Position numbers and translations under genes: made by a program
Notes under the pieces: model-generated
The model's input: only the letters and a program-made list of their open reading frames with translations
What the model was told of the DNA's origin: nothing
Databases searched by the model: none
Virus record (IMG/VR): IMGVR_UViG_3300028920_000040
Coordinates: 1 to 64,000 of that record
Origin: a virus
Strand: one strand, 5' to 3'
Length of the DNA stretch: 64,000 bases
Shown: piece after piece, positions 1-64,000 of the stretch
Layout: the number at the start of each line of letters is the position of its first letter
How positions within the stretch are numbered: position 1 is the first letter of the stretch

Positions 1-1
1 C

Positions 2-3000
2 GATCCTGGTACTAGTACAGTTATTCTTTCTGGATCAGATGAACAAGAGATTCAAGTTGGAAGTCAATATTTTAATGATCTTATTATAGAAAATGAAACC
101 AGTGCTATTACTTTTAAAGACGGATTATCTGTAAGTGGAACATTATCTGCACATGCAGAAGACAGTAATATCAATATACTATTTGATCATTTAGAACCAC
201 ATTATATTAACGAGCTAGATTTTGGTGGTTCTAGTGCAAGTTATGTTATAATAAATTCGACAGTTTCTGGTAATCAATTCGATCTTTCTTCTACGGTTGA
301 TACTACTGTTTGTTATGTGGATGTACAAGATTCTAATTTAAGTGGAGTAACGGTTTCTGCTTATCATTCAATTGATAGTGGAAACAATTCACCTAATTGG
401 ATAATTTCTTCTGCTGGTATACCATCTAATATATCAAGACGGGAAGATGCAAATAATGCGGTAGATGCTTCATCTATTACCATTAATAAACCAACGGGAA
501 CGGTTAATGGTGATGTGATGATAGCTTTTATAGCATGGGAAGATGCTAGTAGAAGCGTTACAGCAGTTCCTAGTGGATGGACTGAAATTGGAGAAATTGA
601 TACTGGAACTTTTGGATATAGTTCGGTATGTAAAGCATACTGGAAAGCGGCTAGTGGTGAGGGAAGTAATTATACATGGTCATTAGATAGTTCAAATGAT
701 ATAAAAGGTAGTATTACTTCATATACTGGTGTTGATAATACTGATCCAATATTAACATCTGCAACATTAGTAAGACAATCCGGTTCGACAACATATACAC
801 CACCTGAAGTTAATATCCCATGTCCTAATGATACTTGGGTAACAATGGTTGATCTTTCTGATGGATTCAATAGTATAAGTGTAGATCACCCCGGATATTA
901 TCAAGTTTATGACGGATTTGGAAATGGTTGTTGTATAAATGTTACAGATACAAATGGAGATGTTACTGGATATACACCAAACAGTATGACTGCTAGTGTG
1001 TCTAAACCTTGGGCGGTATTTACAATAGCATTAAATCCAGGCGAAGTTCCAGAAGAATCAAGTTCTGAATCAAGTGAATCTAGTAGTTCTGAATCAAGCT
1101 CATCATCAGAGAGTTCAAGTTCAGAATCAAGCAGTTCATCTGAGTCTAGCAGTTCAGAGTCTAGTAGTTCTTCGGAATCATCTTCTAGTGAATCTAGTAG
1201 TTCATCCGAATCTAGTTCTTCTGAATCATCGTCAAGCTCTGAATCAAGCTCATCGGAGTCAAGCTCTTCTTCTGAATCATCTAGTTCGGAGTCGAGTTCG
1301 TCTTCTGAAAGTTCAAGTTCGGAATCAAGTAGTTCATCAGAGAGTTCAAGTTCAGAATCAAGCTCAAGTTCAGAGTCTAGTAGTTCATCTGAATCATCCA
1401 GTTCCGAATCAAGCTCATCTAGTGAATCTTCTTCTAGTGAGTCTAGCTCATCATCAGAGTCTAGTAGTTCATCAGAGTCTAGTTCAAGTGAATCATCATC
1501 CTCATCGGAAAGTTCTTCATCAGAGTCTAGCAGTTCGTCTGAATCGAGTTCAAGTGAATCATCATCTAGTTCAGAATCAAGCTCAAGTTCGGAAAGTTCT
1601 TCATCAGAATCAAGTAGTTCTTCTGAAAGTTCAAGCTCAGAATCAAGCTCAAGTTCGGAATCGAGTAGTTCGTCTGAATCATCTAGTAGTGAGTCTAGCT
1701 CATCATCAGAATCAAGCTCAAGTGAATCATCATCTAGTTCGGAATCATCTAGTAGTGAATCTAGTTCCTCGTCCGAGTCAAGCTCGTCTAGTGAATCATC
1801 ATCTAGTGAGTCCAGTTCTTCTTCTGAATCATCTAGTTCCGAATCAAGTTCATCGTCGGAATCGTCATCTAGTTCTGAATCAAGTTCAAGCGAATCGTCA
1901 TCTTCATCCGAGAGTTCATCATCTGAATCAAGCTCATCTTCGGAGTCTAGTTCTTCTGAGTCTAGCAGTTCTTCTGAATCATCTAGTTCCGAATCAAGTT
2001 CATCTTCTGAAAGTTCAAGTTCAGAATCAAGTAGCTCATCTGAATCATCAAGTTCAGAATCTAGTTCATCTAGTGAATCATCATCAAGTTCAGAATCTAG
2101 TTCATCTGAATCAAGTTCAAGTTCAGAATCAAGCAGTTCATCAGAGTCTAGTTCTTCTGAATCAAGCAGTTCTTCGGAGAGTTCAAGTTCAGAGTCTAGT
2201 AGTTCTTCGGAATCTTCTAGCTCTGAATCAAGCAGTTCATCAGAGTCTAGTTCGAGTGAATCTTCATCATCATCAGAGAGTTCATCATCAGAGTCAAGCT
2301 CATCGTCAGAGAGTTCATCTTCCGAATCAAGTTCAAGTTCTGAGTCTAGTTCAAGTTCGGAAAGTTCATCTTCCGAATCAAGTTCAAGTTCAGAGTCTAG
2401 TTCTTCATCAGAGTCTAGCTCAAGTGAATCTTCGTCTAGTTCTGAATCGTCTTCTAGTGAATCTAGTAGCTCATCCGAATCATCTTCAAGCGAGTCTAGT
2501 AGTTCAAGTGAATCATCTAGTTCTGAATCATCTAGTTCAGAGTCAAGCTCAAGTTCGGAATCAAGTTCATCAGAGTCTAGTTCTTCTAGCGAATCAAGCT
2601 CTAGTGAATCTTCTTCGTCATCAGAATCATCTAGTAGTGAATCTAGCAGTTCAGAATCAAGCAGTTCATCAGAGAGTTCTTCATCAGAGTCTAGTTCTAG
2701 TTCAGAATCATCTTCTAGTGAATCAAGTAGTTCATCGGAGTCTAGTTCTTCTGAGTCTAGTAGTTCGTCTGAAAGCTCATCTTCGGAGTCGAGTAGTTCG
2801 TCTGAATCTTCTTCAAGCTCTGAATCAAGCTCAAGCGAGTCTTCATCTTCATCAGAAAGTTCATCTTCGGAGTCTAGTAGTTCATCTGAATCTAGTAGCT
2901 CTGAATCAAGCAGTTCTTCTGAAAGTTCAAGTTCAGAGTCTAGTAGTTCATCAGAAAGTTCATCATCTGAATCATCATCTAGTTCAGAATCAAGCTCGTC

Positions 3001-5350
3001 TTCTGAAAGCTCATCTTCGGAATCTAGTTCTTCTAGTGAGTCTAGCTCATCTTCGGAATCAAGTAGTTCATCCGAATCTAGTTCTTCTGAGTCCAGTTCT
3101 TCATCAGAGAGTTCAAGTTCTGAGTCAAGTAGTTCGTCTGAGTCTAGTTCAAGTTCGGAAAGTTCATCTTCTGAATCAAGCAGTTCATCTGAATCTAGCT
3201 CAAGTGAATCGTCATCTTCATCAGAAAGCTCATCATCAGAGTCTAGTAGTTCTTCTGAGTCTAGTTCTTCTGAGTCATCGTCTAGTTCGGAATCATCTAG
3301 TAGTGAGTCGAGTTCGTCTAGCGAGTCAAGCTCAAGTGAATCATCGTCTTCATCGGAGTCTAGCTCATCATCGGAGTCTAGTAGTTCTGAATCAAGTTCA
3401 AGTTCTGAATCAAGTAGTTCATCAGAGTCTAGCAGTTCGGAGTCTAGTTCATCTTCTGAATCATCTAGTAGTGAATCTAGTAGCTCATCTGAAAGTTCAT
3501 CATCAGAATCAAGCTCAAGTTCAGAATCTAGTTCGTCTGAATCCAGCAGTTCGTCTGAAAGCTCAAATTCTGAATCATCTTCAAGCTCTGAATCGTCAAG
3601 TTCAGAGTCTAGTTCTTCATCAGAGTCAAGCAGTTCAAGTGAATCTAGTTCATCTGAATCAAGCTCATCATCAGAGTCTAGTAGTTCGTCTGAGTCTAGT
3701 TCTTCTGAATCAAGCTCATCGTCAGAGTCTAGTAGTTCGTCTGAAAGCTCGTCTTCTGAATCAAGCTCGTCTTCTGAATCAAGCAGTTCTTCGGAGAGTT
3801 CAAGTTCAGAATCAAGTTCAAGTTCTGAGTCTAGTTCATCGTCAGAGTCATCTAGTTCAGAATCAAGTTCATCAAGTGAATCATCTAGTAGTGAATCTAG
3901 CAGTTCAGAATCAAGCAGTTCATCAGAGAGTTCTTCATCAGAGTCTAGTTCTAGTTCAGAATCATCTTCTAGTGAATCAAGCAGTTCATCAGAGTCTAGT
4001 AGTTCAGAATCAAGCTCTAGTGAGTCTTCATCTAGTTCTGAGTCTAGTAGTAGTGAATCATCATCTAGTTCTGAATCAAGCTCATCCGAATCAAGCAGCT
4101 CAAGTGAATCTAGTAGTTCTGAATCTTCTAGTAGTGAATCAAGCTCATCGTCTGAATCGAGTTCAAGTGAGTCTAGTAGTTCTTCGAAATCTTCTAGTTC
4201 TGAATCAAGTAGTTCTAGTGAGTCTAGCTTAAGTGAGTCTAGTTCATCATCAGAAAGTTCAAGCTCTGAGTCTAGCTCAAGCGAATCAAGTTCTAGTTCA
4301 GAATCATCATCTAGTGAATCTAGTAGTTCTTCGGAATCATCTAGTTCAAAGTCTAGTAGTTCATCTGAAAGTTCATCATCAGAGTCAAGTAGTTCGGAAT
4401 CTAGTTCGTCGTCTGAATCTAGCTTATCAGAATCTTCGTCAAGTAGTGAATCGTCTTCAAGCGAATCAAGTTCTTCATCAGAGTCGAGTTCTTCTGAATC
4501 ATCTAGTAGCGAATCGAGCTCATCATCTGAGTCTTCTTTAAGCGAATCAAGTTCATCTTCGGAGAGTTCATCATCAGAGTCGAGTAGTTCGTCTGAATCA
4601 TCAAGTTCAGAGTCGAGCAGTTCATCGGAAAGCTCTTCTTCTGAGTCTAGTTCGTCTAGTGAATCGTCTTCAAGCGAATCAAGCAGTAGTTCAGAATCAA
4701 GTTCAAGTGAATCGAGTAGTTCGTCAGAGAGTTCAAGTTCAGAGTCTAGCTCATCAAGCGAATCAAGCTCATCAGAGTCAAGTAGTTCATCAGAGTCTAG
4801 TTCGAGTGAATCTAGTAGCTCAAGTGAATCATCTAGTAGTGAGTCTAGTTCTTCTTCTGAATCGTCATTGAGCGAATCATCATCTAGTTCTGAATCTTCT
4901 AGTAGCGAGTCTAGCAGTTCATCAGAAAGTTCAAGTTCAGAATCTAGTTCATCATCATTGTCAAGCTCAAGCGAGTCAAGTAGTTCCTCAGAATCATCAA
5001 GTAGTGAATCTTCTTCTAGTTCTGAATCAAGTAGTTCATCGGAAAGTTCTTCATCCGAATCGAGTTCTAGTTCGGAATCAAGCTCATCAGAGTCAAGCAG
5101 TTCATCGGAAAGTTCTTCATCCGAATCAAGCTCTAGTTCAGAATCGAGTTTAAGCTCATCATCAGAAAGTTCAAGTAGTGAGTCTAGTTCTTCAGTATCA
5201 AGCTCAAGTGAATCAAGTGAATCATCAGAAAGTTCAAGTAGTGAGTCTAGTAGTTCAGTATCAAGCTCAAGTGAATCAAGTGAATCATCAGAAAGTTCAA
5301 GTTCTTCTGTTGTAGTAACATTAAAAAATAGAATAATGATGTTATCATAA
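2..5350 (+). CDS. Giant Ser/Glu-repeat (mucin/SRRP-like) putative virion surface protein, 5'-truncated by window edge
   Basis: Frame 2 is open from position 2 (DPGTSTVILSGSDEQ...) through the GTG at 317, so the true start lies upstream. Beta-rich N-terminal domains are followed by about 1,400 aa of ESSS/ESSSS repeats and a short C-terminal tail VVVTLKNRIMMLS. Confidence 0.85.
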   Translation, partial: DPGTSTVILSGSDEQEIQVGSQYFNDLIIENETSAITFKDGLSVSGTLSAHAEDSNINILFDHLEPHYINELDFGGSSASYVIINSTVSGNQFDLSSTVDTTVCYVDVQDSNLSGVTVSAYHSIDSGNNSPNWIISSAGIPSNISRREDANNAVDASSITINKPTGTVNGDVMIAFIAWEDASRSVTAVPSGWTEIGEIDTGTFGYSSVCKAYWKAASGEGSNYTWSLDSSNDIKGSITSYTGVDNTDPILTSATLVRQSGSTTYTPPEVNIPCPNDTWVTMVDLSDGFNSISVDHPGYYQVYDGFGNGCCINVTDTNGDVTGYTPNSMTASVSKPWAVFTIALNPGEVPEESSSESSESSSSESSSSSESSSSESSSSSESSSSESSSSSESSSSESSSSSESSSSESSSSSESSSSESSSSSESSSSESSSSSESSSSESSSSSESSSSESSSSSESSSSSESSSSESSSSSESSSSESSSSSESSSSSESSSSESSSSSESSSSESSSSSESSSSESSSSSESSSSSESSSSESSSSSESSSSESSSSSESSSSSESSSSESSSSSESSSSESSSSSESSSSESSSSSESSSSSESSSSESSSSSESSSSESSSSSESSSSSESSSSESSSSSESSSSESSSSSESSSSESSSSSESSSSESSSSSESSSSESSSSSESSSSESSSSSESSSSSESSSSESSSSSESSSSSESSSSESSSSSESSSSESSSSSESSSSESSSSSESSSSESSSSSESSSSESSSSSESSSSESSSSSESSSSSESSSSESSSSSESSSSSESSSSESSSSSESSSSESSSSSESSSSESSSSSESSSSESSSSESSSSSESSSSESSSSSESSSSESSSSSESSSSESSSSESSSSSESSSSESSSSSESSSSESSSSSESSSSESSSSSESSSSESSSSSESSSSSESSSSESSSSSESSSSESSSSSESSSSESSSSSESSSSESSSSSESSSSESSSSSESSSSSESSSSESSSSSESSSSSESSSSSESSSSESSSSSESSSSESSSSSESSSSSESSSSESSSSSESSSSESSSSSESSSSESSSSSESSSSESSSSSESSSSESSSSSESSSSESSSSSESSSSSESSSSESSSSSESSSSSESSSSESSSSSESSSSESSSSSESSSSESSSSSESSSSESSSSSESSNSESSSSSESSSSESSSSSESSSSSESSSSESSSSSESSSSSESSSSESSSSSESSSSSESSSSESSSSSESSSSSESSSSESSSSSESSSSSESSSSESSSSSESSSSESSSSESSSSSESSSSESSSSSESSSSESSSSSESSSSESSSSESSSSSESSSSESSSSSESSSSESSSSSESSSSESSSSESSSSSESSSSESSSSSKSSSSESSSSSESSLSESSSSSESSSSESSSSESSSSSESSSSESSSSSESSSSKSSSSSESSSSESSSSESSSSSESSLSESSSSSESSSSESSSSSESSSSESSSSESSSSSESSLSESSSSSESSSSESSSSSESSSSESSSSSESSSSESSSSSESSSSESSSSSESSSSESSSSSESSSSESSSSSESSSSESSSSSESSSSESSSSSESSSSESSSSSESSLSESSSSSESSSSESSSSSESSSSESSSSSLSSSSESSSSSESSSSESSSSSESSSSSESSSSESSSSSESSSSESSSSSESSSSESSSSSESSLSSSSESSSSESSSSVSSSSESSESSESSSSESSSSVSSSSESSESSESSSSSVVVTLKNRIMMLS
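1055..5308 (+). repeat. Low-complexity coding repeat (ESSS/ESSSS)n, codon-diversified
   Basis: Translation is almost only Ser and Glu. The DNA mixes TCN/AGY and GAA/GAG codons. There is an exact ~104-nt duplication (2624-2727 vs 3878-3981) and a 63-nt near-tandem unit at 5158-5283. Confidence 0.95.
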
Positions 5351-5361
5351 ATAATATAAAA

Positions 5362-5390
5362 TTGACAAAGTATAAATAAAATATTATTTT
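5362..5390 (+). promoter_or_regulatory. sigma70-like promoter (TTGACA-N17-TATTTT) with an embedded T4 late promoter TATAAATA (5371-5378)
   Basis: Sequence ttgacaaagtataaataaaatattatttt lies upstream of RBS AAGGAG and ATG 5423. A near-identical copy is at 61023-61051. Confidence 0.65.
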
Positions 5391-5422
5391 AATATGTTAT
5401 ATAAATTGAAAAAGGAGTTTAT

Positions 5423-7129
5423 ATGGAAAGTGAATTGACTTTTAGTACATTTGACAAGATACCTATTCCATTTGAAAAACATTATAAAAATAAATCCTGT
5501 TTTTTAATTTTATCAGGACCTTCATTAAATAAACACGACTTGACGCAATTAAAACAGCCAGGTATAATTACATTTGGTGTAAACAATTCTGTAAAAACAT
5601 TTAGACCTAATTTATGGTCGTGTGTAGACCATCCGTCTAGATTTATGATTAGTATTTGGAAGGACCCAAATATTACTAAATTTGTTCCTTTTTTTAAATC
5701 CAAATCAAATCTTTTTGATAATGCTAATTGGAAACATACTGATTTAAGAGTTATGGATTGTCCCAATGTAATTTATTATCATCGAAACGAACATTTTAAT
5801 GCCGATACATATTTAACAGAAAAAACGGTCAATTGGGGAAATCATAAAAAATATGGTGGAGGCCGTAGTATAATGTTGGCCGCAATAAAAATATGTTATT
5901 TATTGGGATTTAAAAACGTATTTTTACTTGGATGTGATTTTAAAATGGTCGAAGGACAACAAAATTATTCTTGGAATCAAGATAGACATCCAGGCTCAAT
6001 TAAAGGTAATAATAGTACTTATAATAAATTAATAGAAAGATATAAACAGTTACAACCAATTTTTGAGAAAAACGATTTTCATGTTTATAATTGTAATCCC
6101 GATTCACAACTTAAGGTATTTTCTTTTATAGACTATAGTGAAGCCATTTCATTATCTTTAAATGAATTCCCAGATGTTACAACTGAAAAGGCAGAAGGAA
6201 TGTATAATAGGTTTGATGAAGAAAATAGTAAGAAAAAAGAGAAAAAGAAAACAGAAAAGATAGAAAAAGCAATTAAAAAAATTAAGAAAAATGAAAAACC
6301 AATTAGTGGTTCCTGTGGAGTTATTTATTATAATGTGGGCAGAGGAGCAATAGTAAGACTTGCAGTTTCTCTTTCTACATGTGTAAATTATTATCCTAAA
6401 GATAAAATTACAATTTTATCAGACTATGAAGGCTATGATGATTGTAAGAAAATTGCAAATCATTTTGGTGTTAATATAAAAATTATTGAGTTGGAAAAAC
6501 TTAACAGAAAACAAATTCTTTTAAATAAATGTCTAGCTCATAATTATACACCTTATGATAATACAATATTCATCGATTCTGATACAATTATTTTGGGAAA
6601 ATTTGACGAACTTCACGATGAAGCTGACAGAAATGAATTTGTAGTTACACAATTTTCTGATTGGACAACTAAAAGAAGTGTAATTAAAAAGAGAATAAAA
6701 GAATGGAAAGAAATATTTCCTGAGATGATAAAAGAAGCACTTGAGGAAAGACCTTCAGTTAATGTTGGTGTATTTGCTTTTCGTAAAGATAGTGAATTTA
6801 TGAATGCTTGGTTTGACTATGCTAAACATGGTACTCATATGTTTATACCGGACGAACAATGTTGTCACTTATTATTACCAAAATATAAGAATAGTATAGT
6901 ATCTAATGATTATAATACTAGTTGTAAATATGATAAGGTTAAAGATACAACTAAGATACTTCACTTTCATGGAAAAAAACATTGTAGATTGGACGCTAAT
7001 AAAAATTATATAAATAACAGCGATAAATGGTATGCGGAATTTGATAAGATTAGCGAATTAGATTTCGTTAAAAATAACATTGAATTTGATAAACAACTGA
7101 GAAAACATTTACCAGAAAGAGCCATATGA
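5423..7129 (+). CDS. Two-domain glycosyltransferase: N-terminal Maf/DUF115/GT42-like + C-terminal GT8-like GT-A
   Basis: N-terminal motifs ILSGPSL, FGVNN, VFLLGCDF, VYNCNPDS. C-terminal motifs IFIDSD (DxD), NVGVF, DEQ, ILHFHG. Lys/Glu linker between them. Confidence 0.75.
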   Translation: MESELTFSTFDKIPIPFEKHYKNKSCFLILSGPSLNKHDLTQLKQPGIITFGVNNSVKTFRPNLWSCVDHPSRFMISIWKDPNITKFVPFFKSKSNLFDNANWKHTDLRVMDCPNVIYYHRNEHFNADTYLTEKTVNWGNHKKYGGGRSIMLAAIKICYLLGFKNVFLLGCDFKMVEGQQNYSWNQDRHPGSIKGNNSTYNKLIERYKQLQPIFEKNDFHVYNCNPDSQLKVFSFIDYSEAISLSLNEFPDVTTEKAEGMYNRFDEENSKKKEKKKTEKIEKAIKKIKKNEKPISGSCGVIYYNVGRGAIVRLAVSLSTCVNYYPKDKITILSDYEGYDDCKKIANHFGVNIKIIELEKLNRKQILLNKCLAHNYTPYDNTIFIDSDTIILGKFDELHDEADRNEFVVTQFSDWTTKRSVIKKRIKEWKEIFPEMIKEALEERPSVNVGVFAFRKDSEFMNAWFDYAKHGTHMFIPDEQCCHLLLPKYKNSIVSNDYNTSCKYDKVKDTTKILHFHGKKHCRLDANKNYINNSDKWYAEFDKISELDFVKNNIEFDKQLRKHLPERAI

Positions 7130-8661
7130 GAAGAAGAAGTTTTACAATAGTCACATCATGTACTCCGGAATATTTAACAAAACTAAAATGGACTATTCCA
7201 ACTTGGAATTTGAAACCCCAGTTTAGAGGAAAGAAATTAATATTATTTCATCATGGGTTTGATAATTTATCTGATTTAGATTTTGTTAAGAACTATTTTG
7301 ATACTAAGTTGATTGAATGGGATATGCCGGAGTATAGTAATGATAGAGAGCTAATGCTTTCGTCTTTTATTTTTGGTTCGGCTAAGCATGTTAAAACTCC
7401 TTATTTTGTAAAGATTGATGTAGATGCTTTTTTTACCACGCCTGATGATGTTTTTGGAAGAAAGGATTTCAGATGTGATGTTGTTGGACATTCGTGGAAA
7501 TATACTAAACCGGGTTATTGGATAAATGATTTAGATAAGTATTACTCCGGACAAGATACAGGCAAGTATGGCAGAACATATCGACATCGCCGCCTCGCCA
7601 GTTTTGGTTGTTTACATAAAACTGAATTTGTTCAGATGTTAGCAAATAAGTTTGGTAACAGACTTCCAGTTCCAAGTCATGATACGGTTGTTTGGTATTT
7701 TGCTGATAAGATGCCAGATAGGAAATGGGGCAGTAAAAAAATTAAAAGAAAGGGATTTACCAATTCTTCAAGGATGGGAAAAATTAAACAACAAGTGTGT
7801 GATACAATTAATGCTTATCCAGATTTCTTTAAAAACAACTTACCAGATTATATTCGACAAGAATTTAACAAAAGAAATTATCCTCAAACAATGATAAAAC
7901 CAGAACTTCCATCAATAGAGATTTGTTATTTTTGTCATAATTTTCAAAGAAGGTTAAATTGGGTTTTATCAAGTATAGTCGAACAGGTCGGTGAAGTGCC
8001 TGATATCATTATTAATATTGCATCATTAGAAAATAATGGTTTACCAACAACAGAAGATTTAGTTAAATATTATTCTGATAATTATGGATTGGTCTTTAAT
8101 CATATTATTTTTAAGGAAAAAAATCAAATAAATTTAAGGGGAATAATTAGAAATATTCAAATAGAAAAATCTAAATGTGATTGGTTACATTTTGCTGATG
8201 CTGATCATTTGTTTCATCCAACATTTTTTAGTGAATTGGGAAAGGTACTAAGGAGTGGAGAGAAAGACGATGGCATCCTTTTTTCTTCCAATAAGATCAC
8301 AACAGATATTGAAGCAACTAATAAAGTCTTTGAGGATAAGGATAAAGCATACTTTCAAGAGAATGTTTTCGATGTTAGTTTCCAAATCCCAATGATTAGG
8401 CATCGGGTTAAAAAGGTTGCTGGTGGTAATATGCAAATTGTCAGTAGAAAAATTATTAATGAGAAGTGTGGTGGAAAATATGTAGACCCATCAGCGAATA
8501 GAGATAGAGGATATTTTTCAAGAAGAGGCGGTACAGCCAGAAGTGATAAACAGTTTAGGAGAATCATCGCAAATCAATATCGTTTGAGATTGCCTACTGT
8601 TATCAACTTGAATCATTATAGAGATAAGGAAGTCGGTCATCATTTGGAAGAACAGCGGTAA
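7126..8661 (+). CDS. Tandem two-domain GT-A (GT2-like) glycosyltransferase
   Basis: Two DxD-type motifs (VKIDVDAFF; LHFADADHLF), each after a Rossmann-like strand. Start overlaps the upstream stop (ATGA). Confidence 0.7.
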   Translation: MRRRSFTIVTSCTPEYLTKLKWTIPTWNLKPQFRGKKLILFHHGFDNLSDLDFVKNYFDTKLIEWDMPEYSNDRELMLSSFIFGSAKHVKTPYFVKIDVDAFFTTPDDVFGRKDFRCDVVGHSWKYTKPGYWINDLDKYYSGQDTGKYGRTYRHRRLASFGCLHKTEFVQMLANKFGNRLPVPSHDTVVWYFADKMPDRKWGSKKIKRKGFTNSSRMGKIKQQVCDTINAYPDFFKNNLPDYIRQEFNKRNYPQTMIKPELPSIEICYFCHNFQRRLNWVLSSIVEQVGEVPDIIINIASLENNGLPTTEDLVKYYSDNYGLVFNHIIFKEKNQINLRGIIRNIQIEKSKCDWLHFADADHLFHPTFFSELGKVLRSGEKDDGILFSSNKITTDIEATNKVFEDKDKAYFQENVFDVSFQIPMIRHRVKKVAGGNMQIVSRKIINEKCGGKYVDPSANRDRGYFSRRGGTARSDKQFRRIIANQYRLRLPTVINLNHYRDKEVGHHLEEQR

Positions 8662-8706
8662 AACTGTAATAAACTGATTGAAAGCCCGCTTAATAGGAGT
8701 ATAGTA

Positions 8707-9345
8707 ATGAGAGTTAATTATTTTGATTTAGGTTTATATACTGCAGTCGAACTAGATTGGATGGTAAATAGTATCCTGCCTTCAATTGGTGTATTGGATT
8801 TTAGAGCCTATGGATTTGAAGCAAATCCAACAATATACCAAAAAGATGTTCAGAAATTTAAATCACATGATAAAGTTGAAATTTTTAATCTTGCAATTTG
8901 TCGGCAAAACACTAAAATCAATTTTTACCTTTCAGACAACCCAGTAAGTCATTCTATTTATTCAACAAAAAAGAATGTTGATGCCAATAAATTTATTGAA
9001 GTTCAAGGTGTAGTTTTTTCTGATTGGATTAAGGAAAATGTCCCAACTTTTAAAAAAGACTTTAACATAATTAAAGCCAATATAGAAGGTGCTGAATGGG
9101 ATTTAATGAATGACTTAAATGATAATGATATGATAAAAAACATTCAAATTTTTTGTGGTCAGTTCAAAGATGTTAAGAAAGTTAAAGAACTCAGAGGCAA
9201 TTTGCGAACATATAGAAATTTTTTCAAAGAAAACAACATTCGAATTGAAAGATTTGCTTCCCATCGTAGACGTAAAAATGCAGACATGAGTTCGATTATA
9301 AAAGAAAAACTTAAAAGTTTTGGCAAAAATAGTTATGAAAAATAA
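8707..9345 (+). CDS. FkbM-family SAM-dependent methyltransferase
   Basis: Motifs YFDLG, AYGFEANP, IIKANIEGAEW (KxDIEGAE-like). RBS AGGAG. Confidence 0.75.
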   Translation: MRVNYFDLGLYTAVELDWMVNSILPSIGVLDFRAYGFEANPTIYQKDVQKFKSHDKVEIFNLAICRQNTKINFYLSDNPVSHSIYSTKKNVDANKFIEVQGVVFSDWIKENVPTFKKDFNIIKANIEGAEWDLMNDLNDNDMIKNIQIFCGQFKDVKKVKELRGNLRTYRNFFKENNIRIERFASHRRRKNADMSSIIKEKLKSFGKNSYEK

Positions 9346-10273
9346 AGGATGCATATTAATTCCAGATTTTAGTGTTTATTGTTTAAATCCCGGAACACTT
9401 TATTGTAGATATGGCGCATATATTCCACTATTTCAACTAATAGAAAAAAATTTGGGATTCAAAAGCATTGTATTAAAAGAAAATAATTTTGAAGAATTAT
9501 ATGATTATGATGTTATCATAACTTTTACATTTCCTTGTAGAGTTAGTTATTCTTTTGAAAAAAATATTTATAAACTTTCTAAGGATGTTAAGATTATTGG
9601 ATATTTTACGGATTTGTTTAATTCTTTGCGTAGAAGAAAATCAAGGTTTAATATTTTAATGGAAAGATGTGATAAAATAGTATATACATATGATGAAGCT
9701 TTTAAAAATAGGTGGCCACAATTTATTGAAAAGGCTGAGTGGGTGCCACAGTTTTTAAGTCTTTCAGATTATGTAAAAAACTTAAAAATAAATGAGAACC
9801 CGATAAATAAGTGTCTTGTATCGGGTCGTACTCGGAGGCGCCACTATCCATTAAGGTCTTTTGTTTCTAAACATTTACGTCAAAATGATAATATAGATTT
9901 TTTAAAACATCCTAAATATATTAAAAATGAAGCTTTGATTAAATATGATTACTTAAATTTTTTACACAAATATCGTTGTTGTTTGTCTAGTTGTTCTGCT
10001 TTTAAATGTGTTGTCCGAAAAAATTTTGAAATACCTTCCACTGGTTCTATTCTATTATCTGACACTTGTGAGGATATGAAGAAATTAGGATTCATTCCAT
10101 CTGTTAATTATGTAGATGTAAATAAAGAAAACTTTGAAAAAAAGGTTAGGGATATATTGAATCATCCAGAAGATTATGAACACATAAGAGAAAATGGAAG
10201 GAAATTTGTTTTGGAGAACCATACAGAGTATCATAGGTTTGAACAGTTAAAAAGGATAATTGAAGAATTATGA
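9335..10273 (+). CDS. GT-B glycosyltransferase (Glyco_trans_1_2/CgeB-like)
   Basis: C-terminal RKNFEIPSTGSILL and IRENGRKFVLENHTEYHRFEQL signature. ATG 9335 preferred over TTG 9320. Confidence 0.75.
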   Translation: MKNKGCILIPDFSVYCLNPGTLYCRYGAYIPLFQLIEKNLGFKSIVLKENNFEELYDYDVIITFTFPCRVSYSFEKNIYKLSKDVKIIGYFTDLFNSLRRRKSRFNILMERCDKIVYTYDEAFKNRWPQFIEKAEWVPQFLSLSDYVKNLKINENPINKCLVSGRTRRRHYPLRSFVSKHLRQNDNIDFLKHPKYIKNEALIKYDYLNFLHKYRCCLSSCSAFKCVVRKNFEIPSTGSILLSDTCEDMKKLGFIPSVNYVDVNKENFEKKVRDILNHPEDYEHIRENGRKFVLENHTEYHRFEQLKRIIEEL

Positions 10274-11400
10274 AAATTGATATGCGCCCACCACAATACC
10301 ATTACTTCAATCAGCTAATGGAACATGTGGAAAATAAAGATATTTTCTTTGGTGATAGATTTATCTATCCCAGACAATTTGAAATACATCTTCCAGGCGA
10401 CCATAGGAAGGCTTGTAATCTTCATTGTCCTCACTGTGCTGGTAAGTTGTTTGATAAATCTCTTGGAACTTGGGAAGTAGAGGGACTTGCTTTACTACAT
10501 AAACTTAAAGGCGCAATTCCTTTTCATATCTATGGTGGAGCTTATACAGAACCTTTGATGAACCCATACTATATGTCCTATCTTGCCACTACAAAATATT
10601 ATGGTAATCACTTTGGTATTCATACGAACGGAAGTCTCTTAACAACACTTGAAAAGAAAACTGGATTCTTAACAGAGTTGAATAGAATTTCCACTGACGA
10701 TATTGATTATCTGTCGGTGAGCATTGATGCTGGTTTACCAGAATCTTGGGCAAAGACCAAGGGTACGAAAGAGAATTATTTGTTCAATGATGAAATCATT
10801 AAGGGTCTTGAGTATGCAACAGATATTCGTAAGAGAGTTGGCAAACCGAGTCATGCAATACGGATGTGTTACCTTATATCACACCACAGCGATAATGATG
10901 AAAATTTCAAGGCTATTGTTGAACACGCAAAGAGAATAGGAGTAGACAGTCTCCGTTTTTCAATACCATTTGCTAACTATAATCAATCATTTGACAAGGT
11001 TAGAGAATATAAAAACAACAGAGAACTTCCTGACGATGAAAATTATTATAAAAGGCTACAACAATATCTTTCTAAAAGTAAAGATGAAAGACCATACATT
11101 TTCTATACAGGACCGGAGTTTACAGATATAGATGAGTTTAATTTTAGTCAATGCATTTATGGATATTATCAGATTACTTTTGGTGCTGACGGATATGTAT
11201 ATAAGTGTAGTACAACAGCAACACCGACTGGTAAACAATGCCGGTTGGGAAGAATTACTGCGGATATTGATGAGTTTAGAAAAATGATAGAGAAGAATTA
11301 TAATCCCAATTGGGATGCCCAGAAAAATTGTTTTAATTGTGGTCTTCGTTGTAATAGAATGGGTCTTGAAATTAACAAGGCATATCAGGATATGAAATAA
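10270..11400 (+). CDS. Radical SAM protein with C-terminal SPASM/twitch-like Cys cluster
   Basis: CNLHCPHC (CxxxCxxC), GGAYTEP, TNG. C-terminal C...ADGYVYKC...CFNCGLRC. Confidence 0.85.
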   Translation: MKIDMRPPQYHYFNQLMEHVENKDIFFGDRFIYPRQFEIHLPGDHRKACNLHCPHCAGKLFDKSLGTWEVEGLALLHKLKGAIPFHIYGGAYTEPLMNPYYMSYLATTKYYGNHFGIHTNGSLLTTLEKKTGFLTELNRISTDDIDYLSVSIDAGLPESWAKTKGTKENYLFNDEIIKGLEYATDIRKRVGKPSHAIRMCYLISHHSDNDENFKAIVEHAKRIGVDSLRFSIPFANYNQSFDKVREYKNNRELPDDENYYKRLQQYLSKSKDERPYIFYTGPEFTDIDEFNFSQCIYGYYQITFGADGYVYKCSTTATPTGKQCRLGRITADIDEFRKMIEKNYNPNWDAQKNCFNCGLRCNRMGLEINKAYQDMK

Positions 11401-12284
11401 TGTCATTAACTGATAAAAGAAATAAAGTCGCTTTGATAGGAAAAGGATATTGGGGAAGCAAGCTTTTGAAGTATATACCAAATCACTTCGATTTGGTTGC
11501 TGTGGCAGATTCTAAAACTGATTTGAAACAGATATGGAGTTCAGATATTGAGTCTGTTATCATAGCGACTCCAATACAGACTCACTATGAACTAACTAAG
11601 GAGGCTCTCCTTGCGGGTAAGAATGTCTATGTTGAGAAGCCTTTAGCGTTAAAGTATGAGCAAGGTATTGAAATTGTAAATATTGCAAGAGAGAAAGGAT
11701 TGAGGCTTGATGTTGAATACACTCAGATGTTCTCAAAAGGTCTTCAATATATACAATCAAAGGATATTGGAGAGATAGAGTTTATTGAAATGTCAACTAA
11801 ACATCTTGGAAGATTCGTGGATTATGATGTTTTTTGGTTGTTGGTATCTCACCACTTATCAGTTCTTCCAATGTTTTTCAGCCTTTTAGATTTGGACTTT
11901 AATTTCAAAAAGTATATGTTTCATAATGGTATTTGTACTACGGGTTCTATTGAATGTTTGAAGAAAGGAACTGACAAGATAAAAGCCAAATTGGACGTAA
12001 GTTTGAATTACTATAAGAAGGAATTTTGTATAAATGTTTATGGTACGAAAGGATTTGCTAAATATGATGCAACAAATCAAATTCCAGTTTCTATAACTTG
12101 GTATGAAAAAAAGCGTTCAGTATTACCAAACGAAATGATTATCGGCGTAGAAAATATAAGATTTGATGAAATGAATAATCTTGAATTATCTATTAAACAT
12201 TTCAAAGATTTGATAGAAGGTAGAGATGTTGACAATCTTGATATAGCTCTTGAAATTACCAGAATTCTTGAAAATGGAGGTTAA
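11400..12284 (+). CDS. Gfo/Idh/MocA NAD(P)-dependent oxidoreductase
   Basis: Motifs LIGKGYWG, IATPIQTH, GKNVYVEKPL. Confidence 0.85.
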   Translation: MSLTDKRNKVALIGKGYWGSKLLKYIPNHFDLVAVADSKTDLKQIWSSDIESVIIATPIQTHYELTKEALLAGKNVYVEKPLALKYEQGIEIVNIAREKGLRLDVEYTQMFSKGLQYIQSKDIGEIEFIEMSTKHLGRFVDYDVFWLLVSHHLSVLPMFFSLLDLDFNFKKYMFHNGICTTGSIECLKKGTDKIKAKLDVSLNYYKKEFCINVYGTKGFAKYDATNQIPVSITWYEKKRSVLPNEMIIGVENIRFDEMNNLELSIKHFKDLIEGRDVDNLDIALEITRILENGG

Positions 12285-12286
12285 TT

Positions 12287-12649
12287 ATGATCAAACAATC
12301 AAAGGTCTGGGGCGAAACAGCTAAAATATTTTCACTTAATAATGTAGAGATACATAGAATTGAAATTGAACCCGGTGGATATTGTAGCGAACATTGCCAC
12401 GAATTTAAATATAATCAATTCTTTATAGAGAGTGGGGAGATAGAAGTTACAATATATAGAGACAACGGCATTGAAGAAACTACAGTTCTTAAACCTTATG
12501 ATCAAACAACAGTTCCACCAAAACTCGTTCATAAATTTAAAGCTAATCGAAAATCAATAGTTTACGAGATTTATTGGGTTGCAATGGAAGGAGAAGATAT
12601 TGTAAGGAGAACTGTTGGTGGAAAAATTACTAATAAGAAAATTAAATAA
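12287..12649 (+). CDS. Cupin-domain protein (sugar isomerase/epimerase-like)
   Basis: Cupin motifs KVWG, SEHCHEFKYNQFFIESG, VPPKLVHKF. Confidence 0.75.
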   Translation: MIKQSKVWGETAKIFSLNNVEIHRIEIEPGGYCSEHCHEFKYNQFFIESGEIEVTIYRDNGIEETTVLKPYDQTTVPPKLVHKFKANRKSIVYEIYWVAMEGEDIVRRTVGGKITNKKIK

Positions 12650-12663
12650 GATTGTGTGACTTT

Positions 12664-12671
12664 TATAAATA
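12664..12671 (+). promoter_or_regulatory. T4-type late promoter TATAAATA
   Basis: Exact consensus in the intergenic region about 30 nt before RBS/ATG 12703. Confidence 0.75.
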
Positions 12672-12702
12672 CTTATGATAAACATTTTTATAGGAGATTT
12701 TT

Positions 12703-13131
12703 ATGAAAGATGTTAAGGATATTCTTTACGAAACTATCTCTAAAATAAGTGAGAAAAACGATAGTTTGAAGGAAGAAAACGAAAAACTTAAAAAACAATT
12801 ATTGACATTAAAAGAACAGTCTGAAGATGAAAAATCAGATACAGAGCCAACAGAAAATGAAATTATTCAGGCGATTAAAGATTTTCTTATTAAGACTGAA
12901 GAACCAACGGACGAACAAATTCATGGTCTTGCTGAAGAAATTGGTATTGAGCATGAAAAATTAGAAGAAGCAGTTTATAAGATGCTTCGTGATTATATTG
13001 TTGCTGAATCAGAAGAAGAAACCGATCGGGCACCAGTTGATGTACCCGCCTCTGCTGAAACACCAGATACAAATACAGACCTTGATGTTCCAGCAACTAT
13101 TCCTGAACCCAATGCTACTCCAGAGGCATAA
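12703..13131 (+). CDS. Acidic hypothetical protein (possible head/internal protein)
   Basis: RBS AGGAG, coiled-coil N-terminus, acidic Pro-rich tail, first gene after a late promoter. Confidence 0.6.
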   Translation: MKDVKDILYETISKISEKNDSLKEENEKLKKQLLTLKEQSEDEKSDTEPTENEIIQAIKDFLIKTEEPTDEQIHGLAEEIGIEHEKLEEAVYKMLRDYIVAESEEETDRAPVDVPASAETPDTNTDLDVPATIPEPNATPEA

Positions 13132-13133
13132 TA

Positions 13134-13529
13134 ATGATTAAATTTTCTCAATACTATCTTGTAGAAGGAATAGAAGACCTTATTAAAGAAAATGAGGAAA
13201 AAGAAAGTTTGAATAGAGAATTCATTTTAAAGATGATGAACTATTTAGACGGTCTCTTTCCTTCTTATGGTAAATTTGATGGTAGTATTAACAACGAACT
13301 TCAAAAGTATATGAGATCAGGAGAAAACGGTAAAGACATCAGGAGGATCAAAAAAAGAATACATGATATTTTACAAAAGGCAAAAAATAAAATGTTGGGA
13401 AGTATTCAGGCAAAAGTGGAGAAAATCCAAGTGGTACCGAAGGTTAAGAAAAAAGCGTTCGAGCCAGTAGAACCAGTAGAAACAGAGATTGAACAAGAAG
13501 AGGAACTAGATGGCGACGCAACAACATAG
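13134..13529 (+). CDS. Hypothetical protein with capsid-targeting-like leader (MIKFSQYYLVE)
   Basis: Tightly packed ORF. The leader resembles T4 internal-protein leaders. Confidence 0.55.
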   Translation: MIKFSQYYLVEGIEDLIKENEEKESLNREFILKMMNYLDGLFPSYGKFDGSINNELQKYMRSGENGKDIRRIKKRIHDILQKAKNKMLGSIQAKVEKIQVVPKVKKKAFEPVEPVETEIEQEEELDGDATT

Positions 13530-13935
13530 AGAAAATATAGATACTATATTAACATATATATTAATTAAGAAGCTTGTTACGCCGATTGTAAGAACAGACG
13601 CATATAAACTCGGACTTGTAAATAATGCAGGTAAAGTACTTCATGAACCGAGTGATCCTAAAGAAAGAGGAGCATTAACTTTACTAGATAAAGTAGTATT
13701 TAAATTGAAAAGGTTATTAGGAGCCAAGTTAACTAATTTGAGTAATTTTTTATATCTACAAACTATATCATCCAATTTTTATAATAAACTAATGGTTAAG
13801 GGCGATATAAGACAAAGAGCAGAGATTAAAAGAATTGTGAAAGACGTTAAAGGAATTAAAGAAAAATATGATAAGTCTATGGACGAAATTATTTGTGCTT
13901 TAATAACAGAAGAGTTACAACAAGGAGAGGAATAA
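13510..13935 (+). CDS. Conserved T4-like-phage hypothetical protein
   Basis: YILIKKLVTP..TDAYKLGLVNNAGKVL..LDKVVFKLKRLL pattern, recognised from T4-like head regions. RBS GAGGA. Confidence 0.6.
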   Translation: MATQQHRENIDTILTYILIKKLVTPIVRTDAYKLGLVNNAGKVLHEPSDPKERGALTLLDKVVFKLKRLLGAKLTNLSNFLYLQTISSNFYNKLMVKGDIRQRAEIKRIVKDVKGIKEKYDKSMDEIICALITEELQQGEE

Positions 13936-14307
13936 ATGGCAACCCCAGCAGAATTAGATTCTCAGCTTGCACAAAAGAAAGCTGACATGGAAAAAAGAAT
14001 AGCCGCTCTTAAAAAACAAATTGCCGATCTTGAAACAAATTTTGTTAACGAAAAAGAAAGAGTTATGGCACAAAAAGAAAGAATGACAAAAGAATCTGTT
14101 GAAGAAGTAGACGAAGAAACTCAGGCATCTACTACTACAGGAGACATTGCTACATTTGCTCCTAAGATGGGTGGTGGAATGGGTATGACCACCAGATACG
14201 GCGATTTTAAAGAAAAAGGTAAGAAGAAAAAGAAGAAGAAAGAAAAGTCTTCACAAAAGATTGTAACCTATATTGATAGTATATTAAAAGGATTGAAAGG
14301 AGACTAA
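13936..14307 (+). CDS. Coiled-coil/poly-Lys hypothetical protein (possible internal head protein)
   Basis: RBS GAGGA, coiled coil, KKKKKKK tract, immediately upstream of the portal gene. Confidence 0.6.
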   Translation: MATPAELDSQLAQKKADMEKRIAALKKQIADLETNFVNEKERVMAQKERMTKESVEEVDEETQASTTTGDIATFAPKMGGGMGMTTRYGDFKEKGKKKKKKKEKSSQKIVTYIDSILKGLKGD

Positions 14308-14308
14308 G

Positions 14309-16180
14309 ATGAATATTGCAAGTCTTTTTGGATTTAACAAATTTGCAAAGTTTTTTGTTGGTGCTAGAAAAGAAGAAGAGCACCAAGAAAAAGAGGAAAT
14401 GGATAATAGCGTAGGTATTTCTCAGGAAGAAATAGATGCCGCGCGAACTATGTCAACTGCTAACTCTAATAGTTATCAGTACACTGGTGGGTTGACATAT
14501 ATAGGTATCCAGTTCGAACAATACTTTTCCAATAAGGCCGCGAGAATTGTTAAATATCGTGAAATGTCTTTCTTCCCTGAAATTGCAGATTCGATTTATG
14601 CTATTTGTGATGAAGCTATAGTAGATAATCCTGTTGATGGTGATATTGTTAAACTTGATATTAATGTTGAAATGCCAGAACATATTGAAGAAGAAGTAAG
14701 AAAGATTTGGGAATATCTATCTAATGATGTTTTTTCTTTTAATGAAAGAGCATGGGATTTATTTAAGAAATGGCTTGTCGAAGCAGAGTTATATGTAGAA
14801 TTAATTCTTAATGACGAAGGTGATAATATTATAGGTATTAAGATTCTTCCTGCATATACAATGATGCCTATCTATGAAGAAAATAAGATTAGAGGATATG
14901 TACAATCGAAGACTCCTGCCGCTGCAAATACACCTACAAGAGAAGCAGGCGAACAGCAACAACATAATACTGTATTTGATAAAGATCAAGTTTCATATAT
15001 TAATTATGGTTTGTATGGTCATAACTTTTATGATGTAAGAGGATTTCTTGAGTCGAGTATTAGAACATATAATCAACTTAGAAATCTTGAAGACTCATTA
15101 GTTATTTACAGACTTGTACGTGCTCCTGAAAGAAAGATTTGGAATATTGCTGTTGGTAGAATGCCTAAGGGTAAAGCAGAAGAATATATTAGAGGAATGA
15201 TTCAGAGATATAAAAAGAGAATTGTTTATGATAGTGAAACTGGAGCTATGAACTCTGCACAAAATATTCAAGCTCTTACTGAAGACTTTTGGTTTGCAAA
15301 AAATGATCGTGGTGAAGGAACATCGGTTGAAACTATCGGTGGAACTATGAATCTTGGTGAGATTGAAGATGTTAATTATTTTCTCAAGAAATTATATAAA
15401 GGATTAAAACTTCCGAAGTCAAGATGGGAAGACCCTGCATCTAGTATGTATTCGGCTGGCAAGTCTGGAGAAATACAAAGAGAAGAAATTAAATTTGCAA
15501 GGTTTGTTGAAAGACTTCAGAGAAGATTTAAATATGTTATTCTTGAACCTTTCTTAACTCTTCTTAGATTAAGAGGAATTGATGAAAGATATATTGGCGA
15601 TGGAATATATAATCTTAGTTTTAATAAAGCCAATTTGTTCAAGGAATATAAAGAGCTTGAACTTAACGAAGCTAAGTTTGGTCTTCTTGGTTCAATAGAC
15701 AGTTATGTTTACAAACCAGGCGAAAACGATTCTGGATTCTTTTCAAGAGAATTTGTTATGAGAAAATATTTTCAACTTAGTGATGAAGAGTGGAACGAAA
15801 ATATTGAGATGGTTAATGCCGAAAGAGCCCAAGCACAATCTGAAGGAGAAACTGGTGGTGAAGGCGAAGCAGGCGGCGGATTTGGAGAAGAAGAGTTTGG
15901 AGGATTCGGTGGTGGAGAAATTGGCGGCGGCGGAGAATTTGGCGGCGGTGGTGGTACGGAACCAACTCCTGAAACTCCCGAAGCTCCCCCAGCAGAAACC
16001 CCAGCCGAAACGGCTCCGGAGACTGCTCCTGAATCTGTACAGTATAAAAAAGGATATCTCAAGAAAAAGGATACAAATAAAAAGAATAGAGGAGACGGTC
16101 TTGTAAGTTCTTGGAAGCAAGAAGATAAGACTATTAGAGAAAAATATAATCATGGAGATAGAATAATTTCTAAAAAATAG
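14309..16180 (+). CDS. gp20: Portal vertex protein (T4 gp20-like)
   Basis: YREMSFFPEI, NQLRNLEDSLVIYRLVRAPERKIW, GRMPKGKAEEY, EDFWF, LGEIEDVNYF, IQREEIKFARFVERLQRRF. Confidence 0.95.
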   Translation: MNIASLFGFNKFAKFFVGARKEEEHQEKEEMDNSVGISQEEIDAARTMSTANSNSYQYTGGLTYIGIQFEQYFSNKAARIVKYREMSFFPEIADSIYAICDEAIVDNPVDGDIVKLDINVEMPEHIEEEVRKIWEYLSNDVFSFNERAWDLFKKWLVEAELYVELILNDEGDNIIGIKILPAYTMMPIYEENKIRGYVQSKTPAAANTPTREAGEQQQHNTVFDKDQVSYINYGLYGHNFYDVRGFLESSIRTYNQLRNLEDSLVIYRLVRAPERKIWNIAVGRMPKGKAEEYIRGMIQRYKKRIVYDSETGAMNSAQNIQALTEDFWFAKNDRGEGTSVETIGGTMNLGEIEDVNYFLKKLYKGLKLPKSRWEDPASSMYSAGKSGEIQREEIKFARFVERLQRRFKYVILEPFLTLLRLRGIDERYIGDGIYNLSFNKANLFKEYKELELNEAKFGLLGSIDSYVYKPGENDSGFFSREFVMRKYFQLSDEEWNENIEMVNAERAQAQSEGETGGEGEAGGGFGEEEFGGFGGGEIGGGGEFGGGGGTEPTPETPEAPPAETPAETAPETAPESVQYKKGYLKKKDTNKKNRGDGLVSSWKQEDKTIREKYNHGDRIISKK

Positions 16181-16198
16181 AAAAACTTGTATTTAATA

Positions 16199-16206
16199 TA
16201 TAAATA
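16199..16206 (+). promoter_or_regulatory. T4-type late promoter TATAAATA
   Basis: Exact consensus upstream of RBS AAGGAGG and ATG 16240. Confidence 0.75.
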
Positions 16207-16239
16207 CTGTTAGGAATGAATTAGACTTAAGGAGGTTTT

Positions 16240-16428
16240 ATGAAGTCTGTTATTAAAAGTGTTCTTGATGGAGATTGGAAGTCTCTGCAAGATCGTTATG
16301 AAAAAGTCGCCGCAGATAAGGTTATGGAAAGAATCAATGATAAAAAGATTGATGTTCTTGCAACCTTAAATAATGTCGAGCGTGAAAAGATGCAAGACAT
16401 GGTTTCTGTATCAGACGAAGAAAAATAA
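16240..16428 (+). CDS. Small prohead core protein (gp67/gp68 position)
   Basis: Strong RBS. Lies between portal and protease as in T4-like phages. Helical and charged. Confidence 0.6.
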   Translation: MKSVIKSVLDGDWKSLQDRYEKVAADKVMERINDKKIDVLATLNNVEREKMQDMVSVSDEEK

Positions 16429-16455
16429 TACCTTCGTGAATAGAGGAGGAAATAA

Positions 16456-17124
16456 ATGAAACTCATTAAGGAATATATTAATCCCGGTGAGCTGGAATTG
16501 ATTAAGGAAGAAACAGGCGAAGGTAATAAGAAAGAATGTATTTATAGAATTAAAGGCCCCTTTCTTGCTGCTGAAGTTGAAAACAAAAATGGCCGTATCT
16601 ATCCTCAAGGTATAATCGAAAGAGAAATCCAGAAATTCAATGACGAGAAGATTAAAACAGGTAGAAGTATGGGCGAGCTGGATCATCCAGATAACCCACA
16701 AATTAATTTAGAAAGAGTCTCTCACATTGTTGAATCTCTGGAAATGGTTAAGAATGAAGGTGTCGGTTGTGCCAGATTGATAAATACTCCAATGGGTCGA
16801 ATTGCACAAACACTAGTAAAAGAAGGAGTCATGCTTGGAATGTCAACAAGAGGAGTAGGTTCTCTTGATGGTAAAAGTGTTCAAGAAGATTACTCTCTTA
16901 TTGCTATTGATACAGTTGCTGATCCAAGTTATCAAAATGCTTTCGTTGAGGGAGTATTAGAGAATAGAGAATTCATTATTGGTGAAGATGGAGAAATTAT
17001 TGAAGTTGCTCTTAATAAATTTAAGAAATCTATGGATGAGCATTATAGTGATAAAGAATTATCATCAAAGGCTTTATCTCAGCTTCTTGAATTTGTTGGA
17101 AATATAAAAAGTAAAAATTTGTAA
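16456..17124 (+). CDS. gp21: Prohead protease (T4 gp21-like)
   Basis: NKNGRIYP, GELDHP, GMSTRGVGSL, DTVADPS. Confidence 0.93.
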   Translation: MKLIKEYINPGELELIKEETGEGNKKECIYRIKGPFLAAEVENKNGRIYPQGIIEREIQKFNDEKIKTGRSMGELDHPDNPQINLERVSHIVESLEMVKNEGVGCARLINTPMGRIAQTLVKEGVMLGMSTRGVGSLDGKSVQEDYSLIAIDTVADPSYQNAFVEGVLENREFIIGEDGEIIEVALNKFKKSMDEHYSDKELSSKALSQLLEFVGNIKSKNL

Positions 17125-17152
17125 AAAAACTTTAAAATTTATAAGCCAAACT

Positions 17153-17160
17153 TATAAATA
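17153..17160 (+). promoter_or_regulatory. T4-type late promoter TATAAATA
   Basis: Exact consensus upstream of the scaffold gene. Confidence 0.75.
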
Positions 17161-17195
17161 CTTTATGATCAATACATTAGATAGGAGGACATCGT

Positions 17196-17993
17196 ATGAA
17201 CAAAAAGATCACCGAAAAGATCAAGGAAATTCTGACCCCAGAAGACCTTGAGGCCTTTGAGGGCGCGGTGGAGTCATTGATCTCCGAAAGAACGGCTTTG
17301 GTCGAAGAAGAGCTTAAGAACAAGTATGATGAAATTGCTGAAGAATATGTTCAAAAGCGTCTCGCCGAAGAAATCGAAAAGGAGAAAGCATCTCTTGTCG
17401 AAAGTTACGATCAGAAGCTCAGCGCACTTGAAAAGAAGGTTGTCAATAAACTTGATAGCTTTATGGATCATGTGATAACAGAGCAAATCTCTGACGAAAC
17501 TATCGAAAAGATTGCTATCAATGAGACTCTACAGCCGATCGTTAATGGCATTAAGAAACTTTATGAAGATAATCATATTGCTATTGATGCAGACGGTTCC
17601 AATGTTATTAAAGAGAAGGAAGAAAAGATTTCTGATCTGGAAAAGAAACTTTCCGAATCCATTGCGAAAGGAATGGAAACTGAAGAAAGACTTGAAAAGA
17701 CAGCAGTATTTCTTCTTATCTCCGAAAAGACTGAAGGAATGGTCAAGTCTCAAAAAGACAGAGTCGTAAAAATGTTTAGAGATAAACCTTTTGAAGAAGT
17801 CGAAGACAAAATCGAAACTTTCATTGAAATGGTCAAAGAAAGTAGAGAAAAACCAATTAAAGAAAACAAGGAAACTAAGAAAATCGATGAGATTCTAACT
17901 GAAGATGATGGAACAGTGGAAGAAAAGCCAGTGATCCAGGAAGAGGCTGACGAAGCACCTTCTACTGCAGTCAGAGCTAACGCTTTTCTATAA
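17196..17993 (+). CDS. gp22: Prohead core scaffold protein (T4 gp22-like)
   Basis: Glu/Lys-rich coiled coil between the protease and major capsid genes. KLDSFMDHV..AI pattern. Confidence 0.8.
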   Translation: MNKKITEKIKEILTPEDLEAFEGAVESLISERTALVEEELKNKYDEIAEEYVQKRLAEEIEKEKASLVESYDQKLSALEKKVVNKLDSFMDHVITEQISDETIEKIAINETLQPIVNGIKKLYEDNHIAIDADGSNVIKEKEEKISDLEKKLSESIAKGMETEERLEKTAVFLLISEKTEGMVKSQKDRVVKMFRDKPFEEVEDKIETFIEMVKESREKPIKENKETKKIDEILTEDDGTVEEKPVIQEEADEAPSTAVRANAFL

Positions 17994-18036
17994 GATTCCC
18001 TGTCGCAATTTTAGTGAATGAATAGAGGAGGAAACT

Positions 18037-19356
18037 ATGAATAAAAAAGAAATTGTGAGGAAATGGGAAGCTGCTGAAGGCAAGATGTCCATTAAGGACA
18101 TTAAAGATGTCTATGTCAAGGAAAACCTTGCACAGCTCCTTGAGAACCAAGAACAGAAGGATTGGAATGGTAATGACCTCTTTCTGGCAGAAGCCAGTCA
18201 GGGCGCAGTGAATACCGGTACCCTTGGTGGTACGACAGATGGTTCCAGCGATCCACAGTCATACATTTTCCGTCCCGTTGCTCTGGCTCTCGTTAGACGT
18301 ACATTCCCTGACCTCTTCGCTAACAAGGTCGTCGGTGTTCAGGCACTTTCGACTCCAGTTGGTCTTGCATACGCTTTGCGTGTCAAGTACAACGATGATA
18401 GTGGAAATGAGGCGGCTTGGGACGTCGTCGATTATTATGGTGGATACACTGGTAGCCAGGTCGGAACTTCTGGCGCCCTTAAGCAGGTTTCTGCTAATGG
18501 TATCTACGACACTTCTGCAACTGGTGCTGACACTAGTGCGGCTGAAGGTTGGACAATTGCTAACGCATGTACGTCCGCTAACACCGGTGCTACTGGCTGT
18601 GGTTCTTATCCTGAACTTAAGCTTGTCATTGATCAGATTGCAGTAACCGCCAAGACAAGAAAGCTAGCAGCTAGCTTCTCGCTTGAAGCCGCTCAGGACG
18701 TTAAGGCCATGCACGGTGTCGATATCGAACGTGAAATGGTTAACTTCCTGCAGTATGAGATTACGGCCGAACTCGACCGTGAGCTTCTTGCAAGAATGAA
18801 GACCGCTGCTGTTGATACTGCTAATGGTGGTGTAAGCATCAGCCCTATCGATCTGACAGGTAGCGGAACTGGTATTGACGGTCGTTGGAGTGGTGAGAAG
18901 TACATGAATGTTGTTGCTTCCATCGTCCATCAGGCTAACCAGATCGCAATCTCCACTCGTAGGGGTGCTGGTAACTTTGTGGTTGTGTCTCCTGCCATCG
19001 CTTCGATGCTCCAGGCGGCTGGTCACCAGTTTGTCCAGTACAAGTCGGCTGTCAATCCTTCTACTGTCATGGCTGCCATCGGCAAGCTTAACGGCACTCT
19101 TGATGTGTACCGTGATCAGTATGCAAGAACTGACTATGCTCTTGTTGGTTACAAGGGTCCTGGTATTTCGGACTGTGGAGTTATCTTCAGCCCTTATATC
19201 ATGGGTCTTACCAATAGGGCTATTGAGCCTTCTGATTTTACTCCAAGGATCGGCGTTATGTCCAGATATGCAATCACCGATACATTGCTCGGTGCTGGTC
19301 GTTACTACCGTCAGATTCCTTTCACCAATGTTAACAAGGTTATCGCTGGTGCGTAA
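18037..19356 (+). CDS. gp23: Major capsid protein (T4 gp23-like)
   Basis: QLLENQE, LVRRTFPDLFA..VGVQALSTPVG, AKTRKLAASFSLEAAQDVKAMHG, RRGAGNF, VGYKG, DFTPRIGVMSRY. Likely maturation site LAE|A. Higher-GC, high-expression codon bias. Confidence 0.97.
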   Translation: MNKKEIVRKWEAAEGKMSIKDIKDVYVKENLAQLLENQEQKDWNGNDLFLAEASQGAVNTGTLGGTTDGSSDPQSYIFRPVALALVRRTFPDLFANKVVGVQALSTPVGLAYALRVKYNDDSGNEAAWDVVDYYGGYTGSQVGTSGALKQVSANGIYDTSATGADTSAAEGWTIANACTSANTGATGCGSYPELKLVIDQIAVTAKTRKLAASFSLEAAQDVKAMHGVDIEREMVNFLQYEITAELDRELLARMKTAAVDTANGGVSISPIDLTGSGTGIDGRWSGEKYMNVVASIVHQANQIAISTRRGAGNFVVVSPAIASMLQAAGHQFVQYKSAVNPSTVMAAIGKLNGTLDVYRDQYARTDYALVGYKGPGISDCGVIFSPYIMGLTNRAIEPSDFTPRIGVMSRYAITDTLLGAGRYYRQIPFTNVNKVIAGA

Positions 19357-19377
19357 TTGGTAGTAGAATTACGAATT

Positions 19378-19408
19378 AAAGGGTGGGTTTTTAACTCACC
19401 CTTTTTTT
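19378..19408 (+). terminator. Rho-independent terminator after the major capsid gene
   Basis: Stem aaagggtgggtt / aactcacccttt (one G-U pair) followed by a T run. Confidence 0.85.
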
Positions 19409-19428
19409 ACGCCCATACTTGATTAAAA

Positions 19429-19436
19429 TATAAATA
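19429..19436 (+). promoter_or_regulatory. T4-type late promoter TATAAATA
   Basis: Exact consensus just after the terminator, before ORF 19480. Confidence 0.7.
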
Positions 19437-19479
19437 GTTATGTAGAAATTTGTTTTGATTTGTTTGTAGGAGGTTTATT

Positions 19480-19794
19480 ATGTTAGTCGCAAACAAAGCT
19501 GGATATACTATTTCATTTGTTGAAAATGGTAGAAAATATGTTATTCCTTTTGACAGAAGACCTTATGAGGTACCTGACTCGACCTTGGGAAAATATGGAG
19601 AACTGTTTCATATTATAGTACCACCAAAGCCGAATCCATTACCAAAGGCTGTAGAAAAAACTCCTGAACCAGTTGAAGTTAAGATAGAAGAATCAAAACC
19701 AAAAAAGAAAACAAAGCCCCTTAAGGGCGTTAAAATAAAAAAGAAAAAGAGAGAAGAACTTAGAAAAAGAAAGAAGTGTACATACGGCACTTGA
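19480..19794 (+). CDS. Small basic hypothetical protein
   Basis: RBS AGGAGG. Pro-rich linker and very Lys-rich C-terminus. Confidence 0.65.
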   Translation: MLVANKAGYTISFVENGRKYVIPFDRRPYEVPDSTLGKYGELFHIIVPPKPNPLPKAVEKTPEPVEVKIEESKPKKKTKPLKGVKIKKKKREELRKRKKCTYGT

Positions 19795-19802
19795 TAGATA
19801 TT

Positions 19803-19810
19803 TATAAATA
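19803..19810 (+). promoter_or_regulatory. T4-type late promoter TATAAATA
   Basis: Exact consensus before the neck gene. Confidence 0.7.
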
Positions 19811-19831
19811 CAGCTATAGGAGGATGTTTCT

Positions 19832-20608
19832 ATGGCAAAGATCACAACATTAGAGGGCATGAGAAATTACTGCAAGCTTATGCTTGGTATGCCTGTAATT
19901 AATGTAGAAATTGATGATACACAATTCAATCAGATTATAGAAGATTCTGTACAGGATTTTACAAGATATAATTATGATGAAGGCAGTTATATGGATTATA
20001 TTATCTTCACGGCTTCGGCTGGTGTAGATTCATATCCAGCATCTGCATATCCACAACTTGCGGAAATTAAAGACATATATGATTTTTCTGTTTCGTTTGG
20101 ATTGGATGGAATCAATACACTTTTTAGTCCTACTCACTTATTACTTTTTGATCAGTATGTGAACAGAGGAAATTATCCAGGCGGCCCGGGTACTGGCACA
20201 GGAACATTTCCTGCTAATACAGGAATGGTATTAACAGGGTATCAAATAGCAATGATGTATTTAGAAGAAATTAAAAATTCATTTGCAAAGATGTATCATG
20301 CAGATTGGATACCGGGAAGGGAAGTACTACGAATAGTACCAACACCATCAGAAAATATAACTGGACTTTTAGTTGTATATAAAAGAGAATATGCTACTCA
20401 TTTATATAATCATCCACTAGTAAAGAAACTTTGCGTTGCAAGATGTAGAATACAAATGGGATGGCATCTTAATAAGTATGGTGCAACACTACCAGACGGA
20501 ATTTCAATTAATGCGGGCGAAATGGTTGCTAAAGGCGAAAAAGATGAAGAAGCAGCTATGGAAAATATTAGATTAGAAAGCTCGCCAATAGATTTTTATA
20601 TTGCATAG
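19832..20608 (+). CDS. gp13: Neck protein (T4 gp13-like)
   Basis: LGMPVINVEIDDTQF..IIEDS, WHLNKY..LPDGISINA, C-terminal PIDFYIA. Confidence 0.85.
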   Translation: MAKITTLEGMRNYCKLMLGMPVINVEIDDTQFNQIIEDSVQDFTRYNYDEGSYMDYIIFTASAGVDSYPASAYPQLAEIKDIYDFSVSFGLDGINTLFSPTHLLLFDQYVNRGNYPGGPGTGTGTFPANTGMVLTGYQIAMMYLEEIKNSFAKMYHADWIPGREVLRIVPTPSENITGLLVVYKREYATHLYNHPLVKKLCVARCRIQMGWHLNKYGATLPDGISINAGEMVAKGEKDEEAAMENIRLESSPIDFYIA

Positions 20609-20617
20609 GAGAAAAAA

Positions 20618-20992
20618 ATGAAAAACAGACTAACAGAAGCAGCGAATCGTTTTCTTGGTGAAGAAGATTTAGGAGAACCTTCTACGATTGATTTTCAGCA
20701 GGAATTTTTTAATACTGGTCTTTCAGTTGAAAAAGGATTAACAGAAGATCAAGTCGATTCCGATCAACTCATCGAGGGTATGAAAGTTGAAATGGAACAT
20801 ACCACTAACGAAGACATTGCAAAGAAGATTGCTCTTGATCATCTTGCAGAAAATCCAAAGTATTATGATTACTTGAAAGAAATGGAAGAAAAGATGGAAA
20901 AAAGTTCTGATGATAAACCAGAAGAAGGTAGTGTTCCTGACAACGCAGTTGATATCGATATGGAAGAACCATCGGAGGAAGACGAAGAATAA
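20618..20992 (+). CDS. DUF5661-like acidic phage protein
   Basis: GMKVEMEHT..DIAKKIALDHLAENPKYYDYL signature. Confidence 0.7.
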   Translation: MKNRLTEAANRFLGEEDLGEPSTIDFQQEFFNTGLSVEKGLTEDQVDSDQLIEGMKVEMEHTTNEDIAKKIALDHLAENPKYYDYLKEMEEKMEKSSDDKPEEGSVPDNAVDIDMEEPSEEDEE

Positions 20993-21501
20993 TGTCAATT
21001 CTTAACGAGATTGAAAAATATTTTAAAGACAAAGAAGTCTTTGTTGATATGGATGGTGTGCTTACAGATTTTGATAAGCATTTTGAAACTCTCGGATTTG
21101 GTACAGTAGAAGAGGCAGAAGAAGAAACTCATAAGAGAGTGTGGAGACTTGTTAAAGATCACGGTAATAAGGAATTTTGGAGTAAGATGCCTTGGATACA
21201 CAATGGCAAAAAACTTTGGGACATTGTTAAACAATATAATCCAACTATATTAAGCTCTCCTATTAAAGATAAAAGTTGCTACGAAGGAAAGAGAGAGTGG
21301 GTAGAAAGAGAACTTGGTCCTAGAGTTAAAGTTATTCTTAGATCTGATAAAGAATCTTTGGCGCATCCAAATGCATTACTAATCGATGACAGATCAAAAA
21401 ATATTATCAATTGGAAACTTAAAGGCGGAGTGGGTATTAAACATAAAGATAATGATTTGGAATCTACTATTAATCAACTTAAAAAGTTTATCGAGGAATA
21501 A
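20992..21501 (+). CDS. HAD-family 5'(3')-deoxyribonucleotidase (NT5C-like)
   Basis: VFVDMDGVLTDF (DxD motif I), ILSSP, GKREW, LLIDDR. Confidence 0.85.
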   Translation: MSILNEIEKYFKDKEVFVDMDGVLTDFDKHFETLGFGTVEEAEEETHKRVWRLVKDHGNKEFWSKMPWIHNGKKLWDIVKQYNPTILSSPIKDKSCYEGKREWVERELGPRVKVILRSDKESLAHPNALLIDDRSKNIINWKLKGGVGIKHKDNDLESTINQLKKFIEE

Positions 21502-22419
21502 ATGGAACAATATTATTATCCAGAAACTATAAAAAATATTACAATTGCTCTTCTTGATATGTTTGATGGCCTTGAAATTAAGAAGTATGATGTAAGCGGT
21601 ACTCTTGTAGAATCTAGAAATGTAACTCTTACATTCGGCCCTACTGATAAAATACGAAAAGATAGAATAGAAAATCATTATTATGATACTAGTGGCACGG
21701 GCCGAGAAACTCAAGTTTACGAATCCGGTCGAAGATATTATCCTTTACTTCCAAGAATGGCTTTAGTTCTTGGTGATATTTCTTATGATCCAAATAGAGC
21801 ATATGGAGTAAACGAGTGGAGATATTGGTTTGCTGAAACTTTAGAACTTAGTGGAACACATGATATAAACGAAGTTCTAAGAGACTATCAACCAACTCCA
21901 TATACTCTTGGTTATACATTAAATATAATGTCCGATTCTTTAGATTACTTTGCTCAAATAATGGAAAATATTCTTCCATACTTTAATCCAAAATTAATGT
22001 TAAGAGTAAAAGAATTTTCTTTTCTTAATATAGAAAGAGATTTACCAGTTTCTATTTTATCTATTACTCCAGAAATGGTTGATGATATGGATGAAAATGA
22101 AACCAAATATACTAATGCAACGATAGCAATTCAAGTCGAAGCATTTATGTATAGACCATTTGAATATAGTAAAATTATTAAATATATTCATTCGAAGTAT
22201 CTTGTTGCAACAGACGCAGGATCAGTATCAGCAGCAACAACTTCTGCTGGTTTACTTTCTGCATCTAGATATGATACTTCGGGCGTTAGTACATCCGGTG
22301 GAGAAATTGATACAAGCGCATTTCCACCATCAGGTTCATATAATATTAGTGGTAGCTTTGCAGGCGATCCACCAGAAACATATTATTATTTCACCAGCGC
22401 AGACCCTTATGATAACTAG
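21502..22419 (+). CDS. gp15: Tail sheath stabilizer/completion protein (T4 gp15-like)
   Basis: LLPRM, PTPYTL, QIMENILPYFNP. Position before the terminase genes. Confidence 0.85.
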   Translation: MEQYYYPETIKNITIALLDMFDGLEIKKYDVSGTLVESRNVTLTFGPTDKIRKDRIENHYYDTSGTGRETQVYESGRRYYPLLPRMALVLGDISYDPNRAYGVNEWRYWFAETLELSGTHDINEVLRDYQPTPYTLGYTLNIMSDSLDYFAQIMENILPYFNPKLMLRVKEFSFLNIERDLPVSILSITPEMVDDMDENETKYTNATIAIQVEAFMYRPFEYSKIIKYIHSKYLVATDAGSVSAATTSAGLLSASRYDTSGVSTSGGEIDTSAFPPSGSYNISGSFAGDPPETYYYFTSADPYDN

Positions 22420-22428
22420 GAGTAAATT

Positions 22429-22935
22429 ATGTCTGAATTGGACGGAACATTTGATAAGTTGAATGATAAGTTTAATACTTCTTTTACAACAAGCTCATCA
22501 GAGATTGATAAAATAGAAGAAGAAATTCAAGAAATTGAAGATAAGAAAAATGAACTTATTGTTCGTAGTAATAAGACTGATCTTGTTATTAAAGATCAAG
22601 ATTATTTAGAAGAAGAAATCAAAGAACTTATTGATAATTCTAAAACTGTTCTTCAAAAACTTCAAAATGATATTAAAATTGGAAGTCCTGCAAGAATGTA
22701 TGAAGTCTATGCAGAACTACTTAACTCAGTTTTAAATCAATATAAAGAACTTAGAGAATTAAATAAGATGATTGAAAGTATGAAAATTATGTCTGGAGCA
22801 GGATTTAGACCATCAGTTGAAGAAAAAGATAACAAAATTTCTCTTACCTCTGATCAACTTATCGATGTTGTAAATAAAGCCAAAAAAAATAGCCAACTTA
22901 ATGCTATCGATGCTAGTTTTGAAATAGAAGAATAA
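22429..22935 (+). CDS. gp16: Terminase small subunit (T4 gp16-like)
   Basis: PARMYEVYAELL motif. Directly upstream of the large terminase. Confidence 0.75.
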   Translation: MSELDGTFDKLNDKFNTSFTTSSSEIDKIEEEIQEIEDKKNELIVRSNKTDLVIKDQDYLEEEIKELIDNSKTVLQKLQNDIKIGSPARMYEVYAELLNSVLNQYKELRELNKMIESMKIMSGAGFRPSVEEKDNKISLTSDQLIDVVNKAKKNSQLNAIDASFEIEE

Positions 22936-22948
22936 GGCAAGTAATATT

Positions 22949-24526
22949 ATGTATATGGGAAACGCATCTTTGCGTAAAGCCGGAGAAGAAATTGAATATA
23001 CTCCTGAAATGCTTCAAGAATATGTCCGGTGCAAAGAAGATATAATTTATTTTGCAGAAAAATATTTTTATATAATTACTATTGATGAAGGAAAAATATT
23101 AATAAATCTTTATAATTTTCAAAAGAAAATTTTAAAAGCATGTATTGATCCTCCAGACCATAGAAATTATCTCATAACAATGATGCCTCGCCAGCAAGGA
23201 AAGACTACAACATTCTCTATATATTTTCTTTGGTATATTTTATTTCATAGAGATAAGACAGTTGCTCTCTTAGCAAACAAACAATCAACAGCCATTGAAA
23301 TATTAGATAGAGTAAAAACTGCATATCAAAATCTTCCTCTTTGGTTACAGCAAGGAATTGCTGATGCAGGATGGAATCAAAAATCAATTTCATTAGAAAA
23401 CGGTTCAAGAATTATTGCAGAAAGTACTTCATCAGATGCTATTTCCGGCTGGACGATTTCTCTTTTGTACTTGGATGAGTTTGCAAAAGTTCCAAGACAC
23501 GTTGCAGAAGATTTTATTACATCGACATATCCTGTTATTTCCAGCGGACAAACTTCTAAAATTATGATTGTCAGTACTCCTGTCGGATTAAATCACTTTT
23601 ATGAATTTTGGATTAAAGCAGTAAGAGGTCAAAATAACTTTTATCCTATTAAAGTTGGATGGTGGGAAAAACCAGGAAGGGATAAGGAATGGAAGAAGAA
23701 GACAGAAGCGGATATTGGAAAGCTTCGTTTTGCACAAGAGTATGGTTGCAAATTTCTTGGTAGTTCTTCTACTCTTATTGATTCTGATATACTTGAACAA
23801 ATTGAACTTAAAGACCCAATTGATACTAAATGGACTGGACTGTTTAATATTTATGAGGAACCAAAGTCAGGTGCAGTTTATGTATTAGGAGTGGATACAG
23901 GCAAGGGAGTCGGCCGAGATTATTCAGTTATTCAGGTATTAAAAATAGTTAGTAGTACTGAAATATATCAAGTTGCTGTATATAGAAATAATCAAATTTC
24001 TCCTCAGGATTTTGCACAGGTATGTATTTCAGTATCAGAATTTTATAATAATGCTCAAATGATGGTAGAAAATAATGATATTGGCCAGACAGTATGTGAT
24101 ACAATTTGGTATGAATATGAGTGTGATAGATTATTAAATTTTGATACTGATGTTAATAAGATAAGAAAGAATCTTGAGCTTGGAATTAGGAGTACTAGAA
24201 AGACAAAACTTCAGGCAAATGTATTACTTAAAAATTATATGGAAAAAGAATGGTTATCGATTTGTGACCAGAGAACTGTTTATGAATTAAGCAGATATGA
24301 AGAAGTAAGACCAAATGTATTTAATGCAGGGCGAGACGATCACGACGATTGTGTTACATCTCTTTTATGGGCATTATTTTATGTAAATACTCCTTATTAT
24401 GAGGGATTTGATATGGGTAACAAGACGATAGACACTAAATACAGGATAGATAATGACGAAGAGGATGATTCTATTTATGATGAGCCTCCTCCAGTTGTTT
24501 TTGATGGTGAAGAGTATTATTATTAA
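22949..24526 (+). CDS. gp17: Terminase large subunit (T4 gp17-like)
   Basis: YMGNASL, Walker A PRQQGKTT, Walker B LLYLDEFA, VSTP.G.NHFY, QEYGCKFLGS, GVDTGKGVGRDYS, HDDCV. Confidence 0.97.
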   Translation: MYMGNASLRKAGEEIEYTPEMLQEYVRCKEDIIYFAEKYFYIITIDEGKILINLYNFQKKILKACIDPPDHRNYLITMMPRQQGKTTTFSIYFLWYILFHRDKTVALLANKQSTAIEILDRVKTAYQNLPLWLQQGIADAGWNQKSISLENGSRIIAESTSSDAISGWTISLLYLDEFAKVPRHVAEDFITSTYPVISSGQTSKIMIVSTPVGLNHFYEFWIKAVRGQNNFYPIKVGWWEKPGRDKEWKKKTEADIGKLRFAQEYGCKFLGSSSTLIDSDILEQIELKDPIDTKWTGLFNIYEEPKSGAVYVLGVDTGKGVGRDYSVIQVLKIVSSTEIYQVAVYRNNQISPQDFAQVCISVSEFYNNAQMMVENNDIGQTVCDTIWYEYECDRLLNFDTDVNKIRKNLELGIRSTRKTKLQANVLLKNYMEKEWLSICDQRTVYELSRYEEVRPNVFNAGRDDHDDCVTSLLWALFYVNTPYYEGFDMGNKTIDTKYRIDNDEEDDSIYDEPPPVVFDGEEYYY

Positions 24527-24531
24527 TCAAT

Positions 24532-24562
24532 TATAAATAATTGTGATTAAAATATATAAATA
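24532..24562 (+). promoter_or_regulatory. Two tandem T4-type late promoters (TATAAATA at 24532 and 24555)
   Basis: Two exact consensus copies upstream of the sheath gene. Confidence 0.75.
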
Positions 24563-24621
24563 CTAATGATAAGTTTTGACTTATAGAAAAATATATAGAT
24601 ACCAATTAGAGGAGGTATAAA

Positions 24622-26508
24622 ATGCCAAGAGTTTTTAAGACACCGGGTGTTTATAGGGAAGAAATTGATCTTTCTGAAATTCTAATTCCTGGAGGCATTT
24701 CTGACGGTGGAGTAGTACTTAGAGCTAAAAAAGGTCCTATTAACAGACCAGTTCTTATTTCAAACGATAAAGAATTTGTAGAAACATTTGGTGAACCTAT
24801 CTATGTTTCTGGAACGGGAACAAGCACAACTCTTCAAAAGTTAACTCCCGAGTGGGGTTATGGAGCATATGCCGCTCTTGAATTTCTTAAAGAATCTTCA
24901 ACTCTTTATGTTGTAAGAGACTATGATTCAGACAACGATGTTTATGCTGAAGTTGCTTATGAAACAGATTTGAGTGTAGATACTTCCGCATATAAAACAA
25001 GTGCGTTAGATTATTCTATTACTGTTTCTGCAGGAACAAGACCATCTGGAGTTATAGATAGAGTAGATAGAATTTATTCTATTGATACTGCTTCTGAAAA
25101 TATGAGCACGCAAGAACTTCTTGTTGCCGCTCTTGGTCCTGGTACGGATGGAAATGATATTGCTGTTACTATTGAACCATTTAGTATTTCTGCTGATTGG
25201 AAGTTTACTTATGATGGATATCCAACATCTTCTGATGCCGCTTCTGCATCATTAAGTGTGGCAGAAATGGTAACATATTATCCTATTGGTGTCAACGTAT
25301 TTAAGATGAATGTATATACTAAACCTAGTACTGCAAACTGGTCTGACTATTATACTTTATCTGGTGACCAAGCAAATAATAGACTTAGAATTTCTCCTGT
25401 AGAAACATTCTATGGAAGTTTAACTTCACAAGTGGACGGAAATAATAATCAGCTTTATATTGAAGATGTTGTTAATGGAAATTCACAATACATTTATGTA
25501 AAGACTAAACTTGGAGCATCAACGAGATTTACCCCTTTTACATCTGAGGCTCAAGCTTCAAATCTTCCAGTTAAAGAAGATTCTAACGGAACGGAATATG
25601 TCGATTATCAAATGCTCGGAGAACTTTCCGGTGGTGTTGCTCCTATTCCAAATGAAACGGCTCTTACTTCTACAACTAACTGGGACCTCTTTGAAAACAG
25701 AGAAGAAGTAAATGTTGGAATTCTGATTTGTCCTACATACAAAACCGCAGTTAAGCAAGAAGTTGCCAGAGTCACTGCAAAGAGACTTGACTGTATTGCC
25801 GTTGTGCAGGCCGCTGATCTAACTAAAGAAACGACAACTAATGTTCTTGATCAAGAAGAATATGGATATCAGTCGCCTTCATATGTGGCAATATACGCAG
25901 GATATGCCAAGGTCTATGATAAGTACAATGATAAGTTTGTATTTCTACCTAACGCAATCTTTGGTGCTTCCTTGATGGCAAGAACTGATAGAATTGCAAA
26001 TCCTTGGGATGCTCCTGCTGGTATAGACAGAGGAACTCTTTCTGTTCTTGATCAGAGAAAGATTTGGACAAGTGTTGATATTGGAAAGCTTTACGAAAAA
26101 AATATTAATACAACAAAATTTCATAGAGGTGTCGGTCATGTAATGTGGGGACAGAAGACTGCTCAAATGAAAGCTTCTGCTCTTGATAGAATCAATGTTA
26201 GAAGAAATCTTCTTTACATTGAAAATAATGTGGAACCGGCTCTTGTCCAGTTCATCTTTGAGAACAACACATCAAAGACAAGATTGAGAGTATTCTCTCT
26301 TGTTGATAGCTTCCTTGCTGGTGTACAAGCTGGTGGTGGATTAACAGCTTATCAGGTTGTTGTTGATGAAAGTAATAATACTGCTGATGTTATCGACGCT
26401 AACCAGATGATCGTTGATATTTATGTACAGCCTGTTAGAGCAATTGAGTTCATCCAGTTGAGAACTATTATAACAAGAACTGGAGTTAGTTTCGAACAGA
26501 TAGTGTAA
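24622..26508 (+). CDS. gp18: Tail sheath protein (T4 gp18-like)
   Basis: TPGVYREEIDLS, KGPINRP, PWDAPAGIDRG, WGQKT..SALDRINVRR, VVDESNNT, QPVRAIEFI. Confidence 0.97.
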   Translation: MPRVFKTPGVYREEIDLSEILIPGGISDGGVVLRAKKGPINRPVLISNDKEFVETFGEPIYVSGTGTSTTLQKLTPEWGYGAYAALEFLKESSTLYVVRDYDSDNDVYAEVAYETDLSVDTSAYKTSALDYSITVSAGTRPSGVIDRVDRIYSIDTASENMSTQELLVAALGPGTDGNDIAVTIEPFSISADWKFTYDGYPTSSDAASASLSVAEMVTYYPIGVNVFKMNVYTKPSTANWSDYYTLSGDQANNRLRISPVETFYGSLTSQVDGNNNQLYIEDVVNGNSQYIYVKTKLGASTRFTPFTSEAQASNLPVKEDSNGTEYVDYQMLGELSGGVAPIPNETALTSTTNWDLFENREEVNVGILICPTYKTAVKQEVARVTAKRLDCIAVVQAADLTKETTTNVLDQEEYGYQSPSYVAIYAGYAKVYDKYNDKFVFLPNAIFGASLMARTDRIANPWDAPAGIDRGTLSVLDQRKIWTSVDIGKLYEKNINTTKFHRGVGHVMWGQKTAQMKASALDRINVRRNLLYIENNVEPALVQFIFENNTSKTRLRVFSLVDSFLAGVQAGGGLTAYQVVVDESNNTADVIDANQMIVDIYVQPVRAIEFIQLRTIITRTGVSFEQIV

Positions 26509-26509
26509 T

Positions 26510-26576
26510 AAAATAATGGGGGACAGCGGCGACGGTCGTTTCCTGAAACCTTATTGAGTAAGGATTACCCTATTTT
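26510..26576 (+). other. Candidate three-way-junction structured RNA upstream of the HNH ORF
   Basis: Outer stem ATGGGG/CCCTAT encloses hairpins AGCGGC-gacg-GTCGTT and CCTTAT-tga-GTAAGG. GC-rich relative to its flanks. Confidence 0.4.
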
Positions 26577-26585
26577 AAAATACTT

Positions 26586-26903
26586 ATGAATTTAAGATAT
26601 AGAATTTGGTCCGCAATATCGAATAATATTAAGTCGTATCGCACAAAAAATTTGATTGGATGTTCTTTAAATAATCTTAAAAATCGTTTACAAAAAACAG
26701 CAATTATGAATGGATATAAAGATTTTGATATAAATAATTATGACGGGAAGAAGTATCATATAGATCATATAATTCCATGTTCTATATTTGATTTGAGTAA
26801 AGAAGAGGAACAACGAAAATGTTTTCACTGGAGCAATTTACAAATATTGGAGGCTAGTGAAAACTTGAAGAAAAATAAAAAGAATATTTTTCAAGGAGAT
26901 TAA
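26586..26903 (+). CDS. HNH homing endonuclease, short/likely N-terminally truncated
   Basis: YHIDHIIPCSIFDL..QRKCFHWSNLQILEASENLKK HNH core. Free-standing between sheath and tube genes, with no clear RBS. Confidence 0.75.
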   Translation: MNLRYRIWSAISNNIKSYRTKNLIGCSLNNLKNRLQKTAIMNGYKDFDINNYDGKKYHIDHIIPCSIFDLSKEEEQRKCFHWSNLQILEASENLKKNKKNIFQGD

Positions 26904-26905
26904 AT

Positions 26906-27478
26906 ATGCCTGATTTCACCATCGAGGGCCGCGCTAAAAACATTCCTGATGTACAGAGAACTTTTCTCTGGGAACTATCAGTACCGGATATTGGCTCTAT
27001 TGTCGATAATGAAATTACCGAAGAAGGTTTGGTAATTAGATGCCGTAATGCTGTTCTTCCAGAAAGAGGAATAGATATTATTACAAGTAACTTTATGGGC
27101 ATGGAGCAAGTCTTTGCCGGTAAACCAACGTTTCCACATACGTTTACAACAACGATCGAAGAAACGGAAGACCAGAAAGTTACAAAAGCATTTTATGCTT
27201 GGAGGCAAAAGATATTTGATGCCGAGCCTGGAGCAATTACAGGCGGAGTTTCTAAGGTAGCTAGAAAAAGAAATGTTGCTGGTTTTTCAGGATATGCAAC
27301 AGATGTTTATATGATTCCATATAAGTACAACGGCGAACCATTGGATAGAGTATTCAGATTCATTAACTGTTGGCCAGCTACTGTTGGTGAAGTATCAATG
27401 TCATATACTGATAATGCCGCGGTTCAATATTCAGTTACTTTTGAATACGATTATTGGGTTCTTGAGAAAGCACAATAA
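26906..27478 (+). CDS. gp19: Tail tube protein (T4 gp19-like)
   Basis: RCRNAVLP, NCWPATVGEVSMSY, SVTFEYDYW. Follows the sheath gene. Confidence 0.9.
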   Translation: MPDFTIEGRAKNIPDVQRTFLWELSVPDIGSIVDNEITEEGLVIRCRNAVLPERGIDIITSNFMGMEQVFAGKPTFPHTFTTTIEETEDQKVTKAFYAWRQKIFDAEPGAITGGVSKVARKRNVAGFSGYATDVYMIPYKYNGEPLDRVFRFINCWPATVGEVSMSYTDNAAVQYSVTFEYDYWVLEKAQ

Positions 27479-27503
27479 TTTCCTCATAAGATGATAAATA
27501 TAT

Positions 27504-27543
27504 TAAGAGAGGGCGATGTACCAAAACTAGCTCTCTCTTATTT
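27504..27543 (+). terminator. Stem-loop (possible terminator) after the tail tube gene
   Basis: taagagagggc ... gctctctctta 11-bp stem, 15-nt loop, followed by T-rich sequence. Confidence 0.45.
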
Positions 27544-27577
27544 AAAATTTTTTTAACACATAACAGGAAAAGACAAT

Positions 27578-28207
27578 ATGCCTGTAGGACTGAATAGTGT
27601 TGAGTTGTTTCAATACTTTAGACTTCCAGAGCAACTTTTCGGAAAGTCGATACAACCAGCATGGAGATTCTATGCGACGTTTATAGATAATCCTTTTAAA
27701 AGTAATGCTACTCGTAACGAAATCGGACCTATGCCTGTTATAAGGTCTTATCATATAACAAGTATATCACTTCCAGAATATGCTTTTGCATCACAAGTTA
27801 TGATGTATGGACAAGTACCAAGAACGTTTCCAACAATAGATCATCGTGGATTTGCATTTGATGTTACATTTGAAGAAGATGAAAATGGAACAATTGCATT
27901 TTTTATTAATTGGTTACAAAGATCAATTATTGATGAGGAAGGATATTATAGAAATCCATTAAATAATAGAGTAGGTAATTTTGTCGTTGAAGTACAAGAT
28001 AAAAATGGTCTTCCAGTTATGTATTATTGGTTTGAAAATATATACTTTTTAAATGCTACTGGAGCATCATATAGTTATGAAGAAAACAGTCAGGTTAAGA
28101 GAACGATAACTTTTGGTGTGGATTTAGTAAAACATATATTTACTAAATATGCAGGAATAAACGCCGGGCAAAAATTTGTTACAAATAGATTGACAGGAAA
28201 TCTGTAA
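27578..28207 (+). CDS. Tube-fold baseplate/tube initiator protein (gp54-like)
   Basis: ITSISLPEY..FDVTFEEDE..NWLQ..FENIY..YSY..TITF tube-like pattern, plus position. Confidence 0.6.
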   Translation: MPVGLNSVELFQYFRLPEQLFGKSIQPAWRFYATFIDNPFKSNATRNEIGPMPVIRSYHITSISLPEYAFASQVMMYGQVPRTFPTIDHRGFAFDVTFEEDENGTIAFFINWLQRSIIDEEGYYRNPLNNRVGNFVVEVQDKNGLPVMYYWFENIYFLNATGASYSYEENSQVKRTITFGVDLVKHIFTKYAGINAGQKFVTNRLTGNL

Positions 28208-28236
28208 ATATAATTTATATAACAAGGAGAATGTAA

Positions 28237-29172
28237 ATGAAAATGGTTGATGTGAATGAAGAAGAACAAGTTCAAAAAAATGTTGAACCAGTTGTAGACC
28301 AAGCAACTGCAGATCAAGAAATTATTCAAAAGACAGTAGAAGCACTTCAGAGAGAGTCTGTTGATAAGGCAAAAGAAAATAGTCCAAAAATGTCTGAAGT
28401 CGTTCCTCCAGAACCAAAATCAAAAGAAAATACTGGAGACACCGGACCTAATTTTTGGCCTATTCAGGGACTTCCTTCAAAAGGAAGATTATACCCAAAA
28501 GGAACTGAAATATTGGGAAGACCTTTAAAAGTAATTGAGGTTAAAAAACTTTCTGGTTTGAATGAGAATAATGCTGATTATATAATTAATGATATTCTTA
28601 AAAGAACTATTAAGGGAGTTTCATTGGATGATATGTTTATTGCTGATAAACTTTTTATTGTTTTTTGGCTAAGAGCAAATACATTTAGAGAAAGTGGATA
28701 TGTAGTCGACTTTACATGTTCGAAGTGTGAAAAAGAATCAAAATTTCATTTCGAATTAGATAATCTTGAGATTCAATATTTGGATGATGAATTTAATCCT
28801 AATAATATACTTAAACTCAAGAATAAAGATACGATTAAAATTAATTTTCTAACTGTTGGTGATACAATGAAGATCAATAGATTTGTAGAAATTAATTCAA
28901 ATACAATAAGTGATATTGATGAAGAGTTGCTTGGTTTGGCGGCAATGATTCAATCTATTAATGGTGAAGAAAATAATAGCCTTTTATCAAAGTACAATTA
29001 TGTTTTAGGAATGGAGCCAACCGATTTCGCATATATTTCAAGTTATATTGAAAAATATGGTATGGGTATTAAACCATATGTAAATGTAAAATGTACGAAT
29101 TGTGGAGGTATATCCCCGACGGGGATTTCGTTTCGCGGCGACTTCTTTCTTCCCTCGTATCAATTTGAATGA
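28237..29172 (+). CDS. Baseplate hub assembly protein (T4 gp26-like)
   Basis: LPSKGRLYP..RPL, FWLRANT, two CxxC pairs (CSKC, CTNC), C-terminal DFF. Confidence 0.75.
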   Translation: MKMVDVNEEEQVQKNVEPVVDQATADQEIIQKTVEALQRESVDKAKENSPKMSEVVPPEPKSKENTGDTGPNFWPIQGLPSKGRLYPKGTEILGRPLKVIEVKKLSGLNENNADYIINDILKRTIKGVSLDDMFIADKLFIVFWLRANTFRESGYVVDFTCSKCEKESKFHFELDNLEIQYLDDEFNPNNILKLKNKDTIKINFLTVGDTMKINRFVEINSNTISDIDEELLGLAAMIQSINGEENNSLLSKYNYVLGMEPTDFAYISSYIEKYGMGIKPYVNVKCTNCGGISPTGISFRGDFFLPSYQFE

Positions 29173-29383
29173 TATTCTTGAATTAGAGTTTGAAATGTCA
29201 TATGCAATAAAGATTCCTTTTGATTACGATCAAAAAGAATATTATGAATTTTTATGGTTATATGAGAGGTTAGCTACTCAAAAAATAAGAGAACAAGAAC
29301 AACAAAACGAAGGTAGCGGACAAACTAATTTAGCGAACCACTTAGTAAATCCGATGCAAGGAGTAAGAAATGGCAGAAGATAA
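29102..29383 (+). CDS. Small hub-assembly/chaperone protein (gp51-like); start uncertain
   Basis: EYYEFLWLYERL pattern. Overlaps the end of the gp26-like gene in the +1 frame. Precedes the tape-measure-like gene. Confidence 0.55.
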   Translation: MEVYPRRGFRFAATSFFPRINLNDILELEFEMSYAIKIPFDYDQKEYYEFLWLYERLATQKIREQEQQNEGSGQTNLANHLVNPMQGVRNGRR

Positions 29384-31337
29384 TGGCATAAATAATCCAT
29401 TTCTACAATCTAAGTTTATAAAAAATCTTTTTGAGCAAAAGAACGGACAAGAGAATAAGTCACAAAAGACTGCCGAGCAGACTCTTGCTGAACTTAAAAC
29501 TCTTAATAAGCATGTAGTTGAAAATACTAAAATGCTTGTTAAGATGGGTACTAGTAAGGCAGGTTCGGCTAGTACAGCACAATCTAAAACAGAACAATTT
29601 TTTGCAAAGAAAGAAGACCCTAATAAAAAAATTAATAAGAATCTTGATGAAATTGAAGCATTAATGGCAGAAAGCAATAAACTTGCAAAAGAAAAGAAAA
29701 AGGGCAGTATTGATTGGATGAAAGGTATGGCAATGATCATGGGTCTTGGTGGTCTTGCCGGTTGGTTCTTTACAGGAAAAACAGAATTTTTACATTCTGC
29801 CGCTAAAGGACTTCTTAAATATTCTCCGTTTAAATTTATAATTAAAGCTTTTGATGGTGCATTTGCTAAAGCGATACCTTGGATAGGAAAAGGATTTAAA
29901 AAGATATTAACTATGGGTCCTTTGAAGAAGATGTGGCCAAAACTTGGAAAAGGATTATTAAATGTTTTTAAACCAGTTATAGGTTTGGCTAAAGGAATTG
30001 GAAAAATATTTAAACCTCTCGGTAAAATATTTGGAAAGACTGGAATGAAAGCTACAACTAAGACAGGCGGAAAATCATTCTTAAAAAAGGTTCCGTTTAT
30101 TGGTGGTTTAATAGGTCTCTTTTTTGGAATTCAGAGATTTAAGAAAGGAGATATTTTTGGTGGAATATTAGAAATTGCTTCTGGTCTTACTTCTATGATA
30201 CCTGTTCCTGTTCTTGGTACTGCTCTTGGAATAGGTATAGATTTATTTCTTCTTAGTAGAGATTTCAAAAAAAGTTTTGGTGGAGAAAAAAAACCCAAAC
30301 CTATTAGAAAGAAAGGTAAAATTAAGTGGGAGAATTTAAAATGGATTCCGGGCGTTGGTATTTTCGCTGGTATAATGTCTGGTATAAGTAAATGGAAATC
30401 TGGTGATAAGAAAGGTGCATTAGGCGAAATTGCATCTGGAATTATATCTGTTGTTCCTGGTGCTGGTTTATTATTAAATGGTGTCATGGGTTTAATAGGA
30501 ATGTTTTCAGGAAAAGACGCAAAAGAAAAAGCCGGCGAAACAATGAGTAAAATCGGAGATGCTTTAAAAAATCCTGCGGCTGCGGCTAAAGCAATCGCTG
30601 GTGGTGCAATGGGAGCAGCGAAGAAAGGAGCTAAAGCAATAGGAGGAATTGCTAAAGACCCAATTGGAGCGGCCAAATCATTGTTTAAAAAAACCAAATC
30701 AAAATTTTCGCCGGGAAAAATAATGGGAGGATTAAAATCTTTCTTCTGGTCACCGGGCGAAGAAGTTCCAGGTATTTTATTAGGAAATGAAAATGTTGAT
30801 ATATCTGGTATGAATCCTGATGTATGGAATAATTTTACAGCAATGGCATCAGAATATAAAGCACAGACTGGAGATAGTATTCAAGTTAATTCTGCATATA
30901 GAGACCCAGAATTACAGAAAAAATTATATGAGGCAGACCCAACTAAAGCCGCTCCACCAGGATCATCTTTGCATAATTATGGATATGCAATTGATATGCA
31001 AACGACTGATGCGAATGCATTAGATAGATTAGGATTATTTGATAAGTATGGTTTTTGGCGTCCCGGTCTTAATTGGAAAAGAAAAGAAACTTGGCATGTA
31101 GAACCAAAAGGAATTGATAGAACTGCCGTTAAACATATACAAGCAGATAGTCCAAGTGGTGATCCATTACCTGGTATTCATATACCACCAGATAAGACAA
31201 AGACAAATGTTCCAGAAATTCAACTTTCTCCATCGACAATAGATGCATTGGCGGCTAGTATGAGAAATGCAATGAAGGGATCAGTAAATATACCACAGGC
31301 CCCATCAATGCCAATAGCAACAGGAGCAAGAGACTAA
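29370..31337 (+). CDS. Tape-measure-like tail protein with C-terminal M15 (VanY-like) Zn peptidase
   Basis: Long Gly/Lys/Ala amphipathic helical region. C-terminal NSAYRD, SLHNYGYAID, ETWHVE (M15 H-x6-D...ExWH). Confidence 0.75.
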   Translation: MAEDNGINNPFLQSKFIKNLFEQKNGQENKSQKTAEQTLAELKTLNKHVVENTKMLVKMGTSKAGSASTAQSKTEQFFAKKEDPNKKINKNLDEIEALMAESNKLAKEKKKGSIDWMKGMAMIMGLGGLAGWFFTGKTEFLHSAAKGLLKYSPFKFIIKAFDGAFAKAIPWIGKGFKKILTMGPLKKMWPKLGKGLLNVFKPVIGLAKGIGKIFKPLGKIFGKTGMKATTKTGGKSFLKKVPFIGGLIGLFFGIQRFKKGDIFGGILEIASGLTSMIPVPVLGTALGIGIDLFLLSRDFKKSFGGEKKPKPIRKKGKIKWENLKWIPGVGIFAGIMSGISKWKSGDKKGALGEIASGIISVVPGAGLLLNGVMGLIGMFSGKDAKEKAGETMSKIGDALKNPAAAAKAIAGGAMGAAKKGAKAIGGIAKDPIGAAKSLFKKTKSKFSPGKIMGGLKSFFWSPGEEVPGILLGNENVDISGMNPDVWNNFTAMASEYKAQTGDSIQVNSAYRDPELQKKLYEADPTKAAPPGSSLHNYGYAIDMQTTDANALDRLGLFDKYGFWRPGLNWKRKETWHVEPKGIDRTAVKHIQADSPSGDPLPGIHIPPDKTKTNVPEIQLSPSTIDALAASMRNAMKGSVNIPQAPSMPIATGARD

Positions 31338-31338
31338 T

Positions 31339-32388
31339 ATGGGATTTACATTAGGAGCTTTAGATAAATCAGTTTTTACAAAAGATGCTTATAAGGCGGC
31401 TATAGAAGGTAATGGTCAAGGAACAGGATATTCTGTTATTACAATAAAGCCTGGAGCAAGACTTGGAACGGAAAATAACGATCCTCCTATTACAGGAGTT
31501 ATTGAAGATATGCCGGCGATTAGTCTTCAAGCTAGTTGGGAACAAATGGGTCTTCCTTTTGGACAGGTTCCTGCTGTACAACTTGTAGAAAAAGCAATGA
31601 ATTTCGTTAGCACTACTGCAAAATATGCTGGTGGAGCTCCATTAGGAGCCGCTTATAAAAGCAGAAAGATTTATTCTGGTGGTAGTTATTTAAATATAGA
31701 TACTAAAATAAAAATCGTTGATTGGTCAGGATCATCCGATCCAATTCTTGCGTCTGCTTTACTTTCTTATTATGTTTTACCAAGTGATATTCTTAGAACA
31801 GGTGAAAAAGCTAAAGGTCTTGGAACAAAATTAATACAAGGCGGTGTTGAATTAGCAGGAGACGCTAAAGAAAAAATTGAATCTACTTTTAGAGAAAAAA
31901 TTGCAGAACTTCAACAAAAGAAAGATGATAAAGGAAATTTAATTCCAGCAGCAAAAACTGCGGAAGCAACGGAAGGAATAGTTAAAAAATCTCTTAAATT
32001 TGCATCTGATACTTCAGACACACTACATACATTTTCTGATCTTGAAACCGTTAAATCAACAGGAGAACAATTAAGTAGAAATTTAATAGAAGGAGCTGAT
32101 GATTTATTTACATTGAGAAGTGCTCCAACCCCGGTTGAAGTTCGTATTGGTCAGTTTTTTTATCATACAGATATGGTAATCGAAAGTATAACATGTAACT
32201 TTTCTAAACAAATGACAAAATATGGTCCTCTATGGGTAGATATAGATTTAAAATTATCAAGCAGAAGACATATTGTTAGTCTTGAAGATTTAGGATTAAA
32301 ATTACCATATTCAGAAAAGAGAGTTACTTTTAAATCGGCCGAAGCGGCTATTGCACCAAGAGGCCCGACATTTAATCAAGGATTTTAA
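31339..32388 (+). CDS. Baseplate/tail tube cap-like protein (gp48 position)
   Basis: C-terminal PTPVEVRIG..MVIESITCNFS..GPLWVDIDLKL pattern, plus synteny. Confidence 0.5.
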   Translation: MGFTLGALDKSVFTKDAYKAAIEGNGQGTGYSVITIKPGARLGTENNDPPITGVIEDMPAISLQASWEQMGLPFGQVPAVQLVEKAMNFVSTTAKYAGGAPLGAAYKSRKIYSGGSYLNIDTKIKIVDWSGSSDPILASALLSYYVLPSDILRTGEKAKGLGTKLIQGGVELAGDAKEKIESTFREKIAELQQKKDDKGNLIPAAKTAEATEGIVKKSLKFASDTSDTLHTFSDLETVKSTGEQLSRNLIEGADDLFTLRSAPTPVEVRIGQFFYHTDMVIESITCNFSKQMTKYGPLWVDIDLKLSSRRHIVSLEDLGLKLPYSEKRVTFKSAEAAIAPRGPTFNQGF

Positions 32389-32390
32389 AA

Positions 32391-32717
32391 ATGGCACTTT
32401 TTAATAGAACGCTTTTTTATGAAAAAGAAACAATAGATAATATTTTAGAAAACGATTTAGTAAGAAATCATTTTGATCTTTTTAAAATTAAAAGACCAAC
32501 AACTTTTTTTACTGTTTCTAGAAGTTATATACAACGTCCCGATCTTTTATCTTTGAAATTATATGGAAATACTCAATATTGGTGGATCGTTGCTAGGTTT
32601 AATCAAATAGATGACTTTTGGAACGATTTAAATGTTGGTGATGTTATAAGAGTCCCAAATAAAGAAGATATAGAAGATTGGTATTTAGAGGTTAAAGCTT
32701 CTTTAAATAGGGGATAA
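32391..32717 (+). CDS. Baseplate wedge LysM-like protein (T4 gp53-like)
   Basis: RPDLLSLKLYGNTQYWWIVARFNQI..GDVIRVP. Confidence 0.8.
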   Translation: MALFNRTLFYEKETIDNILENDLVRNHFDLFKIKRPTTFFTVSRSYIQRPDLLSLKLYGNTQYWWIVARFNQIDDFWNDLNVGDVIRVPNKEDIEDWYLEVKASLNRG

Positions 32718-32718
32718 T

Positions 32719-33924
32719 ATGTCCATTGGTCAACCAGCAGGACAACAATTTTATTGTAAAGTCAGAATTAAAGATAACGATTTTCCTTCTCCTAATATAG
32801 TAAGTATTAATATAAGAGAATGGGCAGTCGATATTCTTCCTCGTTTAGAACTTACTATGTATGAGGATGGTTTTCTTATTGAATCATTTCCACTAGAAGA
32901 TAACGAAGAAATATTTGTGACTCTTGCCAGACAAGAAGATTCTGAAAATAGAATAGAATTGACTTTTAATTTACTTGACTATGCAGTAGCACAAGCTGGT
33001 GATGGCGATAAAGCAAAACTCGTAACAATTACAGGATATCTTAAAAATAATGGAATTTTTAAATCTAAAAGTAGAAGATTTAAAAACAATAGCTCGATTG
33101 ATATTTTTAGAAGAATTGCTAGAGAAGAAGGAATCAAATTTAAAAATCCAAGAAATGTTAAAACTAAAGATAATATGACTTGGTATCAGGCAGGACTAAC
33201 TAACTATCAATTCATTCGTCACGTTCTTCAAAGAGCCAATGTAATAAATGATATTCCTTTCTTTTATGCAAATGTTGAAAATGAGTTTGTATTTACAAGT
33301 CTCGTTAAAGAAATGAAGAAAAAAGAATCTCGTATTGCAAAATATAATGTAGATAAATCTGAATACTTAGTTGAAGATAATAATGATAAGGATAAAACTA
33401 TATACTATAATTCTTATGATATAGTTAATGCTTCAGGATATATAAACAGAAAAATTGCATATGGAGCATCATATAGTTATTACGATTTAAGAAAAAATAA
33501 TGACGGAGAATATAATGATATTGACTTGATGACACAACTATCATTTAGAAATAAAGATTTAGTTGGAAAATCATCATATGATGGAAGAGGATGTTTTGGA
33601 GCATTTAATGATAATCTTTATAGTGAAAATTTTTATAAAGCAATGGTTAGAAATTGTCTTCTTAAACAAAACTTTTTTGCTTTTTCAATATCTATTAGTG
33701 TAAATGCTATAAATGATATTCGTTTATTTGATAAAATAAATTTGTCTTTTCCAACAGTGCTTCCAAATGGAACTGTAAATAATGAAGTAATGTCAGGAGA
33801 ATATTTAGTTGGTGGAATAGTTCATAGTGTTGCTGCGGGTGGTATATATACTAAACTGGTATCATTACATAGAAACGGAATGAATAGATCATCTAGTGTT
33901 AGATTTCCAATGGTGGATAGTTAA
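32719..33924 (+). CDS. Baseplate hub protein (gp27-like)
   Basis: About 400 aa, between gp53-like and gp5-like genes. SGEYLVGGIVH C-terminal motif. Confidence 0.6.
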   Translation: MSIGQPAGQQFYCKVRIKDNDFPSPNIVSINIREWAVDILPRLELTMYEDGFLIESFPLEDNEEIFVTLARQEDSENRIELTFNLLDYAVAQAGDGDKAKLVTITGYLKNNGIFKSKSRRFKNNSSIDIFRRIAREEGIKFKNPRNVKTKDNMTWYQAGLTNYQFIRHVLQRANVINDIPFFYANVENEFVFTSLVKEMKKKESRIAKYNVDKSEYLVEDNNDKDKTIYYNSYDIVNASGYINRKIAYGASYSYYDLRKNNDGEYNDIDLMTQLSFRNKDLVGKSSYDGRGCFGAFNDNLYSENFYKAMVRNCLLKQNFFAFSISISVNAINDIRLFDKINLSFPTVLPNGTVNNEVMSGEYLVGGIVHSVAAGGIYTKLVSLHRNGMNRSSSVRFPMVDS

Positions 33925-33925
33925 T

Positions 33926-34639
33926 ATGAAAGAAGAAGACCTTAATATTCGAAAAACAATTGCTCAGGATATTACAAAGACCTTAAAAAATTTTCTTGAT
34001 GAAAATCTACCTGGTTCTTATGATAATAGTTATGTTGGTAAAGTAGTCAATAATAAAGACCCAGAGAAAATAGGTCGCTGTAAGATCAGAGTTTATGGTG
34101 TGTTTGGGGATGAGGTACCAGATAGGGATTTACCTTGGGCAACACCAGACTTTACGTTCGTTGGAAGTAAAAAAGGATCGTTTATTGTACCTCCTGAAGA
34201 TACAATAGTTAAGGTTTATTTTGATAATGGAGAACTGTATCTTCCTAAGTACAGTACTAAGATCGTTGATAAGAGCAATCTTCCTAGTGAGAGATTGAAA
34301 AATTATCCTGATAATATGGTTTTCTTTGAAACAGACGAGGGAGACTTCTTTACGATAAATAGAAAGACAGGGTTTGTTAAATTTTATCATGGAAGATCAA
34401 AGAGTTTTGTGACGATTGATAAATTGGGAAATATGATAATAGACGTGGAGGGATCGCCAATAGGAACAATTACAATTAATGCAAAGACTAAAGTAGAAGT
34501 AAATTCTCCATTAGTCACTATTCCTCATACTGCATTAGGTACAGTTGTACCAGACCCAACCGGAGGTCCTTTTAATTGTCTATTACTTGATCCTGTAACT
34601 GGAGCTGTACACCAAGGAACGGATAATTTTAATACTTAA
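33926..34639 (+). CDS. Baseplate spike, gp5/VgrG OB-fold protein lacking a lysozyme domain
   Basis: GKVVNNKDPEKIGRCKIRVYGV..LPWATP..VKVYFDNG. ATG 33926 preferred over 33896. Confidence 0.8.
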   Translation: MKEEDLNIRKTIAQDITKTLKNFLDENLPGSYDNSYVGKVVNNKDPEKIGRCKIRVYGVFGDEVPDRDLPWATPDFTFVGSKKGSFIVPPEDTIVKVYFDNGELYLPKYSTKIVDKSNLPSERLKNYPDNMVFFETDEGDFFTINRKTGFVKFYHGRSKSFVTIDKLGNMIIDVEGSPIGTITINAKTKVEVNSPLVTIPHTALGTVVPDPTGGPFNCLLLDPVTGAVHQGTDNFNT

Positions 34640-34641
34640 AT

Positions 34642-37600
34642 ATGGCAATTAATAGAAGAATAAACAAACAAGATATTTGGACAGTCGTACAAATTTTTAA
34701 AAGGAACTTAGTAGATCAAAGTTCCGAAAAATTTATAGGACTTGATGCAGGTAATCTTAGAAGACAAGGAGTTCCTGAACAACAAATTGTTGGTACTTCT
34801 GCCAGCTTCTTTACGCCTTATTACGAGTCTGATGGTGCATATACAAATATTGCTTCTGCCGCTCCTCTTGAAGTATTAGCCGACCAGTTATTACAAGAAT
34901 GGACAGATTATATTCTTACCTCTGCTGATCTTATTCAGATTTATGTTGTAGATAGTCAACTAGAACAACTTGCTCTTTATTCTACTTCAGGAGTTAAAAG
35001 AGGCGACTTATGCATGAGAACTGATATCAGTGCTTCTTATGTAGCATTGAATAGAAGTGCGAGTGCAATGGACGATTGGCAAATCTTTCCTCAATGGTAT
35101 CACGACGATCGTTATTATACACAAGAACAAATCGATGCAATGTTTTCATCTAGTGGTACTGGAGGAAGTTTTACATTTAGAGGATTATGGGATACTCCAT
35201 CTAGTTATAATTCTCAAGGTGGAAAAGGAGTTCGTGTTAATACTGCCGAAACAGGACTTGAGTTTTATGAAATAACCTCAGCGGCATCTACGTCTAGTGT
35301 ATCTGCATTTACACAATTAAGTGATACACCATCAAATTATTCGGGAGAAGGTGGTAAGGGAGTACGAGTTAATACTGGAGAAAATGCTCTTGAGTTTTAT
35401 GTTTTATCTGCTGGTACTACTGATGAAAAGGTTGCTGTCGATTCTGGTGCTACACCGGGATATCTTGGCGCAACTTCTGCTGATGGTGTATTGAGAACTA
35501 GCGATCCAATGACATATAATGATGGTGGTGATTATGTAACTCTTGGTGTAGATAAATCGAAAATTAATTTATCTGATCTTGGTACTTCTGCACATACTCA
35601 TGTTGAAGCTGATATTACAGACTTGACTCATTATACTACTGCCGATTGGAATACAGATTTTGGTAATGCATCATTAAGCGGAATTGGTACTTCTGCACAT
35701 ATGCATTCGACGAGTGATATTATTGGATACTCCGACTCATGGACTTCTGTTAGTGGAAATTATTATACAAAGACAAGTGCTGATAATACATTCGCACCAA
35801 TAGTACATACTCATATATTTTCTGCTTTTACTGGACTATCAGATACACCATCGAGTTATTCTGGACAGACTGGCAAAGGATTGCGTGTTAATGGTGGAGA
35901 AACGGGATTAGAATTTTATACTCCAGTTACAGATACAGATGAAAAGGTTGCTGTTGTTAGTAGTGCGACTGCTGGTTATTTAGGAAATACAAGTGCTGAT
36001 GGAGTATTAAGAACTGCGGAACCATTAACATATAATGATGGTGGAGACTATATTACTATTGGTCTTAACAAGTCTGGAATCAATCTTTCTGATCTTGGAT
36101 CGTCTGCACACACTCATAGTGCAAGTGATATAACTCAAAATGGAACCCCATATTATATTCCAAGATATGATATATCCGGAACACAATTTGAAGATAGTAG
36201 TATTTCTACAAATGCGGCCGGAAATGTGTGTATAGGAGGAATAACATATACTGATATATTAACTATAGTAGACGGTAATTATCAAGGTACAGTATATGTT
36301 ACACAACAGAATAGTGCAACATACGATACTCAAAATACTTGTACATATAGACAACAAATTTATAATGAAACTCCTGCAATGAAATCTGCAATGGAGTTGA
36401 ATTCTAGATTAAACTTTAATACGCCAGGCAATGAGAATAGTACAGTATGGATCAATGTACTTGCTGGTGGTAGCCCATTAAATATTTTACAATTAGAATA
36501 TTCAAGCGCAAAAGCATTAATTACGGCTAGTAGTTATTTGAATATTAGTTCAATTGATAACTTAATTGCGGCTTCTAATGCTTATCTTGTTTCAGATAGT
36601 GGCGAAGTTAAATATAAAACGGCTGCACAAGTATTATCGGACATAGGTGCCGCTTCAGTTTCGGCAGTTGTTAGTGGAACTGGAACAATAAATTATATAC
36701 CTAAATGGAATTCTTCTACTGGATTAACCGATAGTAATGCATATGATAGTGGTTCAAAATTTATATTTGAAGAACCAATTGGGGTTGTTTCTACAGTTCA
36801 ACCACAAATTCAGCTTATATATACGAGTGGTTCAAGATTTGCAAATCTTGGTGTAGACTCTACTGGTCTTTTAACTTTTAGTGCAGCAGGAACAAATCCA
36901 AGATTTAAGTTTGAAAATAATATTGGTATTGGTGTAACTCCAAGTAATACACATCAAATCTATACTCGTGGTGCCTCTGCTCCACAATTAAAGTTTGAAT
37001 ATGATATTAATAACTTTTTTACTGTTTCCATTTCTAGTTTAGGATTTATTACATTTGATGCCCAGGGAGCAGGAACGACTGGATTTCAATTTAGTGATCC
37101 TCTTACATTGACATCGGTAGCTAATGCTACTTCAAATACAAATAAATTTTTGGTATTAGATTCTAATATTGTTAAGTACAGAACCTCGGCAGAAATGTTG
37201 AGTGATATTGGTGCTGCTTCTGTTACTGCTTTAAGTGGAGAAGCAAATACGGCATCCAATCAGGGTGGCGCCAATGAATTATTTATTCAAAAAACTGGAG
37301 ACGATTTAGAATTTAGAACATTATCGGCCGGTCCTGGTGTGAGTATTATAAGTGGTACTAATGTATTAACTTTCTCTGCTGATGTTAGTGCTTCTGAAAT
37401 TGCTGGTACTCCAAACTACTATGCTAGGTTCAATGGTACCGGAGACAATGTTGAAGACTCAATGTTAGTAGATGATGGGTCACAAACATTATCGGCTTAT
37501 GCAAAAATAGTGTTCCCATATGGTATCATTAACGCAAAAACAAGCGATTCGTGGTTTGATATTTTTCAAAATACAGAAGACGGTTCAGATACTAAAGCAA

Positions 37601-40600
37601 CTAGAATTGGTGGCGGTGGTGATGTTTCATCCAATCGTGGGGCTTATATTGCTTTATATGGAAATGAACGAGCAACTCTTAGTGGTGATCTTCAATTAGT
37701 TCCGGGCACTGCTGGTAATATTAAAATGGAAGGCATCGATGCTGGTGATGATTCATATACAGGAATTCTTATTATTGATTCCACAACTGTCCAACGTAGA
37801 AGCACTACACAATTAGCGAGTGATATTGAAGGAAGTATTGATCATACTGCATTGAGTAATTTGAATAGTTCAAGTTATTATCATCTTACATCAGCGAATC
37901 ATAATACATTAACAAATGGTTTATTAGCTGATAGTTTACATCATCATGATGGTTTGTGGGAATCAGATAATGGTCAACAAAAAGTATATGTTACTAGTAA
38001 TGGATGGGTTGGTATTGGAGCCAATGGAATTCAAAACGCACAATTATATGTTTATAGAAATTATATTAATGCTACAACATCTTATGGAATATACGAAGAT
38101 ACCGAAATTAATATAACAGAAGATGGTACATATTATAATATTGGAATTTATACCGATCCAACAACAATAATATCGGCTGGAGTTACAGATAGTGGATATT
38201 TAATTGGTACCAGAACATATGCTTTAAGAAATAGTTCTGCTGATAATGGAACTTTAAATACTTTATATGGTTTGGAAATGGCATATGGTCATTATACTGG
38301 TGCTGGAACATCAGCCCAAACAAATACAGCATACGGAATTTATATAAGACCATTTCAAGATGCTGGAAATATTACAACAAGATATGGATTGGCAATTGAT
38401 ACACCAACTGGAAGTAATGTAGAAAACGAATGGGGAATTTATGTCGCTGATGATGCTCCAAACTATTTTGCTGGTACTATAAAAATTAATACTATTGATA
38501 GTGCAAGTGCTGATTATGATAAGATACTTGTTTCAAATGGTGGAATAATAGAATATAGAACTGGTGCAGAAGTATTAAGCGACATTGGTGCCGCTCATAC
38601 ATCTGCTCTTTATACTTCTGCTGATTGGTACACCGAATTTGGTAATGCTTCATTAAGTCAAATTGGAACATCTGCTCATACTCACGTTGAAGCAGATATA
38701 ACTGATCTTACTCATTATACTAGTGCTAATTTCTATAATGATTTAGGAACAGCATCATTAAGCGATTTGGGATCAAGTGCCCATAATCATGTAAAATCAG
38801 AAATTACAGATTTTGGAAATTATGTTTCAGCAACAGCTTTAACAGGAACACAATATCGCATACCAAGGTTCGCCACCACATCAACTTTAGAAAACTCTCC
38901 AATTTACACAGATTCTAATAACAATGCCGTTGGTATTAATGTTAATGCTCAATGGACATCATCTTATCATTGGTATCTTAATGTTGAAACGGATATGGAT
39001 GTTCCTTCGGATGATACTTTGTATGTAATAGGACAATCTGTTTCAGATGGTTCAATTTCTATTCCATCAAGTGCTACAAATTCTGGTTATTTAATGGGTG
39101 TACAGTCATCTATGTTGATAGATGATGCTGAATTTGAAGGAACAATAGGTAGTGTTTATGGAGCAAGAATTGATGCAGGAACATATACTTCGGCTGTTTC
39201 TGGCACAATTGATGGTGTTTATGGTATTAGAATAAGAATATTTAAAGGGGATAATGCAACTCATAATAGTTCATATGGAATATATCAAGAGTCAGATTAT
39301 GATAGTGTTGTAAACTATTTTGAAGATTCAATAGGAATCGGTATTATACCACAATATTCTTTAGATGTTTCAGGAACATTAATAAGATTTCAAAGATCAA
39401 CTAAAGATTTATATATTAATCCTAATTATGGTGATGCTAATAATTATGCCGCTATTTATACCAAGTCTGATGAAAACATGGCACTAAGACTTGGGGCAAC
39501 TGAAAATGTTAATCAATTAGTTCTTAATACAAATGGTAATGTTGGTGTTGGTGCTGATCCATCAACACAAGCACATTTCTATGTTGCTGATACCACATTA
39601 AATATTTCAGCCGATTATTTTCCAATTTATTTTTATCATGTAAAAACAGATGGTGCATCCGATGAAAATACAGATTTATGGGGAATAAGAAATGATTTAA
39701 GATATAATCAATCATCTGGAATACTTGGTAACACAATAGTTAATTATAATTATTTTTCACATACAAATGGAGAAATTGGAACATCAGCGGTTGCAAGATA
39801 TCTTTATGGTCTTGATTATAAAGCATCATTACTTGGAGGTATAATTCATGGTGGAGTTCAAGGTACCCGTGGTGAAATCGATCAGGGTAGTGGACATATA
39901 ATTGAATCAGATGTAAGAGCAATTGGAGCTATTGTTTATGGTGGAGGACAAATTGATAGTCATGTTTATGGTGTAAGAGCAGAAGCTAGACTAGAAGCTA
40001 CTGGTTCTTGGGGTGGTACGGCTTATGGTGCATATAATTATGTTAATTTAGATGGTGGAACTGTTGGTGGTAATGTAGTTGGAACAAAATCATATGTAAA
40101 TCAAGTATCGGGAAATGATGTTAATAATAATATTTTTGGATCAGATGTAGAATTACATCTTTCTGGTACTTCTGTTGATGTTTATGGTCATCGTGATGTA
40201 ATATCAGTATTAGATAATTGTAATATATCTGACGATGTTTATGGAAAATATACTCGTATTAATTTGGAGTCTGGTAGTACTGTAGATGGTGTATTTGGAA
40301 ATTATATATTTCTTAATCAAGATGGTGGTACGATTAATACAAACGCATATGCGTTATGGGTAGAAGCTGATATGGATGGAACCGTTGGTTCTACAACGCT
40401 TGGTCGTTTTTATGCCAATAGTAACATAGATTATGGTGTGACAGTAAGAGGCGACATTGGCACACATTTTCAGCTTGAATATGATGGCTCCAATTACATG
40501 AATATCAAAATGGCTTTTAATGGAGCTACTACTTTTGATGCTGTTGGTAATGGAGCCATATTCAACTTTTTAGATCCTTTGTTTATTGATTCTGGAATTT

Positions 40601-42681
40601 ATGTTGGTGGAGAAAATGCTTTTCCATCCTCTGCCTACGATAGTTATGCGGTGATATTAAGAACGGCAGGTGCCGGTTTGGCTCCATTCGATCAAGCAGG
40701 ATCATTAGTATATAGACCAAGATTGAGCAACACCGCAGGAAGAAGTAACCATTACTTTTATACCGGAGCAACACCGTCATTGAGGTTTGAAATCGAAGAA
40801 GACGGTGATATTGATATTTATGGAGATTCTGGGCAATATGTTTGGTTTGATTCGGGGTATGAGAGTGTTGGAATTGGAATCGCCGCACAATCTGATACAT
40901 CGTTGGATGTATATCGTAATGTAGCAACATCAGTCACTCGTGGGTATGCAAGTGAAGCGAAGGTTGAACTGAATACCGGTGCTGATGTGTCTGATAAAAT
41001 AGCGGCATTTCGTGGTATTCTCGTACTCAATGATGGAGTTGTGAACGATGATGCCTACATATATTGGGGAAATTTTGATCACAATTCTAGCGCAACAATT
41101 GTTGGTGACGCCTATTTGTCATTTTTAAAGGCAAGTCTTGATGCAGATATTGGCGGCGATTTTTATGGTAGCTATATAGATATTGATCAGGGCGCAGGAA
41201 CCGTTTCTGGTAATGCTACGGGTCTTTATGTGCGGACTGATTTTGATGGTAATATTAGTGGTACTACTCGTCTGGGTTATTTTTATGGTAATAGTAATAC
41301 AGACATTGGTTTAGAAATTCGTGGGGCTATGAACGAAGCTTCATCGCTTCGTATATCAAGAAGTGATTCAGATTATGGAGATTTATATTGTAGTTCTGAT
41401 GGTAATTTATTTATGTATTCAACTGGTGGATATAATGGAGCAGGAAACACTTCATTTACTCCAGCAGCTCCTTGGCATGTTCACAAAGTAACATCTGCCA
41501 CTTCGGCTGTTCAAGAATTACTTAGACTTAGAGCAGATAGCGCAGGAGTAGCAACATCAGGTTTTGGAGCGGCTATAGCTTTTCATCTTGATAGTCCGGC
41601 TTATGCTGACGATTTTCAAACTGGTAGAATTGAAAATGTAATGACTAGTGTTAGTGGTACCGCATATTCAATGTATTTTAAAGTTTGGAATGCTCCTAAT
41701 TTTGATACTGCACTTTCACTTTATAATCCTCAAGGAGGAGTAACACAATCTTATGGTTCTGTTGGTATAAAATCAACTCCACAAGGACAGGCAATACATA
41801 TAGAAAGATATGGTGGATCGGATAGTTGGCAACTTGGTGTTGATACAGGTGTATTTACAGCTGGCGATTTTAATTTTAGTCAAAATGGTACTGATAGAAT
41901 AATATTTAAGAAAAGTGGATCGTTACAATTAAATACAATAAGTGCGGCTACAACTGATACAGATAAATTCTTAGTTTCTGATTCTGGTATAGTTAAGTTT
42001 AGAACGGGAGCAGAAGTATTAAGTGATATTGGCGCACAAGCTTCAGATGATGATTTGACAGCTTTGGCTGGTTTAACAGGAACAGGATTTGCAGTTAGAA
42101 CAGGAACAAATACATGGAATCAAAGAACTTTACAAACATCTGGAGATGCTATTGGAATAACATATGCAGATGGTGTTGCTAGTAATCCTGTTTTCTTTTT
42201 AGATATTGGTGGTGGAAGCACTCAAGTAGCTTCTGGAGATCATAATCATAATTCTACTTATGCAAATATTAGTCATACACATTCTTTTTTATATGATAAT
42301 GGTGTTGGAACCAAATTTGCTAATGCCATTACTATACCAACTTCGGCTGAAATTGAATTAGTAGGATCATCAGCTTTAAACATACCATCAATGCAGGGAG
42401 GTGCTGGTGGTAATCCAATTAACGGTATATTAATTATTAATACAACTAATCCAACAGGAGCATCTGGTTGGTATGGTATGATAAAATGTCATGGTAATTC
42501 AAATAATAATGAAATATGGATTGACGGTGGTGGATTGGCAATTTCAGATACAGCTTTAAAATTATGCGTATATAATAAATATGCTGGTTCATATCCAACA
42601 AATTATAATACTATATATATTAAAAATAATACTGGATTAAGTGTTACACTTACGTTAATGTGGATTGGTGTAATATTTTAA
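34642..42681 (+). CDS. Large tail fibre protein (2679 aa) with internal repeats
   Basis: HDDRYYT and HTH/HNH fibre motifs, repeated NVGIG/GIG-type shaft motifs, repeats LSDTPS.YSG..GKG.RVN (x3), TDEKVAV..GYLG (x2), RT.AEVLSDIGA (x4). Confidence 0.85.
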   Translation: MAINRRINKQDIWTVVQIFKRNLVDQSSEKFIGLDAGNLRRQGVPEQQIVGTSASFFTPYYESDGAYTNIASAAPLEVLADQLLQEWTDYILTSADLIQIYVVDSQLEQLALYSTSGVKRGDLCMRTDISASYVALNRSASAMDDWQIFPQWYHDDRYYTQEQIDAMFSSSGTGGSFTFRGLWDTPSSYNSQGGKGVRVNTAETGLEFYEITSAASTSSVSAFTQLSDTPSNYSGEGGKGVRVNTGENALEFYVLSAGTTDEKVAVDSGATPGYLGATSADGVLRTSDPMTYNDGGDYVTLGVDKSKINLSDLGTSAHTHVEADITDLTHYTTADWNTDFGNASLSGIGTSAHMHSTSDIIGYSDSWTSVSGNYYTKTSADNTFAPIVHTHIFSAFTGLSDTPSSYSGQTGKGLRVNGGETGLEFYTPVTDTDEKVAVVSSATAGYLGNTSADGVLRTAEPLTYNDGGDYITIGLNKSGINLSDLGSSAHTHSASDITQNGTPYYIPRYDISGTQFEDSSISTNAAGNVCIGGITYTDILTIVDGNYQGTVYVTQQNSATYDTQNTCTYRQQIYNETPAMKSAMELNSRLNFNTPGNENSTVWINVLAGGSPLNILQLEYSSAKALITASSYLNISSIDNLIAASNAYLVSDSGEVKYKTAAQVLSDIGAASVSAVVSGTGTINYIPKWNSSTGLTDSNAYDSGSKFIFEEPIGVVSTVQPQIQLIYTSGSRFANLGVDSTGLLTFSAAGTNPRFKFENNIGIGVTPSNTHQIYTRGASAPQLKFEYDINNFFTVSISSLGFITFDAQGAGTTGFQFSDPLTLTSVANATSNTNKFLVLDSNIVKYRTSAEMLSDIGAASVTALSGEANTASNQGGANELFIQKTGDDLEFRTLSAGPGVSIISGTNVLTFSADVSASEIAGTPNYYARFNGTGDNVEDSMLVDDGSQTLSAYAKIVFPYGIINAKTSDSWFDIFQNTEDGSDTKATRIGGGGDVSSNRGAYIALYGNERATLSGDLQLVPGTAGNIKMEGIDAGDDSYTGILIIDSTTVQRRSTTQLASDIEGSIDHTALSNLNSSSYYHLTSANHNTLTNGLLADSLHHHDGLWESDNGQQKVYVTSNGWVGIGANGIQNAQLYVYRNYINATTSYGIYEDTEINITEDGTYYNIGIYTDPTTIISAGVTDSGYLIGTRTYALRNSSADNGTLNTLYGLEMAYGHYTGAGTSAQTNTAYGIYIRPFQDAGNITTRYGLAIDTPTGSNVENEWGIYVADDAPNYFAGTIKINTIDSASADYDKILVSNGGIIEYRTGAEVLSDIGAAHTSALYTSADWYTEFGNASLSQIGTSAHTHVEADITDLTHYTSANFYNDLGTASLSDLGSSAHNHVKSEITDFGNYVSATALTGTQYRIPRFATTSTLENSPIYTDSNNNAVGINVNAQWTSSYHWYLNVETDMDVPSDDTLYVIGQSVSDGSISIPSSATNSGYLMGVQSSMLIDDAEFEGTIGSVYGARIDAGTYTSAVSGTIDGVYGIRIRIFKGDNATHNSSYGIYQESDYDSVVNYFEDSIGIGIIPQYSLDVSGTLIRFQRSTKDLYINPNYGDANNYAAIYTKSDENMALRLGATENVNQLVLNTNGNVGVGADPSTQAHFYVADTTLNISADYFPIYFYHVKTDGASDENTDLWGIRNDLRYNQSSGILGNTIVNYNYFSHTNGEIGTSAVARYLYGLDYKASLLGGIIHGGVQGTRGEIDQGSGHIIESDVRAIGAIVYGGGQIDSHVYGVRAEARLEATGSWGGTAYGAYNYVNLDGGTVGGNVVGTKSYVNQVSGNDVNNNIFGSDVELHLSGTSVDVYGHRDVISVLDNCNISDDVYGKYTRINLESGSTVDGVFGNYIFLNQDGGTINTNAYALWVEADMDGTVGSTTLGRFYANSNIDYGVTVRGDIGTHFQLEYDGSNYMNIKMAFNGATTFDAVGNGAIFNFLDPLFIDSGIYVGGENAFPSSAYDSYAVILRTAGAGLAPFDQAGSLVYRPRLSNTAGRSNHYFYTGATPSLRFEIEEDGDIDIYGDSGQYVWFDSGYESVGIGIAAQSDTSLDVYRNVATSVTRGYASEAKVELNTGADVSDKIAAFRGILVLNDGVVNDDAYIYWGNFDHNSSATIVGDAYLSFLKASLDADIGGDFYGSYIDIDQGAGTVSGNATGLYVRTDFDGNISGTTRLGYFYGNSNTDIGLEIRGAMNEASSLRISRSDSDYGDLYCSSDGNLFMYSTGGYNGAGNTSFTPAAPWHVHKVTSATSAVQELLRLRADSAGVATSGFGAAIAFHLDSPAYADDFQTGRIENVMTSVSGTAYSMYFKVWNAPNFDTALSLYNPQGGVTQSYGSVGIKSTPQGQAIHIERYGGSDSWQLGVDTGVFTAGDFNFSQNGTDRIIFKKSGSLQLNTISAATTDTDKFLVSDSGIVKFRTGAEVLSDIGAQASDDDLTALAGLTGTGFAVRTGTNTWNQRTLQTSGDAIGITYADGVASNPVFFLDIGGGSTQVASGDHNHNSTYANISHTHSFLYDNGVGTKFANAITIPTSAEIELVGSSALNIPSMQGGAGGNPINGILIINTTNPTGASGWYGMIKCHGNSNNNEIWIDGGGLAISDTALKLCVYNKYAGSYPTNYNTIYIKNNTGLSVTLTLMWIGVIF

Positions 42682-42682
42682 T

Positions 42683-43138
42683 ATGAAAACAATAACTATT
42701 ATAATAGAAGGAACAGAATCTTTATATCCTAAATGTAAAGATGTTATTATTATACCGGATGAAAAAGGAGCAGATTCAAAAAGAAAAGCAGTATTAAAAG
42801 ACCTTTATCTTATGGATTATCTAGCTGAACATTCTGACGTTTTATATCACGATGCAGATTGTAGAGTCTATAAAAAGATATATAAATTTCTAGAGGGTAA
42901 AAAAATAGCATGTGGGAAGACTATAAATGTATTTGATTCCTTCTTGGTATATAGTAATGATACAAGATTTTGGCAAAGACTTAAGAAAGAATATATTAAG
43001 TTTAATTATGAAATACACGGTCCTATATATGGATTTTTAAGTAAATTATTGCGTAGAAAGGATTTAGTCAAAATTCCAAAAAATATGTATAAACATAGAA
43101 TGAGAACATATAAGAGTCTAACACGAAATAAAATATAA
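42683..43138 (+). CDS. Small DxD glycosyltransferase-like protein (GT32-like, paralog of 48977)
   Basis: KDLYL..VLYHDADC..DSFLVYSN..FW aligns by eye with SDLIRL..FYLDTDV..DYFIIYNN..FF of ORF 48977. Confidence 0.5.
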   Translation: MKTITIIIEGTESLYPKCKDVIIIPDEKGADSKRKAVLKDLYLMDYLAEHSDVLYHDADCRVYKKIYKFLEGKKIACGKTINVFDSFLVYSNDTRFWQRLKKEYIKFNYEIHGPIYGFLSKLLRRKDLVKIPKNMYKHRMRTYKSLTRNKI

Positions 43139-43141
43139 ATA
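43134..43141 (+). promoter_or_regulatory. T4-type late promoter TATAAATA
   Basis: Exact consensus upstream of ORF 43178. Confidence 0.65.
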
Positions 43142-43177
43142 ATTAACGTATAACACTTAAGCCTCAGGAGGTTTGAT

Positions 43178-43654
43178 ATGAAAAACGTAGAGATGATTCA
43201 GTTGGTACAGGTAATTGACAAAGTACTTCCGGTTTCTAAGAAGGTCAAATTTAACTATTTGTTGAACAAGAACAAGAGACTTATCGATGAAGAACAGAAG
43301 ACACTTGCCGAGATATCTAAGCCAAGTGACAAGATTGTTGAATTCGAAACAAAGAGACTTGAACTTTGTAGAACTCATTGTACTAAAGATGACGATGGAA
43401 ATCCGGTTTTAAACAAAGATACAAATAGGTTTGAAGGATTAGACAAGAGCGCAAAGTTTAAGAAGGCATTTGAAAAATTAGCTAAAGAATATGATGAAGC
43501 AATCAAAGAAAACCAGGAAAAAATGAACCAGTATGACGAACTTCTTCAGGAAGAATCTAAAGTAGAACTTGTAAAGATTCCTATTGATATTGTTCCTGAC
43601 GACGTTATTGCTGGAAACGATTTAGCAATATTAATGGAAATTATAGAGGAGTAA
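43178..43654 (+). CDS. Coiled-coil hypothetical protein (possible fibre chaperone)
   Basis: RBS AGGAGG, helical charged protein next to the fibre gene. Confidence 0.6.
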   Translation: MKNVEMIQLVQVIDKVLPVSKKVKFNYLLNKNKRLIDEEQKTLAEISKPSDKIVEFETKRLELCRTHCTKDDDGNPVLNKDTNRFEGLDKSAKFKKAFEKLAKEYDEAIKENQEKMNQYDELLQEESKVELVKIPIDIVPDDVIAGNDLAILMEIIEE

Positions 43655-43655
43655 T

Positions 43656-44042
43656 ATGGCAGTAAACAGAGAATTCGCCGATAGATGGGCATATGACATT
43701 TCTCAAAATGTTATATCCAAAGGAGAAATATGGGATGTCGATGTACTTAATCAATCGATAGAACTTATTCTCGGCACTGTCTATGGTGAAAGGCTGTTTA
43801 ATACCTCCTTTGGTTGTGGTCTTCAATTAAGAATTTTTGAATCTATGACTCCTGAAGCTGGCGAGGATATTCTCAATGAGATTGCTCGCCAGCTTAAATT
43901 GTGGGAGGATCGAATCATAGTATTGGAAGATGAAATGAGACTCAACTTTAATGGAGATAGTAATTCTATTACTATAACAATACCATATATTATAAGAGAT
44001 CGAAATCTTAGATCGGTTTTTAAGAAAAAGATAATCACATAG
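43656..44042 (+). CDS. gp25: Baseplate wedge protein (T4 gp25-like)
   Basis: NQSIELILGTVYGERLFNTSFGCGL..IFE..WEDRI. Confidence 0.88.
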   Translation: MAVNREFADRWAYDISQNVISKGEIWDVDVLNQSIELILGTVYGERLFNTSFGCGLQLRIFESMTPEAGEDILNEIARQLKLWEDRIIVLEDEMRLNFNGDSNSITITIPYIIRDRNLRSVFKKKIIT

Positions 44043-44053
44043 CGGAGAGTTAG

Positions 44054-46636
44054 ATGGCTACTAATAACTTTTTAAAGTACTCTGGAATGACATATTCAGA
44101 GCTGATCAGTCAGATTAATGACAGACTATTGGCGGATAGTAGATTTGATAACTTCAGAGAATCAGCAATTGCACAAATGCTCATAGAGATTTTTGCTGGT
44201 GCTACTGATATTGTTAATTACTATCTAGATAGAAGAGCAGAAGAATGTTACTTTGATACGGCAAGACTTAGAAGTTCTGCCATACTTCTGTCCCGTCAAC
44301 TGGGCTATGTTGTAACGAGGGCGGTTCCTGCGTCTACAACTATAAAAACAAAAATTGCTGGTGACCTATCTACTCTATCAACACCAATAACTTCAGGAGA
44401 TAAACTTCAAGTTCCTGTTCACTCCGTTTTTAGTTATAATGGAAACGACTATATTTTAAAACAGACTTTTACTCATACATTTACCCAATCAGAAGTTGAT
44501 AATATTACTGTTCTCGGCGAAAATTTTGAGTTGGAAATTTCAACTGATGATAATGGAAATACAATATCTTTAGCTCAAGGAGAACTTAAAGAAAAAGTTA
44601 TTGATGGAAGCACAAATCCTTCCGTAGGTCAAATTTTTCAGGTATATAAAATTGAAGACGATACGTTTAGTAATATATATGGAACCAGTGATTATGATAT
44701 TCCGACGACAAGAGTTTGGGTAGGAAATAATAAAACAAACGCAACAGAATATGATATTGATAGAAGATCATTAATTAACTGGGAATCATTAGAAAGTCTA
44801 GCTGCAGGAACTTCTAAAGATGTATGTGTGATTAGAACTTCAACCGACGAAGATGTAGAAATTCTTTTTGGTGATAATCAATATGCAAGTGTTGGTGCGG
44901 CTACAAATCAAGACAATATTTTTATTCAGTATCTATCTACAGTTGGTTCTAAAGCAAATGAGGTTGGAGTCATTGGTCAGCAGATAGAATATGAAGGACA
45001 GATATTAGATCAGAATGGTCAGGACATAACCGAATTTATTACTTTTGAGTTTGTTACTAATATTACTGGTGGAGCAGATATGGAAAGTCTTGATTCAATC
45101 AAGAATAATGCTCCTGCAATTTATTATTCACTTGATAGACTTGTAACTAAAACAGACTATATTGCATATTTAAAATCATTAACAACTCCAATTAATATTC
45201 AGAATGCACTTGCTTGGGGCGAACAAGAAGAAGTTTTAAAACTTACAAACGGAGATGGTGTTATTGAAAAACTTTTTAATGTTGTTATGTTTAGTTGTCT
45301 TGGAGAATTATATAATATAAGCGTATCAGAATATTTTCCATATACTCAAGGAAATGGATTAGAAAATGTCGTCCTCGACGCGGATTTTGATGAAGATGCA
45401 ATTAATGCTCAAAGTTATTTCAATTTATATATTAGACAGGATGTAGTAAAACAATTAAACAGATATGAGGTTAGTGCATCATATTGGTGGTTAGCAAGTA
45501 GTAATCCAAGTACAAATGTGGGATCATATTATGAAGGGCAATATGGAGACTCTGCTGTATTAGAATTTGATTATACTTCAGATACTGCAGGAATAGGTTT
45601 GTCTGCTTCTGCAACATCGACTGTTGATATGACAACTCCTTCTTATAGTACATTTAATACTGTATCAGGAACTATGACTCAATATGCGACCGATCTTACA
45701 ACTGCTCTTACAGCAGTAACAGATAATAGAGGAGACTCCACAGCACAAAATTCAAATTATGGAAGTCCTGCATTTCCAGGAATAGAATGTACATATAATT
45801 CAATAGAAAACAGATTGGAAATTAGAACTGCAAACAGTGATGTTTGTTATATTTCAAATATAAGATATTCATCCGCAACAAATAATATTGCTTCTGATAC
45901 TGGTCTTAGTGCAAAATCAATGCAGAAGTTATACGAACAGACTTTTGAAGATATTAGTGATAATACATTAACGGTTATTAATAGTATTCAAGAAAGAAGT
46001 CAGGTAACAACAAGAGCAGTTTATATAAGTCCTATTATTCATAACCTTGTTGTTAGTGGAACTGTCTATGTTAATAATCTTTATGATAGAGAATCGTTAA
46101 GAACTGAATTAAATAATGATGTTTATGAATGGTTAAACATCAATGCAGATTTTAATGAAGATATTTATAAATCAAATATTATAGAAATTATTGAAGATAG
46201 TCCGGGTATAAGAAATGTCGATATGAACTTTGGTGCAGTAGCATTAACTCCTCCTGCAGGATATAGTACTTTTTCCACGGCGGCTATAGTTTCAGAAATT
46301 GATTCTTGGCCAGTTGTATCTGATAGATCAAGTATTGAAACTATTTTTATTGCTTATGTTAATTCTATAACTACTAATCCAACAGTAACTTCTGGGGGAG
46401 AAAGATGGTTCTTAGAAACTTGGGCAAAGGGATTTTATGATACATTGGTCGCACAAGGATATACAAGCTTTGCAGATAGTACTGCATTTATTAATTTAGT
46501 TACTGCAGTACATAAAGATTTTTCTGTTCAAATTAAAAATAGTTTAATTGATTCACAAGGTAATATTACAAACTATACAATTGGAAACGAAATTGTTAAA
46601 CTCACCATTACACTAAGTTATGTGTATGCGACGTAA
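44054..46636 (+). CDS. gp6: Baseplate wedge protein (T4 gp6-like)
   Basis: ECYFDTARLRSS..LSRQLGY, ILFGD, GGADMESLDSIKNNAP..RLVTKTDY, AWGEQE. Confidence 0.9.
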   Translation: MATNNFLKYSGMTYSELISQINDRLLADSRFDNFRESAIAQMLIEIFAGATDIVNYYLDRRAEECYFDTARLRSSAILLSRQLGYVVTRAVPASTTIKTKIAGDLSTLSTPITSGDKLQVPVHSVFSYNGNDYILKQTFTHTFTQSEVDNITVLGENFELEISTDDNGNTISLAQGELKEKVIDGSTNPSVGQIFQVYKIEDDTFSNIYGTSDYDIPTTRVWVGNNKTNATEYDIDRRSLINWESLESLAAGTSKDVCVIRTSTDEDVEILFGDNQYASVGAATNQDNIFIQYLSTVGSKANEVGVIGQQIEYEGQILDQNGQDITEFITFEFVTNITGGADMESLDSIKNNAPAIYYSLDRLVTKTDYIAYLKSLTTPINIQNALAWGEQEEVLKLTNGDGVIEKLFNVVMFSCLGELYNISVSEYFPYTQGNGLENVVLDADFDEDAINAQSYFNLYIRQDVVKQLNRYEVSASYWWLASSNPSTNVGSYYEGQYGDSAVLEFDYTSDTAGIGLSASATSTVDMTTPSYSTFNTVSGTMTQYATDLTTALTAVTDNRGDSTAQNSNYGSPAFPGIECTYNSIENRLEIRTANSDVCYISNIRYSSATNNIASDTGLSAKSMQKLYEQTFEDISDNTLTVINSIQERSQVTTRAVYISPIIHNLVVSGTVYVNNLYDRESLRTELNNDVYEWLNINADFNEDIYKSNIIEIIEDSPGIRNVDMNFGAVALTPPAGYSTFSTAAIVSEIDSWPVVSDRSSIETIFIAYVNSITTNPTVTSGGERWFLETWAKGFYDTLVAQGYTSFADSTAFINLVTAVHKDFSVQIKNSLIDSQGNITNYTIGNEIVKLTITLSYVYAT

Positions 46637-46643
46637 ATAAATT

Positions 46644-48977
46644 ATGGCATATTGGGTAGACATAAATAACTCTTATTCATCGACTGGTGCTGGTACTAGT
46701 GTATCTCCATTTAGTTGGTCTCAATTCATAACTGATTTAGCAGATGCTTCTTTAAGTACTAGAACATATTATGTATCTGGTACTAGAACATTATCAACCA
46801 ATACAACTATAACAATTGACTCTATTGATACGTCTACTACAGGCGCATCAGTCGTTACTATTAATGATTGGGATGGCGAGCCTTGGAGAATTATAGGAGA
46901 TGCTAGTGTAGGAATTATTAATATTAATTCTTCTTATGTTAGATATCTTTATTTGCGCGGAGGTATGATCCAAGGAACTAAAAGTGGATTTTTCTCCACT
47001 ATATATTGTGCATCTACTCCATCTTCTTTTTGCGATGTTACAATCGATTCGATGTGGATTAATTTTTATACTTCATTTGTAATTCGTAATTATGATGATG
47101 TATATGTTTATAATAGTTTACTTAGTGATACTAATCAAGGATTGGTTGGTTCTAATCCAGGATCGTTTGGAGTTTATAATAGCGATACCGCAACAATAAG
47201 AAATACTATATTGGCAATAGGAGCATTTAGTGCTCCAGATTCGACAAATACATTAGACAATGTTGTTTCTACAAGAGTGGCTTTTCCTATTACAATAGGA
47301 TCATCTATTGATACAAGTAGTTCTGTTCAACTTGATTGGGAATCAGACCCAATTGTTTCATCTGCGGTAAATTTATTAAGCGCTTCTAATATAAGTTATC
47401 TTACATCCTCTTTTGATGGAATATCTGCAACTGGAAATGCATCACCCGCATTATCATATACATGGTTTGATGGAACAAGAGATGGAGTCGGAGCACTTTA
47501 TTTTCCAACGATTACAGTAAGTGCTTCTGCTACTCCTTCATCTGCCGCCGCGGGTGATACTATAACGATTGATATAAATGATGTTTTTACAGAATTTAGT
47601 GCTTCGAGTGCAACATTTAATTTTGGCGATTCAACAAGTACGACTGTAAATGAACCATCAGCAACTCATGTTTATTCTGCTGTTGATGATTATAGTGTTA
47701 CTGTTTCTGTTCTTTCTAAGAATGAATGGTATAGTTCTGTATCTGATGCTATAACAGTTTCTATATCTGCTGGTGATGCATCGGCGACATTTGAATTTTT
47801 AGATTCTGATACTTCTGCAGTAACAACTTCTGCTGAAACATATACTGACGTTTTAATGTCAGCAACAATAGTTAGTGGTGATGTTGTTTCTTATATAATG
47901 GACTGGGGAGATGGTACATCTTCTACATATACAGGATCAGACCCGATAAGTACTATTCCAGTATTAACACACCAATATATTTCATCGGGAAGTCTTACAG
48001 GAACAATTAGTGTTAATAATAGAAATCCTTTTAATAAAAGTTTAAATACATATATTAGAACTCCGACGACATATTATGTAGATATTAATAATTCATATAC
48101 TTCTTCAGGTAATGGATTATTAGCAACCCCATTAAATTATTCTCAATTCAAGACTACAATTGAGGATGGTGGAGATGGAGAATTTGGAGATATATTTAAA
48201 TTAAAGGGATATAGAGAATTAACATATGGTACGGATTTTGTTAATAGTTTAATATTAATAGCCGATCCAACTCTTTCGTTTGTAATTGATGCTTGGGATT
48301 TATCTGCATATGGTCCTTGGATGATCTCGCCGGAAATTTATCCGGGCGCATTAACATCAATATTGTCATTTAAGAACAGTACTCTTAAAAATGGAATTTT
48401 ATATAATAGAGTTTACTTTGATAATAGAGGAGTTATTTTTTATCTTTCTTCAATGAAAGATACTTTCGTTGTTAATCAAGGAACAAATAGTAGAATTATT
48501 CTTTCTCCAAGTACACAATTAAGCGGTACTCCTATTAGTGGGTGTGATATTATTGGTTCGACATTATATTGTGAAAATGGATATAGAGATAATGCAGATC
48601 AAGCATACGATATAAATCTTACTGACTCTGTATTTGTTGGATTTGAAAATCAAGTTAGTGGAACATATTTTACTAGTGCAACAGTAAATATAACTAACAG
48701 TACTTTTACAGACGATGCTTCTTCATTATTATCAGGATTTAATATTGGTACGAGCGCGAGTTCACAATATGGATGGACTGCTCCAACAGATTATCCGTTT
48801 ACTCCTACTAATGAAGCATATGGACAATCACTAGATTGGCTATTACTAAATAAAAGAGCTTTAAGACCATTCTCTGGAATTACAACTCCTCCAAATCCTG
48901 GTGATGGATATGATACATATCCGGGTTATACAACTGGATTATTTGGAAATTCTAGAAAAGACTATGAGGCACCATAA
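46644..48977 (+). CDS. Virion surface protein with beta-helix-like modules and PKD-like domains
   Basis: Two Y(W/Y)VDINNSY..G.G...P modules. PKD-like FNFGD..THVY and DWGDG..THQY. Ser/Thr-rich. Confidence 0.7.
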   Translation: MAYWVDINNSYSSTGAGTSVSPFSWSQFITDLADASLSTRTYYVSGTRTLSTNTTITIDSIDTSTTGASVVTINDWDGEPWRIIGDASVGIININSSYVRYLYLRGGMIQGTKSGFFSTIYCASTPSSFCDVTIDSMWINFYTSFVIRNYDDVYVYNSLLSDTNQGLVGSNPGSFGVYNSDTATIRNTILAIGAFSAPDSTNTLDNVVSTRVAFPITIGSSIDTSSSVQLDWESDPIVSSAVNLLSASNISYLTSSFDGISATGNASPALSYTWFDGTRDGVGALYFPTITVSASATPSSAAAGDTITIDINDVFTEFSASSATFNFGDSTSTTVNEPSATHVYSAVDDYSVTVSVLSKNEWYSSVSDAITVSISAGDASATFEFLDSDTSAVTTSAETYTDVLMSATIVSGDVVSYIMDWGDGTSSTYTGSDPISTIPVLTHQYISSGSLTGTISVNNRNPFNKSLNTYIRTPTTYYVDINNSYTSSGNGLLATPLNYSQFKTTIEDGGDGEFGDIFKLKGYRELTYGTDFVNSLILIADPTLSFVIDAWDLSAYGPWMISPEIYPGALTSILSFKNSTLKNGILYNRVYFDNRGVIFYLSSMKDTFVVNQGTNSRIILSPSTQLSGTPISGCDIIGSTLYCENGYRDNADQAYDINLTDSVFVGFENQVSGTYFTSATVNITNSTFTDDASSLLSGFNIGTSASSQYGWTAPTDYPFTPTNEAYGQSLDWLLLNKRALRPFSGITTPPNPGDGYDTYPGYTTGLFGNSRKDYEAP

Positions 48978-49609
48978 TGAATTTTTTGCAGATTTGGATT
49001 GGTAAGAAACCTAATAAGAAAATTTTAAAATGTATGGAAACAGTTATTGATAAAGTAACTGATAATGATACTTATACATTGATATCAAATAAAAATTTTC
49101 TTAGTAAAATTAAGACAACAAATATAGATTGGATAAATATAGAAGAATATGAATTTAAAATGATGAAGTCGAATAAAATTATTAAAATGATAATAGAATT
49201 TTGTAGATTAAATGATAATCATTTTTATAGATCGTGTAGATCAGATTTAATAAGACTTTGGGAAGCTTCTCGTAAAAATAATTTATTTTATCTTGATACT
49301 GATGTAGAATTAAAAAAGATACCAGATTTTATTAATAATAAAATACCTTATATAGCAGGAATAAAAAGAAAAAGAAAAATTAAAAAAGATTATTTTATAA
49401 TATACAATAATAATAATAAGAAATTTTTTAAAGAACTTCTTAGTGAAATTGTTAATCAATGTTATTATCCTAGAAGAAAACGTCTTATTAGATGCGAAAT
49501 TAATAGAATGTGGATATATAATAAATTACAATATAAAGACAAAACAATGATTATAGACAATATTAATTTTAAACATTTAAATATGTATCAACAACGGAAA
49601 GATAAATGA
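48977..49609 (+). CDS. GT32-like DxD glycosyltransferase
   Basis: LQIWIG N-terminus, RSDLIRL, FYLDTDV. Very AT/Lys-rich compared with neighbours. Confidence 0.7.
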   Translation: MNFLQIWIGKKPNKKILKCMETVIDKVTDNDTYTLISNKNFLSKIKTTNIDWINIEEYEFKMMKSNKIIKMIIEFCRLNDNHFYRSCRSDLIRLWEASRKNNLFYLDTDVELKKIPDFINNKIPYIAGIKRKRKIKKDYFIIYNNNNKKFFKELLSEIVNQCYYPRRKRLIRCEINRMWIYNKLQYKDKTMIIDNINFKHLNMYQQRKDK

Positions 49610-51333
49610 GTACATATTATTCAAATATAGATAATAGTTATAATACTACAAGCGGCGACGGTACTTTAGGCGATCCTTGGAATAAAGATCAACTTGAAGA
49701 TTTTTTTGATAAAGATTTATCTGCTAATCCTGGTGTATCTGTTTCGGATGGTGATATTATAAAATTAAGAGGAGAATGGATTGAACCAACGGGCAATGCT
49801 GTTTTATATACTGATGTTTCTGCTATTGACTTTACTATTGAGGCGTGGGATTTAGAAACATATGGTCCTTGGAAAATAGCAGGAGAAACGCCGTCCGACA
49901 GTGTGCGCATGTATATGTCTACTGATTTCATCTCCCCAGCAGTTAGTGGTACTGTTACAATTAAAGATGGTGTTATTCGAGGCCCAGAAATTGATGTAAT
50001 TACTCCACACATTATTATCGATTATATTATCAAAAATACAATATTTATAAATAATTTTAATATTCAGAAAGATAATACAATTGGAGGACAAGATTATATT
50101 TACGGCTGTACTTTTAGTAATGTCCCAGAAATTAATATGGTTAATTATAATGAGTCGGATAATATTATAAACTTTAACGATTCTGTTTTTTATAATAGTA
50201 TTGTATATAGTGGTGGTGATTATAATACTATGAATTATAATAGTTGTACTTTTTCTGGAACATCCGCAGATATTTTTAATGGTATAGATACTTCTGCAAT
50301 AAATATTTCATCATGTAATTTTGAATGGGTACCATCTACAACTATGCCATCTTTTAATAATATAACAATTGCTAATAAAGAAGCGTTAAGTTGTATGAAA
50401 ATGGGATTAGAATATTCTGTCAATCCAAGAAGAGGAATATGGACAACATTAAAGTCGCTGCCTTTTACATATGGAGATGATTATCCATATGGATTATTTG
50501 GATATAATAGACTTGGTCCCGGCGCATTATATTTTGGTGATGGGATGTATGTTGATTTAAGTGCCTCTGTCTCGGGAACTGGAACATCAGCTTCGCCATT
50601 TAATGGTACGGAAGTTCAAGAATTATATAATGGTACTATAGTATATTCGTGGGCCAATGGAGTTCATCCAAGAGATATTATAATTTTAAGAGGCAGTTTA
50701 GATCAGCCAACTAACATTGATTTTAATAAAGAATATACAAATATTTCGATGGCACCATGGGATTATGATTTATACGGACCGTGGAGAATGAAATCGGACG
50801 CGTCAATTCTTCTTGGTCCGACCGATTTCGGCGACGATACCCGGGGCGATTGTATAATTATAGGGGCTATTTTAAGTGCCGCTAATACTATATCTATAGG
50901 ATATGCTAATATAGCAAATGTATTTTTTAATGCAACAGATGCTACGTATGCTGTATCCATGTGGGGCAATACTCAAGTTCGTGGTATAAGTGGATGTACT
51001 ATTTTTACTAATGGAACTGTAATTAGTTTTAGTCATCATAGCGCAGGAGAAACCAATTGGATTTTTAAGGATACTATAATAGAAGGAGTATTAGATAATA
51101 ATGGGGTTATTTGTAATGTTTCTGCCGATAATATGGTGACAGATTCGGCCGATGCTAATTATTTTTCAGCAGCGGCTACACCTGTTACAACATATGTTGA
51201 AACAGGGGATGTAGAATACGGATGGACTCCTTTTACTGTTCCTGCCTGGGACGATCCAAAAGAATCATATTCATACCAATCACTAACATCCGGCGCGAGC
51301 TCGATATCAATTTCTGGTTCAGGAGAATGGTAA
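49606..51333 (+). CDS. Virion surface protein, paralog of 46644 (two modules)
   Basis: Shares WDL..YGPW, DII.LRG, YGWT and GLFG..R.G.GALYF motifs with ORF 46644. Confidence 0.7.
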   Translation: MSTYYSNIDNSYNTTSGDGTLGDPWNKDQLEDFFDKDLSANPGVSVSDGDIIKLRGEWIEPTGNAVLYTDVSAIDFTIEAWDLETYGPWKIAGETPSDSVRMYMSTDFISPAVSGTVTIKDGVIRGPEIDVITPHIIIDYIIKNTIFINNFNIQKDNTIGGQDYIYGCTFSNVPEINMVNYNESDNIINFNDSVFYNSIVYSGGDYNTMNYNSCTFSGTSADIFNGIDTSAINISSCNFEWVPSTTMPSFNNITIANKEALSCMKMGLEYSVNPRRGIWTTLKSLPFTYGDDYPYGLFGYNRLGPGALYFGDGMYVDLSASVSGTGTSASPFNGTEVQELYNGTIVYSWANGVHPRDIIILRGSLDQPTNIDFNKEYTNISMAPWDYDLYGPWRMKSDASILLGPTDFGDDTRGDCIIIGAILSAANTISIGYANIANVFFNATDATYAVSMWGNTQVRGISGCTIFTNGTVISFSHHSAGETNWIFKDTIIEGVLDNNGVICNVSADNMVTDSADANYFSAAATPVTTYVETGDVEYGWTPFTVPAWDDPKESYSYQSLTSGASSISISGSGEW

Positions 51334-51852
51334 ATGTCTTATTATAGTACTGGATTATGGGGAGAACCTAGAATTGGTGTAGGCGCGTTCTATTTTGATG
51401 CGTCTAGTACTGGTCATATTGGTGCATTCTACTTTGGTGACATAGAGGTTAATTTAAGCGCCGACGTTGCAGAGATAACTGTAACAGGATTAGAACCAAC
51501 GATAACTGCTGTTATTTCAACTCCTGCAACTGTTACTCCTCCTCCTGCATTAATAATAGTCACTGGAAATATTCCTGCACAAATAATTGCAATAAAATAT
51601 CTTGCAGTAGATTTTGTTGGAGTGCCTGTAAGAGGACCATCACCATTAGTCGTAAGATTTACAGCAACTACGACTTTAGATGGAGAGACTGCTTCTCTAT
51701 ATAATATAACTGGATATCGTTGGTATTTTGATTATGATAATTACCCAGCAGTTTATGAAACATCGACAACGAATGTGATTGAACATACATATACTGGAAC
51801 ATACGCACAAAAATTTACAGTAAAATGTTGTGTAGAATTAGAACTTAAGTAG
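51334..51852 (+). CDS. PKD-like domain virion protein
   Basis: VDFVGVPVRGPSPLVVRFT..YRWYFD..HTYT PKD pattern. N-terminal GLWGEPRIGVGAFYF. Confidence 0.65.
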   Translation: MSYYSTGLWGEPRIGVGAFYFDASSTGHIGAFYFGDIEVNLSADVAEITVTGLEPTITAVISTPATVTPPPALIIVTGNIPAQIIAIKYLAVDFVGVPVRGPSPLVVRFTATTTLDGETASLYNITGYRWYFDYDNYPAVYETSTTNVIEHTYTGTYAQKFTVKCCVELELK

Positions 51853-51861
51853 GAGATAATA

Positions 51862-52836
51862 ATGTCTGATCTTTCTGCATGTAAATCAAGAGAAGAATAT
51901 ATTAGTCTTTGCGGACCTGATGTAACCAGGTACGGCGACGATCGTTATATTAATCTTGTAGATTATCTTCCACTATATTTAAAAGGTTCTGATGTTGAAA
52001 CATTTACTCAATTCTTTCAAGATTTTCTTAATGAAATGTTTGATGGTGTTGGTGGATCGAGTATTTCTTCTACTGATCTTGATGTGACTACAACATATGG
52101 TGCCAGCGGAACCATGAGTGGATCATATACTTTTGATAGTAGTGCAATGCCTACAAGTGCTTCAGAAGTACAAGAATATGATATATCAGCATCAACTGTT
52201 GATAAAATATCTATACTTGAAAAAGTAAAGAGATTAACAGAGCTTCATGATCCTGATTTAATTGATATAGAGTATATACAATTTTTTGCAAAGAATTTAG
52301 GATATAATATTAATTTGACAAGAGATCAAATTGGAGTTGGTTCTGATGTAGGAAATTTAGCAACTCTTGATCCGACAGCATGTTCAGCAACAGATCAAAG
52401 TAAATATCTTAGATTTATGGTTAGAAATTTACCTAATTGGTATAAGATTAAGTCGACTAATAATGCAGTAAAGATAATGCTTTATTCGTTTGGGCTTATT
52501 GGAGATATAGTAGAATACTATACAAATCAATATAACACAAATGGAAATTGGGTATTGGATTATGATGGAAGCCTTACTGATATTCCAAATGATTATTTCC
52601 CAACTCCTCACTTTGCCGTAGTTGTTAATGTAGATGAAAGTGCGAATATTTCTTTAGATGCGGCTAGGAGAGAAAAAATTCTTGCCGCTATTGAATCAAT
52701 AAGACCTATTAATACAGTTTTTGAACAGTTGTCTGCATATATGTTAAGGACTATTACATTATATGCTGGATTAGTCACTAGGTTTAATAAGTATATTAAA
52801 ATAACCTCAAATGGTTATTCGGACTATTGGGTATAG
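51862..52836 (+). CDS. Baseplate wedge protein (gp7/P2 gpI-like)
   Basis: LHDPDLIDIEYIQFFAKNLGY, WYKIKST..AVKIMLYSFG, IESIRPINT. Confidence 0.65.
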   Translation: MSDLSACKSREEYISLCGPDVTRYGDDRYINLVDYLPLYLKGSDVETFTQFFQDFLNEMFDGVGGSSISSTDLDVTTTYGASGTMSGSYTFDSSAMPTSASEVQEYDISASTVDKISILEKVKRLTELHDPDLIDIEYIQFFAKNLGYNINLTRDQIGVGSDVGNLATLDPTACSATDQSKYLRFMVRNLPNWYKIKSTNNAVKIMLYSFGLIGDIVEYYTNQYNTNGNWVLDYDGSLTDIPNDYFPTPHFAVVVNVDESANISLDAARREKILAAIESIRPINTVFEQLSAYMLRTITLYAGLVTRFNKYIKITSNGYSDYWV

Positions 52837-52842
52837 TCTTAT

Positions 52843-52850
52843 TATAAATA
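52843..52850 (+). promoter_or_regulatory. T4-type late promoter TATAAATA
   Basis: Exact consensus upstream of ORF 52886. Confidence 0.7.
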
Positions 52851-52885
52851 ATTAAGATAGAACCAAATACAAGGAGATAGATAGA

Positions 52886-55375
52886 ATGCCTAACACTGTT
52901 GTTACCTCAGCCGGACTTGATTATATTACATGTGCTTCCGATGTAGGAACACTCATTGCAATTAAGTACTTTGTTCCTGTTTATGACTACCGATACGATC
53001 CTGAAGTCATAACGAGTGGGGCATACTCCGCCGTGTCTGATGAAGTAGAGGGTCTTAGTGCGCCCGTTGGTGAAATTATTTGGAATACATCTGCGGATGA
53101 TGGATATGCACTTCTACAAAATGCTATTTTATCTGCTGGTGATCCTCCGGTTGGAGATTTGGTTACTAATCATCCTTGGAATAACTGGCCAGGAGAAGGT
53201 GTCAACACATATAATGGCGTGCCTCTATCAGATAGTTATGTTGGCGATTCTATTTCTATGAGTGGTGCTAATAACTTCGTAGTAGAAAATATTCAATCTT
53301 CTGCCGGTAATAATGATCCTTATACTGCTACTAATGATAAGTTTTTCCCAGTTACAGATTATTATCCTGTAACAAGTGGTGGAAATATTCGCGGATCGTG
53401 GAAATGTAGACTTGGTAAAACTATTGGTAAATGTAAATTCAATAAGGTTGCTCTTTATGTTACAGCATTTATAAATGGTGTTCAGACAAGCGATCCTCCT
53501 GTTTTCTTTGCAGAAGCGTCAATAGATTCTCCTATTGTTAAAACCGACTTAGCACAACAGGGATATGATGATGTTGTCATGGATGTGCAGATAGATATAC
53601 AATCTGTTACATCCGCATTTGATAGTGTATTCTTTTCTACTTCAGGAGACTATTGGAGCAGAAGTCCCGACGGTTCTCTTTATTATCCTGAAAAGATTGG
53701 TGTTGGAAGTTTTGAAGGCGGATTAGAAAACCCACAGGCAACAGCACATCTTAGAAGAACAAGAAGTACTTCGGGTATTCCTCAAGTAAGAATAGATGAA
53801 GATTATGATTATTATGCAACAATTGATGTAAGTGATTATGCATTTGCGGCGAATAAACTAACATTTCTTGATATTAATTTAGAGAATGCTAATTCAGGAA
53901 CTTCTGCACTTAAAAATTTAGGAGCAATAAGACCAGATATAGATGCTTATTATTATTTGGGATATGATATTGGTGCTACTACTCCAACTAGAAGATGGCG
54001 CGGCGCATATTTTTCACATACAATAAATGTTGGTGATGGAGATGGTGCTTCAAATAGAGTATTAATTAGTTCGGCGTCTGGTGTTACATTGTATAATGGT
54101 ACTGATAATAATCTTAATTTTGTTGGTGGCGATCTTTATAGAGATGAAACAGAACTTCTTACATATACAAGAAGCAGTAGTACGTCTGGAAAAGATGTAT
54201 GGGCTATTGCTGGAGTAGATGAGACAGGAACATGGTATGATAATATTTCTCATAATGAAATATTAAGTGCGGCTACTGGTACTTCACCAACTGCGGCAAC
54301 ATATAAAGGAAGATTTAATAAGTATGCTTCATTAAATATGTTAGCTCGTAATGGAGCAAATGTTTATGGATATATTAATGTCGATTCTAGAGGAACTCCA
54401 GATGTAGGAACTACGCAGTTTGATCAGGGGCTTGTAATGTCTAATCAAAATGCATTGGTATTAATAGGAGGATTATCAGGAAATATTGGTACGACACTTA
54501 TAGTTGATAAAATTAACAACGGGCTTCCTAATGTATTTGATCCATATTTAAAAACAGATGCTAGACTTGATCTTATATCTAGAACCATTTATACATATGG
54601 AAATATTATTCCTTGGTCAACTTCGGCCCATGATATTGGAAGCCAATCTAGAGTTTATAATAATATTTATGCGAATAGTATTGGTACTGTTTCTAAAAAG
54701 ATTTCTAGTATATATGGAAATATAGTATATGGAGAAAAAATTTCTACTAACACAACATTTACATTAAATCCTTATTATACAGATACAGATGGTTTTTATG
54801 AATTAAGTAGAGGAGTACCGAACGGATATTGGTCTTATTTACCAAATCTTTCATATACTGCAGGTAGTACTATCTTTGGGTCTGAGGCAATAGGACTTCC
54901 GTCAATTGATGGAACAGCAAATCTTACAGTTGGAGAAGATAATCCTTCTATGAGTGATTTGGGACAGGTTTTCAAGAAATTTAAGGTTTATGATTTTAAA
55001 TATACATTTTTAGGAAAAACAATAATATTGTCATTTACTATTTACGTAGAGTTTCAAGAAAATAGTAATCCATTAAACGATATTGGAGGATCATCACTTG
55101 AATCATTTTTTCCATTTAATATAACATTTGATCCAACACATGCTGGTACACTAAATGCAGAAACATATGAAAGTTATGAAAGTCAAGTATGTAGTAATGG
55201 AAACTACAGTATTGAAACTCCTATATTTATTGGAGCATCGACTCCTACTTCAGAAGAAAATAAAATTATTTTTAAAGTATATAGTGAGGCATTAGTAACT
55301 GGTGGTGGATTTGGAGAAACTCCAGATGATCAAGGAAGTTATCTAAAATTTAATCTTATTCGTCAATTAAGATAA
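52886..55375 (+). CDS. Baseplate-attached tail fibre/spike protein
   Basis: N-terminal VVTSAGL and FNKVALY (baseplate-anchor-like), fibre-like beta-rich body. RBS AGGAG. Confidence 0.65.
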   Translation: MPNTVVTSAGLDYITCASDVGTLIAIKYFVPVYDYRYDPEVITSGAYSAVSDEVEGLSAPVGEIIWNTSADDGYALLQNAILSAGDPPVGDLVTNHPWNNWPGEGVNTYNGVPLSDSYVGDSISMSGANNFVVENIQSSAGNNDPYTATNDKFFPVTDYYPVTSGGNIRGSWKCRLGKTIGKCKFNKVALYVTAFINGVQTSDPPVFFAEASIDSPIVKTDLAQQGYDDVVMDVQIDIQSVTSAFDSVFFSTSGDYWSRSPDGSLYYPEKIGVGSFEGGLENPQATAHLRRTRSTSGIPQVRIDEDYDYYATIDVSDYAFAANKLTFLDINLENANSGTSALKNLGAIRPDIDAYYYLGYDIGATTPTRRWRGAYFSHTINVGDGDGASNRVLISSASGVTLYNGTDNNLNFVGGDLYRDETELLTYTRSSSTSGKDVWAIAGVDETGTWYDNISHNEILSAATGTSPTAATYKGRFNKYASLNMLARNGANVYGYINVDSRGTPDVGTTQFDQGLVMSNQNALVLIGGLSGNIGTTLIVDKINNGLPNVFDPYLKTDARLDLISRTIYTYGNIIPWSTSAHDIGSQSRVYNNIYANSIGTVSKKISSIYGNIVYGEKISTNTTFTLNPYYTDTDGFYELSRGVPNGYWSYLPNLSYTAGSTIFGSEAIGLPSIDGTANLTVGEDNPSMSDLGQVFKKFKVYDFKYTFLGKTIILSFTIYVEFQENSNPLNDIGGSSLESFFPFNITFDPTHAGTLNAETYESYESQVCSNGNYSIETPIFIGASTPTSEENKIIFKVYSEALVTGGGFGETPDDQGSYLKFNLIRQLR

Positions 55376-55387
55376 TTGGAGTAATAA

Positions 55388-55918
55388 ATGTCTTTCAACT
55401 TTAACACTTTTCATTCAGATCGTTGGACTGCTACTTTCAGTAACATCCCCGGTCTTAATAATTTAAAGGAAATGCAATACTTTGATAACTTTGTTAAGAG
55501 TGTTGTTATTCCTGATTATAATGCAGTCGAAATATTTTCTGACTGGAATGGATTTAGAGTTAGACATCCTACTCCAAAAAGAAATGAAGACCTTTCTCAA
55601 ATACAATTTGAATTCAAACTTGCAGAGAATTTAAGAAATTATTTTGCATTTTTTAATTGGATGAGAAATATTAAATATGGTAATATGACAACAGACGACG
55701 AATTGTTTAGAAAATTTACAATAAAAACAATTGGTCTAAATATACTTGATAATCAAAAAAGAGAAGTGTCTAGATTAATATTTACACAATGTTTTCTTTT
55801 AACATTAAGTTCATTATCTCTTTCGACTGGTGAAAGTGAAGAAATTAGTTTTACCGCAAACTTTAGTTATGAAGAGGTAAATTACGAAGATAGAGAAGGA
55901 ATCTGTACACAAAGTTAA
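55388..55918 (+). CDS. Tail tube terminator/completion protein (T4 gp3-like)
   Basis: VKSVVIPD..QFEFKLAENLRNY..FNWM..LNILDN..FTANFSY tube-fold pattern. Confidence 0.7.
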   Translation: MSFNFNTFHSDRWTATFSNIPGLNNLKEMQYFDNFVKSVVIPDYNAVEIFSDWNGFRVRHPTPKRNEDLSQIQFEFKLAENLRNYFAFFNWMRNIKYGNMTTDDELFRKFTIKTIGLNILDNQKREVSRLIFTQCFLLTLSSLSLSTGESEEISFTANFSYEEVNYEDREGICTQS

Positions 55919-55959
55919 AATAATAAATAGAGATATAGCTAGCGTTGAGGAGGATTGAA

Positions 55960-56343
55960 ATGGAAGAATTGAAACTACTTGAAATTAAGCCACTTGTAGA
56001 TATAAAGATAATAAAAGAATCTTTAAACAGAATGGGAATCGCTAATAAGAAAAAGAGAGTATTATACCCTTCATGTTATTTGTATGAGAGAGAGAATGAA
56101 TTTTTTCTGGTACACTTTAAGGAGATGTTTCTTTTAACAAGAGAAAATGCTTATAATTCAATATGTGAAGACGATATTTTAAGGAAAAATGCTATTGCTT
56201 TTTGCCTTAAAAATTGGAATTTAATAGAAGTAAATGATGAAGATATTGAACCACACAATAAAATGGTGTTCGTTCTTCCGTTTAGTGAAAAGAAAAATTG
56301 GATCGTAAGCCACAAATTTAACACAAGGACTATAAATAGTTAA
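55960..56343 (+). CDS. regA: RegA-like translational repressor
   Basis: IKESLNRMGIANKK..LYPSCYL..FLVHFKEMF..RKNAIA..L.NWNLI..KKNW..KF. ATG 55960 follows GAGGAGG. Confidence 0.88.
   Translation: MEELKLLEIKPLVDIKIIKESLNRMGIANKKKRVLYPSCYLYERENEFFLVHFKEMFLLTRENAYNSICEDDILRKNAIAFCLKNWNLIEVNDEDIEPHNKMVFVLPFSEKKNWIVSHKFNTRTINS
56331..56338 (+). promoter_or_regulatory. T4-type late promoter TATAAATA
   Basis: Exact consensus at the end of regA, upstream of 56357/56520. Confidence 0.65.
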
Positions 56344-56356
56344 TAAGGAATAGATT

Positions 56357-56500
56357 ATGTTGAACGAGGATATTGAATACGATGAAAAATCTATGTCTAT
56401 GATGGATGAAAACGATCTTGAAGATTTTAGTGATTTCGAAGATTATTTTGGAATTGCTGATAATAGTGAAGAAGAAAATATAGAAGAACTTAATTTCTAA
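56357..56500 (+). CDS. 47-aa highly acidic microprotein (not in ORF track)
   Basis: MLNEDIEYDEKSMSMMDENDLEDFSDFEDYFGIADNSEEENIEELNF*. AAGGA RBS. Fills the intergenic gap exactly. Confidence 0.6.
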   Translation: MLNEDIEYDEKSMSMMDENDLEDFSDFEDYFGIADNSEEENIEELNF

Positions 56501-56519
56501 TAACACAAGGAGAATTGTT

Positions 56520-57911
56520 ATGTCATTTGGATTTCTGGAATACCTAAAAGACTATCAAAACGAGGATGTCGATGGCGTCCAGAAGATTCTTGATGATAAG
56601 TACGAAAAGACTTACGAAATCATCAAGGAAGCCTTCTATGGTGATTTTGTTTCTAAGAACGAAGCTATCGATAAGATCAAGGAAGAATTTGTATCAAAAG
56701 ATGCACCAAAGAAAATTGATAAGGAATTTATCAAGGAAAATATGGATTACATCATTGAGCAAGTGAATGATCTTGACGAAGGCGAGATTCGTATTATTAT
56801 TAATAATGACGTTAATAAGGGTAAGAACGGTCCTGCGGCTCCGGTCATGGCTCCCGCAAATGTTGCCGTTATGCCTGATATGTCCGGTGACATAGAATAC
56901 GAATGTGATGAAAAAGGTAAGAAAGGCCCCGGCAGACCTAAGAAAAAAATTGTTGATGAAAAGAAAGAAGAAGAAGAAGTCGACGAGGCTTGTAGTAAAA
57001 AGAATAAGAAAGACAAGAAAGAAAAGATAGAAGAAGAAGCAGAGGCTCTTGAAGAGGCTAAGAAGAAGAAAAAGAAGAAGAAGAAAGAAGAAGAGCCAGA
57101 GGAAGAAGAAGTAACTGATATCGACGACGCAGATGCTGAGACTGCTGAAGAAGAAACTCCAGAGGAAGAAAATTCCGATGAAGATGCTTCGGAAGAGGAA
57201 GAAGAAAAGGCTGAAGACGAAGAAGAAGAAACCGACGAGGCTCCTGAAGGTTCTGAATCCGATGAAGAAGACAAAGAAGATTTCGATATGAGTATTGACG
57301 ATCTTGATTTGTATATGGACCCAGAAGAACTTGCTGGTGAAGAAAAGGGAGAAAAAGAGGAAGAGGAAGAAGAAGAAAAAGCAGACGAGCCTGAAGAAGA
57401 AGAAACTGAAGGCGAGGACGAGGAAGAAGAAACTGAAGGCGAGGACGAGGAAGAAGAAACTGAAGGCGAGGAAGAAGATACTGAGGACGAGGAAGAAGAC
57501 GAAGACGGCAAAAAGAAAAAGAAAAAGAAGAAAAAGAAGAAAGCCGATGCCGATGATGAAGAGGCTGAAGACGACGATGCAATAGAAGACTTCGAAGAGT
57601 CTGACGAAGTCAAGTTTGAAAAGTATCTTGAAAAAAAAAAGTTAACGGAGTCTGAAATTAAAGTTCAGGATATTTTTGCAGACAATGATGATATAAAAGA
57701 TTATCTCATGGATATAACTGAAGGCGATTATGATAGTATTGAATGGGGAGATTCTGAAATCGAATATGATGGAGAAGTCTTAGCCAGAAAATTAACTAAA
57801 GAAGAAGTTAAAGAAATATTATCTAAAGACGATGATCTTTCTGCGAAAGTATCATCTGCAATAGAAAATGCAGACGATCCAGATAATCCAGAACCTTGGT
57901 ATGTCAAATAA
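56520..57911 (+). CDS. Very acidic, largely disordered protein with poly-Lys tracts and AT-hook-like GRPKK (possible internal head protein)
   Basis: Long Glu/Asp runs, two K9-K11 tracts, GPGRPKKK. RBS AGGAG. Confidence 0.75.
   Translation: MSFGFLEYLKDYQNEDVDGVQKILDDKYEKTYEIIKEAFYGDFVSKNEAIDKIKEEFVSKDAPKKIDKEFIKENMDYIIEQVNDLDEGEIRIIINNDVNKGKNGPAAPVMAPANVAVMPDMSGDIEYECDEKGKKGPGRPKKKIVDEKKEEEEVDEACSKKNKKDKKEKIEEEAEALEEAKKKKKKKKKEEEPEEEEVTDIDDADAETAEEETPEEENSDEDASEEEEEKAEDEEEETDEAPEGSESDEEDKEDFDMSIDDLDLYMDPEELAGEEKGEKEEEEEEEKADEPEEEETEGEDEEEETEGEDEEEETEGEEEDTEDEEEDEDGKKKKKKKKKKKADADDEEAEDDDAIEDFEESDEVKFEKYLEKKKLTESEIKVQDIFADNDDIKDYLMDITEGDYDSIEWGDSEIEYDGEVLARKLTKEEVKEILSKDDDLSAKVSSAIENADDPDNPEPWYVK
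57396..57470 (+). repeat. 27-nt tandem coding repeat (EEETEGEDE) x about 3
   Basis: gaagaagaaactgaaggcgaggacgag is repeated. Confidence 0.8.
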
Positions 57912-57923
57912 AAGGAGAAATAA

Positions 57924-58202
57924 ATGATAGAAAAAGAAATGGATAAAAAACAACTTCAAGAAGCTAATCGTTTTCTTAGCATGGATGAAGTCTATCAGAT
58001 GGACGATGAAGGTGAAATTGCCGTTGAGACTGCAAAAGAAACCATTTCAAGATTTCTTGCCAACTCCATAGTGAATGGTGCTCTTGAGAAGCAGATTAAG
58101 AAAGACGATCCTAGTCTTGATAGAGATCAGGTTGATTTCGTTATGACGGAGATTAGAAGTATTACGAAGAAGATCGATAAGCTTTTTATGAAGATTGATT
58201 AA
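57924..58202 (+). CDS. Small acidic hypothetical protein
   Basis: RBS AAGGAG. Contains the EANRFL motif also seen in ORF 20618. Confidence 0.65.
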   Translation: MIEKEMDKKQLQEANRFLSMDEVYQMDDEGEIAVETAKETISRFLANSIVNGALEKQIKKDDPSLDRDQVDFVMTEIRSITKKIDKLFMKID

Positions 58203-58211
58203 GGAGATAGT

Positions 58212-59486
58212 ATGAGATTTGCTTCTTATTACTATTTAAGAGAGGATACACGTCCTCTCTTTTTATTAGAAGGGGGTGCTTACGGGCACCTGACACATCC
58301 CTTCGAAGATATTGATCTTACATTTGAAGATGTTAAAAAGATGATCAAAGCAGGTCTTCGCGGTGAGTTAAAAACTACACAAGAAAAAACAGACGGGCAA
58401 AATTTACTTGTAACATGGAAAGACGGCCGTCTTCACGCCGCTAGAAATAAAGGACATCTTAGAAACTTTGGTAGAGATTCTTTAACAAGAGAAGAATTAG
58501 AAAGTTTCTTTGAAGGAAGAGGCGCAATTAAAGATGCTTTTTCTTTTGCAATGCGCGATCTTGAAAATGCTCTCAATGCACTACCAGACGAAAAGACAGA
58601 CGAAATGTTTGGTAATGGTAAAAAGTTTATGTCTATTGAGATCATTTATCCTGAAACAGAAAATGTTATTCCTTATGAAACAGAAATGATTATTCCTCAT
58701 GGTTTAATAGAATTTGATGAAGAGGGAAATTCTATTTCAGAAGATAAAGAATCTGCAAGAGAATTATTTAAAACAATACAGAAGACAAATGCAGACATAC
58801 AAAAGACATTTAAGCTTCGCCCTCCACATGATATTGAAGGACTTAAGGTTGTAAGGTCCGATGATACAGAAAAACAATTATTTGATATAATAAATAAACG
58901 TATTGCAAAATTTGGTCTTTCTGATAAGGATACTATTGGAAGATATGTAGAAGAATATTTTGAAAAGATAATAGAAGAAAAAGCAGATAGTTTTGATTAT
59001 GATATTCCAAGACATGTTGCAAACGAAATAGTAACAAGATGGGCTAGAAACGATAAGTCATATGGAATCTCTCAAATCAAAAAAGATATAGATAATAAAG
59101 AATTTAAAGAGTGGTTCTCCGCAAATGATAAACATGCTGGTGAAGAAGTTAATAATTCTTTATATTGGCTTAAGAAAATCTTTAGAATATTTGGTGTTGA
59201 GTTGTTAAAGAATATGACAAAATTCTTGGCATTAAATCCTCAAGATGCTTCTAAAAAGATTAAGGAAAAGTTAGATAAAGAAATTGAAGAAATTAAATCT
59301 AGTAATGATGAAGGAGCTATAAAGAAGCTTGAAGCTCTTTTGAAAAAATTAGATGATATTGGTGGTTTTGATTCTGTAATTCCTACTGAAGGAATAACAT
59401 TCTTTTATAATGGCAAACTTTATAAAATTACTGGTGGATTTGGTCCTATTAATCAAATTCTTGGAATAAGGAAGTTTGCAAGATGA
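58212..59486 (+). CDS. Nucleotidyltransferase/RNA-ligase-fold-like protein (DUF6267-like)
   Basis: EGGAYGHLTHPFED, EKTDGQN (KxDG motif I-like), EIIYP, PTEGITF..YKITGGF. Confidence 0.55.
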   Translation: MRFASYYYLREDTRPLFLLEGGAYGHLTHPFEDIDLTFEDVKKMIKAGLRGELKTTQEKTDGQNLLVTWKDGRLHAARNKGHLRNFGRDSLTREELESFFEGRGAIKDAFSFAMRDLENALNALPDEKTDEMFGNGKKFMSIEIIYPETENVIPYETEMIIPHGLIEFDEEGNSISEDKESARELFKTIQKTNADIQKTFKLRPPHDIEGLKVVRSDDTEKQLFDIINKRIAKFGLSDKDTIGRYVEEYFEKIIEEKADSFDYDIPRHVANEIVTRWARNDKSYGISQIKKDIDNKEFKEWFSANDKHAGEEVNNSLYWLKKIFRIFGVELLKNMTKFLALNPQDASKKIKEKLDKEIEEIKSSNDEGAIKKLEALLKKLDDIGGFDSVIPTEGITFFYNGKLYKITGGFGPINQILGIRKFAR

Positions 59487-59941
59487 CAATTTTAGAAAAC
59501 GTACAATTAATACTTGATAAGAAAAATGATCCTTTAAGAGACGATGGTATCATAGAAATTCGTGGTAAAAATATAATTGATGATGAAAATCTTGATTATA
59601 AAAAACTTGGAGGAAATGTTTCTTTCGATCCAATTGAAATAAAGTTTCTTGAAAAAGAATATCATTTTAAGCCAATAAAAATAGGTAAATCTTTTGCTGA
59701 ATGGGTTTGGTCAGACGAAGAAAACAAAAAAACGATTGTAAGAGTTACTAAAAAAAGTTGGAAAGGAAAGTCTGGAAAATACATATATGATGTATCTCAA
59801 TCCGGATCAGTTGAAAAGTGGCAAGATAAACATAAGAATAAGTTTCTTAGTGTAGATAGAGATGTATTTTCAACTCCATTTGATGAACCTAGTAAAAACG
59901 CATTTAGAAAATTTTTAAATACAGTAGGAATATTTGAATGA
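59483..59941 (+). CDS. Hypothetical protein
   Basis: Translationally coupled ORF (ATGA overlaps on both sides). Confidence 0.6.
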   Translation: MTILENVQLILDKKNDPLRDDGIIEIRGKNIIDDENLDYKKLGGNVSFDPIEIKFLEKEYHFKPIKIGKSFAEWVWSDEENKKTIVRVTKKSWKGKSGKYIYDVSQSGSVEKWQDKHKNKFLSVDRDVFSTPFDEPSKNAFRKFLNTVGIFE

Positions 59942-60528
59942 AATTTCAAAAGTTTTATGAATCAAAAAAGAAAACTCCTGTAGTAGTATTTGCAGGACGT
60001 TTTCAGCCTTTTCATGTCGGTCATAAAGAAACTTATGATAATTTAGTTGAAAAGTTTGGAAAGGATAATGTTTATATAGCAACTTCTAATAAAGTAGAAT
60101 TGCCAAAATCTCCTTTTAGATTTGCTGAAAAAAGAAAAATTATAAGGAAGATGTTTAAGATTCCTTCTGATAAAATAGTTCAGGTTAAAAATCCATATGC
60201 TCCTTTAGAAGTATTAGAAAAATATCCTAAAAATTCTGCATATGTTGCTGTTGTTGGAAAGAAAGATGCTGATCGATTGATGAAGGGCAAATATTTTGAT
60301 ATGTATAAGGACGATATTCCCCTTGATAAATACGAAGATAAAGGTTATATTTACGTGGCTCCACAAAATACAAAGTTCTTTAATGGAAAGCGTATCACAG
60401 GAACTCTTGTAAGAGAGGTATTGAAGGATGGTTCAGCCGAAGATAAGATGGATTTATTTAATGAACTATATCCAAAATTTAATCAGGAAATATTTGATTT
60501 AGTAATAAATAAAATTAGAGGAGAATAG
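59938..60528 (+). CDS. HxGH cytidylyltransferase-superfamily nucleotidyltransferase
   Basis: VFAGRFQPFHVGH, SPFRFAEK, VGKKD, ITGTLVRE. Confidence 0.85.
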   Translation: MKFQKFYESKKKTPVVVFAGRFQPFHVGHKETYDNLVEKFGKDNVYIATSNKVELPKSPFRFAEKRKIIRKMFKIPSDKIVQVKNPYAPLEVLEKYPKNSAYVAVVGKKDADRLMKGKYFDMYKDDIPLDKYEDKGYIYVAPQNTKFFNGKRITGTLVREVLKDGSAEDKMDLFNELYPKFNQEIFDLVINKIRGE

Positions 60529-60529
60529 A

Positions 60530-61018
60530 ATGAGTTTCAAGGATTATTTCAGAAAGAAAATAGACGAAGTTAAATTAGGAAATATGTTTCCTGTTAGAAA
60601 AATTCCTGTTGACTTTAAGCAGTGGCAATACCCAAAGGAACACAAAACTCTTCCTTTTAATGACCATGAAATTTCTGTTATAAGGGAAATAATCAATCGA
60701 AGCGAAGATACTGTATATCCTGTTAATATAATGGTTTCAAAAGATAAGACGACTATTTTACTTCAATGGGAAGAGTATATGGACCCAGCTTCAGGAAATT
60801 CTGGAGCTTTATATAAAATTGATGGTGGAGATAAAAAATATTATTGGGCATCATTTCAAAGACCTGAAGAAATGGGTTGGGGACAAGAAACCGATCCTGA
60901 AAGGTCTACTTCAAAAGACGATATAAAAAATTATAGCTTCTCTCCTGAAAAGGAAGACGATATTCTTAAACTTCGTAAGCTTATAGTCATTCATGCAAGG
61001 CCTGGAAGAAATATATAA
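60530..61018 (+). CDS. Hypothetical protein with leader MSFKDYF
   Basis: RBS GAGGAG, tightly packed ORF. Confidence 0.6.
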   Translation: MSFKDYFRKKIDEVKLGNMFPVRKIPVDFKQWQYPKEHKTLPFNDHEISVIREIINRSEDTVYPVNIMVSKDKTTILLQWEEYMDPASGNSGALYKIDGGDKKYYWASFQRPEEMGWGQETDPERSTSKDDIKNYSFSPEKEDDILKLRKLIVIHARPGRNI

Positions 61019-61022
61019 TTCA

Positions 61023-61051
61023 TTGACAAATATGATAAAAAATATTATTTT
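61023..61051 (+). promoter_or_regulatory. sigma70-like promoter TTGACA-N17-TATTTT upstream of the second glycosyltransferase cluster
   Basis: ttgacaaatatgataaaaaatattatttt shares TTGACAAA and AAAATATTATTTT at identical spacing with 5362-5390. Confidence 0.65.
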
Positions 61052-61085
61052 TAATGTAAAGAAGTGTTTTCATTTAACATTTTTA

Positions 61086-61262
61086 ATGTTAATATTTTCT
61101 GCATTTTTAAAATGCGGACCTGTTATGACTTATTATACTTCTAACGAAAAAGAAATAGGAAATATACAGTACTTTCCAGAATTTGACAAAGTATTAGATA
61201 CAACGATATATAATAGTGGTGAAAATAAAATATACGGAGTTAGATACAGAATTAAAAAATAA
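61086..61262 (+). CDS. Possible small hypothetical protein (start uncertain)
   Basis: Open frame 60993-61262 with a hydrophobic N-part and no clear RBS. Confidence 0.3.
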   Translation: MLIFSAFLKCGPVMTYYTSNEKEIGNIQYFPEFDKVLDTTIYNSGENKIYGVRYRIKK

Positions 61263-61287
61263 TAATTGAAATATTGAAGGAAAGTAT

Positions 61288-62076
61288 ATGATCAGAATAA
61301 TTTCTGGTTGGTCAAATCCCGGCGGATCGACCACCGCATTTATTAACCTCACAAACGCACTTAATGAAGTAGGATACGAAACTATATTTTGCGGTCCTCA
61401 TAATTGGCATTTAAACAAATGTCGTGCTGAACAAACTGTTCCCGGTACTAAACTTAAAATACACAAAGACGATTCCTTAATTATTCATTTCATGAATAAA
61501 TTTCAAGTCAGACCTCCTGTTAAAAAATTTATATTAAGTTCTCATGAACAAGATATACTTCCTATTAAAAATCTCAATTATAAAATATTTGATAAAATTC
61601 ATTTTGTAAGTACTCATCAAAAAGAATATCATGATGTAGACCATCCTCATTTTATATTACCAAATATATTGGACGATCTTAAACCAGGTAATAAACCAAA
61701 TAGCAAGGTCGGCGGCATCATAGGATCAATAGATGGAAATAAAAGAGTACATCAATCGATTAGAAATGCATTAAAAGATGGTTGTGAGAAGGTACTTATC
61801 TTTGGTAATATATCCGATCCTTGGTATTGGCAGAATAAAGTAAAGTGTTTAATTGATGGAAGCAAAGTTGTTTATTGTGGATATGTAGATGATAAACAAA
61901 AAATATATAATATGATAACAGATGTATATCATTCTTCTAAACTTGAAACATGGGGATATATTAAGGGAGAATGCAAACTTACAAATACAAATTATCATGG
62001 AAATAATTCGACTAATGGATATTGGGAAATGGATAAAGAAAAAATAATTGATTCTTGGACAAAGGAGCTGGCATGA
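61288..62076 (+). CDS. GT-B (GT4-like) glycosyltransferase
   Basis: SGWSNPGGST N-terminal GG motif, IGSIDGNK, ETWGYIKGE (E-x7-E). Confidence 0.75.
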   Translation: MIRIISGWSNPGGSTTAFINLTNALNEVGYETIFCGPHNWHLNKCRAEQTVPGTKLKIHKDDSLIIHFMNKFQVRPPVKKFILSSHEQDILPIKNLNYKIFDKIHFVSTHQKEYHDVDHPHFILPNILDDLKPGNKPNSKVGGIIGSIDGNKRVHQSIRNALKDGCEKVLIFGNISDPWYWQNKVKCLIDGSKVVYCGYVDDKQKIYNMITDVYHSSKLETWGYIKGECKLTNTNYHGNNSTNGYWEMDKEKIIDSWTKELA

Positions 62077-62804
62077 TAAGAATTCTTACCACTTTTTATA
62101 ATTCAGAATTATATTTTCCAAAAACGGTTATTAGTTTAAGAAATCAAACTATTAAAGATTGGAAATGTTATGTTACAGACGATATGTCTTCAAGAAGAGC
62201 CAGAACATTTTTAGAATCTACTGTTGGATGGGATGATAAATTTGAAATTATTTATAATGATAAAAAAATGTGGCAGTCTGGAAATTATTGGCAAGTTTTA
62301 CAGAAAGAAGAAATAGATGATAATGATATTTGTATAACACTTGATGGCGACGATTGGTTTCCGGACAATAAAGTTCTTGAAAGAGTGTTGAAGTATTATG
62401 AAGATAATAATACTTGGATGACATTTGGACAGTTTCTTTATTATGATAAGGGCGGAAAAACAAGAATGGGATTTTCTAGAAAACCAAATCTGTTTTCAGA
62501 AGCACGTAGACTTCCTTGGACATCTACTCATCTTAGAACATTTAAAGCTTTTCTATATAGAAAAGTTGATAAAAAAGATTTGATTGATCCATCGACAGGA
62601 TGTTTTTGGCAAATGGCAGGAGATGTTGTAACATTTAGTCCGATGCTAGAAATGGCTGGTGAAGACAGAGTTAAATATTATAACGATATTAATTATGTAT
62701 ATAATGTTGAGACAGATATGAATGAGTTTAAAACTGATCTTGGACTGTCTACTAGAATAACTAGAGACATTGCAAATATGAAAAAATATGAAAGGATTGA
62801 ATAA
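62073..62804 (+). CDS. GT2-family glycosyltransferase
   Basis: TTFYNSE, VTDDMS, TLDGDDW, THLRTFKA. ATG 62073 overlaps the upstream TGA. Confidence 0.8.
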   Translation: MIRILTTFYNSELYFPKTVISLRNQTIKDWKCYVTDDMSSRRARTFLESTVGWDDKFEIIYNDKKMWQSGNYWQVLQKEEIDDNDICITLDGDDWFPDNKVLERVLKYYEDNNTWMTFGQFLYYDKGGKTRMGFSRKPNLFSEARRLPWTSTHLRTFKAFLYRKVDKKDLIDPSTGCFWQMAGDVVTFSPMLEMAGEDRVKYYNDINYVYNVETDMNEFKTDLGLSTRITRDIANMKKYERIE

Positions 62805-62845
62805 TGATTGATAGTTTAATTTTTTCAAAGAAGGAAAGAAAATAA
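62804..62845 (+). pseudogene. Remnant gene start (MIDSLIFSKKERK*) duplicating the 5' end of the 63660 gene
   Basis: gatagtttaattttttcaaaga vs gattgtttaattttttccaaaga at the start of 63660 (MKIDCLIFSKDR). Confidence 0.55.
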
Positions 62846-62846
62846 T

Positions 62847-63650
62847 ATGATTAGGGATGAAATATTTGATATAAGAATTTCAGATAACAATTGTGAAGTT
62901 GTTTATGTCAATAGAATTATTGATAATATAATTAGTTTGAGTGATTTAAATAAGTTAAAAGAATATAAATTCATTGTTACAGATTGTTTAACGGAGATTG
63001 ATAAAAATTCAGAAAAAATAATTGTTATATTGACTGGAGATGAACATTATAGAAATCCTAATTATTTAAATCGTGTCCATTCTGTGTTTAAAAATTATGT
63101 ATATAACGAACAAGATAATTTATTTGCTATTCCATTAGGATATAATAAATATCAATTAGATATACCACACAAACCAATTTCTGAAAGAAAAATAGATGTG
63201 TTTTTTTCTGGACAAGTTAAAATATTTAATAGATACGATTTAATGAATACATTTAGTAATCCATCTACATTACAATGCTATAATAATTTTATCAATAGGA
63301 CAAATGGTTTTCGTCAAGGATTATCTCCTAAAGATTATTCAAATACAATGATGAACTCAAAAATAGCATTATGTCCAGATGGTAATATAAGTTCAGAAAC
63401 TTTTAGATTTTTTGAAGCAATGAGATATGGTTGTGTGGTAGTGACAACTAAAAAGCCAAAAAATTATATTTACGAAAATATGCCAGCTATAGTAATTGAT
63501 AATTGGGAAAGTAGTGTTGAAATAATAAAAGATTTGCTTCAAGATGAAGATAGAATGTTAAATTTAAGTAATAAGTCTTTACGATATTGGAATGATATTT
63601 GTTCTGAGAAATCTGTAGCTAAATTTATACTATCAAAAATTAAATTTTGA
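62847..63650 (+). CDS. Exostosin/GT47-like glycosyltransferase
   Basis: IPLG, DVFFSGQ, SKIALCPDGNISSETFRFFEAMRYGCVVV. Confidence 0.75.
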   Translation: MIRDEIFDIRISDNNCEVVYVNRIIDNIISLSDLNKLKEYKFIVTDCLTEIDKNSEKIIVILTGDEHYRNPNYLNRVHSVFKNYVYNEQDNLFAIPLGYNKYQLDIPHKPISERKIDVFFSGQVKIFNRYDLMNTFSNPSTLQCYNNFINRTNGFRQGLSPKDYSNTMMNSKIALCPDGNISSETFRFFEAMRYGCVVVTTKKPKNYIYENMPAIVIDNWESSVEIIKDLLQDEDRMLNLSNKSLRYWNDICSEKSVAKFILSKIKF

Positions 63651-63659
63651 GGAGCTTCT

Positions 63660-64000
63660 ATGAAAATCGATTGTTTAATTTTTTCCAAAGACAGAGCTTG
63701 TCAATTAGATTTATTATTAAGAAGCATTAAGGATAATTTTGAAGAAATACATCCTATCATTTTGTTTAAACAAACGAATGAAAATTACAAGCTTGGATAT
63801 GAGAAAGTCAATTCTTATCATTCTGGTTATGAATGGATTGAAGAAGAATCTTTTGTTCCTGATTTAAGAAAAATTGTTTCTACATTTAGAAATCAATTTT
63901 TTTTGGTCTTAGTTGATGATGAAATTGTAATAAGAGATTATCCTATTAAGAATGCTATGTATGCATTAGAATTAAATAACGATCTTCATTGTGTTTCATT
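63660..64000 (+). CDS. GT-A-type glycosyltransferase, 3'-truncated by window edge
   Basis: RBS GAGGAG. MKIDCLIFSKDRACQLDLLLRSI...FLVLVDD. Open to the window end. Confidence 0.65.
   Translation, partial: MKIDCLIFSKDRACQLDLLLRSIKDNFEEIHPIILFKQTNENYKLGYEKVNSYHSGYEWIEEESFVPDLRKIVSTFRNQFFLVLVDDEIVIRDYPIKNAMYALELNNDLHCVS

Follow-up and report, generated by a model that had tools for sequence, protein, structure and literature searches.

A serine-rich tract protein beside a glycosyltransferase cluster in an uncultured T4-like phage: a probable sugar-coated hair of the virion

The window analysed here is a stretch of 64,000 nucleotides (positions 1 to 64,000) of the IMG/VR record IMGVR_UViG_3300028920_000040, from an uncultured T4-like phage of marine sediment. 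The contig of 124 kb covers ~48% of a T4-like phage genome of roughly 250 kb (CheckV completeness 48%). A T4-type portal, major capsid protein, large terminase, sheath and baseplate wedge were all identified, which confirms the phage origin that had been proposed for this DNA. The major capsid protein is at most ~34% identical to that of any deposited phage, and matches at the DNA level are short. An identical copy of the lead enzyme of the locus (ORF 5423) is recorded on a 226-kb contig, and no RNA runs containing the stretch are listed. A circular join of the contig was ruled out, as its ends carry no terminal repeat and the frame of the first ORF is not resumed across them. A second, larger glycan island lies at 64.4-72.2 kb in the same phage genome and is syntenic with an island of the complete relative G002. 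The locus at the start of the window consists of the following features.

2..420, + strand: C-terminal end of a long beta-helix domain, N-terminal part cut off
410..1051, + strand: all-beta head module of ~200 aa, outside any Pfam family
1052..5308, + strand: Ser/Glu tract (ESSSS/ESSSSS)n of 1,419 aa as assembled (aa 351-1769), proposed O-glycan acceptor and flexible tether
5309..5350, + strand: 13-aa C-terminal tail VVVTLKNRIMMLS and stop codon, proposed docking peptide
5371..5378, + strand: TATAAATA, T4-type late-promoter-like motif, 45 nt upstream of ORF 5423
5423..7129, + strand: two-domain glycosyltransferase, Maf-like N-domain (aa 9-249) and GT8 C-domain (aa 295-556)
7126..8661, + strand: probable double GT-A transferase, N-half GT-A-like and C-half GT2-like
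8707..9345, + strand: FkbM-family methyltransferase (PF05050, 25.0 bits against a cut-off of 22.7; TIGR01444, 39.1 against 37.7; phrog_8156)
9320..10273, + strand: GT-B-like protein (Glyco_trans_1_2, PF13524, E 4.5e-12, 46.6 bits against 25)
10270..11400, + strand: radical SAM/SPASM enzyme (PF04055, 30.9 bits against 29.5)
11400..12284, + strand: GFO/IDH/MocA NAD-dependent sugar oxidoreductase (PF01408, E 3e-16)
12287..12649, + strand: small cupin (PF07883, 32.5 bits against 27.2; WbuC-type, weak)

The first ORF (2..5350, + strand) encodes 1,782 aa, is open from the first bases of the window and is 5'-truncated by the contig end; the N-terminal part of the beta-helix is missing because the contig begins there. 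Its translation runs from ~350 non-repeat residues through the Ser/Glu tract to the 13-aa tail, in agreement with the original prediction of an ORF of more than 1,780 aa ending in about 1,400 residues of Ser and Glu. Residues 2-140 match the ends of the long beta-helix proteins P0040, P0010 and P0012, and this segment has 32% identity over 137 aa with the beta-helix head of SRR1 of the relative L002. The best homologue of the N-terminal head region was found at E 7e-42, and the 383-aa N-terminal part is matched by 3,236 library proteins at E<=1e-3, chiefly through the head module, which is frequently present in tandem copies within large surface proteins. The head module has no match in Pfam or PHROG. 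Its AF2 model (pLDDT 82) is all beta and forms a predicted beta-sandwich, and among viral structures it comes close to, for example, minor tail proteins of mycobacteriophages (TM 0.67-0.75). The top PDB match of the module (Z 6.8) is at background level, and for this reason it is assigned to no fold family. A metagenome scan using the head domain returned no relative.

The tract is made up of 1,153 Ser, 255 Glu and 11 other residues (81% Ser, 18% Glu), arranged as 128 ESSSSS, 109 ESSSS and 18 variant units, with a calculated net charge of -253 and a calculated contour length of 355-511 nm. Ser is encoded by all six of its codons (TCA 368, AGT 300, TCT 281, AGC 96, TCG 88 and TCC 20) in proportions roughly like those of six other window genes. 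Judged from this mixing of AGY and TCN codons, which indicates selection for serine, selection acts on the tract at the protein level. In the codon-mix test, AGY and TCN codons were mixed in 22 of 22 positive viral and cellular-genome loci (0.10-0.82); the antisense Ser-rich frame over the Glu-rich gene at 56520-57911, a known artefact, scored 0.01. The longest exact DNA repeat word in the tract is 104 nt, and all periods detected by Tandem Repeats Finder are degenerate (60-100% matches) and divisible by 3.

It is extremely improbable that the tract arose through misassembly or is low-complexity DNA without a coding role. No public contig bridges it, many alternative joints exist, so that the repeat number is as assembled, without an independent check, and one antisense frame is also open across it, all of which would fit an artefact. 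However, the + frame is taken to be the coding frame because it is continuous with a head that has strong homologues, and the codon mix also argues against this explanation. In addition, public contigs cover parts of the tract exactly, with pieces of 231-1,320 nt from run X1 and 0-1 differences in the pieces from X1, X2 and X3, and tracts of 288 to >880 residues are found on independent contigs.

The C-terminal end of the protein bears on how it may be held on the particle. The lack of an LPxTG or transmembrane anchor, a claim of the original prediction, holds for the window protein and three relatives, in which no LP.TG and no TM-like segment was found. These four SRR proteins also have no signal-like segment; the window protein's own N-terminus is missing, and the intact N-termini of the L001, L002 and L004 proteins are without a hydrophobic segment. 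Of the 9,096 ORFs examined, 3 carry the motif [RK][IVL]M[MVIL]LS at the C-terminus, and each of these (window, L002 SRR2 and L003) encodes a Ser-tract protein, although the carriers are close relatives and not mutually independent. In L004, whose enzyme is 65% identical, one 1,070-aa ORF starts with a head, continues as a 523-aa Ser tract and ends in the neck-protein domain of T4 gp14 (PF11649, 35 bits against 25; phrog_679, 3.7e-15), and this fusion is the sole gp14 match in the L004 record. L002 has a single gp14 gene, which lies, together with a gene for a collagen-like fibre, between two Ser-tract genes. The suggestion that the tail docks the protein to the particle thus has indirect support, as the motif occurs only on Ser-tract proteins and the gp14 domain of L004 occupies the position expected for the tail. 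A complex prediction with the L002 gp14-like protein and the last 50 residues of L002 SRR2 gave a score of 0.00, which counts neither for nor against binding. A tblastn search of the window phage's own contig (~48% of the genome) found no gp14. The heads on Ser-tract proteins of relatives are of lectin or adhesin type, with Laminin_G_3 (L001 and L019), FG-GAP (L017) and BclA_C-like (L002, below cut-off) domains, and the Ser-tract genes are located in the structural module next to neck and fibre genes.

The lead enzyme begins with an ATG at 5423, 72 nt from the end of the Ser ORF, close to the ~70 nt first described. Its AF2 model has a pLDDT of 91. The N-domain matches PF01973 (MptE-like) at E 4e-7 with 30.3 bits, below the cut-off of 34.6 (hmmscan), PF01973 is assigned to the protein in the database's precomputed table, and phrog_4603 is matched at 6e-12. 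The original prediction had posed a choice between Maf and MptE-type kinases; in the fold search the Maf flagellin glycosyltransferase 5mu5 (Z 13.1, rmsd 3.7, 198 aligned) came ahead of the MptE kinase 8sd5 (Z 10.6, 156 aligned), and the motifs SGPSL and LLGCDF that had pointed to this domain are both present in the family consensus. As to the suggested GT42/Cst-II relationship, only the family name of phrog_4603 points to it, and no Cst-II chain is among the 50 fold matches listed.

The C-domain proved to be GT8 by fold, as had been proposed, with LgtC (Z 19.4), glycogenin (Z 18.6) and GlyE of S. pneumoniae (5gvv, Z 17.4) among its matches. GlyE decorates the serine-rich adhesin PsrP. Foldseek matches of the enzyme include UGGT, glycogenin and XXYLT1, and a profile match to glycogenin (E 0.0035) spans the DxD. 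Residues D385, D387, H514, H516, G517 and K519 are invariant in the family, and the protein combines a GT-A fold with the DxD metal site and the C-terminal His/Lys motif, the last two being defining motifs of GT8. The TATAAATA motif upstream of the enzyme, the T4 late consensus, has 21 matches in the window against 12.5 expected. On the plus strand, 9 of 14 copies lie in the intergenic 2.9% of the window (p 2e-11), and the intergenic copies are 22-83 nt upstream of starts, including those of scaffold, sheath and gp13-like genes.

The domains listed in the original prediction for the seven downstream genes agree with the calls made here, but the MptE-like match of ORF 5423 and the GT2 match of ORF 7126 (PF00535, E 9e-4, 19.7 bits against 23.3) fall under the Pfam cut-offs. 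The two halves of ORF 7126 have counterparts in different genes of L001 and L002, with 63% identity for the N-half and 35% for the C-half; structural matches in the Atlas to GT8/GT15/Nucleotid_trans-like clusters (TM 0.58-0.76) serve as leads only. ORF 9320, whose true start may be the ATG at 9335, is 67% identical to an L001 gene. PDB sequence searches with ORFs 7126, 9320 and 10270 gave nothing significant, the sole match of ORF 9320 being Gtf1 (5e9t) at E 0.1. For ORF 10270, SPASM-domain and maturase-type models are all far under their cut-offs; in L001 the counterpart of this ORF (82% identity) lies 10 kb upstream of the glycosyltransferase, and no match was found among the L002 ORFs. ORF 11400 shows a weak likeness to inositol and UDP-GlcNAc 3-dehydrogenases. 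The cupin is kept in all three close relatives (75-77% identity to the L001 and L002 genes), and the conserved core of the cluster consists of the transferases and the cupin. Domain searches found no kinase among the cluster genes, and the enzymes are without TM-like segments.

The linkage between Ser tracts and the lead enzyme was examined by counting Ser-tract ORFs (at least 45 Ser per 100 aa in an ORF of at least 150 aa) within 10 kb of ORF 5423 homologues. Such ORFs were found at 17 of 33 viral loci (606 kb) compared to 0 of 45 TerL-anchored control loci from related phages (545 kb; Fisher p 1.9e-8). After single-linkage clustering of related loci the numbers are 10/18 and 0/9 (two-sided p 0.0088), where the controls have collapsed to 9 clusters, all T4-like. 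The expectation that Ser-rich ORFs and Maf-like transferases would co-occur in relatives was thus borne out. Ser tracts were also found near the enzyme in 5 of 15 cellular-genome loci and in 12 of 73 new metagenome loci (9 of 26 when the locus is at least 10 kb). The linkage is seen where the enzyme is only 28-55% identical and GC contents range over 35-66%, and it has outlasted a rearrangement between L001 and L002 (the Ser-tract gene of L001 is 7 kb from the enzyme, on its other side). About half of the enzyme-anchored loci, including 16 of the 33 viral ones, have no Ser tract within 10 kb.

Genes of a nonulosonate pathway were found in the complete relative G002. It encodes NeuB (E 4e-63) and a cytidylyltransferase, and a second Maf-like gene abuts that of the cytidylyltransferase and lies 3.4 kb from NeuB; its island also has a radical SAM/SPASM enzyme. 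No NeuB was detected in the window phage's own contig (~48% of the genome), where CTP_transf_3 reaches just 15.3 bits, below threshold, and its own island lacks the Maf/cytidylyltransferase/NeuB core of the syntenic G002 island.

Judging from its genes, the phage probably equips its particle with a long hair coated in sugar; from the anatomy, enzyme folds, genomic linkage and gp14 fusion we infer the sugar and its attachment, the virion location, the anchoring site and the biological role. We give a little better than an even chance to the reading in which the truncated ORF encodes a virion appendage, with a head, a tether and an anchor most likely at the neck, that is O-glycosylated by the late enzymes that follow it to give an anionic bottle-brush hair. 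The N-terminal head, made up of the beta-helix and the beta-sandwich module, would be distal and serve in binding, and the 1,419-aa tract would form a very long, flexible tether with a contour of about 350-500 nm. Attachment to the particle, most likely at the neck, would be through the short conserved C-terminal tail. The seven following genes would encode soluble, late-expressed enzymes, of which the Maf-like/GT8 fusion and the other transferases would add O-glycans to the serines while the protein is in the host cytoplasm, either ahead of assembly or in its course, and the methyltransferase, oxidoreductase, cupin and radical SAM enzyme would modify these sugars or the nucleotide donors that supply them. 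The product would be mucin-like and strongly anionic. Adhesion, shielding and passage through EPS are speculative roles for such a hair.

Other explanations of the same genes must be considered. The tract may carry no modification and serve a fibre protein simply as an acidic, flexible spacer (an entropic bristle), with the enzymes acting on other virion proteins, host envelope glycans or free polysaccharide. Polyserine linkers with no known glycans occur in modular bacterial carbohydrate-active enzymes, and the second glycan island means that the sugar genes here are not tied only to the Ser-tract protein; the loci with no Ser tract nearby and the 7-kb distance in L001 are also compatible with a spacer. 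We nevertheless regard an unmodified spacer as unlikely, given the enrichment over the control loci, the recurrence of the linkage at low enzyme identity and across GC contents, its survival of the L001/L002 rearrangement, and the best fold matches of the lead enzyme, which glycosylate Ser/Thr-rich proteins (Maf, with GlyE among the matches).

It is quite improbable that the Ser-tract protein acts outside the virion, whether it is set free by lysis, shown on the surface of the infected cell or retained within that cell as a polyanionic decoy. The missing N-terminus could have carried an export signal and a net charge of -253 would suit a nucleic-acid mimic or an ion sponge, but relatives with intact N-termini have no signal-like segment, the L004 tract is fused to a neck domain, the genes belong to the structural module and have neck and fibre genes as neighbours, and the heads are typical phage fibre or lectin modules. 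A non-sugar modification of the serines, such as phosphate or a radical-SAM-dependent conversion by the SPASM enzyme, with the transferases being secondary, appears very unlikely. SPASM enzymes acting on protein side chains exist, and there is one radical SAM/SPASM enzyme in the cluster and another in the G002 island. However, the radical SAM gene does not always adjoin the lead enzyme (it is 10 kb away in L001, and the L002 ORFs include no match), no kinase was found among the cluster genes, and it is the transferases and the cupin that form the conserved core.

The proposed glycosylated hair can be compared with several known systems. Like the Gram-positive SRR adhesins (Fap1, GspB and PsrP), it has a very long Ser-rich tract, a binding domain and adjoining glycosyltransferases, one of which has a GT8 fold with GlyE among its matches. 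It differs in that the protein here has no LPxTG, its relatives have no signal-like segment, the head is N-terminal to a single tract, the gene is phage-encoded among virion genes, and the unit is ESSSS/ESSSSS, whereas the repeat unit of the SRR adhesins is an alternating SxSx. SRR adhesins are exported by an accessory Sec system (SecA2/SecY2) that uses a special signal peptide; here a SecA-type gene (SecA_DEAD) had no match in 124 kb (48% of the genome). The candidate for a member of an initiating GtfA/GtfB-type pair is ORF 9320, which has a GT-B-type Pfam domain and matched Gtf1 only at the E value given above. The Maf flagellin O-glycosyltransferases (Magnetospirillum Maf, 5mu5) are the top fold match of the N-domain, and the reaction would likewise be soluble and cytoplasmic. 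Unlike Maf, the enzyme here is fused to a GT8 domain and scores below the PF01973 cut-off, its presumed acceptor is a low-complexity tract and not a folded flagellin, and linked CMP-nonulosonate synthesis was not found in its own contig (~48% of the genome) but is present in G002.

In T4, the wac gene is just upstream of genes 13 and 14. The L004 gp14 fusion and the flanking genes of L002 suggest a neck-associated fibre here as in the T4 neck appendages (fibritin/wac whiskers on the gp13-gp14 neck), yet the tether would be disordered and Ser-rich, with no coiled coil and no foldon, and its distal head is N-terminal. The polyserine linkers of modular bacterial carbohydrate-active enzymes are similar as long Ser runs between globular modules, but the tract here has 1,419 residues and regular Glu spacing. 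The bacterial linkers are tens of residues long, belong to secreted enzymes and are not known to have a dedicated transferase cluster. In mycobacteriophages, according to PMC12619734, which cites Freeman et al. 2023 (Cell Host Microbe), phage-encoded glycosyltransferases modify the phages' own structural proteins, and the glycans, located at the C-termini of capsid and tail tube subunits, are said to shield. The acceptors there are the major capsid protein and the tail tube protein, each at its short C-terminal end, whereas here a dedicated 1,419-aa appendage tract would be the acceptor, and the lead enzyme is a Maf/GT8 fusion.

A literature search found no paper on phage Ser-tract proteins with Maf-like enzymes. 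It is tentatively proposed, at somewhat less than an even chance, that many uncultured tailed phages of unrelated lineages and habitats bear mucin-like hairs, in which polyserine tethers hold lectin-type heads hundreds of nm from the neck or tail, with Maf-like enzymes adding acidic sugars (nonulosonic acids in at least some lineages), the tether in this phage being anchored at the neck by its 13-residue tail. With a contour of about 350-500 nm the hair would, if the proposal is true, be longer than a T4-type particle. Such hairs would form a class of virion appendage not described before, and phages would have their first equivalent of the bacterial serine-rich adhesins. Should the tract prove to be glycosylated and carried on virions, this would give tailed phages a new surface organelle, a strongly anionic sugar-coated tether far longer than known whiskers, whose makers would be related to the enzymes that decorate bacterial flagella and serine-rich adhesins. 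This would change the view of phage adsorption in sediments and biofilms, of the colloid behaviour of particles and of their persistence, and would give a new fate to the many 'auxiliary' sugar genes of large marine phages, which are often assumed to be host-directed.

The Ser-rich ORF next to the putative glycosylation cluster and the gene that follows it are organized as follows.

2-5350, plus strand: Ser-rich protein, 1,782 aa, truncated at its 5' end
residues 2-140, plus strand: beta-helix end, matching P0040 and other proteins at their ends and also the beta-helix head of SRR1, a Ser-tract protein of the related viral locus L002
410-1066 (aa 137-355; module at residues about 145-350), plus strand: all-beta module of ~200 aa that has no Pfam family
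5423-7129, plus strand: lead enzyme of the cluster

The reading frame of the Ser-rich protein is already open at the first bases of the contig, and its N-terminus is missing because the frame does not run on across the contig ends. Behind the all-beta module comes the Ser/Glu tract of 1,419 residues, which contains 1,153 Ser, 255 Glu, and 11 other residues and is built from 128 ESSSSS units, 109 ESSSS units, and 18 variant units. Ser is encoded by all six of its codons, no exact DNA repeat is longer than 104 nt, and the repeats are only 60-100% alike at the DNA level; it is thus the amino acids that are under selection, and not a recently expanded DNA repeat. The tract has a net charge of -253 and, using general polymer values for nm per residue, a contour length of about 355-511 nm. 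The repeat number is uncertain: parts of the tract have exact matches in public contigs, none of which bridges it, and many other joints are seen. The protein ends in VVVTLKNRIMMLS, and this tail motif was found on 3 of the 9,096 ORFs examined, all three being Ser-tract proteins of close relatives.

At E<=1e-3 the 383-aa N-terminal part has 3,236 matches in the protein library, chiefly through the all-beta module, which commonly occurs in tandem copies in large surface proteins and has the conserved pattern P-x-G...GD...P-x-GW...Y-x-K-V-A...E-x-S-x-Y-T-W. Many phage proteins resemble the model of this module (pLDDT 82), including mycobacteriophage minor tail proteins (TM 0.67-0.75), and among solved structures no convincing relative was found (best Z 6.8).

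The structure of the lead enzyme, an identical copy of which is on record on a 226-kb contig, was predicted with a pLDDT of 91. Its N-domain (aa 9-249) is closest in fold to 5mu5, a Maf flagellin glycosyltransferase (Z 13.1, 198 residues aligned at rmsd 3.7); the match to 8sd5, an MptE kinase, is weaker (Z 10.6, 156 aligned). The C-domain (aa 295-556) is, by its modelled fold, a GT8 domain, with matches to LgtC (Z 19.4), the Skp1 galactosyltransferase (18.7), glycogenin (18.6), GlyE of S. pneumoniae (17.4), and the PBCV-1 capsid glycosyltransferase (14.6). Foldseek also points to GT8, and in a profile search glycogenin was matched across the DxD motif. Of the domain assignments of the original prediction, the fold confirms the GT8-like one and favours the Maf-like one over an MptE kinase. 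The remaining genes of the cluster encode an FkbM methyltransferase, a GT-B-like protein, a radical SAM/SPASM enzyme, a GFO/IDH/MocA oxidoreductase, a cupin, and a product that is probably a double GT-A. No TM-like segments were found in the proteins of the cluster.

The original prediction called for a search of related phage contigs for Ser-rich ORFs that occur together with Maf-like enzymes, and such a linkage was observed. Two viral contigs with an enzyme 78-80% identical to the lead enzyme also carry Ser-tract genes: L002 has two, one of them directly upstream of the enzyme gene, and L001 has a single one located 7 kb downstream. The different placement indicates that the linkage outlived a rearrangement. 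An alignment of 21 full-length homologues of the lead enzyme was used to retrieve 33 viral loci, and the large terminase of related phages served as the anchor for control loci (606 kb of enzyme loci and 545 kb of control). A Ser-tract ORF, defined as 150 aa or longer with 45 or more Ser per 100 residues, was present in 17 of the 33 enzyme loci versus none of the 45 controls (Fisher p 1.9e-8), with about half of the enzyme-anchored loci having no tract in the flank examined and the control set being narrow. Since the loci are related, they were grouped by single-linkage clustering on shared DNA, and the tract occurred in 10/18 clusters versus 0/9 control clusters (two-sided p 0.0088). Of 15 loci in cellular-genome assemblies (for the most part Verrucomicrobia MAGs), 5 also showed the pairing, and so did, once six duplicates of viral loci had been taken out, 12 of 73 new metagenome loci (9/26 when only loci of 10 kb or more are counted). 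Homologues of the Maf/GT8 enzyme (L081-L093) lie on contigs binned as Verrucomicrobia MAGs with Akkermansia, Prosthecobacter, and Brevifollis labels.

Such counts could be inflated by antisense frames. A 463-aa protein in the window (56520-57911, plus strand), which starts with MSFGFLEYLKDY, has an extreme content of Glu, Lys, and Asp (119 E, 68 K, 66 D), with poly-K runs. The antisense frame of this gene mimics a Ser-rich ORF, so a route to false positives exists. The AGY fraction of its Ser codons is 0.01 versus 0.10-0.82 in all 22 positive viral and cellular-genome loci, each of which has a mix of AGY and TCN codons.

The window is part of a viral contig of 123,835 bp, of which it forms the first 64 kb; the contig has no terminal repeat and a completeness of 48% (CheckV). 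Judged by its genes the source virus is a T4-like myovirus: Pfam and PHROGs identify the gp20 portal (E 3e-100) and the gp23 capsid protein (5e-84), as well as the protease, scaffold protein, large terminase, sheath, and baseplate wedge, all encoded on the plus strand. No deposited phage has a capsid protein more than about 34% identical to this one, and the lineage is therefore deep. Parts of the window are present in three runs labelled marine sediment metagenome. A 5'-3' deoxyribonucleotidase-like gene (20992-21501, plus strand; phrog_2643, E 5e-29) lies within the neck/tail structural block.

The 72-nt spacer before the lead enzyme contains a T4-type TATAAATA motif, which we take to be the T4 late consensus, 45 nt upstream of the start codon. 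Nine of the 14 plus-strand copies fall in intergenic DNA, which is 2.9% of the window (p 2e-11), and the intergenic copies lie 22-83 nt upstream of genes including those for the scaffold, sheath, and a gp13-like protein; plus-strand sites include 12664, 16199, 17153, 19429, 19803, 24532, 24555, and 52843. The motif is likely a late-promoter signal of this deep T4-like lineage, and its presence in the spacer, as upstream of structural genes, argues for late expression of the enzyme cluster alongside the virion genes.

Evidence for the location of the Ser-rich protein comes from relatives. In L004, whose enzyme is 65% identical, a single 1,070-aa ORF consists of a 330-aa head, a 523-aa Ser tract, and a T4 gp14 neck-protein domain (PF11649, 35 bits versus a cut-off of 25; phrog_679, 3.7e-15), which is the sole gp14 match in that record. 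In G002, a complete relative genome, the single gp14 gene is located between the two Ser-tract genes described for L002 and adjoins a collagen-like fibre gene. This kind of collagen-repeat gene is conserved beside the Ser-tract genes (L002 5937-6911; L001 17314-18369). The heads of the Ser-tract proteins vary and are of lectin or adhesin types: Laminin_G_3 in L001 and L019, FG-GAP in L017, and, in the second Ser-tract protein of L002 (SRR2), a weak likeness to the BclA C-terminal domain (30.6 bits versus a cut-off of 38). Of the 30 Ser-rich ORFs listed, 15 have a tract that ends no more than 9 residues before the stop codon, and some of these 15 may be genes split by frameshifts. In three loci (L006 5704-9955, L028 3232-4778, L033 2623-9874) a Ser-rich ORF ends inside the tract and another ORF follows immediately; frameshifts, assembly errors in the repeats, and truly split genes are all possible. 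Taken together, the gp14 fusion and neighbourhood, the varied heads, the tract ends, and the tail motif suggest, by a Rosetta-stone type of reasoning, a layout in which a variable N-terminal head would be distal, the tract would act as a tether, and the C-terminus would anchor the protein, most likely at the neck. No gp14 was found in the phage's own 123,835-bp contig (48% of the genome).

Neither was NeuB found in this half of the genome, where a cytidylyltransferase hit was only sub-threshold. G002 encodes NeuB (E 4e-63), a cytidylyltransferase, and a second, stand-alone Maf-like gene (41 bits, above the cut-off) that abuts the cytidylyltransferase. These genes lie in a second glycan island of this 264-kb relative (L174; G002:C1:240001-256000) with GT11- and GT10-like fucosyltransferases, a HAD/NTP-transferase, a radical SAM/SPASM enzyme, and a methyltransferase. 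The syntenic counterpart in the phage's own genome, at about 64.4-72.2 kb and so starting near the end of the window, shares the GT10-like gene and several others (27-46% identity) and lacks exactly the Maf/cytidylyltransferase/NeuB core. The host might supply a CMP-sugar as donor, the other half of the genome might encode a pathway for one, or the donor might be of a different kind.

The phage system would work in a similar way to the glycosylation islands that accompany Gram-positive serine-rich adhesins, but it is not a member of that class because it has no LPxTG (an absence the original prediction had correctly noted), no export signal in the relatives with intact N-termini, no SecA match in the 48%-complete contig, and no clear GtfA/B. 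Maf-dependent flagellin glycosylation would also be similar in its working, with relatedness at the fold level only. Mycobacteriophage virion glycosylation is the nearest phage precedent, and there the acceptors are short stretches at the C-termini of capsid and tail tube proteins (PMC12619734). In our literature search, Ser-tract proteins of phages paired with Maf-like enzymes were not described. From the original prediction, the Ser-tract ORF and its enzyme cluster stand, and the interpretation as a mucin-like, O-glycosylated fibre on the virion is supported in part; we consider it somewhat better than an even chance that the phage carries a glycosylated tether attached to its virion.

Follow-up and report, generated by a model that had tools for sequence, protein, structure and literature searches.

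A directional serine tripeptide on virion proteins of T4-like phages is a candidate acceptor site for phage-encoded O-glycosylation

Could a short serine motif that recurs on unrelated virion proteins mark the sites at which a phage attaches sugar to its own particle? The question is raised by a 64,000-nucleotide stretch of viral DNA (the window), for which an earlier note had proposed a tripeptide recurring on surface structural proteins as a virion-wide glycosylation sequon. The motif under test is [TVLI]-S-[AG], with TSA/TSG as its core. The cited examples of this motif are present where they were reported. For the gp13 protein (ORF 19832), the named peptides TASAG and PASAY do occur, but Ala at position −1 falls outside T/V/L/I, and this ORF has no strict motifs.

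Nine ORFs, all on the plus strand, were chosen for the pooled analysis, and expectations for individual ORFs were obtained from 1000 whole-protein shuffles. The major capsid protein gp23 (18037..19356; Pfam Gp23, 5e-84) has 5 motifs versus 1.9 expected, the tail sheath gp18 (24622..26508) has 7 versus 2.3, and the tail sheath stabiliser gp15 (21502..22419), which matches Pfam T4-gp15_tss on aa 4-234 only, has 11 versus 0.9. The baseplate wedge protein gp6 (44054..46636) has 7 versus 3.4, with six of the seven lying past aa 390, beyond the part matched by PHROG 219 (aa 7-389). A giant structural protein of 2679 aa (34642..42681), a fibre or baseplate module, carries 49 motifs versus 15.7. It has no Pfam or PHROG family match and is assigned a structural role because its gene lies between gp5-like and gp25 genes; some of its motifs fall within longer repeats such as TSAHTHVEADI. 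The distal tail proteins are a 777-aa PKD-domain protein (46644..48977; 15 versus 5.0) and proteins of 575 aa (49606..51333; 14 versus 2.5), 324 aa (51862..52836; 4 versus 1.0) and 829 aa (52886..55375; 14 versus 3.8).

When the nine ORFs are pooled and shuffling is confined to 10-aa blocks, 126 motifs are observed versus 43.3 ± 6.0, and none of 400 shuffles is as high as the observed total. The corresponding values for TSA are 41 and 7.2. The excess over local composition is therefore 3-fold for the motif and about 6-fold for TSA, and the pattern named in the earlier note is real and stronger than that note could show. In the same set, the reversed motif [AG]S[TVLI] is at expectation (42 versus 42.9) and the Thr-centred analogue [TVLI]T[AG] is depleted rather than enriched (21 versus 35.1). 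The Ser codons of the motif are mixed, with both codon families used as in the background. These results indicate that the signal resides at the protein level: the enrichment exceeds composition, is directional and Ser-specific, and is independent of codon choice. The residues preferred before SA are T (7.2x), L (4.2x) and V (2.8x). Motif spacing has no fixed period, and repeated contexts account for 7 of the 146 occurrences in the ten enriched proteins together, with one 100-aa paralogous segment, so occurrences are mostly independent of one another.

The pooled z-scores are partly circular since the nine ORFs were picked on account of the motif itself. However, three checks free of this bias hold: a scan of all ORFs, the ranking of dipeptides and tripeptides, and a genome-wide tripeptide ranking in a complete relative. 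Across the 123,835-bp record with its 148 ORFs, the scan flags only eight of the nine chosen ORFs (gp6 alone is under the flag) and one other, at 72501-77099 of the genome. In the nine-ORF set, no dipeptide ranks above SA, and TSA leads the well-populated tripeptides. Ten virion proteins of the record hold 150 motifs versus 45.3 expected, whereas the remaining 137 ORFs are at expectation (34 versus 40.2). The motif is also rare in the proteins for which this had been claimed by eye. By whole-protein shuffles, the portal has 0 versus 1.3, the protease 0 versus 0.6, the scaffold 1 versus 0.4 and TerL 1 versus 0.9, and the glycosyltransferase (GT) genes have 0 to 2 each. Portal, tube and hub proteins lack enrichment despite sharing the late gene block.

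Clustering of the motif in variable or inserted regions is likewise borne out. In gp23, all five motifs lie in a variable insertion segment (aa 144-181, nt about 18466-18579). Among 120 homologues, the motif is kept at S145 in 82%, at S160 in 92% and at S167 in 93%, and these sites fall in the least conserved segment. Residues 134-192 have pLDDT values below 50 in an AF2 model. The gp18 motifs of the window protein are at aa 62, 121, 126, 135, 189, 246 and 335, and its conserved C-terminal core, which aligns with T4 gp18 residues 340-654, has none. In gp15, the motif-laden part is the C-terminal tail (aa 242-305, nt about 22225-22419). Family-level totals, which like the gp18-core depletion are not phylogenetically independent and are inflated by common descent, are 234 versus 60.9 and 344 versus 84.9 for the gp18 outer region and 4 versus 37.7 and 21 versus 54.7 for its motif-poor core (120 homologues), and 207 versus 23.9 for the hypervariable gp15 tails of 60 cluster representatives. 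The reversed motif is at expectation in the gp18 core of the 120 homologues. Cluster representatives no more than 50% identical, with unalignable tails, retain the motif. The gp15 tails yield an extended logo, [YF]-[DNP]-T-S-[AG]-[YFV]-[PD], and many representatives have a conserved [YW][FI]TSA close to the C-terminus. The motif thus appears to keep to those parts of virion proteins that vary or face outward, where exposure is predicted from T4 domain homology, with assumed domain boundaries, and from the low-confidence gp23 model.

The signal spans a large uncultured clade of T4-like phages that carry flagellin-type sugar-attaching enzymes. In a complete 264-kb relative (G001), TSA is the top tripeptide genome-wide, and the motif is at expectation in non-virion proteins (121 versus 116.9). 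The relative's orthologue of ORF 46644, at 33% identity, has 23 motifs versus 3.7, and those of ORFs 51862 and 52886 have 12 each, versus 1.8 and 3.8. Enrichment persists in orthologues of 22-74% identity, and 21 of 63 motif sites share an alignment column between orthologues. Ser is conserved at 30 of the 63 motif sites versus 116 of 341 other Ser positions (Fisher p 0.046). From these alignments, motif density is apparently held while individual sites turn over. In T4, gp23 (2 versus 1.5), gp18 (1 versus 2.6), gp15 (0 versus 0.4) and gp6 (0 versus 1.5) lack a comparable signal, as do gp34 (6 versus 4.8), gp37 (1 versus 5.0) and gp12 (1 versus 2.4). TSA is also at expectation in the GT-rich cyanophage S-SCSM2R. 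The enrichment is therefore no feature of T4-like virions at large.

One explanation that does not involve sugars is a structural or docking element reused in surface loops, fibres and the gp15 tail. It might be a favoured local turn, capped by Ser/Thr with a small residue next, or a short linear motif for an assembly chaperone or a neighbouring virion protein. Such an element would suit the gp15 tails, with aromatics at −3 and +2, Pro at +3 and the conserved [YW][FI]TSA, as well as the three near-invariant gp23 positions and the motifs embedded in repeats of the 2679-aa protein. However, the motif is carried by ten or more proteins whose folds are unrelated, its spacing has no fixed period, and two thirds of sites lack positional conservation in orthologues although density is retained. 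A fold-specific motif also fails to account for joint enrichment in a capsid insertion, an outer sheath domain and disordered tails, and the fibres of T4 and of the cyanophage show no such enrichment. We regard this explanation as unlikely.

A plausible initiating enzyme for the sugar-acceptor reading, which the earlier note left unnamed, is a Maf-like flagellin-type O-glycosyltransferase domain in the ORF at 5423..7129 (plus strand), a candidate initiating protein O-glycosyltransferase. Its Maf/MptE-like region (aa 9-249) precedes a GT8 domain (aa 295-556), and its AF2 model has a pLDDT of 95.8. The N-domain resembles the Maf flagellin glycosyltransferase 5mu5_A (Z 13.9, rmsd 3.6 over 196 residues) and the C-domain resembles LgtC (Z 19.5), with GlyE (5gvv, Z 17.5), a member of the Ser-rich-repeat glycoprotein pathway, and PBCV-1 A64R (2p6w, Z 14.3) as further structural neighbours. 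Counting against an acceptor role for the motif, the match to Pfam PF01973 scores 30.3 bits, under the curated cut-off of 34.6.

The rest of this first sugar cluster (7126..12649, plus strand) encodes GT2-like and GT1-like proteins, an FkbM methyltransferase, a radical SAM/SPASM enzyme, a Gfo/Idh/MocA oxidoreductase and a cupin. A second glycan island begins in the window with a nucleotidyltransferase, a GT2 and a GT47-like gene (59938..63998, plus strand) and extends to about 72.3 kb of the genome, adding GT10, GT2/7C and GT15 genes, another FkbM methyltransferase, three sulfotransferases, a GDP-fucose synthase, a DegT aminotransferase and a NUDIX protein. About 11 GT domains in 9 genes had been counted in the window. 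In place of that figure, 5 GT genes with 6 domains can be supported (ORFs 5423, with two domains, 7126, 9320, 62055 and 62847), and three more lie just past the window end. In the complete relative, NeuB scores 209.7 bits and a CMP-sugar synthetase 89.6 bits, and there is a further MptE/Maf-like gene at 41.1 bits. The window's record, a 48% complete half-genome, lacks NeuB and a clear CMP-synthetase, which also counts against an acceptor role.

The same neighbourhood encodes a giant poly-Ser protein (2..5350, plus strand, 5' end open; 67.5% Ser). Its N-terminal domain covers about 345 aa; the (SSSSE/SSSSSE)n repeats after it, about 1400 aa in all, are degenerate at the DNA level with mixed Ser codons and lack the motif. 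The N-terminal domain (window positions 2-1036) is motif-enriched (8 versus 2.1) and lay outside the region that the earlier note had considered. A poly-Ser ORF is within 2 kb of the Maf-like gene in three of three records and directly adjacent in two. The giant protein could be a rival or additional glycosylation substrate. The Maf-like gene is linked most tightly to poly-Ser proteins, and these could be the main or only substrate of the GTs, which counts against an acceptor role for the motif. We consider the giant protein probably a second, mucin-like substrate for the same machinery.

This linkage speaks for another explanation, that motif serines receive a different modification (phosphorylation, acylation, direct sulfation or radical SAM conversion) from an enzyme of the phage or the host, while the GTs act on the poly-Ser protein, the host surface or DNA. 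The radical SAM/SPASM enzyme and the three sulfotransferases would fit, but sulfotransferase and FkbM families of such islands usually decorate sugars. The GTs of other phages have been ascribed to DNA or host-surface modification (excerpts of PMC12801897 and PMC12619734). However, lipid-carrier-linked glycan genes (initiating phosphoglycosyl transferase, flippase, polymerase) are absent among Pfam hits for 57 window ORFs, 15 ORFs beyond the window and 23 ORFs of the relative's island, which speaks against a host-surface target, and none of the families found in the window is a protein kinase or acyltransferase. This explanation is distinctly improbable. That the motif is a functionless by-product of shared ancestry, local composition or mutational bias in the lineage's late genes is highly improbable: common descent inflates family-level counts and Ser, Thr, Ala and Gly abound in the enriched proteins, but block shuffles preserving local composition yield 43 motifs versus 126, the reversed motif and Thr analogue are not enriched, both Ser codon families are used as in background, portal, tube and hub of the same late block are spared, and diverged representatives with unalignable tails still bear the motif.

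We judge the balance to be even on whether [TVLI]-Ser-[Ala/Gly] is the acceptor motif of a phage-encoded cytoplasmic O-glycosylation of virion subunits. Late in infection, the Maf-type transferase (ORF 5423-7129 and paralogues) would place a sugar, of nonulosonic-acid type or other, on motif serines in the loops, insertions and tails of virion proteins, from capsid and neck to sheath, baseplate and fibres. The remaining glycosyltransferases may, together with methyltransferases and sulfotransferases, extend and decorate the glycan, and the assembled particle would bear a glycan coat on its outer surface. Selection would hold site density high on exposed parts while single sites are gained and lost. 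Excerpts of PMC11339370 and PMC9290775 describe Maf enzymes, for which no sequon is known, as O-glycosylating surface-exposed flagellin Ser/Thr that have apolar residues (Leu and Ile, for example) around or before them. The T/L/V preference at −1 agrees with this. Several points count against the acceptor reading. Known Maf substrates are flagellins recognised partly via their fold (excerpts of PMC11339370), non-virion ORFs might be expected to avoid the motif if a cytoplasmic enzyme of low specificity acted on the tripeptide alone, which they do not, and the richer gp15-tail logo would fit a docking or structural motif as well. The sequon proposal is thus supported in part: every sequence-level prediction tested held, and the acceptor role is a candidate one resting on sequence. 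If true, the motif probably marks where the virus particle gets its sugar coat.

Among known systems, Maf flagellin O-glycosylation with nonulosonic acids (Campylobacter, Aeromonas, Clostridium, Magnetospirillum) shares the N-domain fold of ORF 5423 and the NeuB and CMP-synthetase of the complete relative. Excerpts of PMC11339370 and PMC9290775 describe cytoplasmic transfer, one sugar at a time, to surface-exposed Ser/Thr. Here, in contrast, the substrates would be virion proteins of a phage (capsid, neck, sheath, fibre) rather than flagellin, the enzyme carries a fused GT8 domain, there is a defined tripeptide core where Maf has no known sequon, and donor-sugar pathway genes are not seen in the window's half-genome. 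Mycobacteriophage virions carry glycans made by phage-encoded glycosyltransferases at the C termini of capsid and tail tube subunits (Freeman et al. 2023, Cell Host Microbe, as cited in excerpts of PMC12619734 and PMC13313380). The motif-laden gp15 tail would be an analogous appendage. As those citing papers present them, however, those phages are siphoviruses of actinobacteria, whereas a T4-like jumbo myovirus clade is involved here, with candidate sites on many proteins, also in internal insertions, and a Maf-like candidate enzyme.

Gram-positive serine-rich repeat glycoprotein systems likewise pair a giant Ser-rich protein with dedicated GTs (GtfA/B, GlyE and others), and the GT8 domain of ORF 5423 resembles GlyE. 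Their repeats are of the SASASAST type, whereas those here are (SSSSE)n in a phage-encoded protein, and neither a GtfA/B pair nor an accessory Sec system was identified here. Chlorovirus PBCV-1, a eukaryotic virus whose glycans are N-linked to Asn, also supplies its own cytoplasmic capsid-glycosylation machinery acting in a non-canonical acceptor context. Its A64R is among the structures similar to the GT8 domain, and methylated sugars are plausible here given the FkbM methyltransferases. PglL is a periplasmic, lipid-carrier-dependent oligosaccharyltransferase, whereas phage virions assemble in the cytoplasm, and no PglL-type membrane enzyme is among the Pfam hits of window ORFs. Its acceptor Ser lies in Ala/Pro-rich low-complexity regions. 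In the general O-glycosylation sequon WPAAASAP that Ser is followed by Ala (excerpts of PMC11339370), a feature shared with the motif described here.

Pfam and PHROGs searches identified a T4-like myovirus morphogenesis block in the window, where the G+C content is ∼33% and every gene lies on the + strand. The block comprises genes for the portal (at 14309), prohead protease (16456), scaffold (17196), gp23 (18037), a gp13/14-like protein (19832), gp15 (21502), TerL (22949; terL spans 22949–24526), the sheath protein gp18 (24622), and the tail tube (26906), which is followed by hub and wedge proteins, and then gp25 (43656) and gp6 (44054). Neither resource gave a family match for ORF 34642 (34642–42681), which encodes a protein of 2679 aa, or for ORFs 46644, 49606, 51862, and 52886. 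Identity of gp23 to its counterparts in GenBank phages does not exceed 34%, with cyanophages nearest, and the best match to gp15 among the GenBank phages reaches 28.5% identity and has no C-terminal tail. Because these matches are weak, the lineage appears to be uncultured. Metagenomic relatives of gp23 number 1778 at E ≤ 1e-30, the best 120 being 62%–100% identical. The window covers the opening 64 kb of a virus record that is 123,835 bp long, with an estimated completeness of 48%; the window's gp23, gp18, and glycosyltransferase (GT) proteins also occur on a 226,364-bp contig in the protein collection, and complete relatives measure about 250–264 kb. These sizes indicate a jumbo T4-like phage. 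In two relatives, terL (12178–15010 of locus L003 and 10864–13906 of locus L005) is apparently interrupted by the insertion of another ORF. At the end of one terminase piece is a Cys-containing motif of the kind that typically starts an intein, and an endonuclease-like ORF is next, which suggests an intein or homing element that is missing from the terL of the window.

The earlier note proposed that a short Ser motif, [TVLI]-S-[AG], recurs on the surface proteins of this virion. The examples that it quoted are found in the sequence; those assigned to "gp13" carry Ala at the position preceding Ser, and no strict motif occurs in their ORF. Comparison of each named protein with 1000 shuffles of its own sequence bears out the enrichment: 11 motifs are observed against 0.9 expected in gp15, 49 against 15.7 in the 2679-aa protein, 14 against 2.5 in ORF 49606, and 7 against 2.3 in gp18. 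The note also called the motif rare, by eye, in the portal, protease, scaffold, terminase, and GT genes, and these indeed show no over-representation relative to shuffles.

When nine ORFs are pooled (gp23, gp15, gp18, gp6, and ORFs 34642, 46644, 49606, 51862, and 52886), 126 motifs are present. Composition-matched shuffling predicts 43.3 if residues are permuted within 10-aa blocks, 39.7 within 20-aa blocks, 38.6 within 40-aa blocks, and 36.8 over whole proteins, and the observed count was reached in none of 400 shuffles under any scheme. TSA alone occurs 41 times against an expectation of 5 to 7. The reversed pattern [AG]S[TVLI] is at expectation (42 versus 43), as is AST (6 versus 7), and the Thr-centered version [TVLI]T[AG] falls below it (21 versus 35). 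The block shuffles and the unenriched reversed motif exclude an artifact of composition or low complexity. SA is the most over-represented dipeptide in these proteins (125 versus 56.5), and TSA is the most over-represented tripeptide among those with a substantial count, exceeding even a first-order Markov expectation (41 versus 16.6).

The residues preceding S-A are enriched in the order T (7.2-fold), L (4.2-fold), S (2.9-fold), V (2.8-fold), F (2.7-fold), and I (2.0-fold), and those preceding S-G in the order V (3.9-fold), T (2.6-fold), and L (2.0-fold). G, N, Q, E, and P are disfavored before the motif Ser. These preferences agree well with the T/V/L/I class first suggested for this position, with S and F also raised before S-A. 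The Ser codons used are TCT (43), AGT (36), TCA (18), TCG (13), TCC (8), and AGC (8), near the background proportions of TCN and AGY, and the motif is encoded by many different nonamers. Therefore, the signal resides in the protein rather than the DNA, and a DNA-level motif is excluded by the varied codon triplets of the 126 sites.

Since the nine ORFs had been picked for the motif itself, we scanned all 148 ORFs of the record. This unbiased scan flags eight of the nine, with gp6 (7 versus 3.4) falling under the flag, and adds an ORF of 1532 aa at genome positions 72501–77099 (24 versus 8.8). Together the ten proteins (8948 aa) hold 150 motifs against 45.3 expected and 47 TSA against 6.5. The other 137 ORFs (28,014 aa, leaving aside a giant poly-Ser ORF discussed below) hold 34 against 40.2 and a single TSA against 3.5. 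Only seven of 146 motif contexts resemble another, and a single 100-aa segment is common to two proteins, those of ORFs 46644 and 49606. These counts therefore represent largely independent events, and internal repeats or paralogy are excluded as their source. The 2679-aa protein also contains repeated G-TSA-H-T-H-VEADI units at aa 315–360 and 1343–1360, and its HTH count is 5 against 0.1 expected. These units are reminiscent of the His-x-His metal-binding repeats of T4 fiber proteins.

The same pattern is seen in G001, a complete relative whose 264,037-bp genome carries direct terminal repeats. Fourteen of its 377 ORFs pass the same enrichment flag, all of them within a structural block at 167,974–226,148 (156 motifs versus 28.5), and the other 361 ORFs are at expectation (121 versus 116.9). 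TSA is the top tripeptide genome-wide (60 versus 14.0). Orthologs of the window proteins, at 22%–50% identity, carry 23 motifs versus 3.7, 10 versus 1.4, 12 versus 1.8, and 12 versus 3.8, and the portal, terminase, and tube proteins have zero or one. Of 63 motif sites compared between the two viruses, 21 fall in the same alignment column. The Ser itself is conserved at 30 of 63 motif sites and at 116 of 341 other Ser positions (Fisher p 0.046). Density is kept while sites turn over, as would be expected of a shield of sites but not of a fixed structural element.

Every clade member examined carries the motif, most of the contigs being fragments. In five viral contigs whose gp15 is 49%–54% identical to that of the window, it is present in gp15, gp23, and gp18, with gp15 counts of 10 versus 0.6, 5 versus 0.5, and 5 versus 0.4. 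Because family totals for gp23 and gp18 reflect shared ancestry, the samples behind them are not independent; with that limit, 120 gp23 homologs hold 595 motifs against 240 expected and 276 in reverse. Three gp23 sites, S145, S160, and S167, carry the motif in 82%, 92%, and 93% of these homologs, and they lie within the least conserved segment of the protein, which takes the place of T4 gp23 residues ∼143–217 in alignments. This placement, along with gp15 tails that can hardly be aligned, upholds the earlier view that the motif clusters in variable regions. Confidence in the AF2 model of gp23 is low (mean pLDDT 61, and below 50 for the motif segment), and all that the model says about this segment is that the fold is not confidently predicted there.

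Among 120 gp18 homologs, the motif is concentrated in the part of the protein outside the alignment to the T4 core. Reference aa 56–335 contain 234 motifs versus 60.9 in the 48 closest homologs and 344 versus 84.9 in the next 62. Within the C-terminal core, which is conserved, the motif is depleted (4 versus 37.7 and 21 versus 54.7, respectively), with the reversed motif there at expectation (36 and 57). We take the noncore region to be the protruding outer domains seen in T4 sheath structures. For gp15, 150 representatives with pairwise identity of at most 50% were compared. The best 60 hold 272 motifs versus 47.3 (43 reversed), and the remaining 90 hold 124 versus 53.4. The last 90 residues of the best 60 account for 207 motifs versus 23.9, despite tails that hardly align between clusters. 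Spacing in these tails is not fixed, and an extended preference, [YF]-[DNP]-T-S-[AG]-[YFV]-[PD], is apparent. At the sequence level, the motif has properties expected of a glycosylation sequon, in that it exceeds composition, is directional, and lies on parts that are predicted to be accessible.

The motif is not enriched in T4 gp23, gp18, gp15, gp6, gp12, gp34, or gp37. Cyanophage S-SCSM2R, which is reported to carry 13 GTs (PMC12801897), has gp23 at 0 versus 1.4, gp18 at 1 versus 3.5, giant fibers at no more than twofold, and TSA at expectation. No tripeptide is prominent in either phage the way TSA is here, which excludes a general feature of T4-like virions or of GT-rich phages.

The first of two sugar gene clusters (5423–12649) lies upstream of the portal gene and includes ORF 5423–7129, the product of which is a two-domain GT and a candidate initiating enzyme. 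Its AF2 model (pLDDT 95.8) has the fold of a Maf catalytic domain in the N-terminal half: residues 9–249 superimpose on residues 254–516 of 5mu5_A (Z 13.9, rmsd 3.6 Å, 196 aligned, 15% identity). This Maf flagellin glycosyltransferase from Magnetospirillum is the top match for the domain, and the MptE-type HPPK 8sd5 is next (Z 10.8). When the whole model was submitted to Foldseek, GT8-type proteins matching the C-terminal domain were among the matches listed, and the Maf match emerged only through a wide VIA-align search. Against PF01973 (MAF_flag10/MptE-like) the whole protein scores 30.3 bits, under the cut-off of 34.6, and a six-frame search gives 21.2 bits; precomputed PF01973 assignments are listed for nine of 10 homologs of at least 61% identity. 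Predicted membership in the Maf family is therefore by fold and not by curated sequence threshold. Residues 295–556 adopt a GT8-type GT-A fold in the model, with LgtC (1g9r, Z 19.5) and glycogenin (3u2t, Z 18.4) among its structural matches, which also include Skp1 galactosyltransferase, UGGT, PBCV-1 A64R, and GlyE from the Ser-rich-repeat pathway of pneumococci. At the sequence level, this domain matches glycogenin only weakly (E 0.15 to 1).

A second glycan island occupies genome positions ∼59.9–72.3 kb (59938–63998 of the window, then 660–9264 of its continuation, L008). It encodes GT2, GT47/RXYLT1-like, GT10 fucosyltransferase-like, GT2/7C, and GT15 Kre2/Mnt1-like proteins, together with FkbM methyltransferases, three sulfotransferases, GDP-fucose synthase, and a DegT aminotransferase. 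These genes point to a glycan bearing fucose, methyl, and sulfate groups. Eukaryote-like families in the island are those of the GT10, GT15, and GT47 proteins, GDP-fucose synthase, the sulfotransferases, and the FkbM methyltransferases, and the motif-rich 1532-aa ORF comes after it. The earlier count of nine GT genes in the window must be lowered to five that are supported, with three further just past the window end. For ORF 7126, no relative was confirmed in the viral contig collection. G001 encodes NeuB (209.7 bits) and a CMP-sugar synthetase (PF02348, 89.6 bits), and its glycan island contains a second, smaller Maf-like gene (PF01973, 41.1 bits, over the cut-off of 34.6). In the window's own record, which is 48% complete, no NeuB was found and the best candidate for a CMP-activating enzyme reaches only 15.3 bits (PF02348). 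A radical SAM/SPASM enzyme is conserved within the sugar clusters (10270–11400 of the window and 9916–10875 of locus L020 from a complete relative) and in the complete relative its gene adjoins that of the CMP-sugar synthetase; it may have a role in sugar modification.

The observation of a directional Ser motif is confirmed. The most likely explanation, which is plausible and better supported than before, is that the motif would be an acceptor site at which enzymes of the phage O-glycosylate virion subunits: initiation on the motif Ser would fall to a Maf-type enzyme, and other transferases would elaborate the glycan. The data themselves show the statistical excess, where the motif is placed, its upkeep across the clade, the fold of the enzyme, and the pathway genes in the relative. 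We infer that the ORF 5423 enzyme acts on the motif-bearing virion proteins, that the Ser is the modified residue, and that the sites are on the outside once the particle is assembled, and likewise infer the identity of the sugar. The preference at the preceding position fits, by analogy, the apolar residues of Maf sites. A weak point of the acceptor reading is that nonvirion proteins do not avoid the motif (34 versus 40.2 in the record and 121 versus 116.9 in G001).

The sugar cluster may instead chiefly serve a giant poly-Ser protein encoded at 2–5350, whose ORF adjoins the Maf-like gene. This protein extends for 1782 aa up to the record edge and is 67.5% Ser. Its (SSSSE/SSSSSE)n stretch covers ∼1400 aa, and the underlying DNA repeats are degenerate and use mixed Ser codons. 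Other poly-Ser proteins are encoded at 18426–21701 of locus L012 from a relative and at 168885–173516 and 176602–179313 of G001. Proteins of this type are 38%–69% Ser with hundreds of SSSSE/SSSSSE units, and judged by sequence they look like mucin-like stalks that are likely glycosylation substrates. In all records examined (the window, L012, and G001), no more than 2 kb separates a poly-Ser ORF from the Maf-like GT gene, and the two are adjacent in both the window and G001. A Ser-rich repeat protein thus stands beside dedicated GTs, as it does in Ser-rich repeat glycoprotein systems. The N-terminal domain of the window protein itself carries the motif (8 versus 2.1), and the two readings are therefore compatible. 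Poly-Ser proteins share a conserved C-terminal peptide, R-I-M-[MI]-[LI]-S (5300–5350 of the window and 7272–9983 of locus L013 in G001), which also ends a non-poly-Ser homolog in a more distant relative (2–541 of L005) and may be an anchoring or recognition tail. A different role for the motif, as a docking element, would suit the richer logo of the gp15 tails.

Extending the acceptor reading, a fuller picture can be drawn, which we offer tentatively and rate as somewhat unlikely. An uncultured clade of jumbo T4-like phages would wear a virion-wide glycocalyx, in which a Maf-type enzyme reads the motif on every exposed structural protein and attaches a sialic-acid-like sugar that is then extended, methylated, and sulfated, with the poly-Ser proteins as mucin-like glycosylated fibers on the particle. 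If this is true, Maf-type transferases would gain their first defined sequon, and phages their first example of a sialic-acid-like coat. Were the acceptor reading right, the capsid, neck, sheath, and fiber sites of glycosylation in a very large environmental clade could be recognized by a simple motif that can be counted, making phage glycan shielding predictable from sequence, providing a portable acceptor tag for Maf-type transferases, and explaining the abundance of sugar genes in these phages. A sialic-acid-like, sulfated coat would matter for how particles adsorb, how stable they are, whether they aggregate, and grazing or immune recognition. Whatever the modification proves to be, a directional, conserved Ser motif on exposed parts of virion proteins with unrelated folds calls for explanation.

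In the literature searched, which includes few subscription journals, neither this motif nor glycosylation of phage virions by a Maf-type enzyme is reported, and the experimental proof of phage virion glycosylation in the literature found concerns actinobacteriophages only. The reported glycosylation of the capsid and tail tube C-termini of mycobacteriophages is similar to what is proposed here, where phage GT genes are present. Virus-encoded capsid glycosylation in chloroviruses is similar as well. The system closest in its working is Maf glycosylation of flagellin. Published work on Maf enzymes describes cytoplasmic addition of nonulosonic acids to surface-exposed flagellin Ser/Thr, at sites that have no known sequon and where apolar flanking or preceding residues matter (PMC11339370, PMC9290775). 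The Pfam hits of the 57 window ORFs include no flagellin family, and the candidate acceptors here, unlike those of Maf flagellin systems, are virion proteins. This would not be a flagellin system, but Maf-type chemistry transplanted to the proteins of a phage particle.
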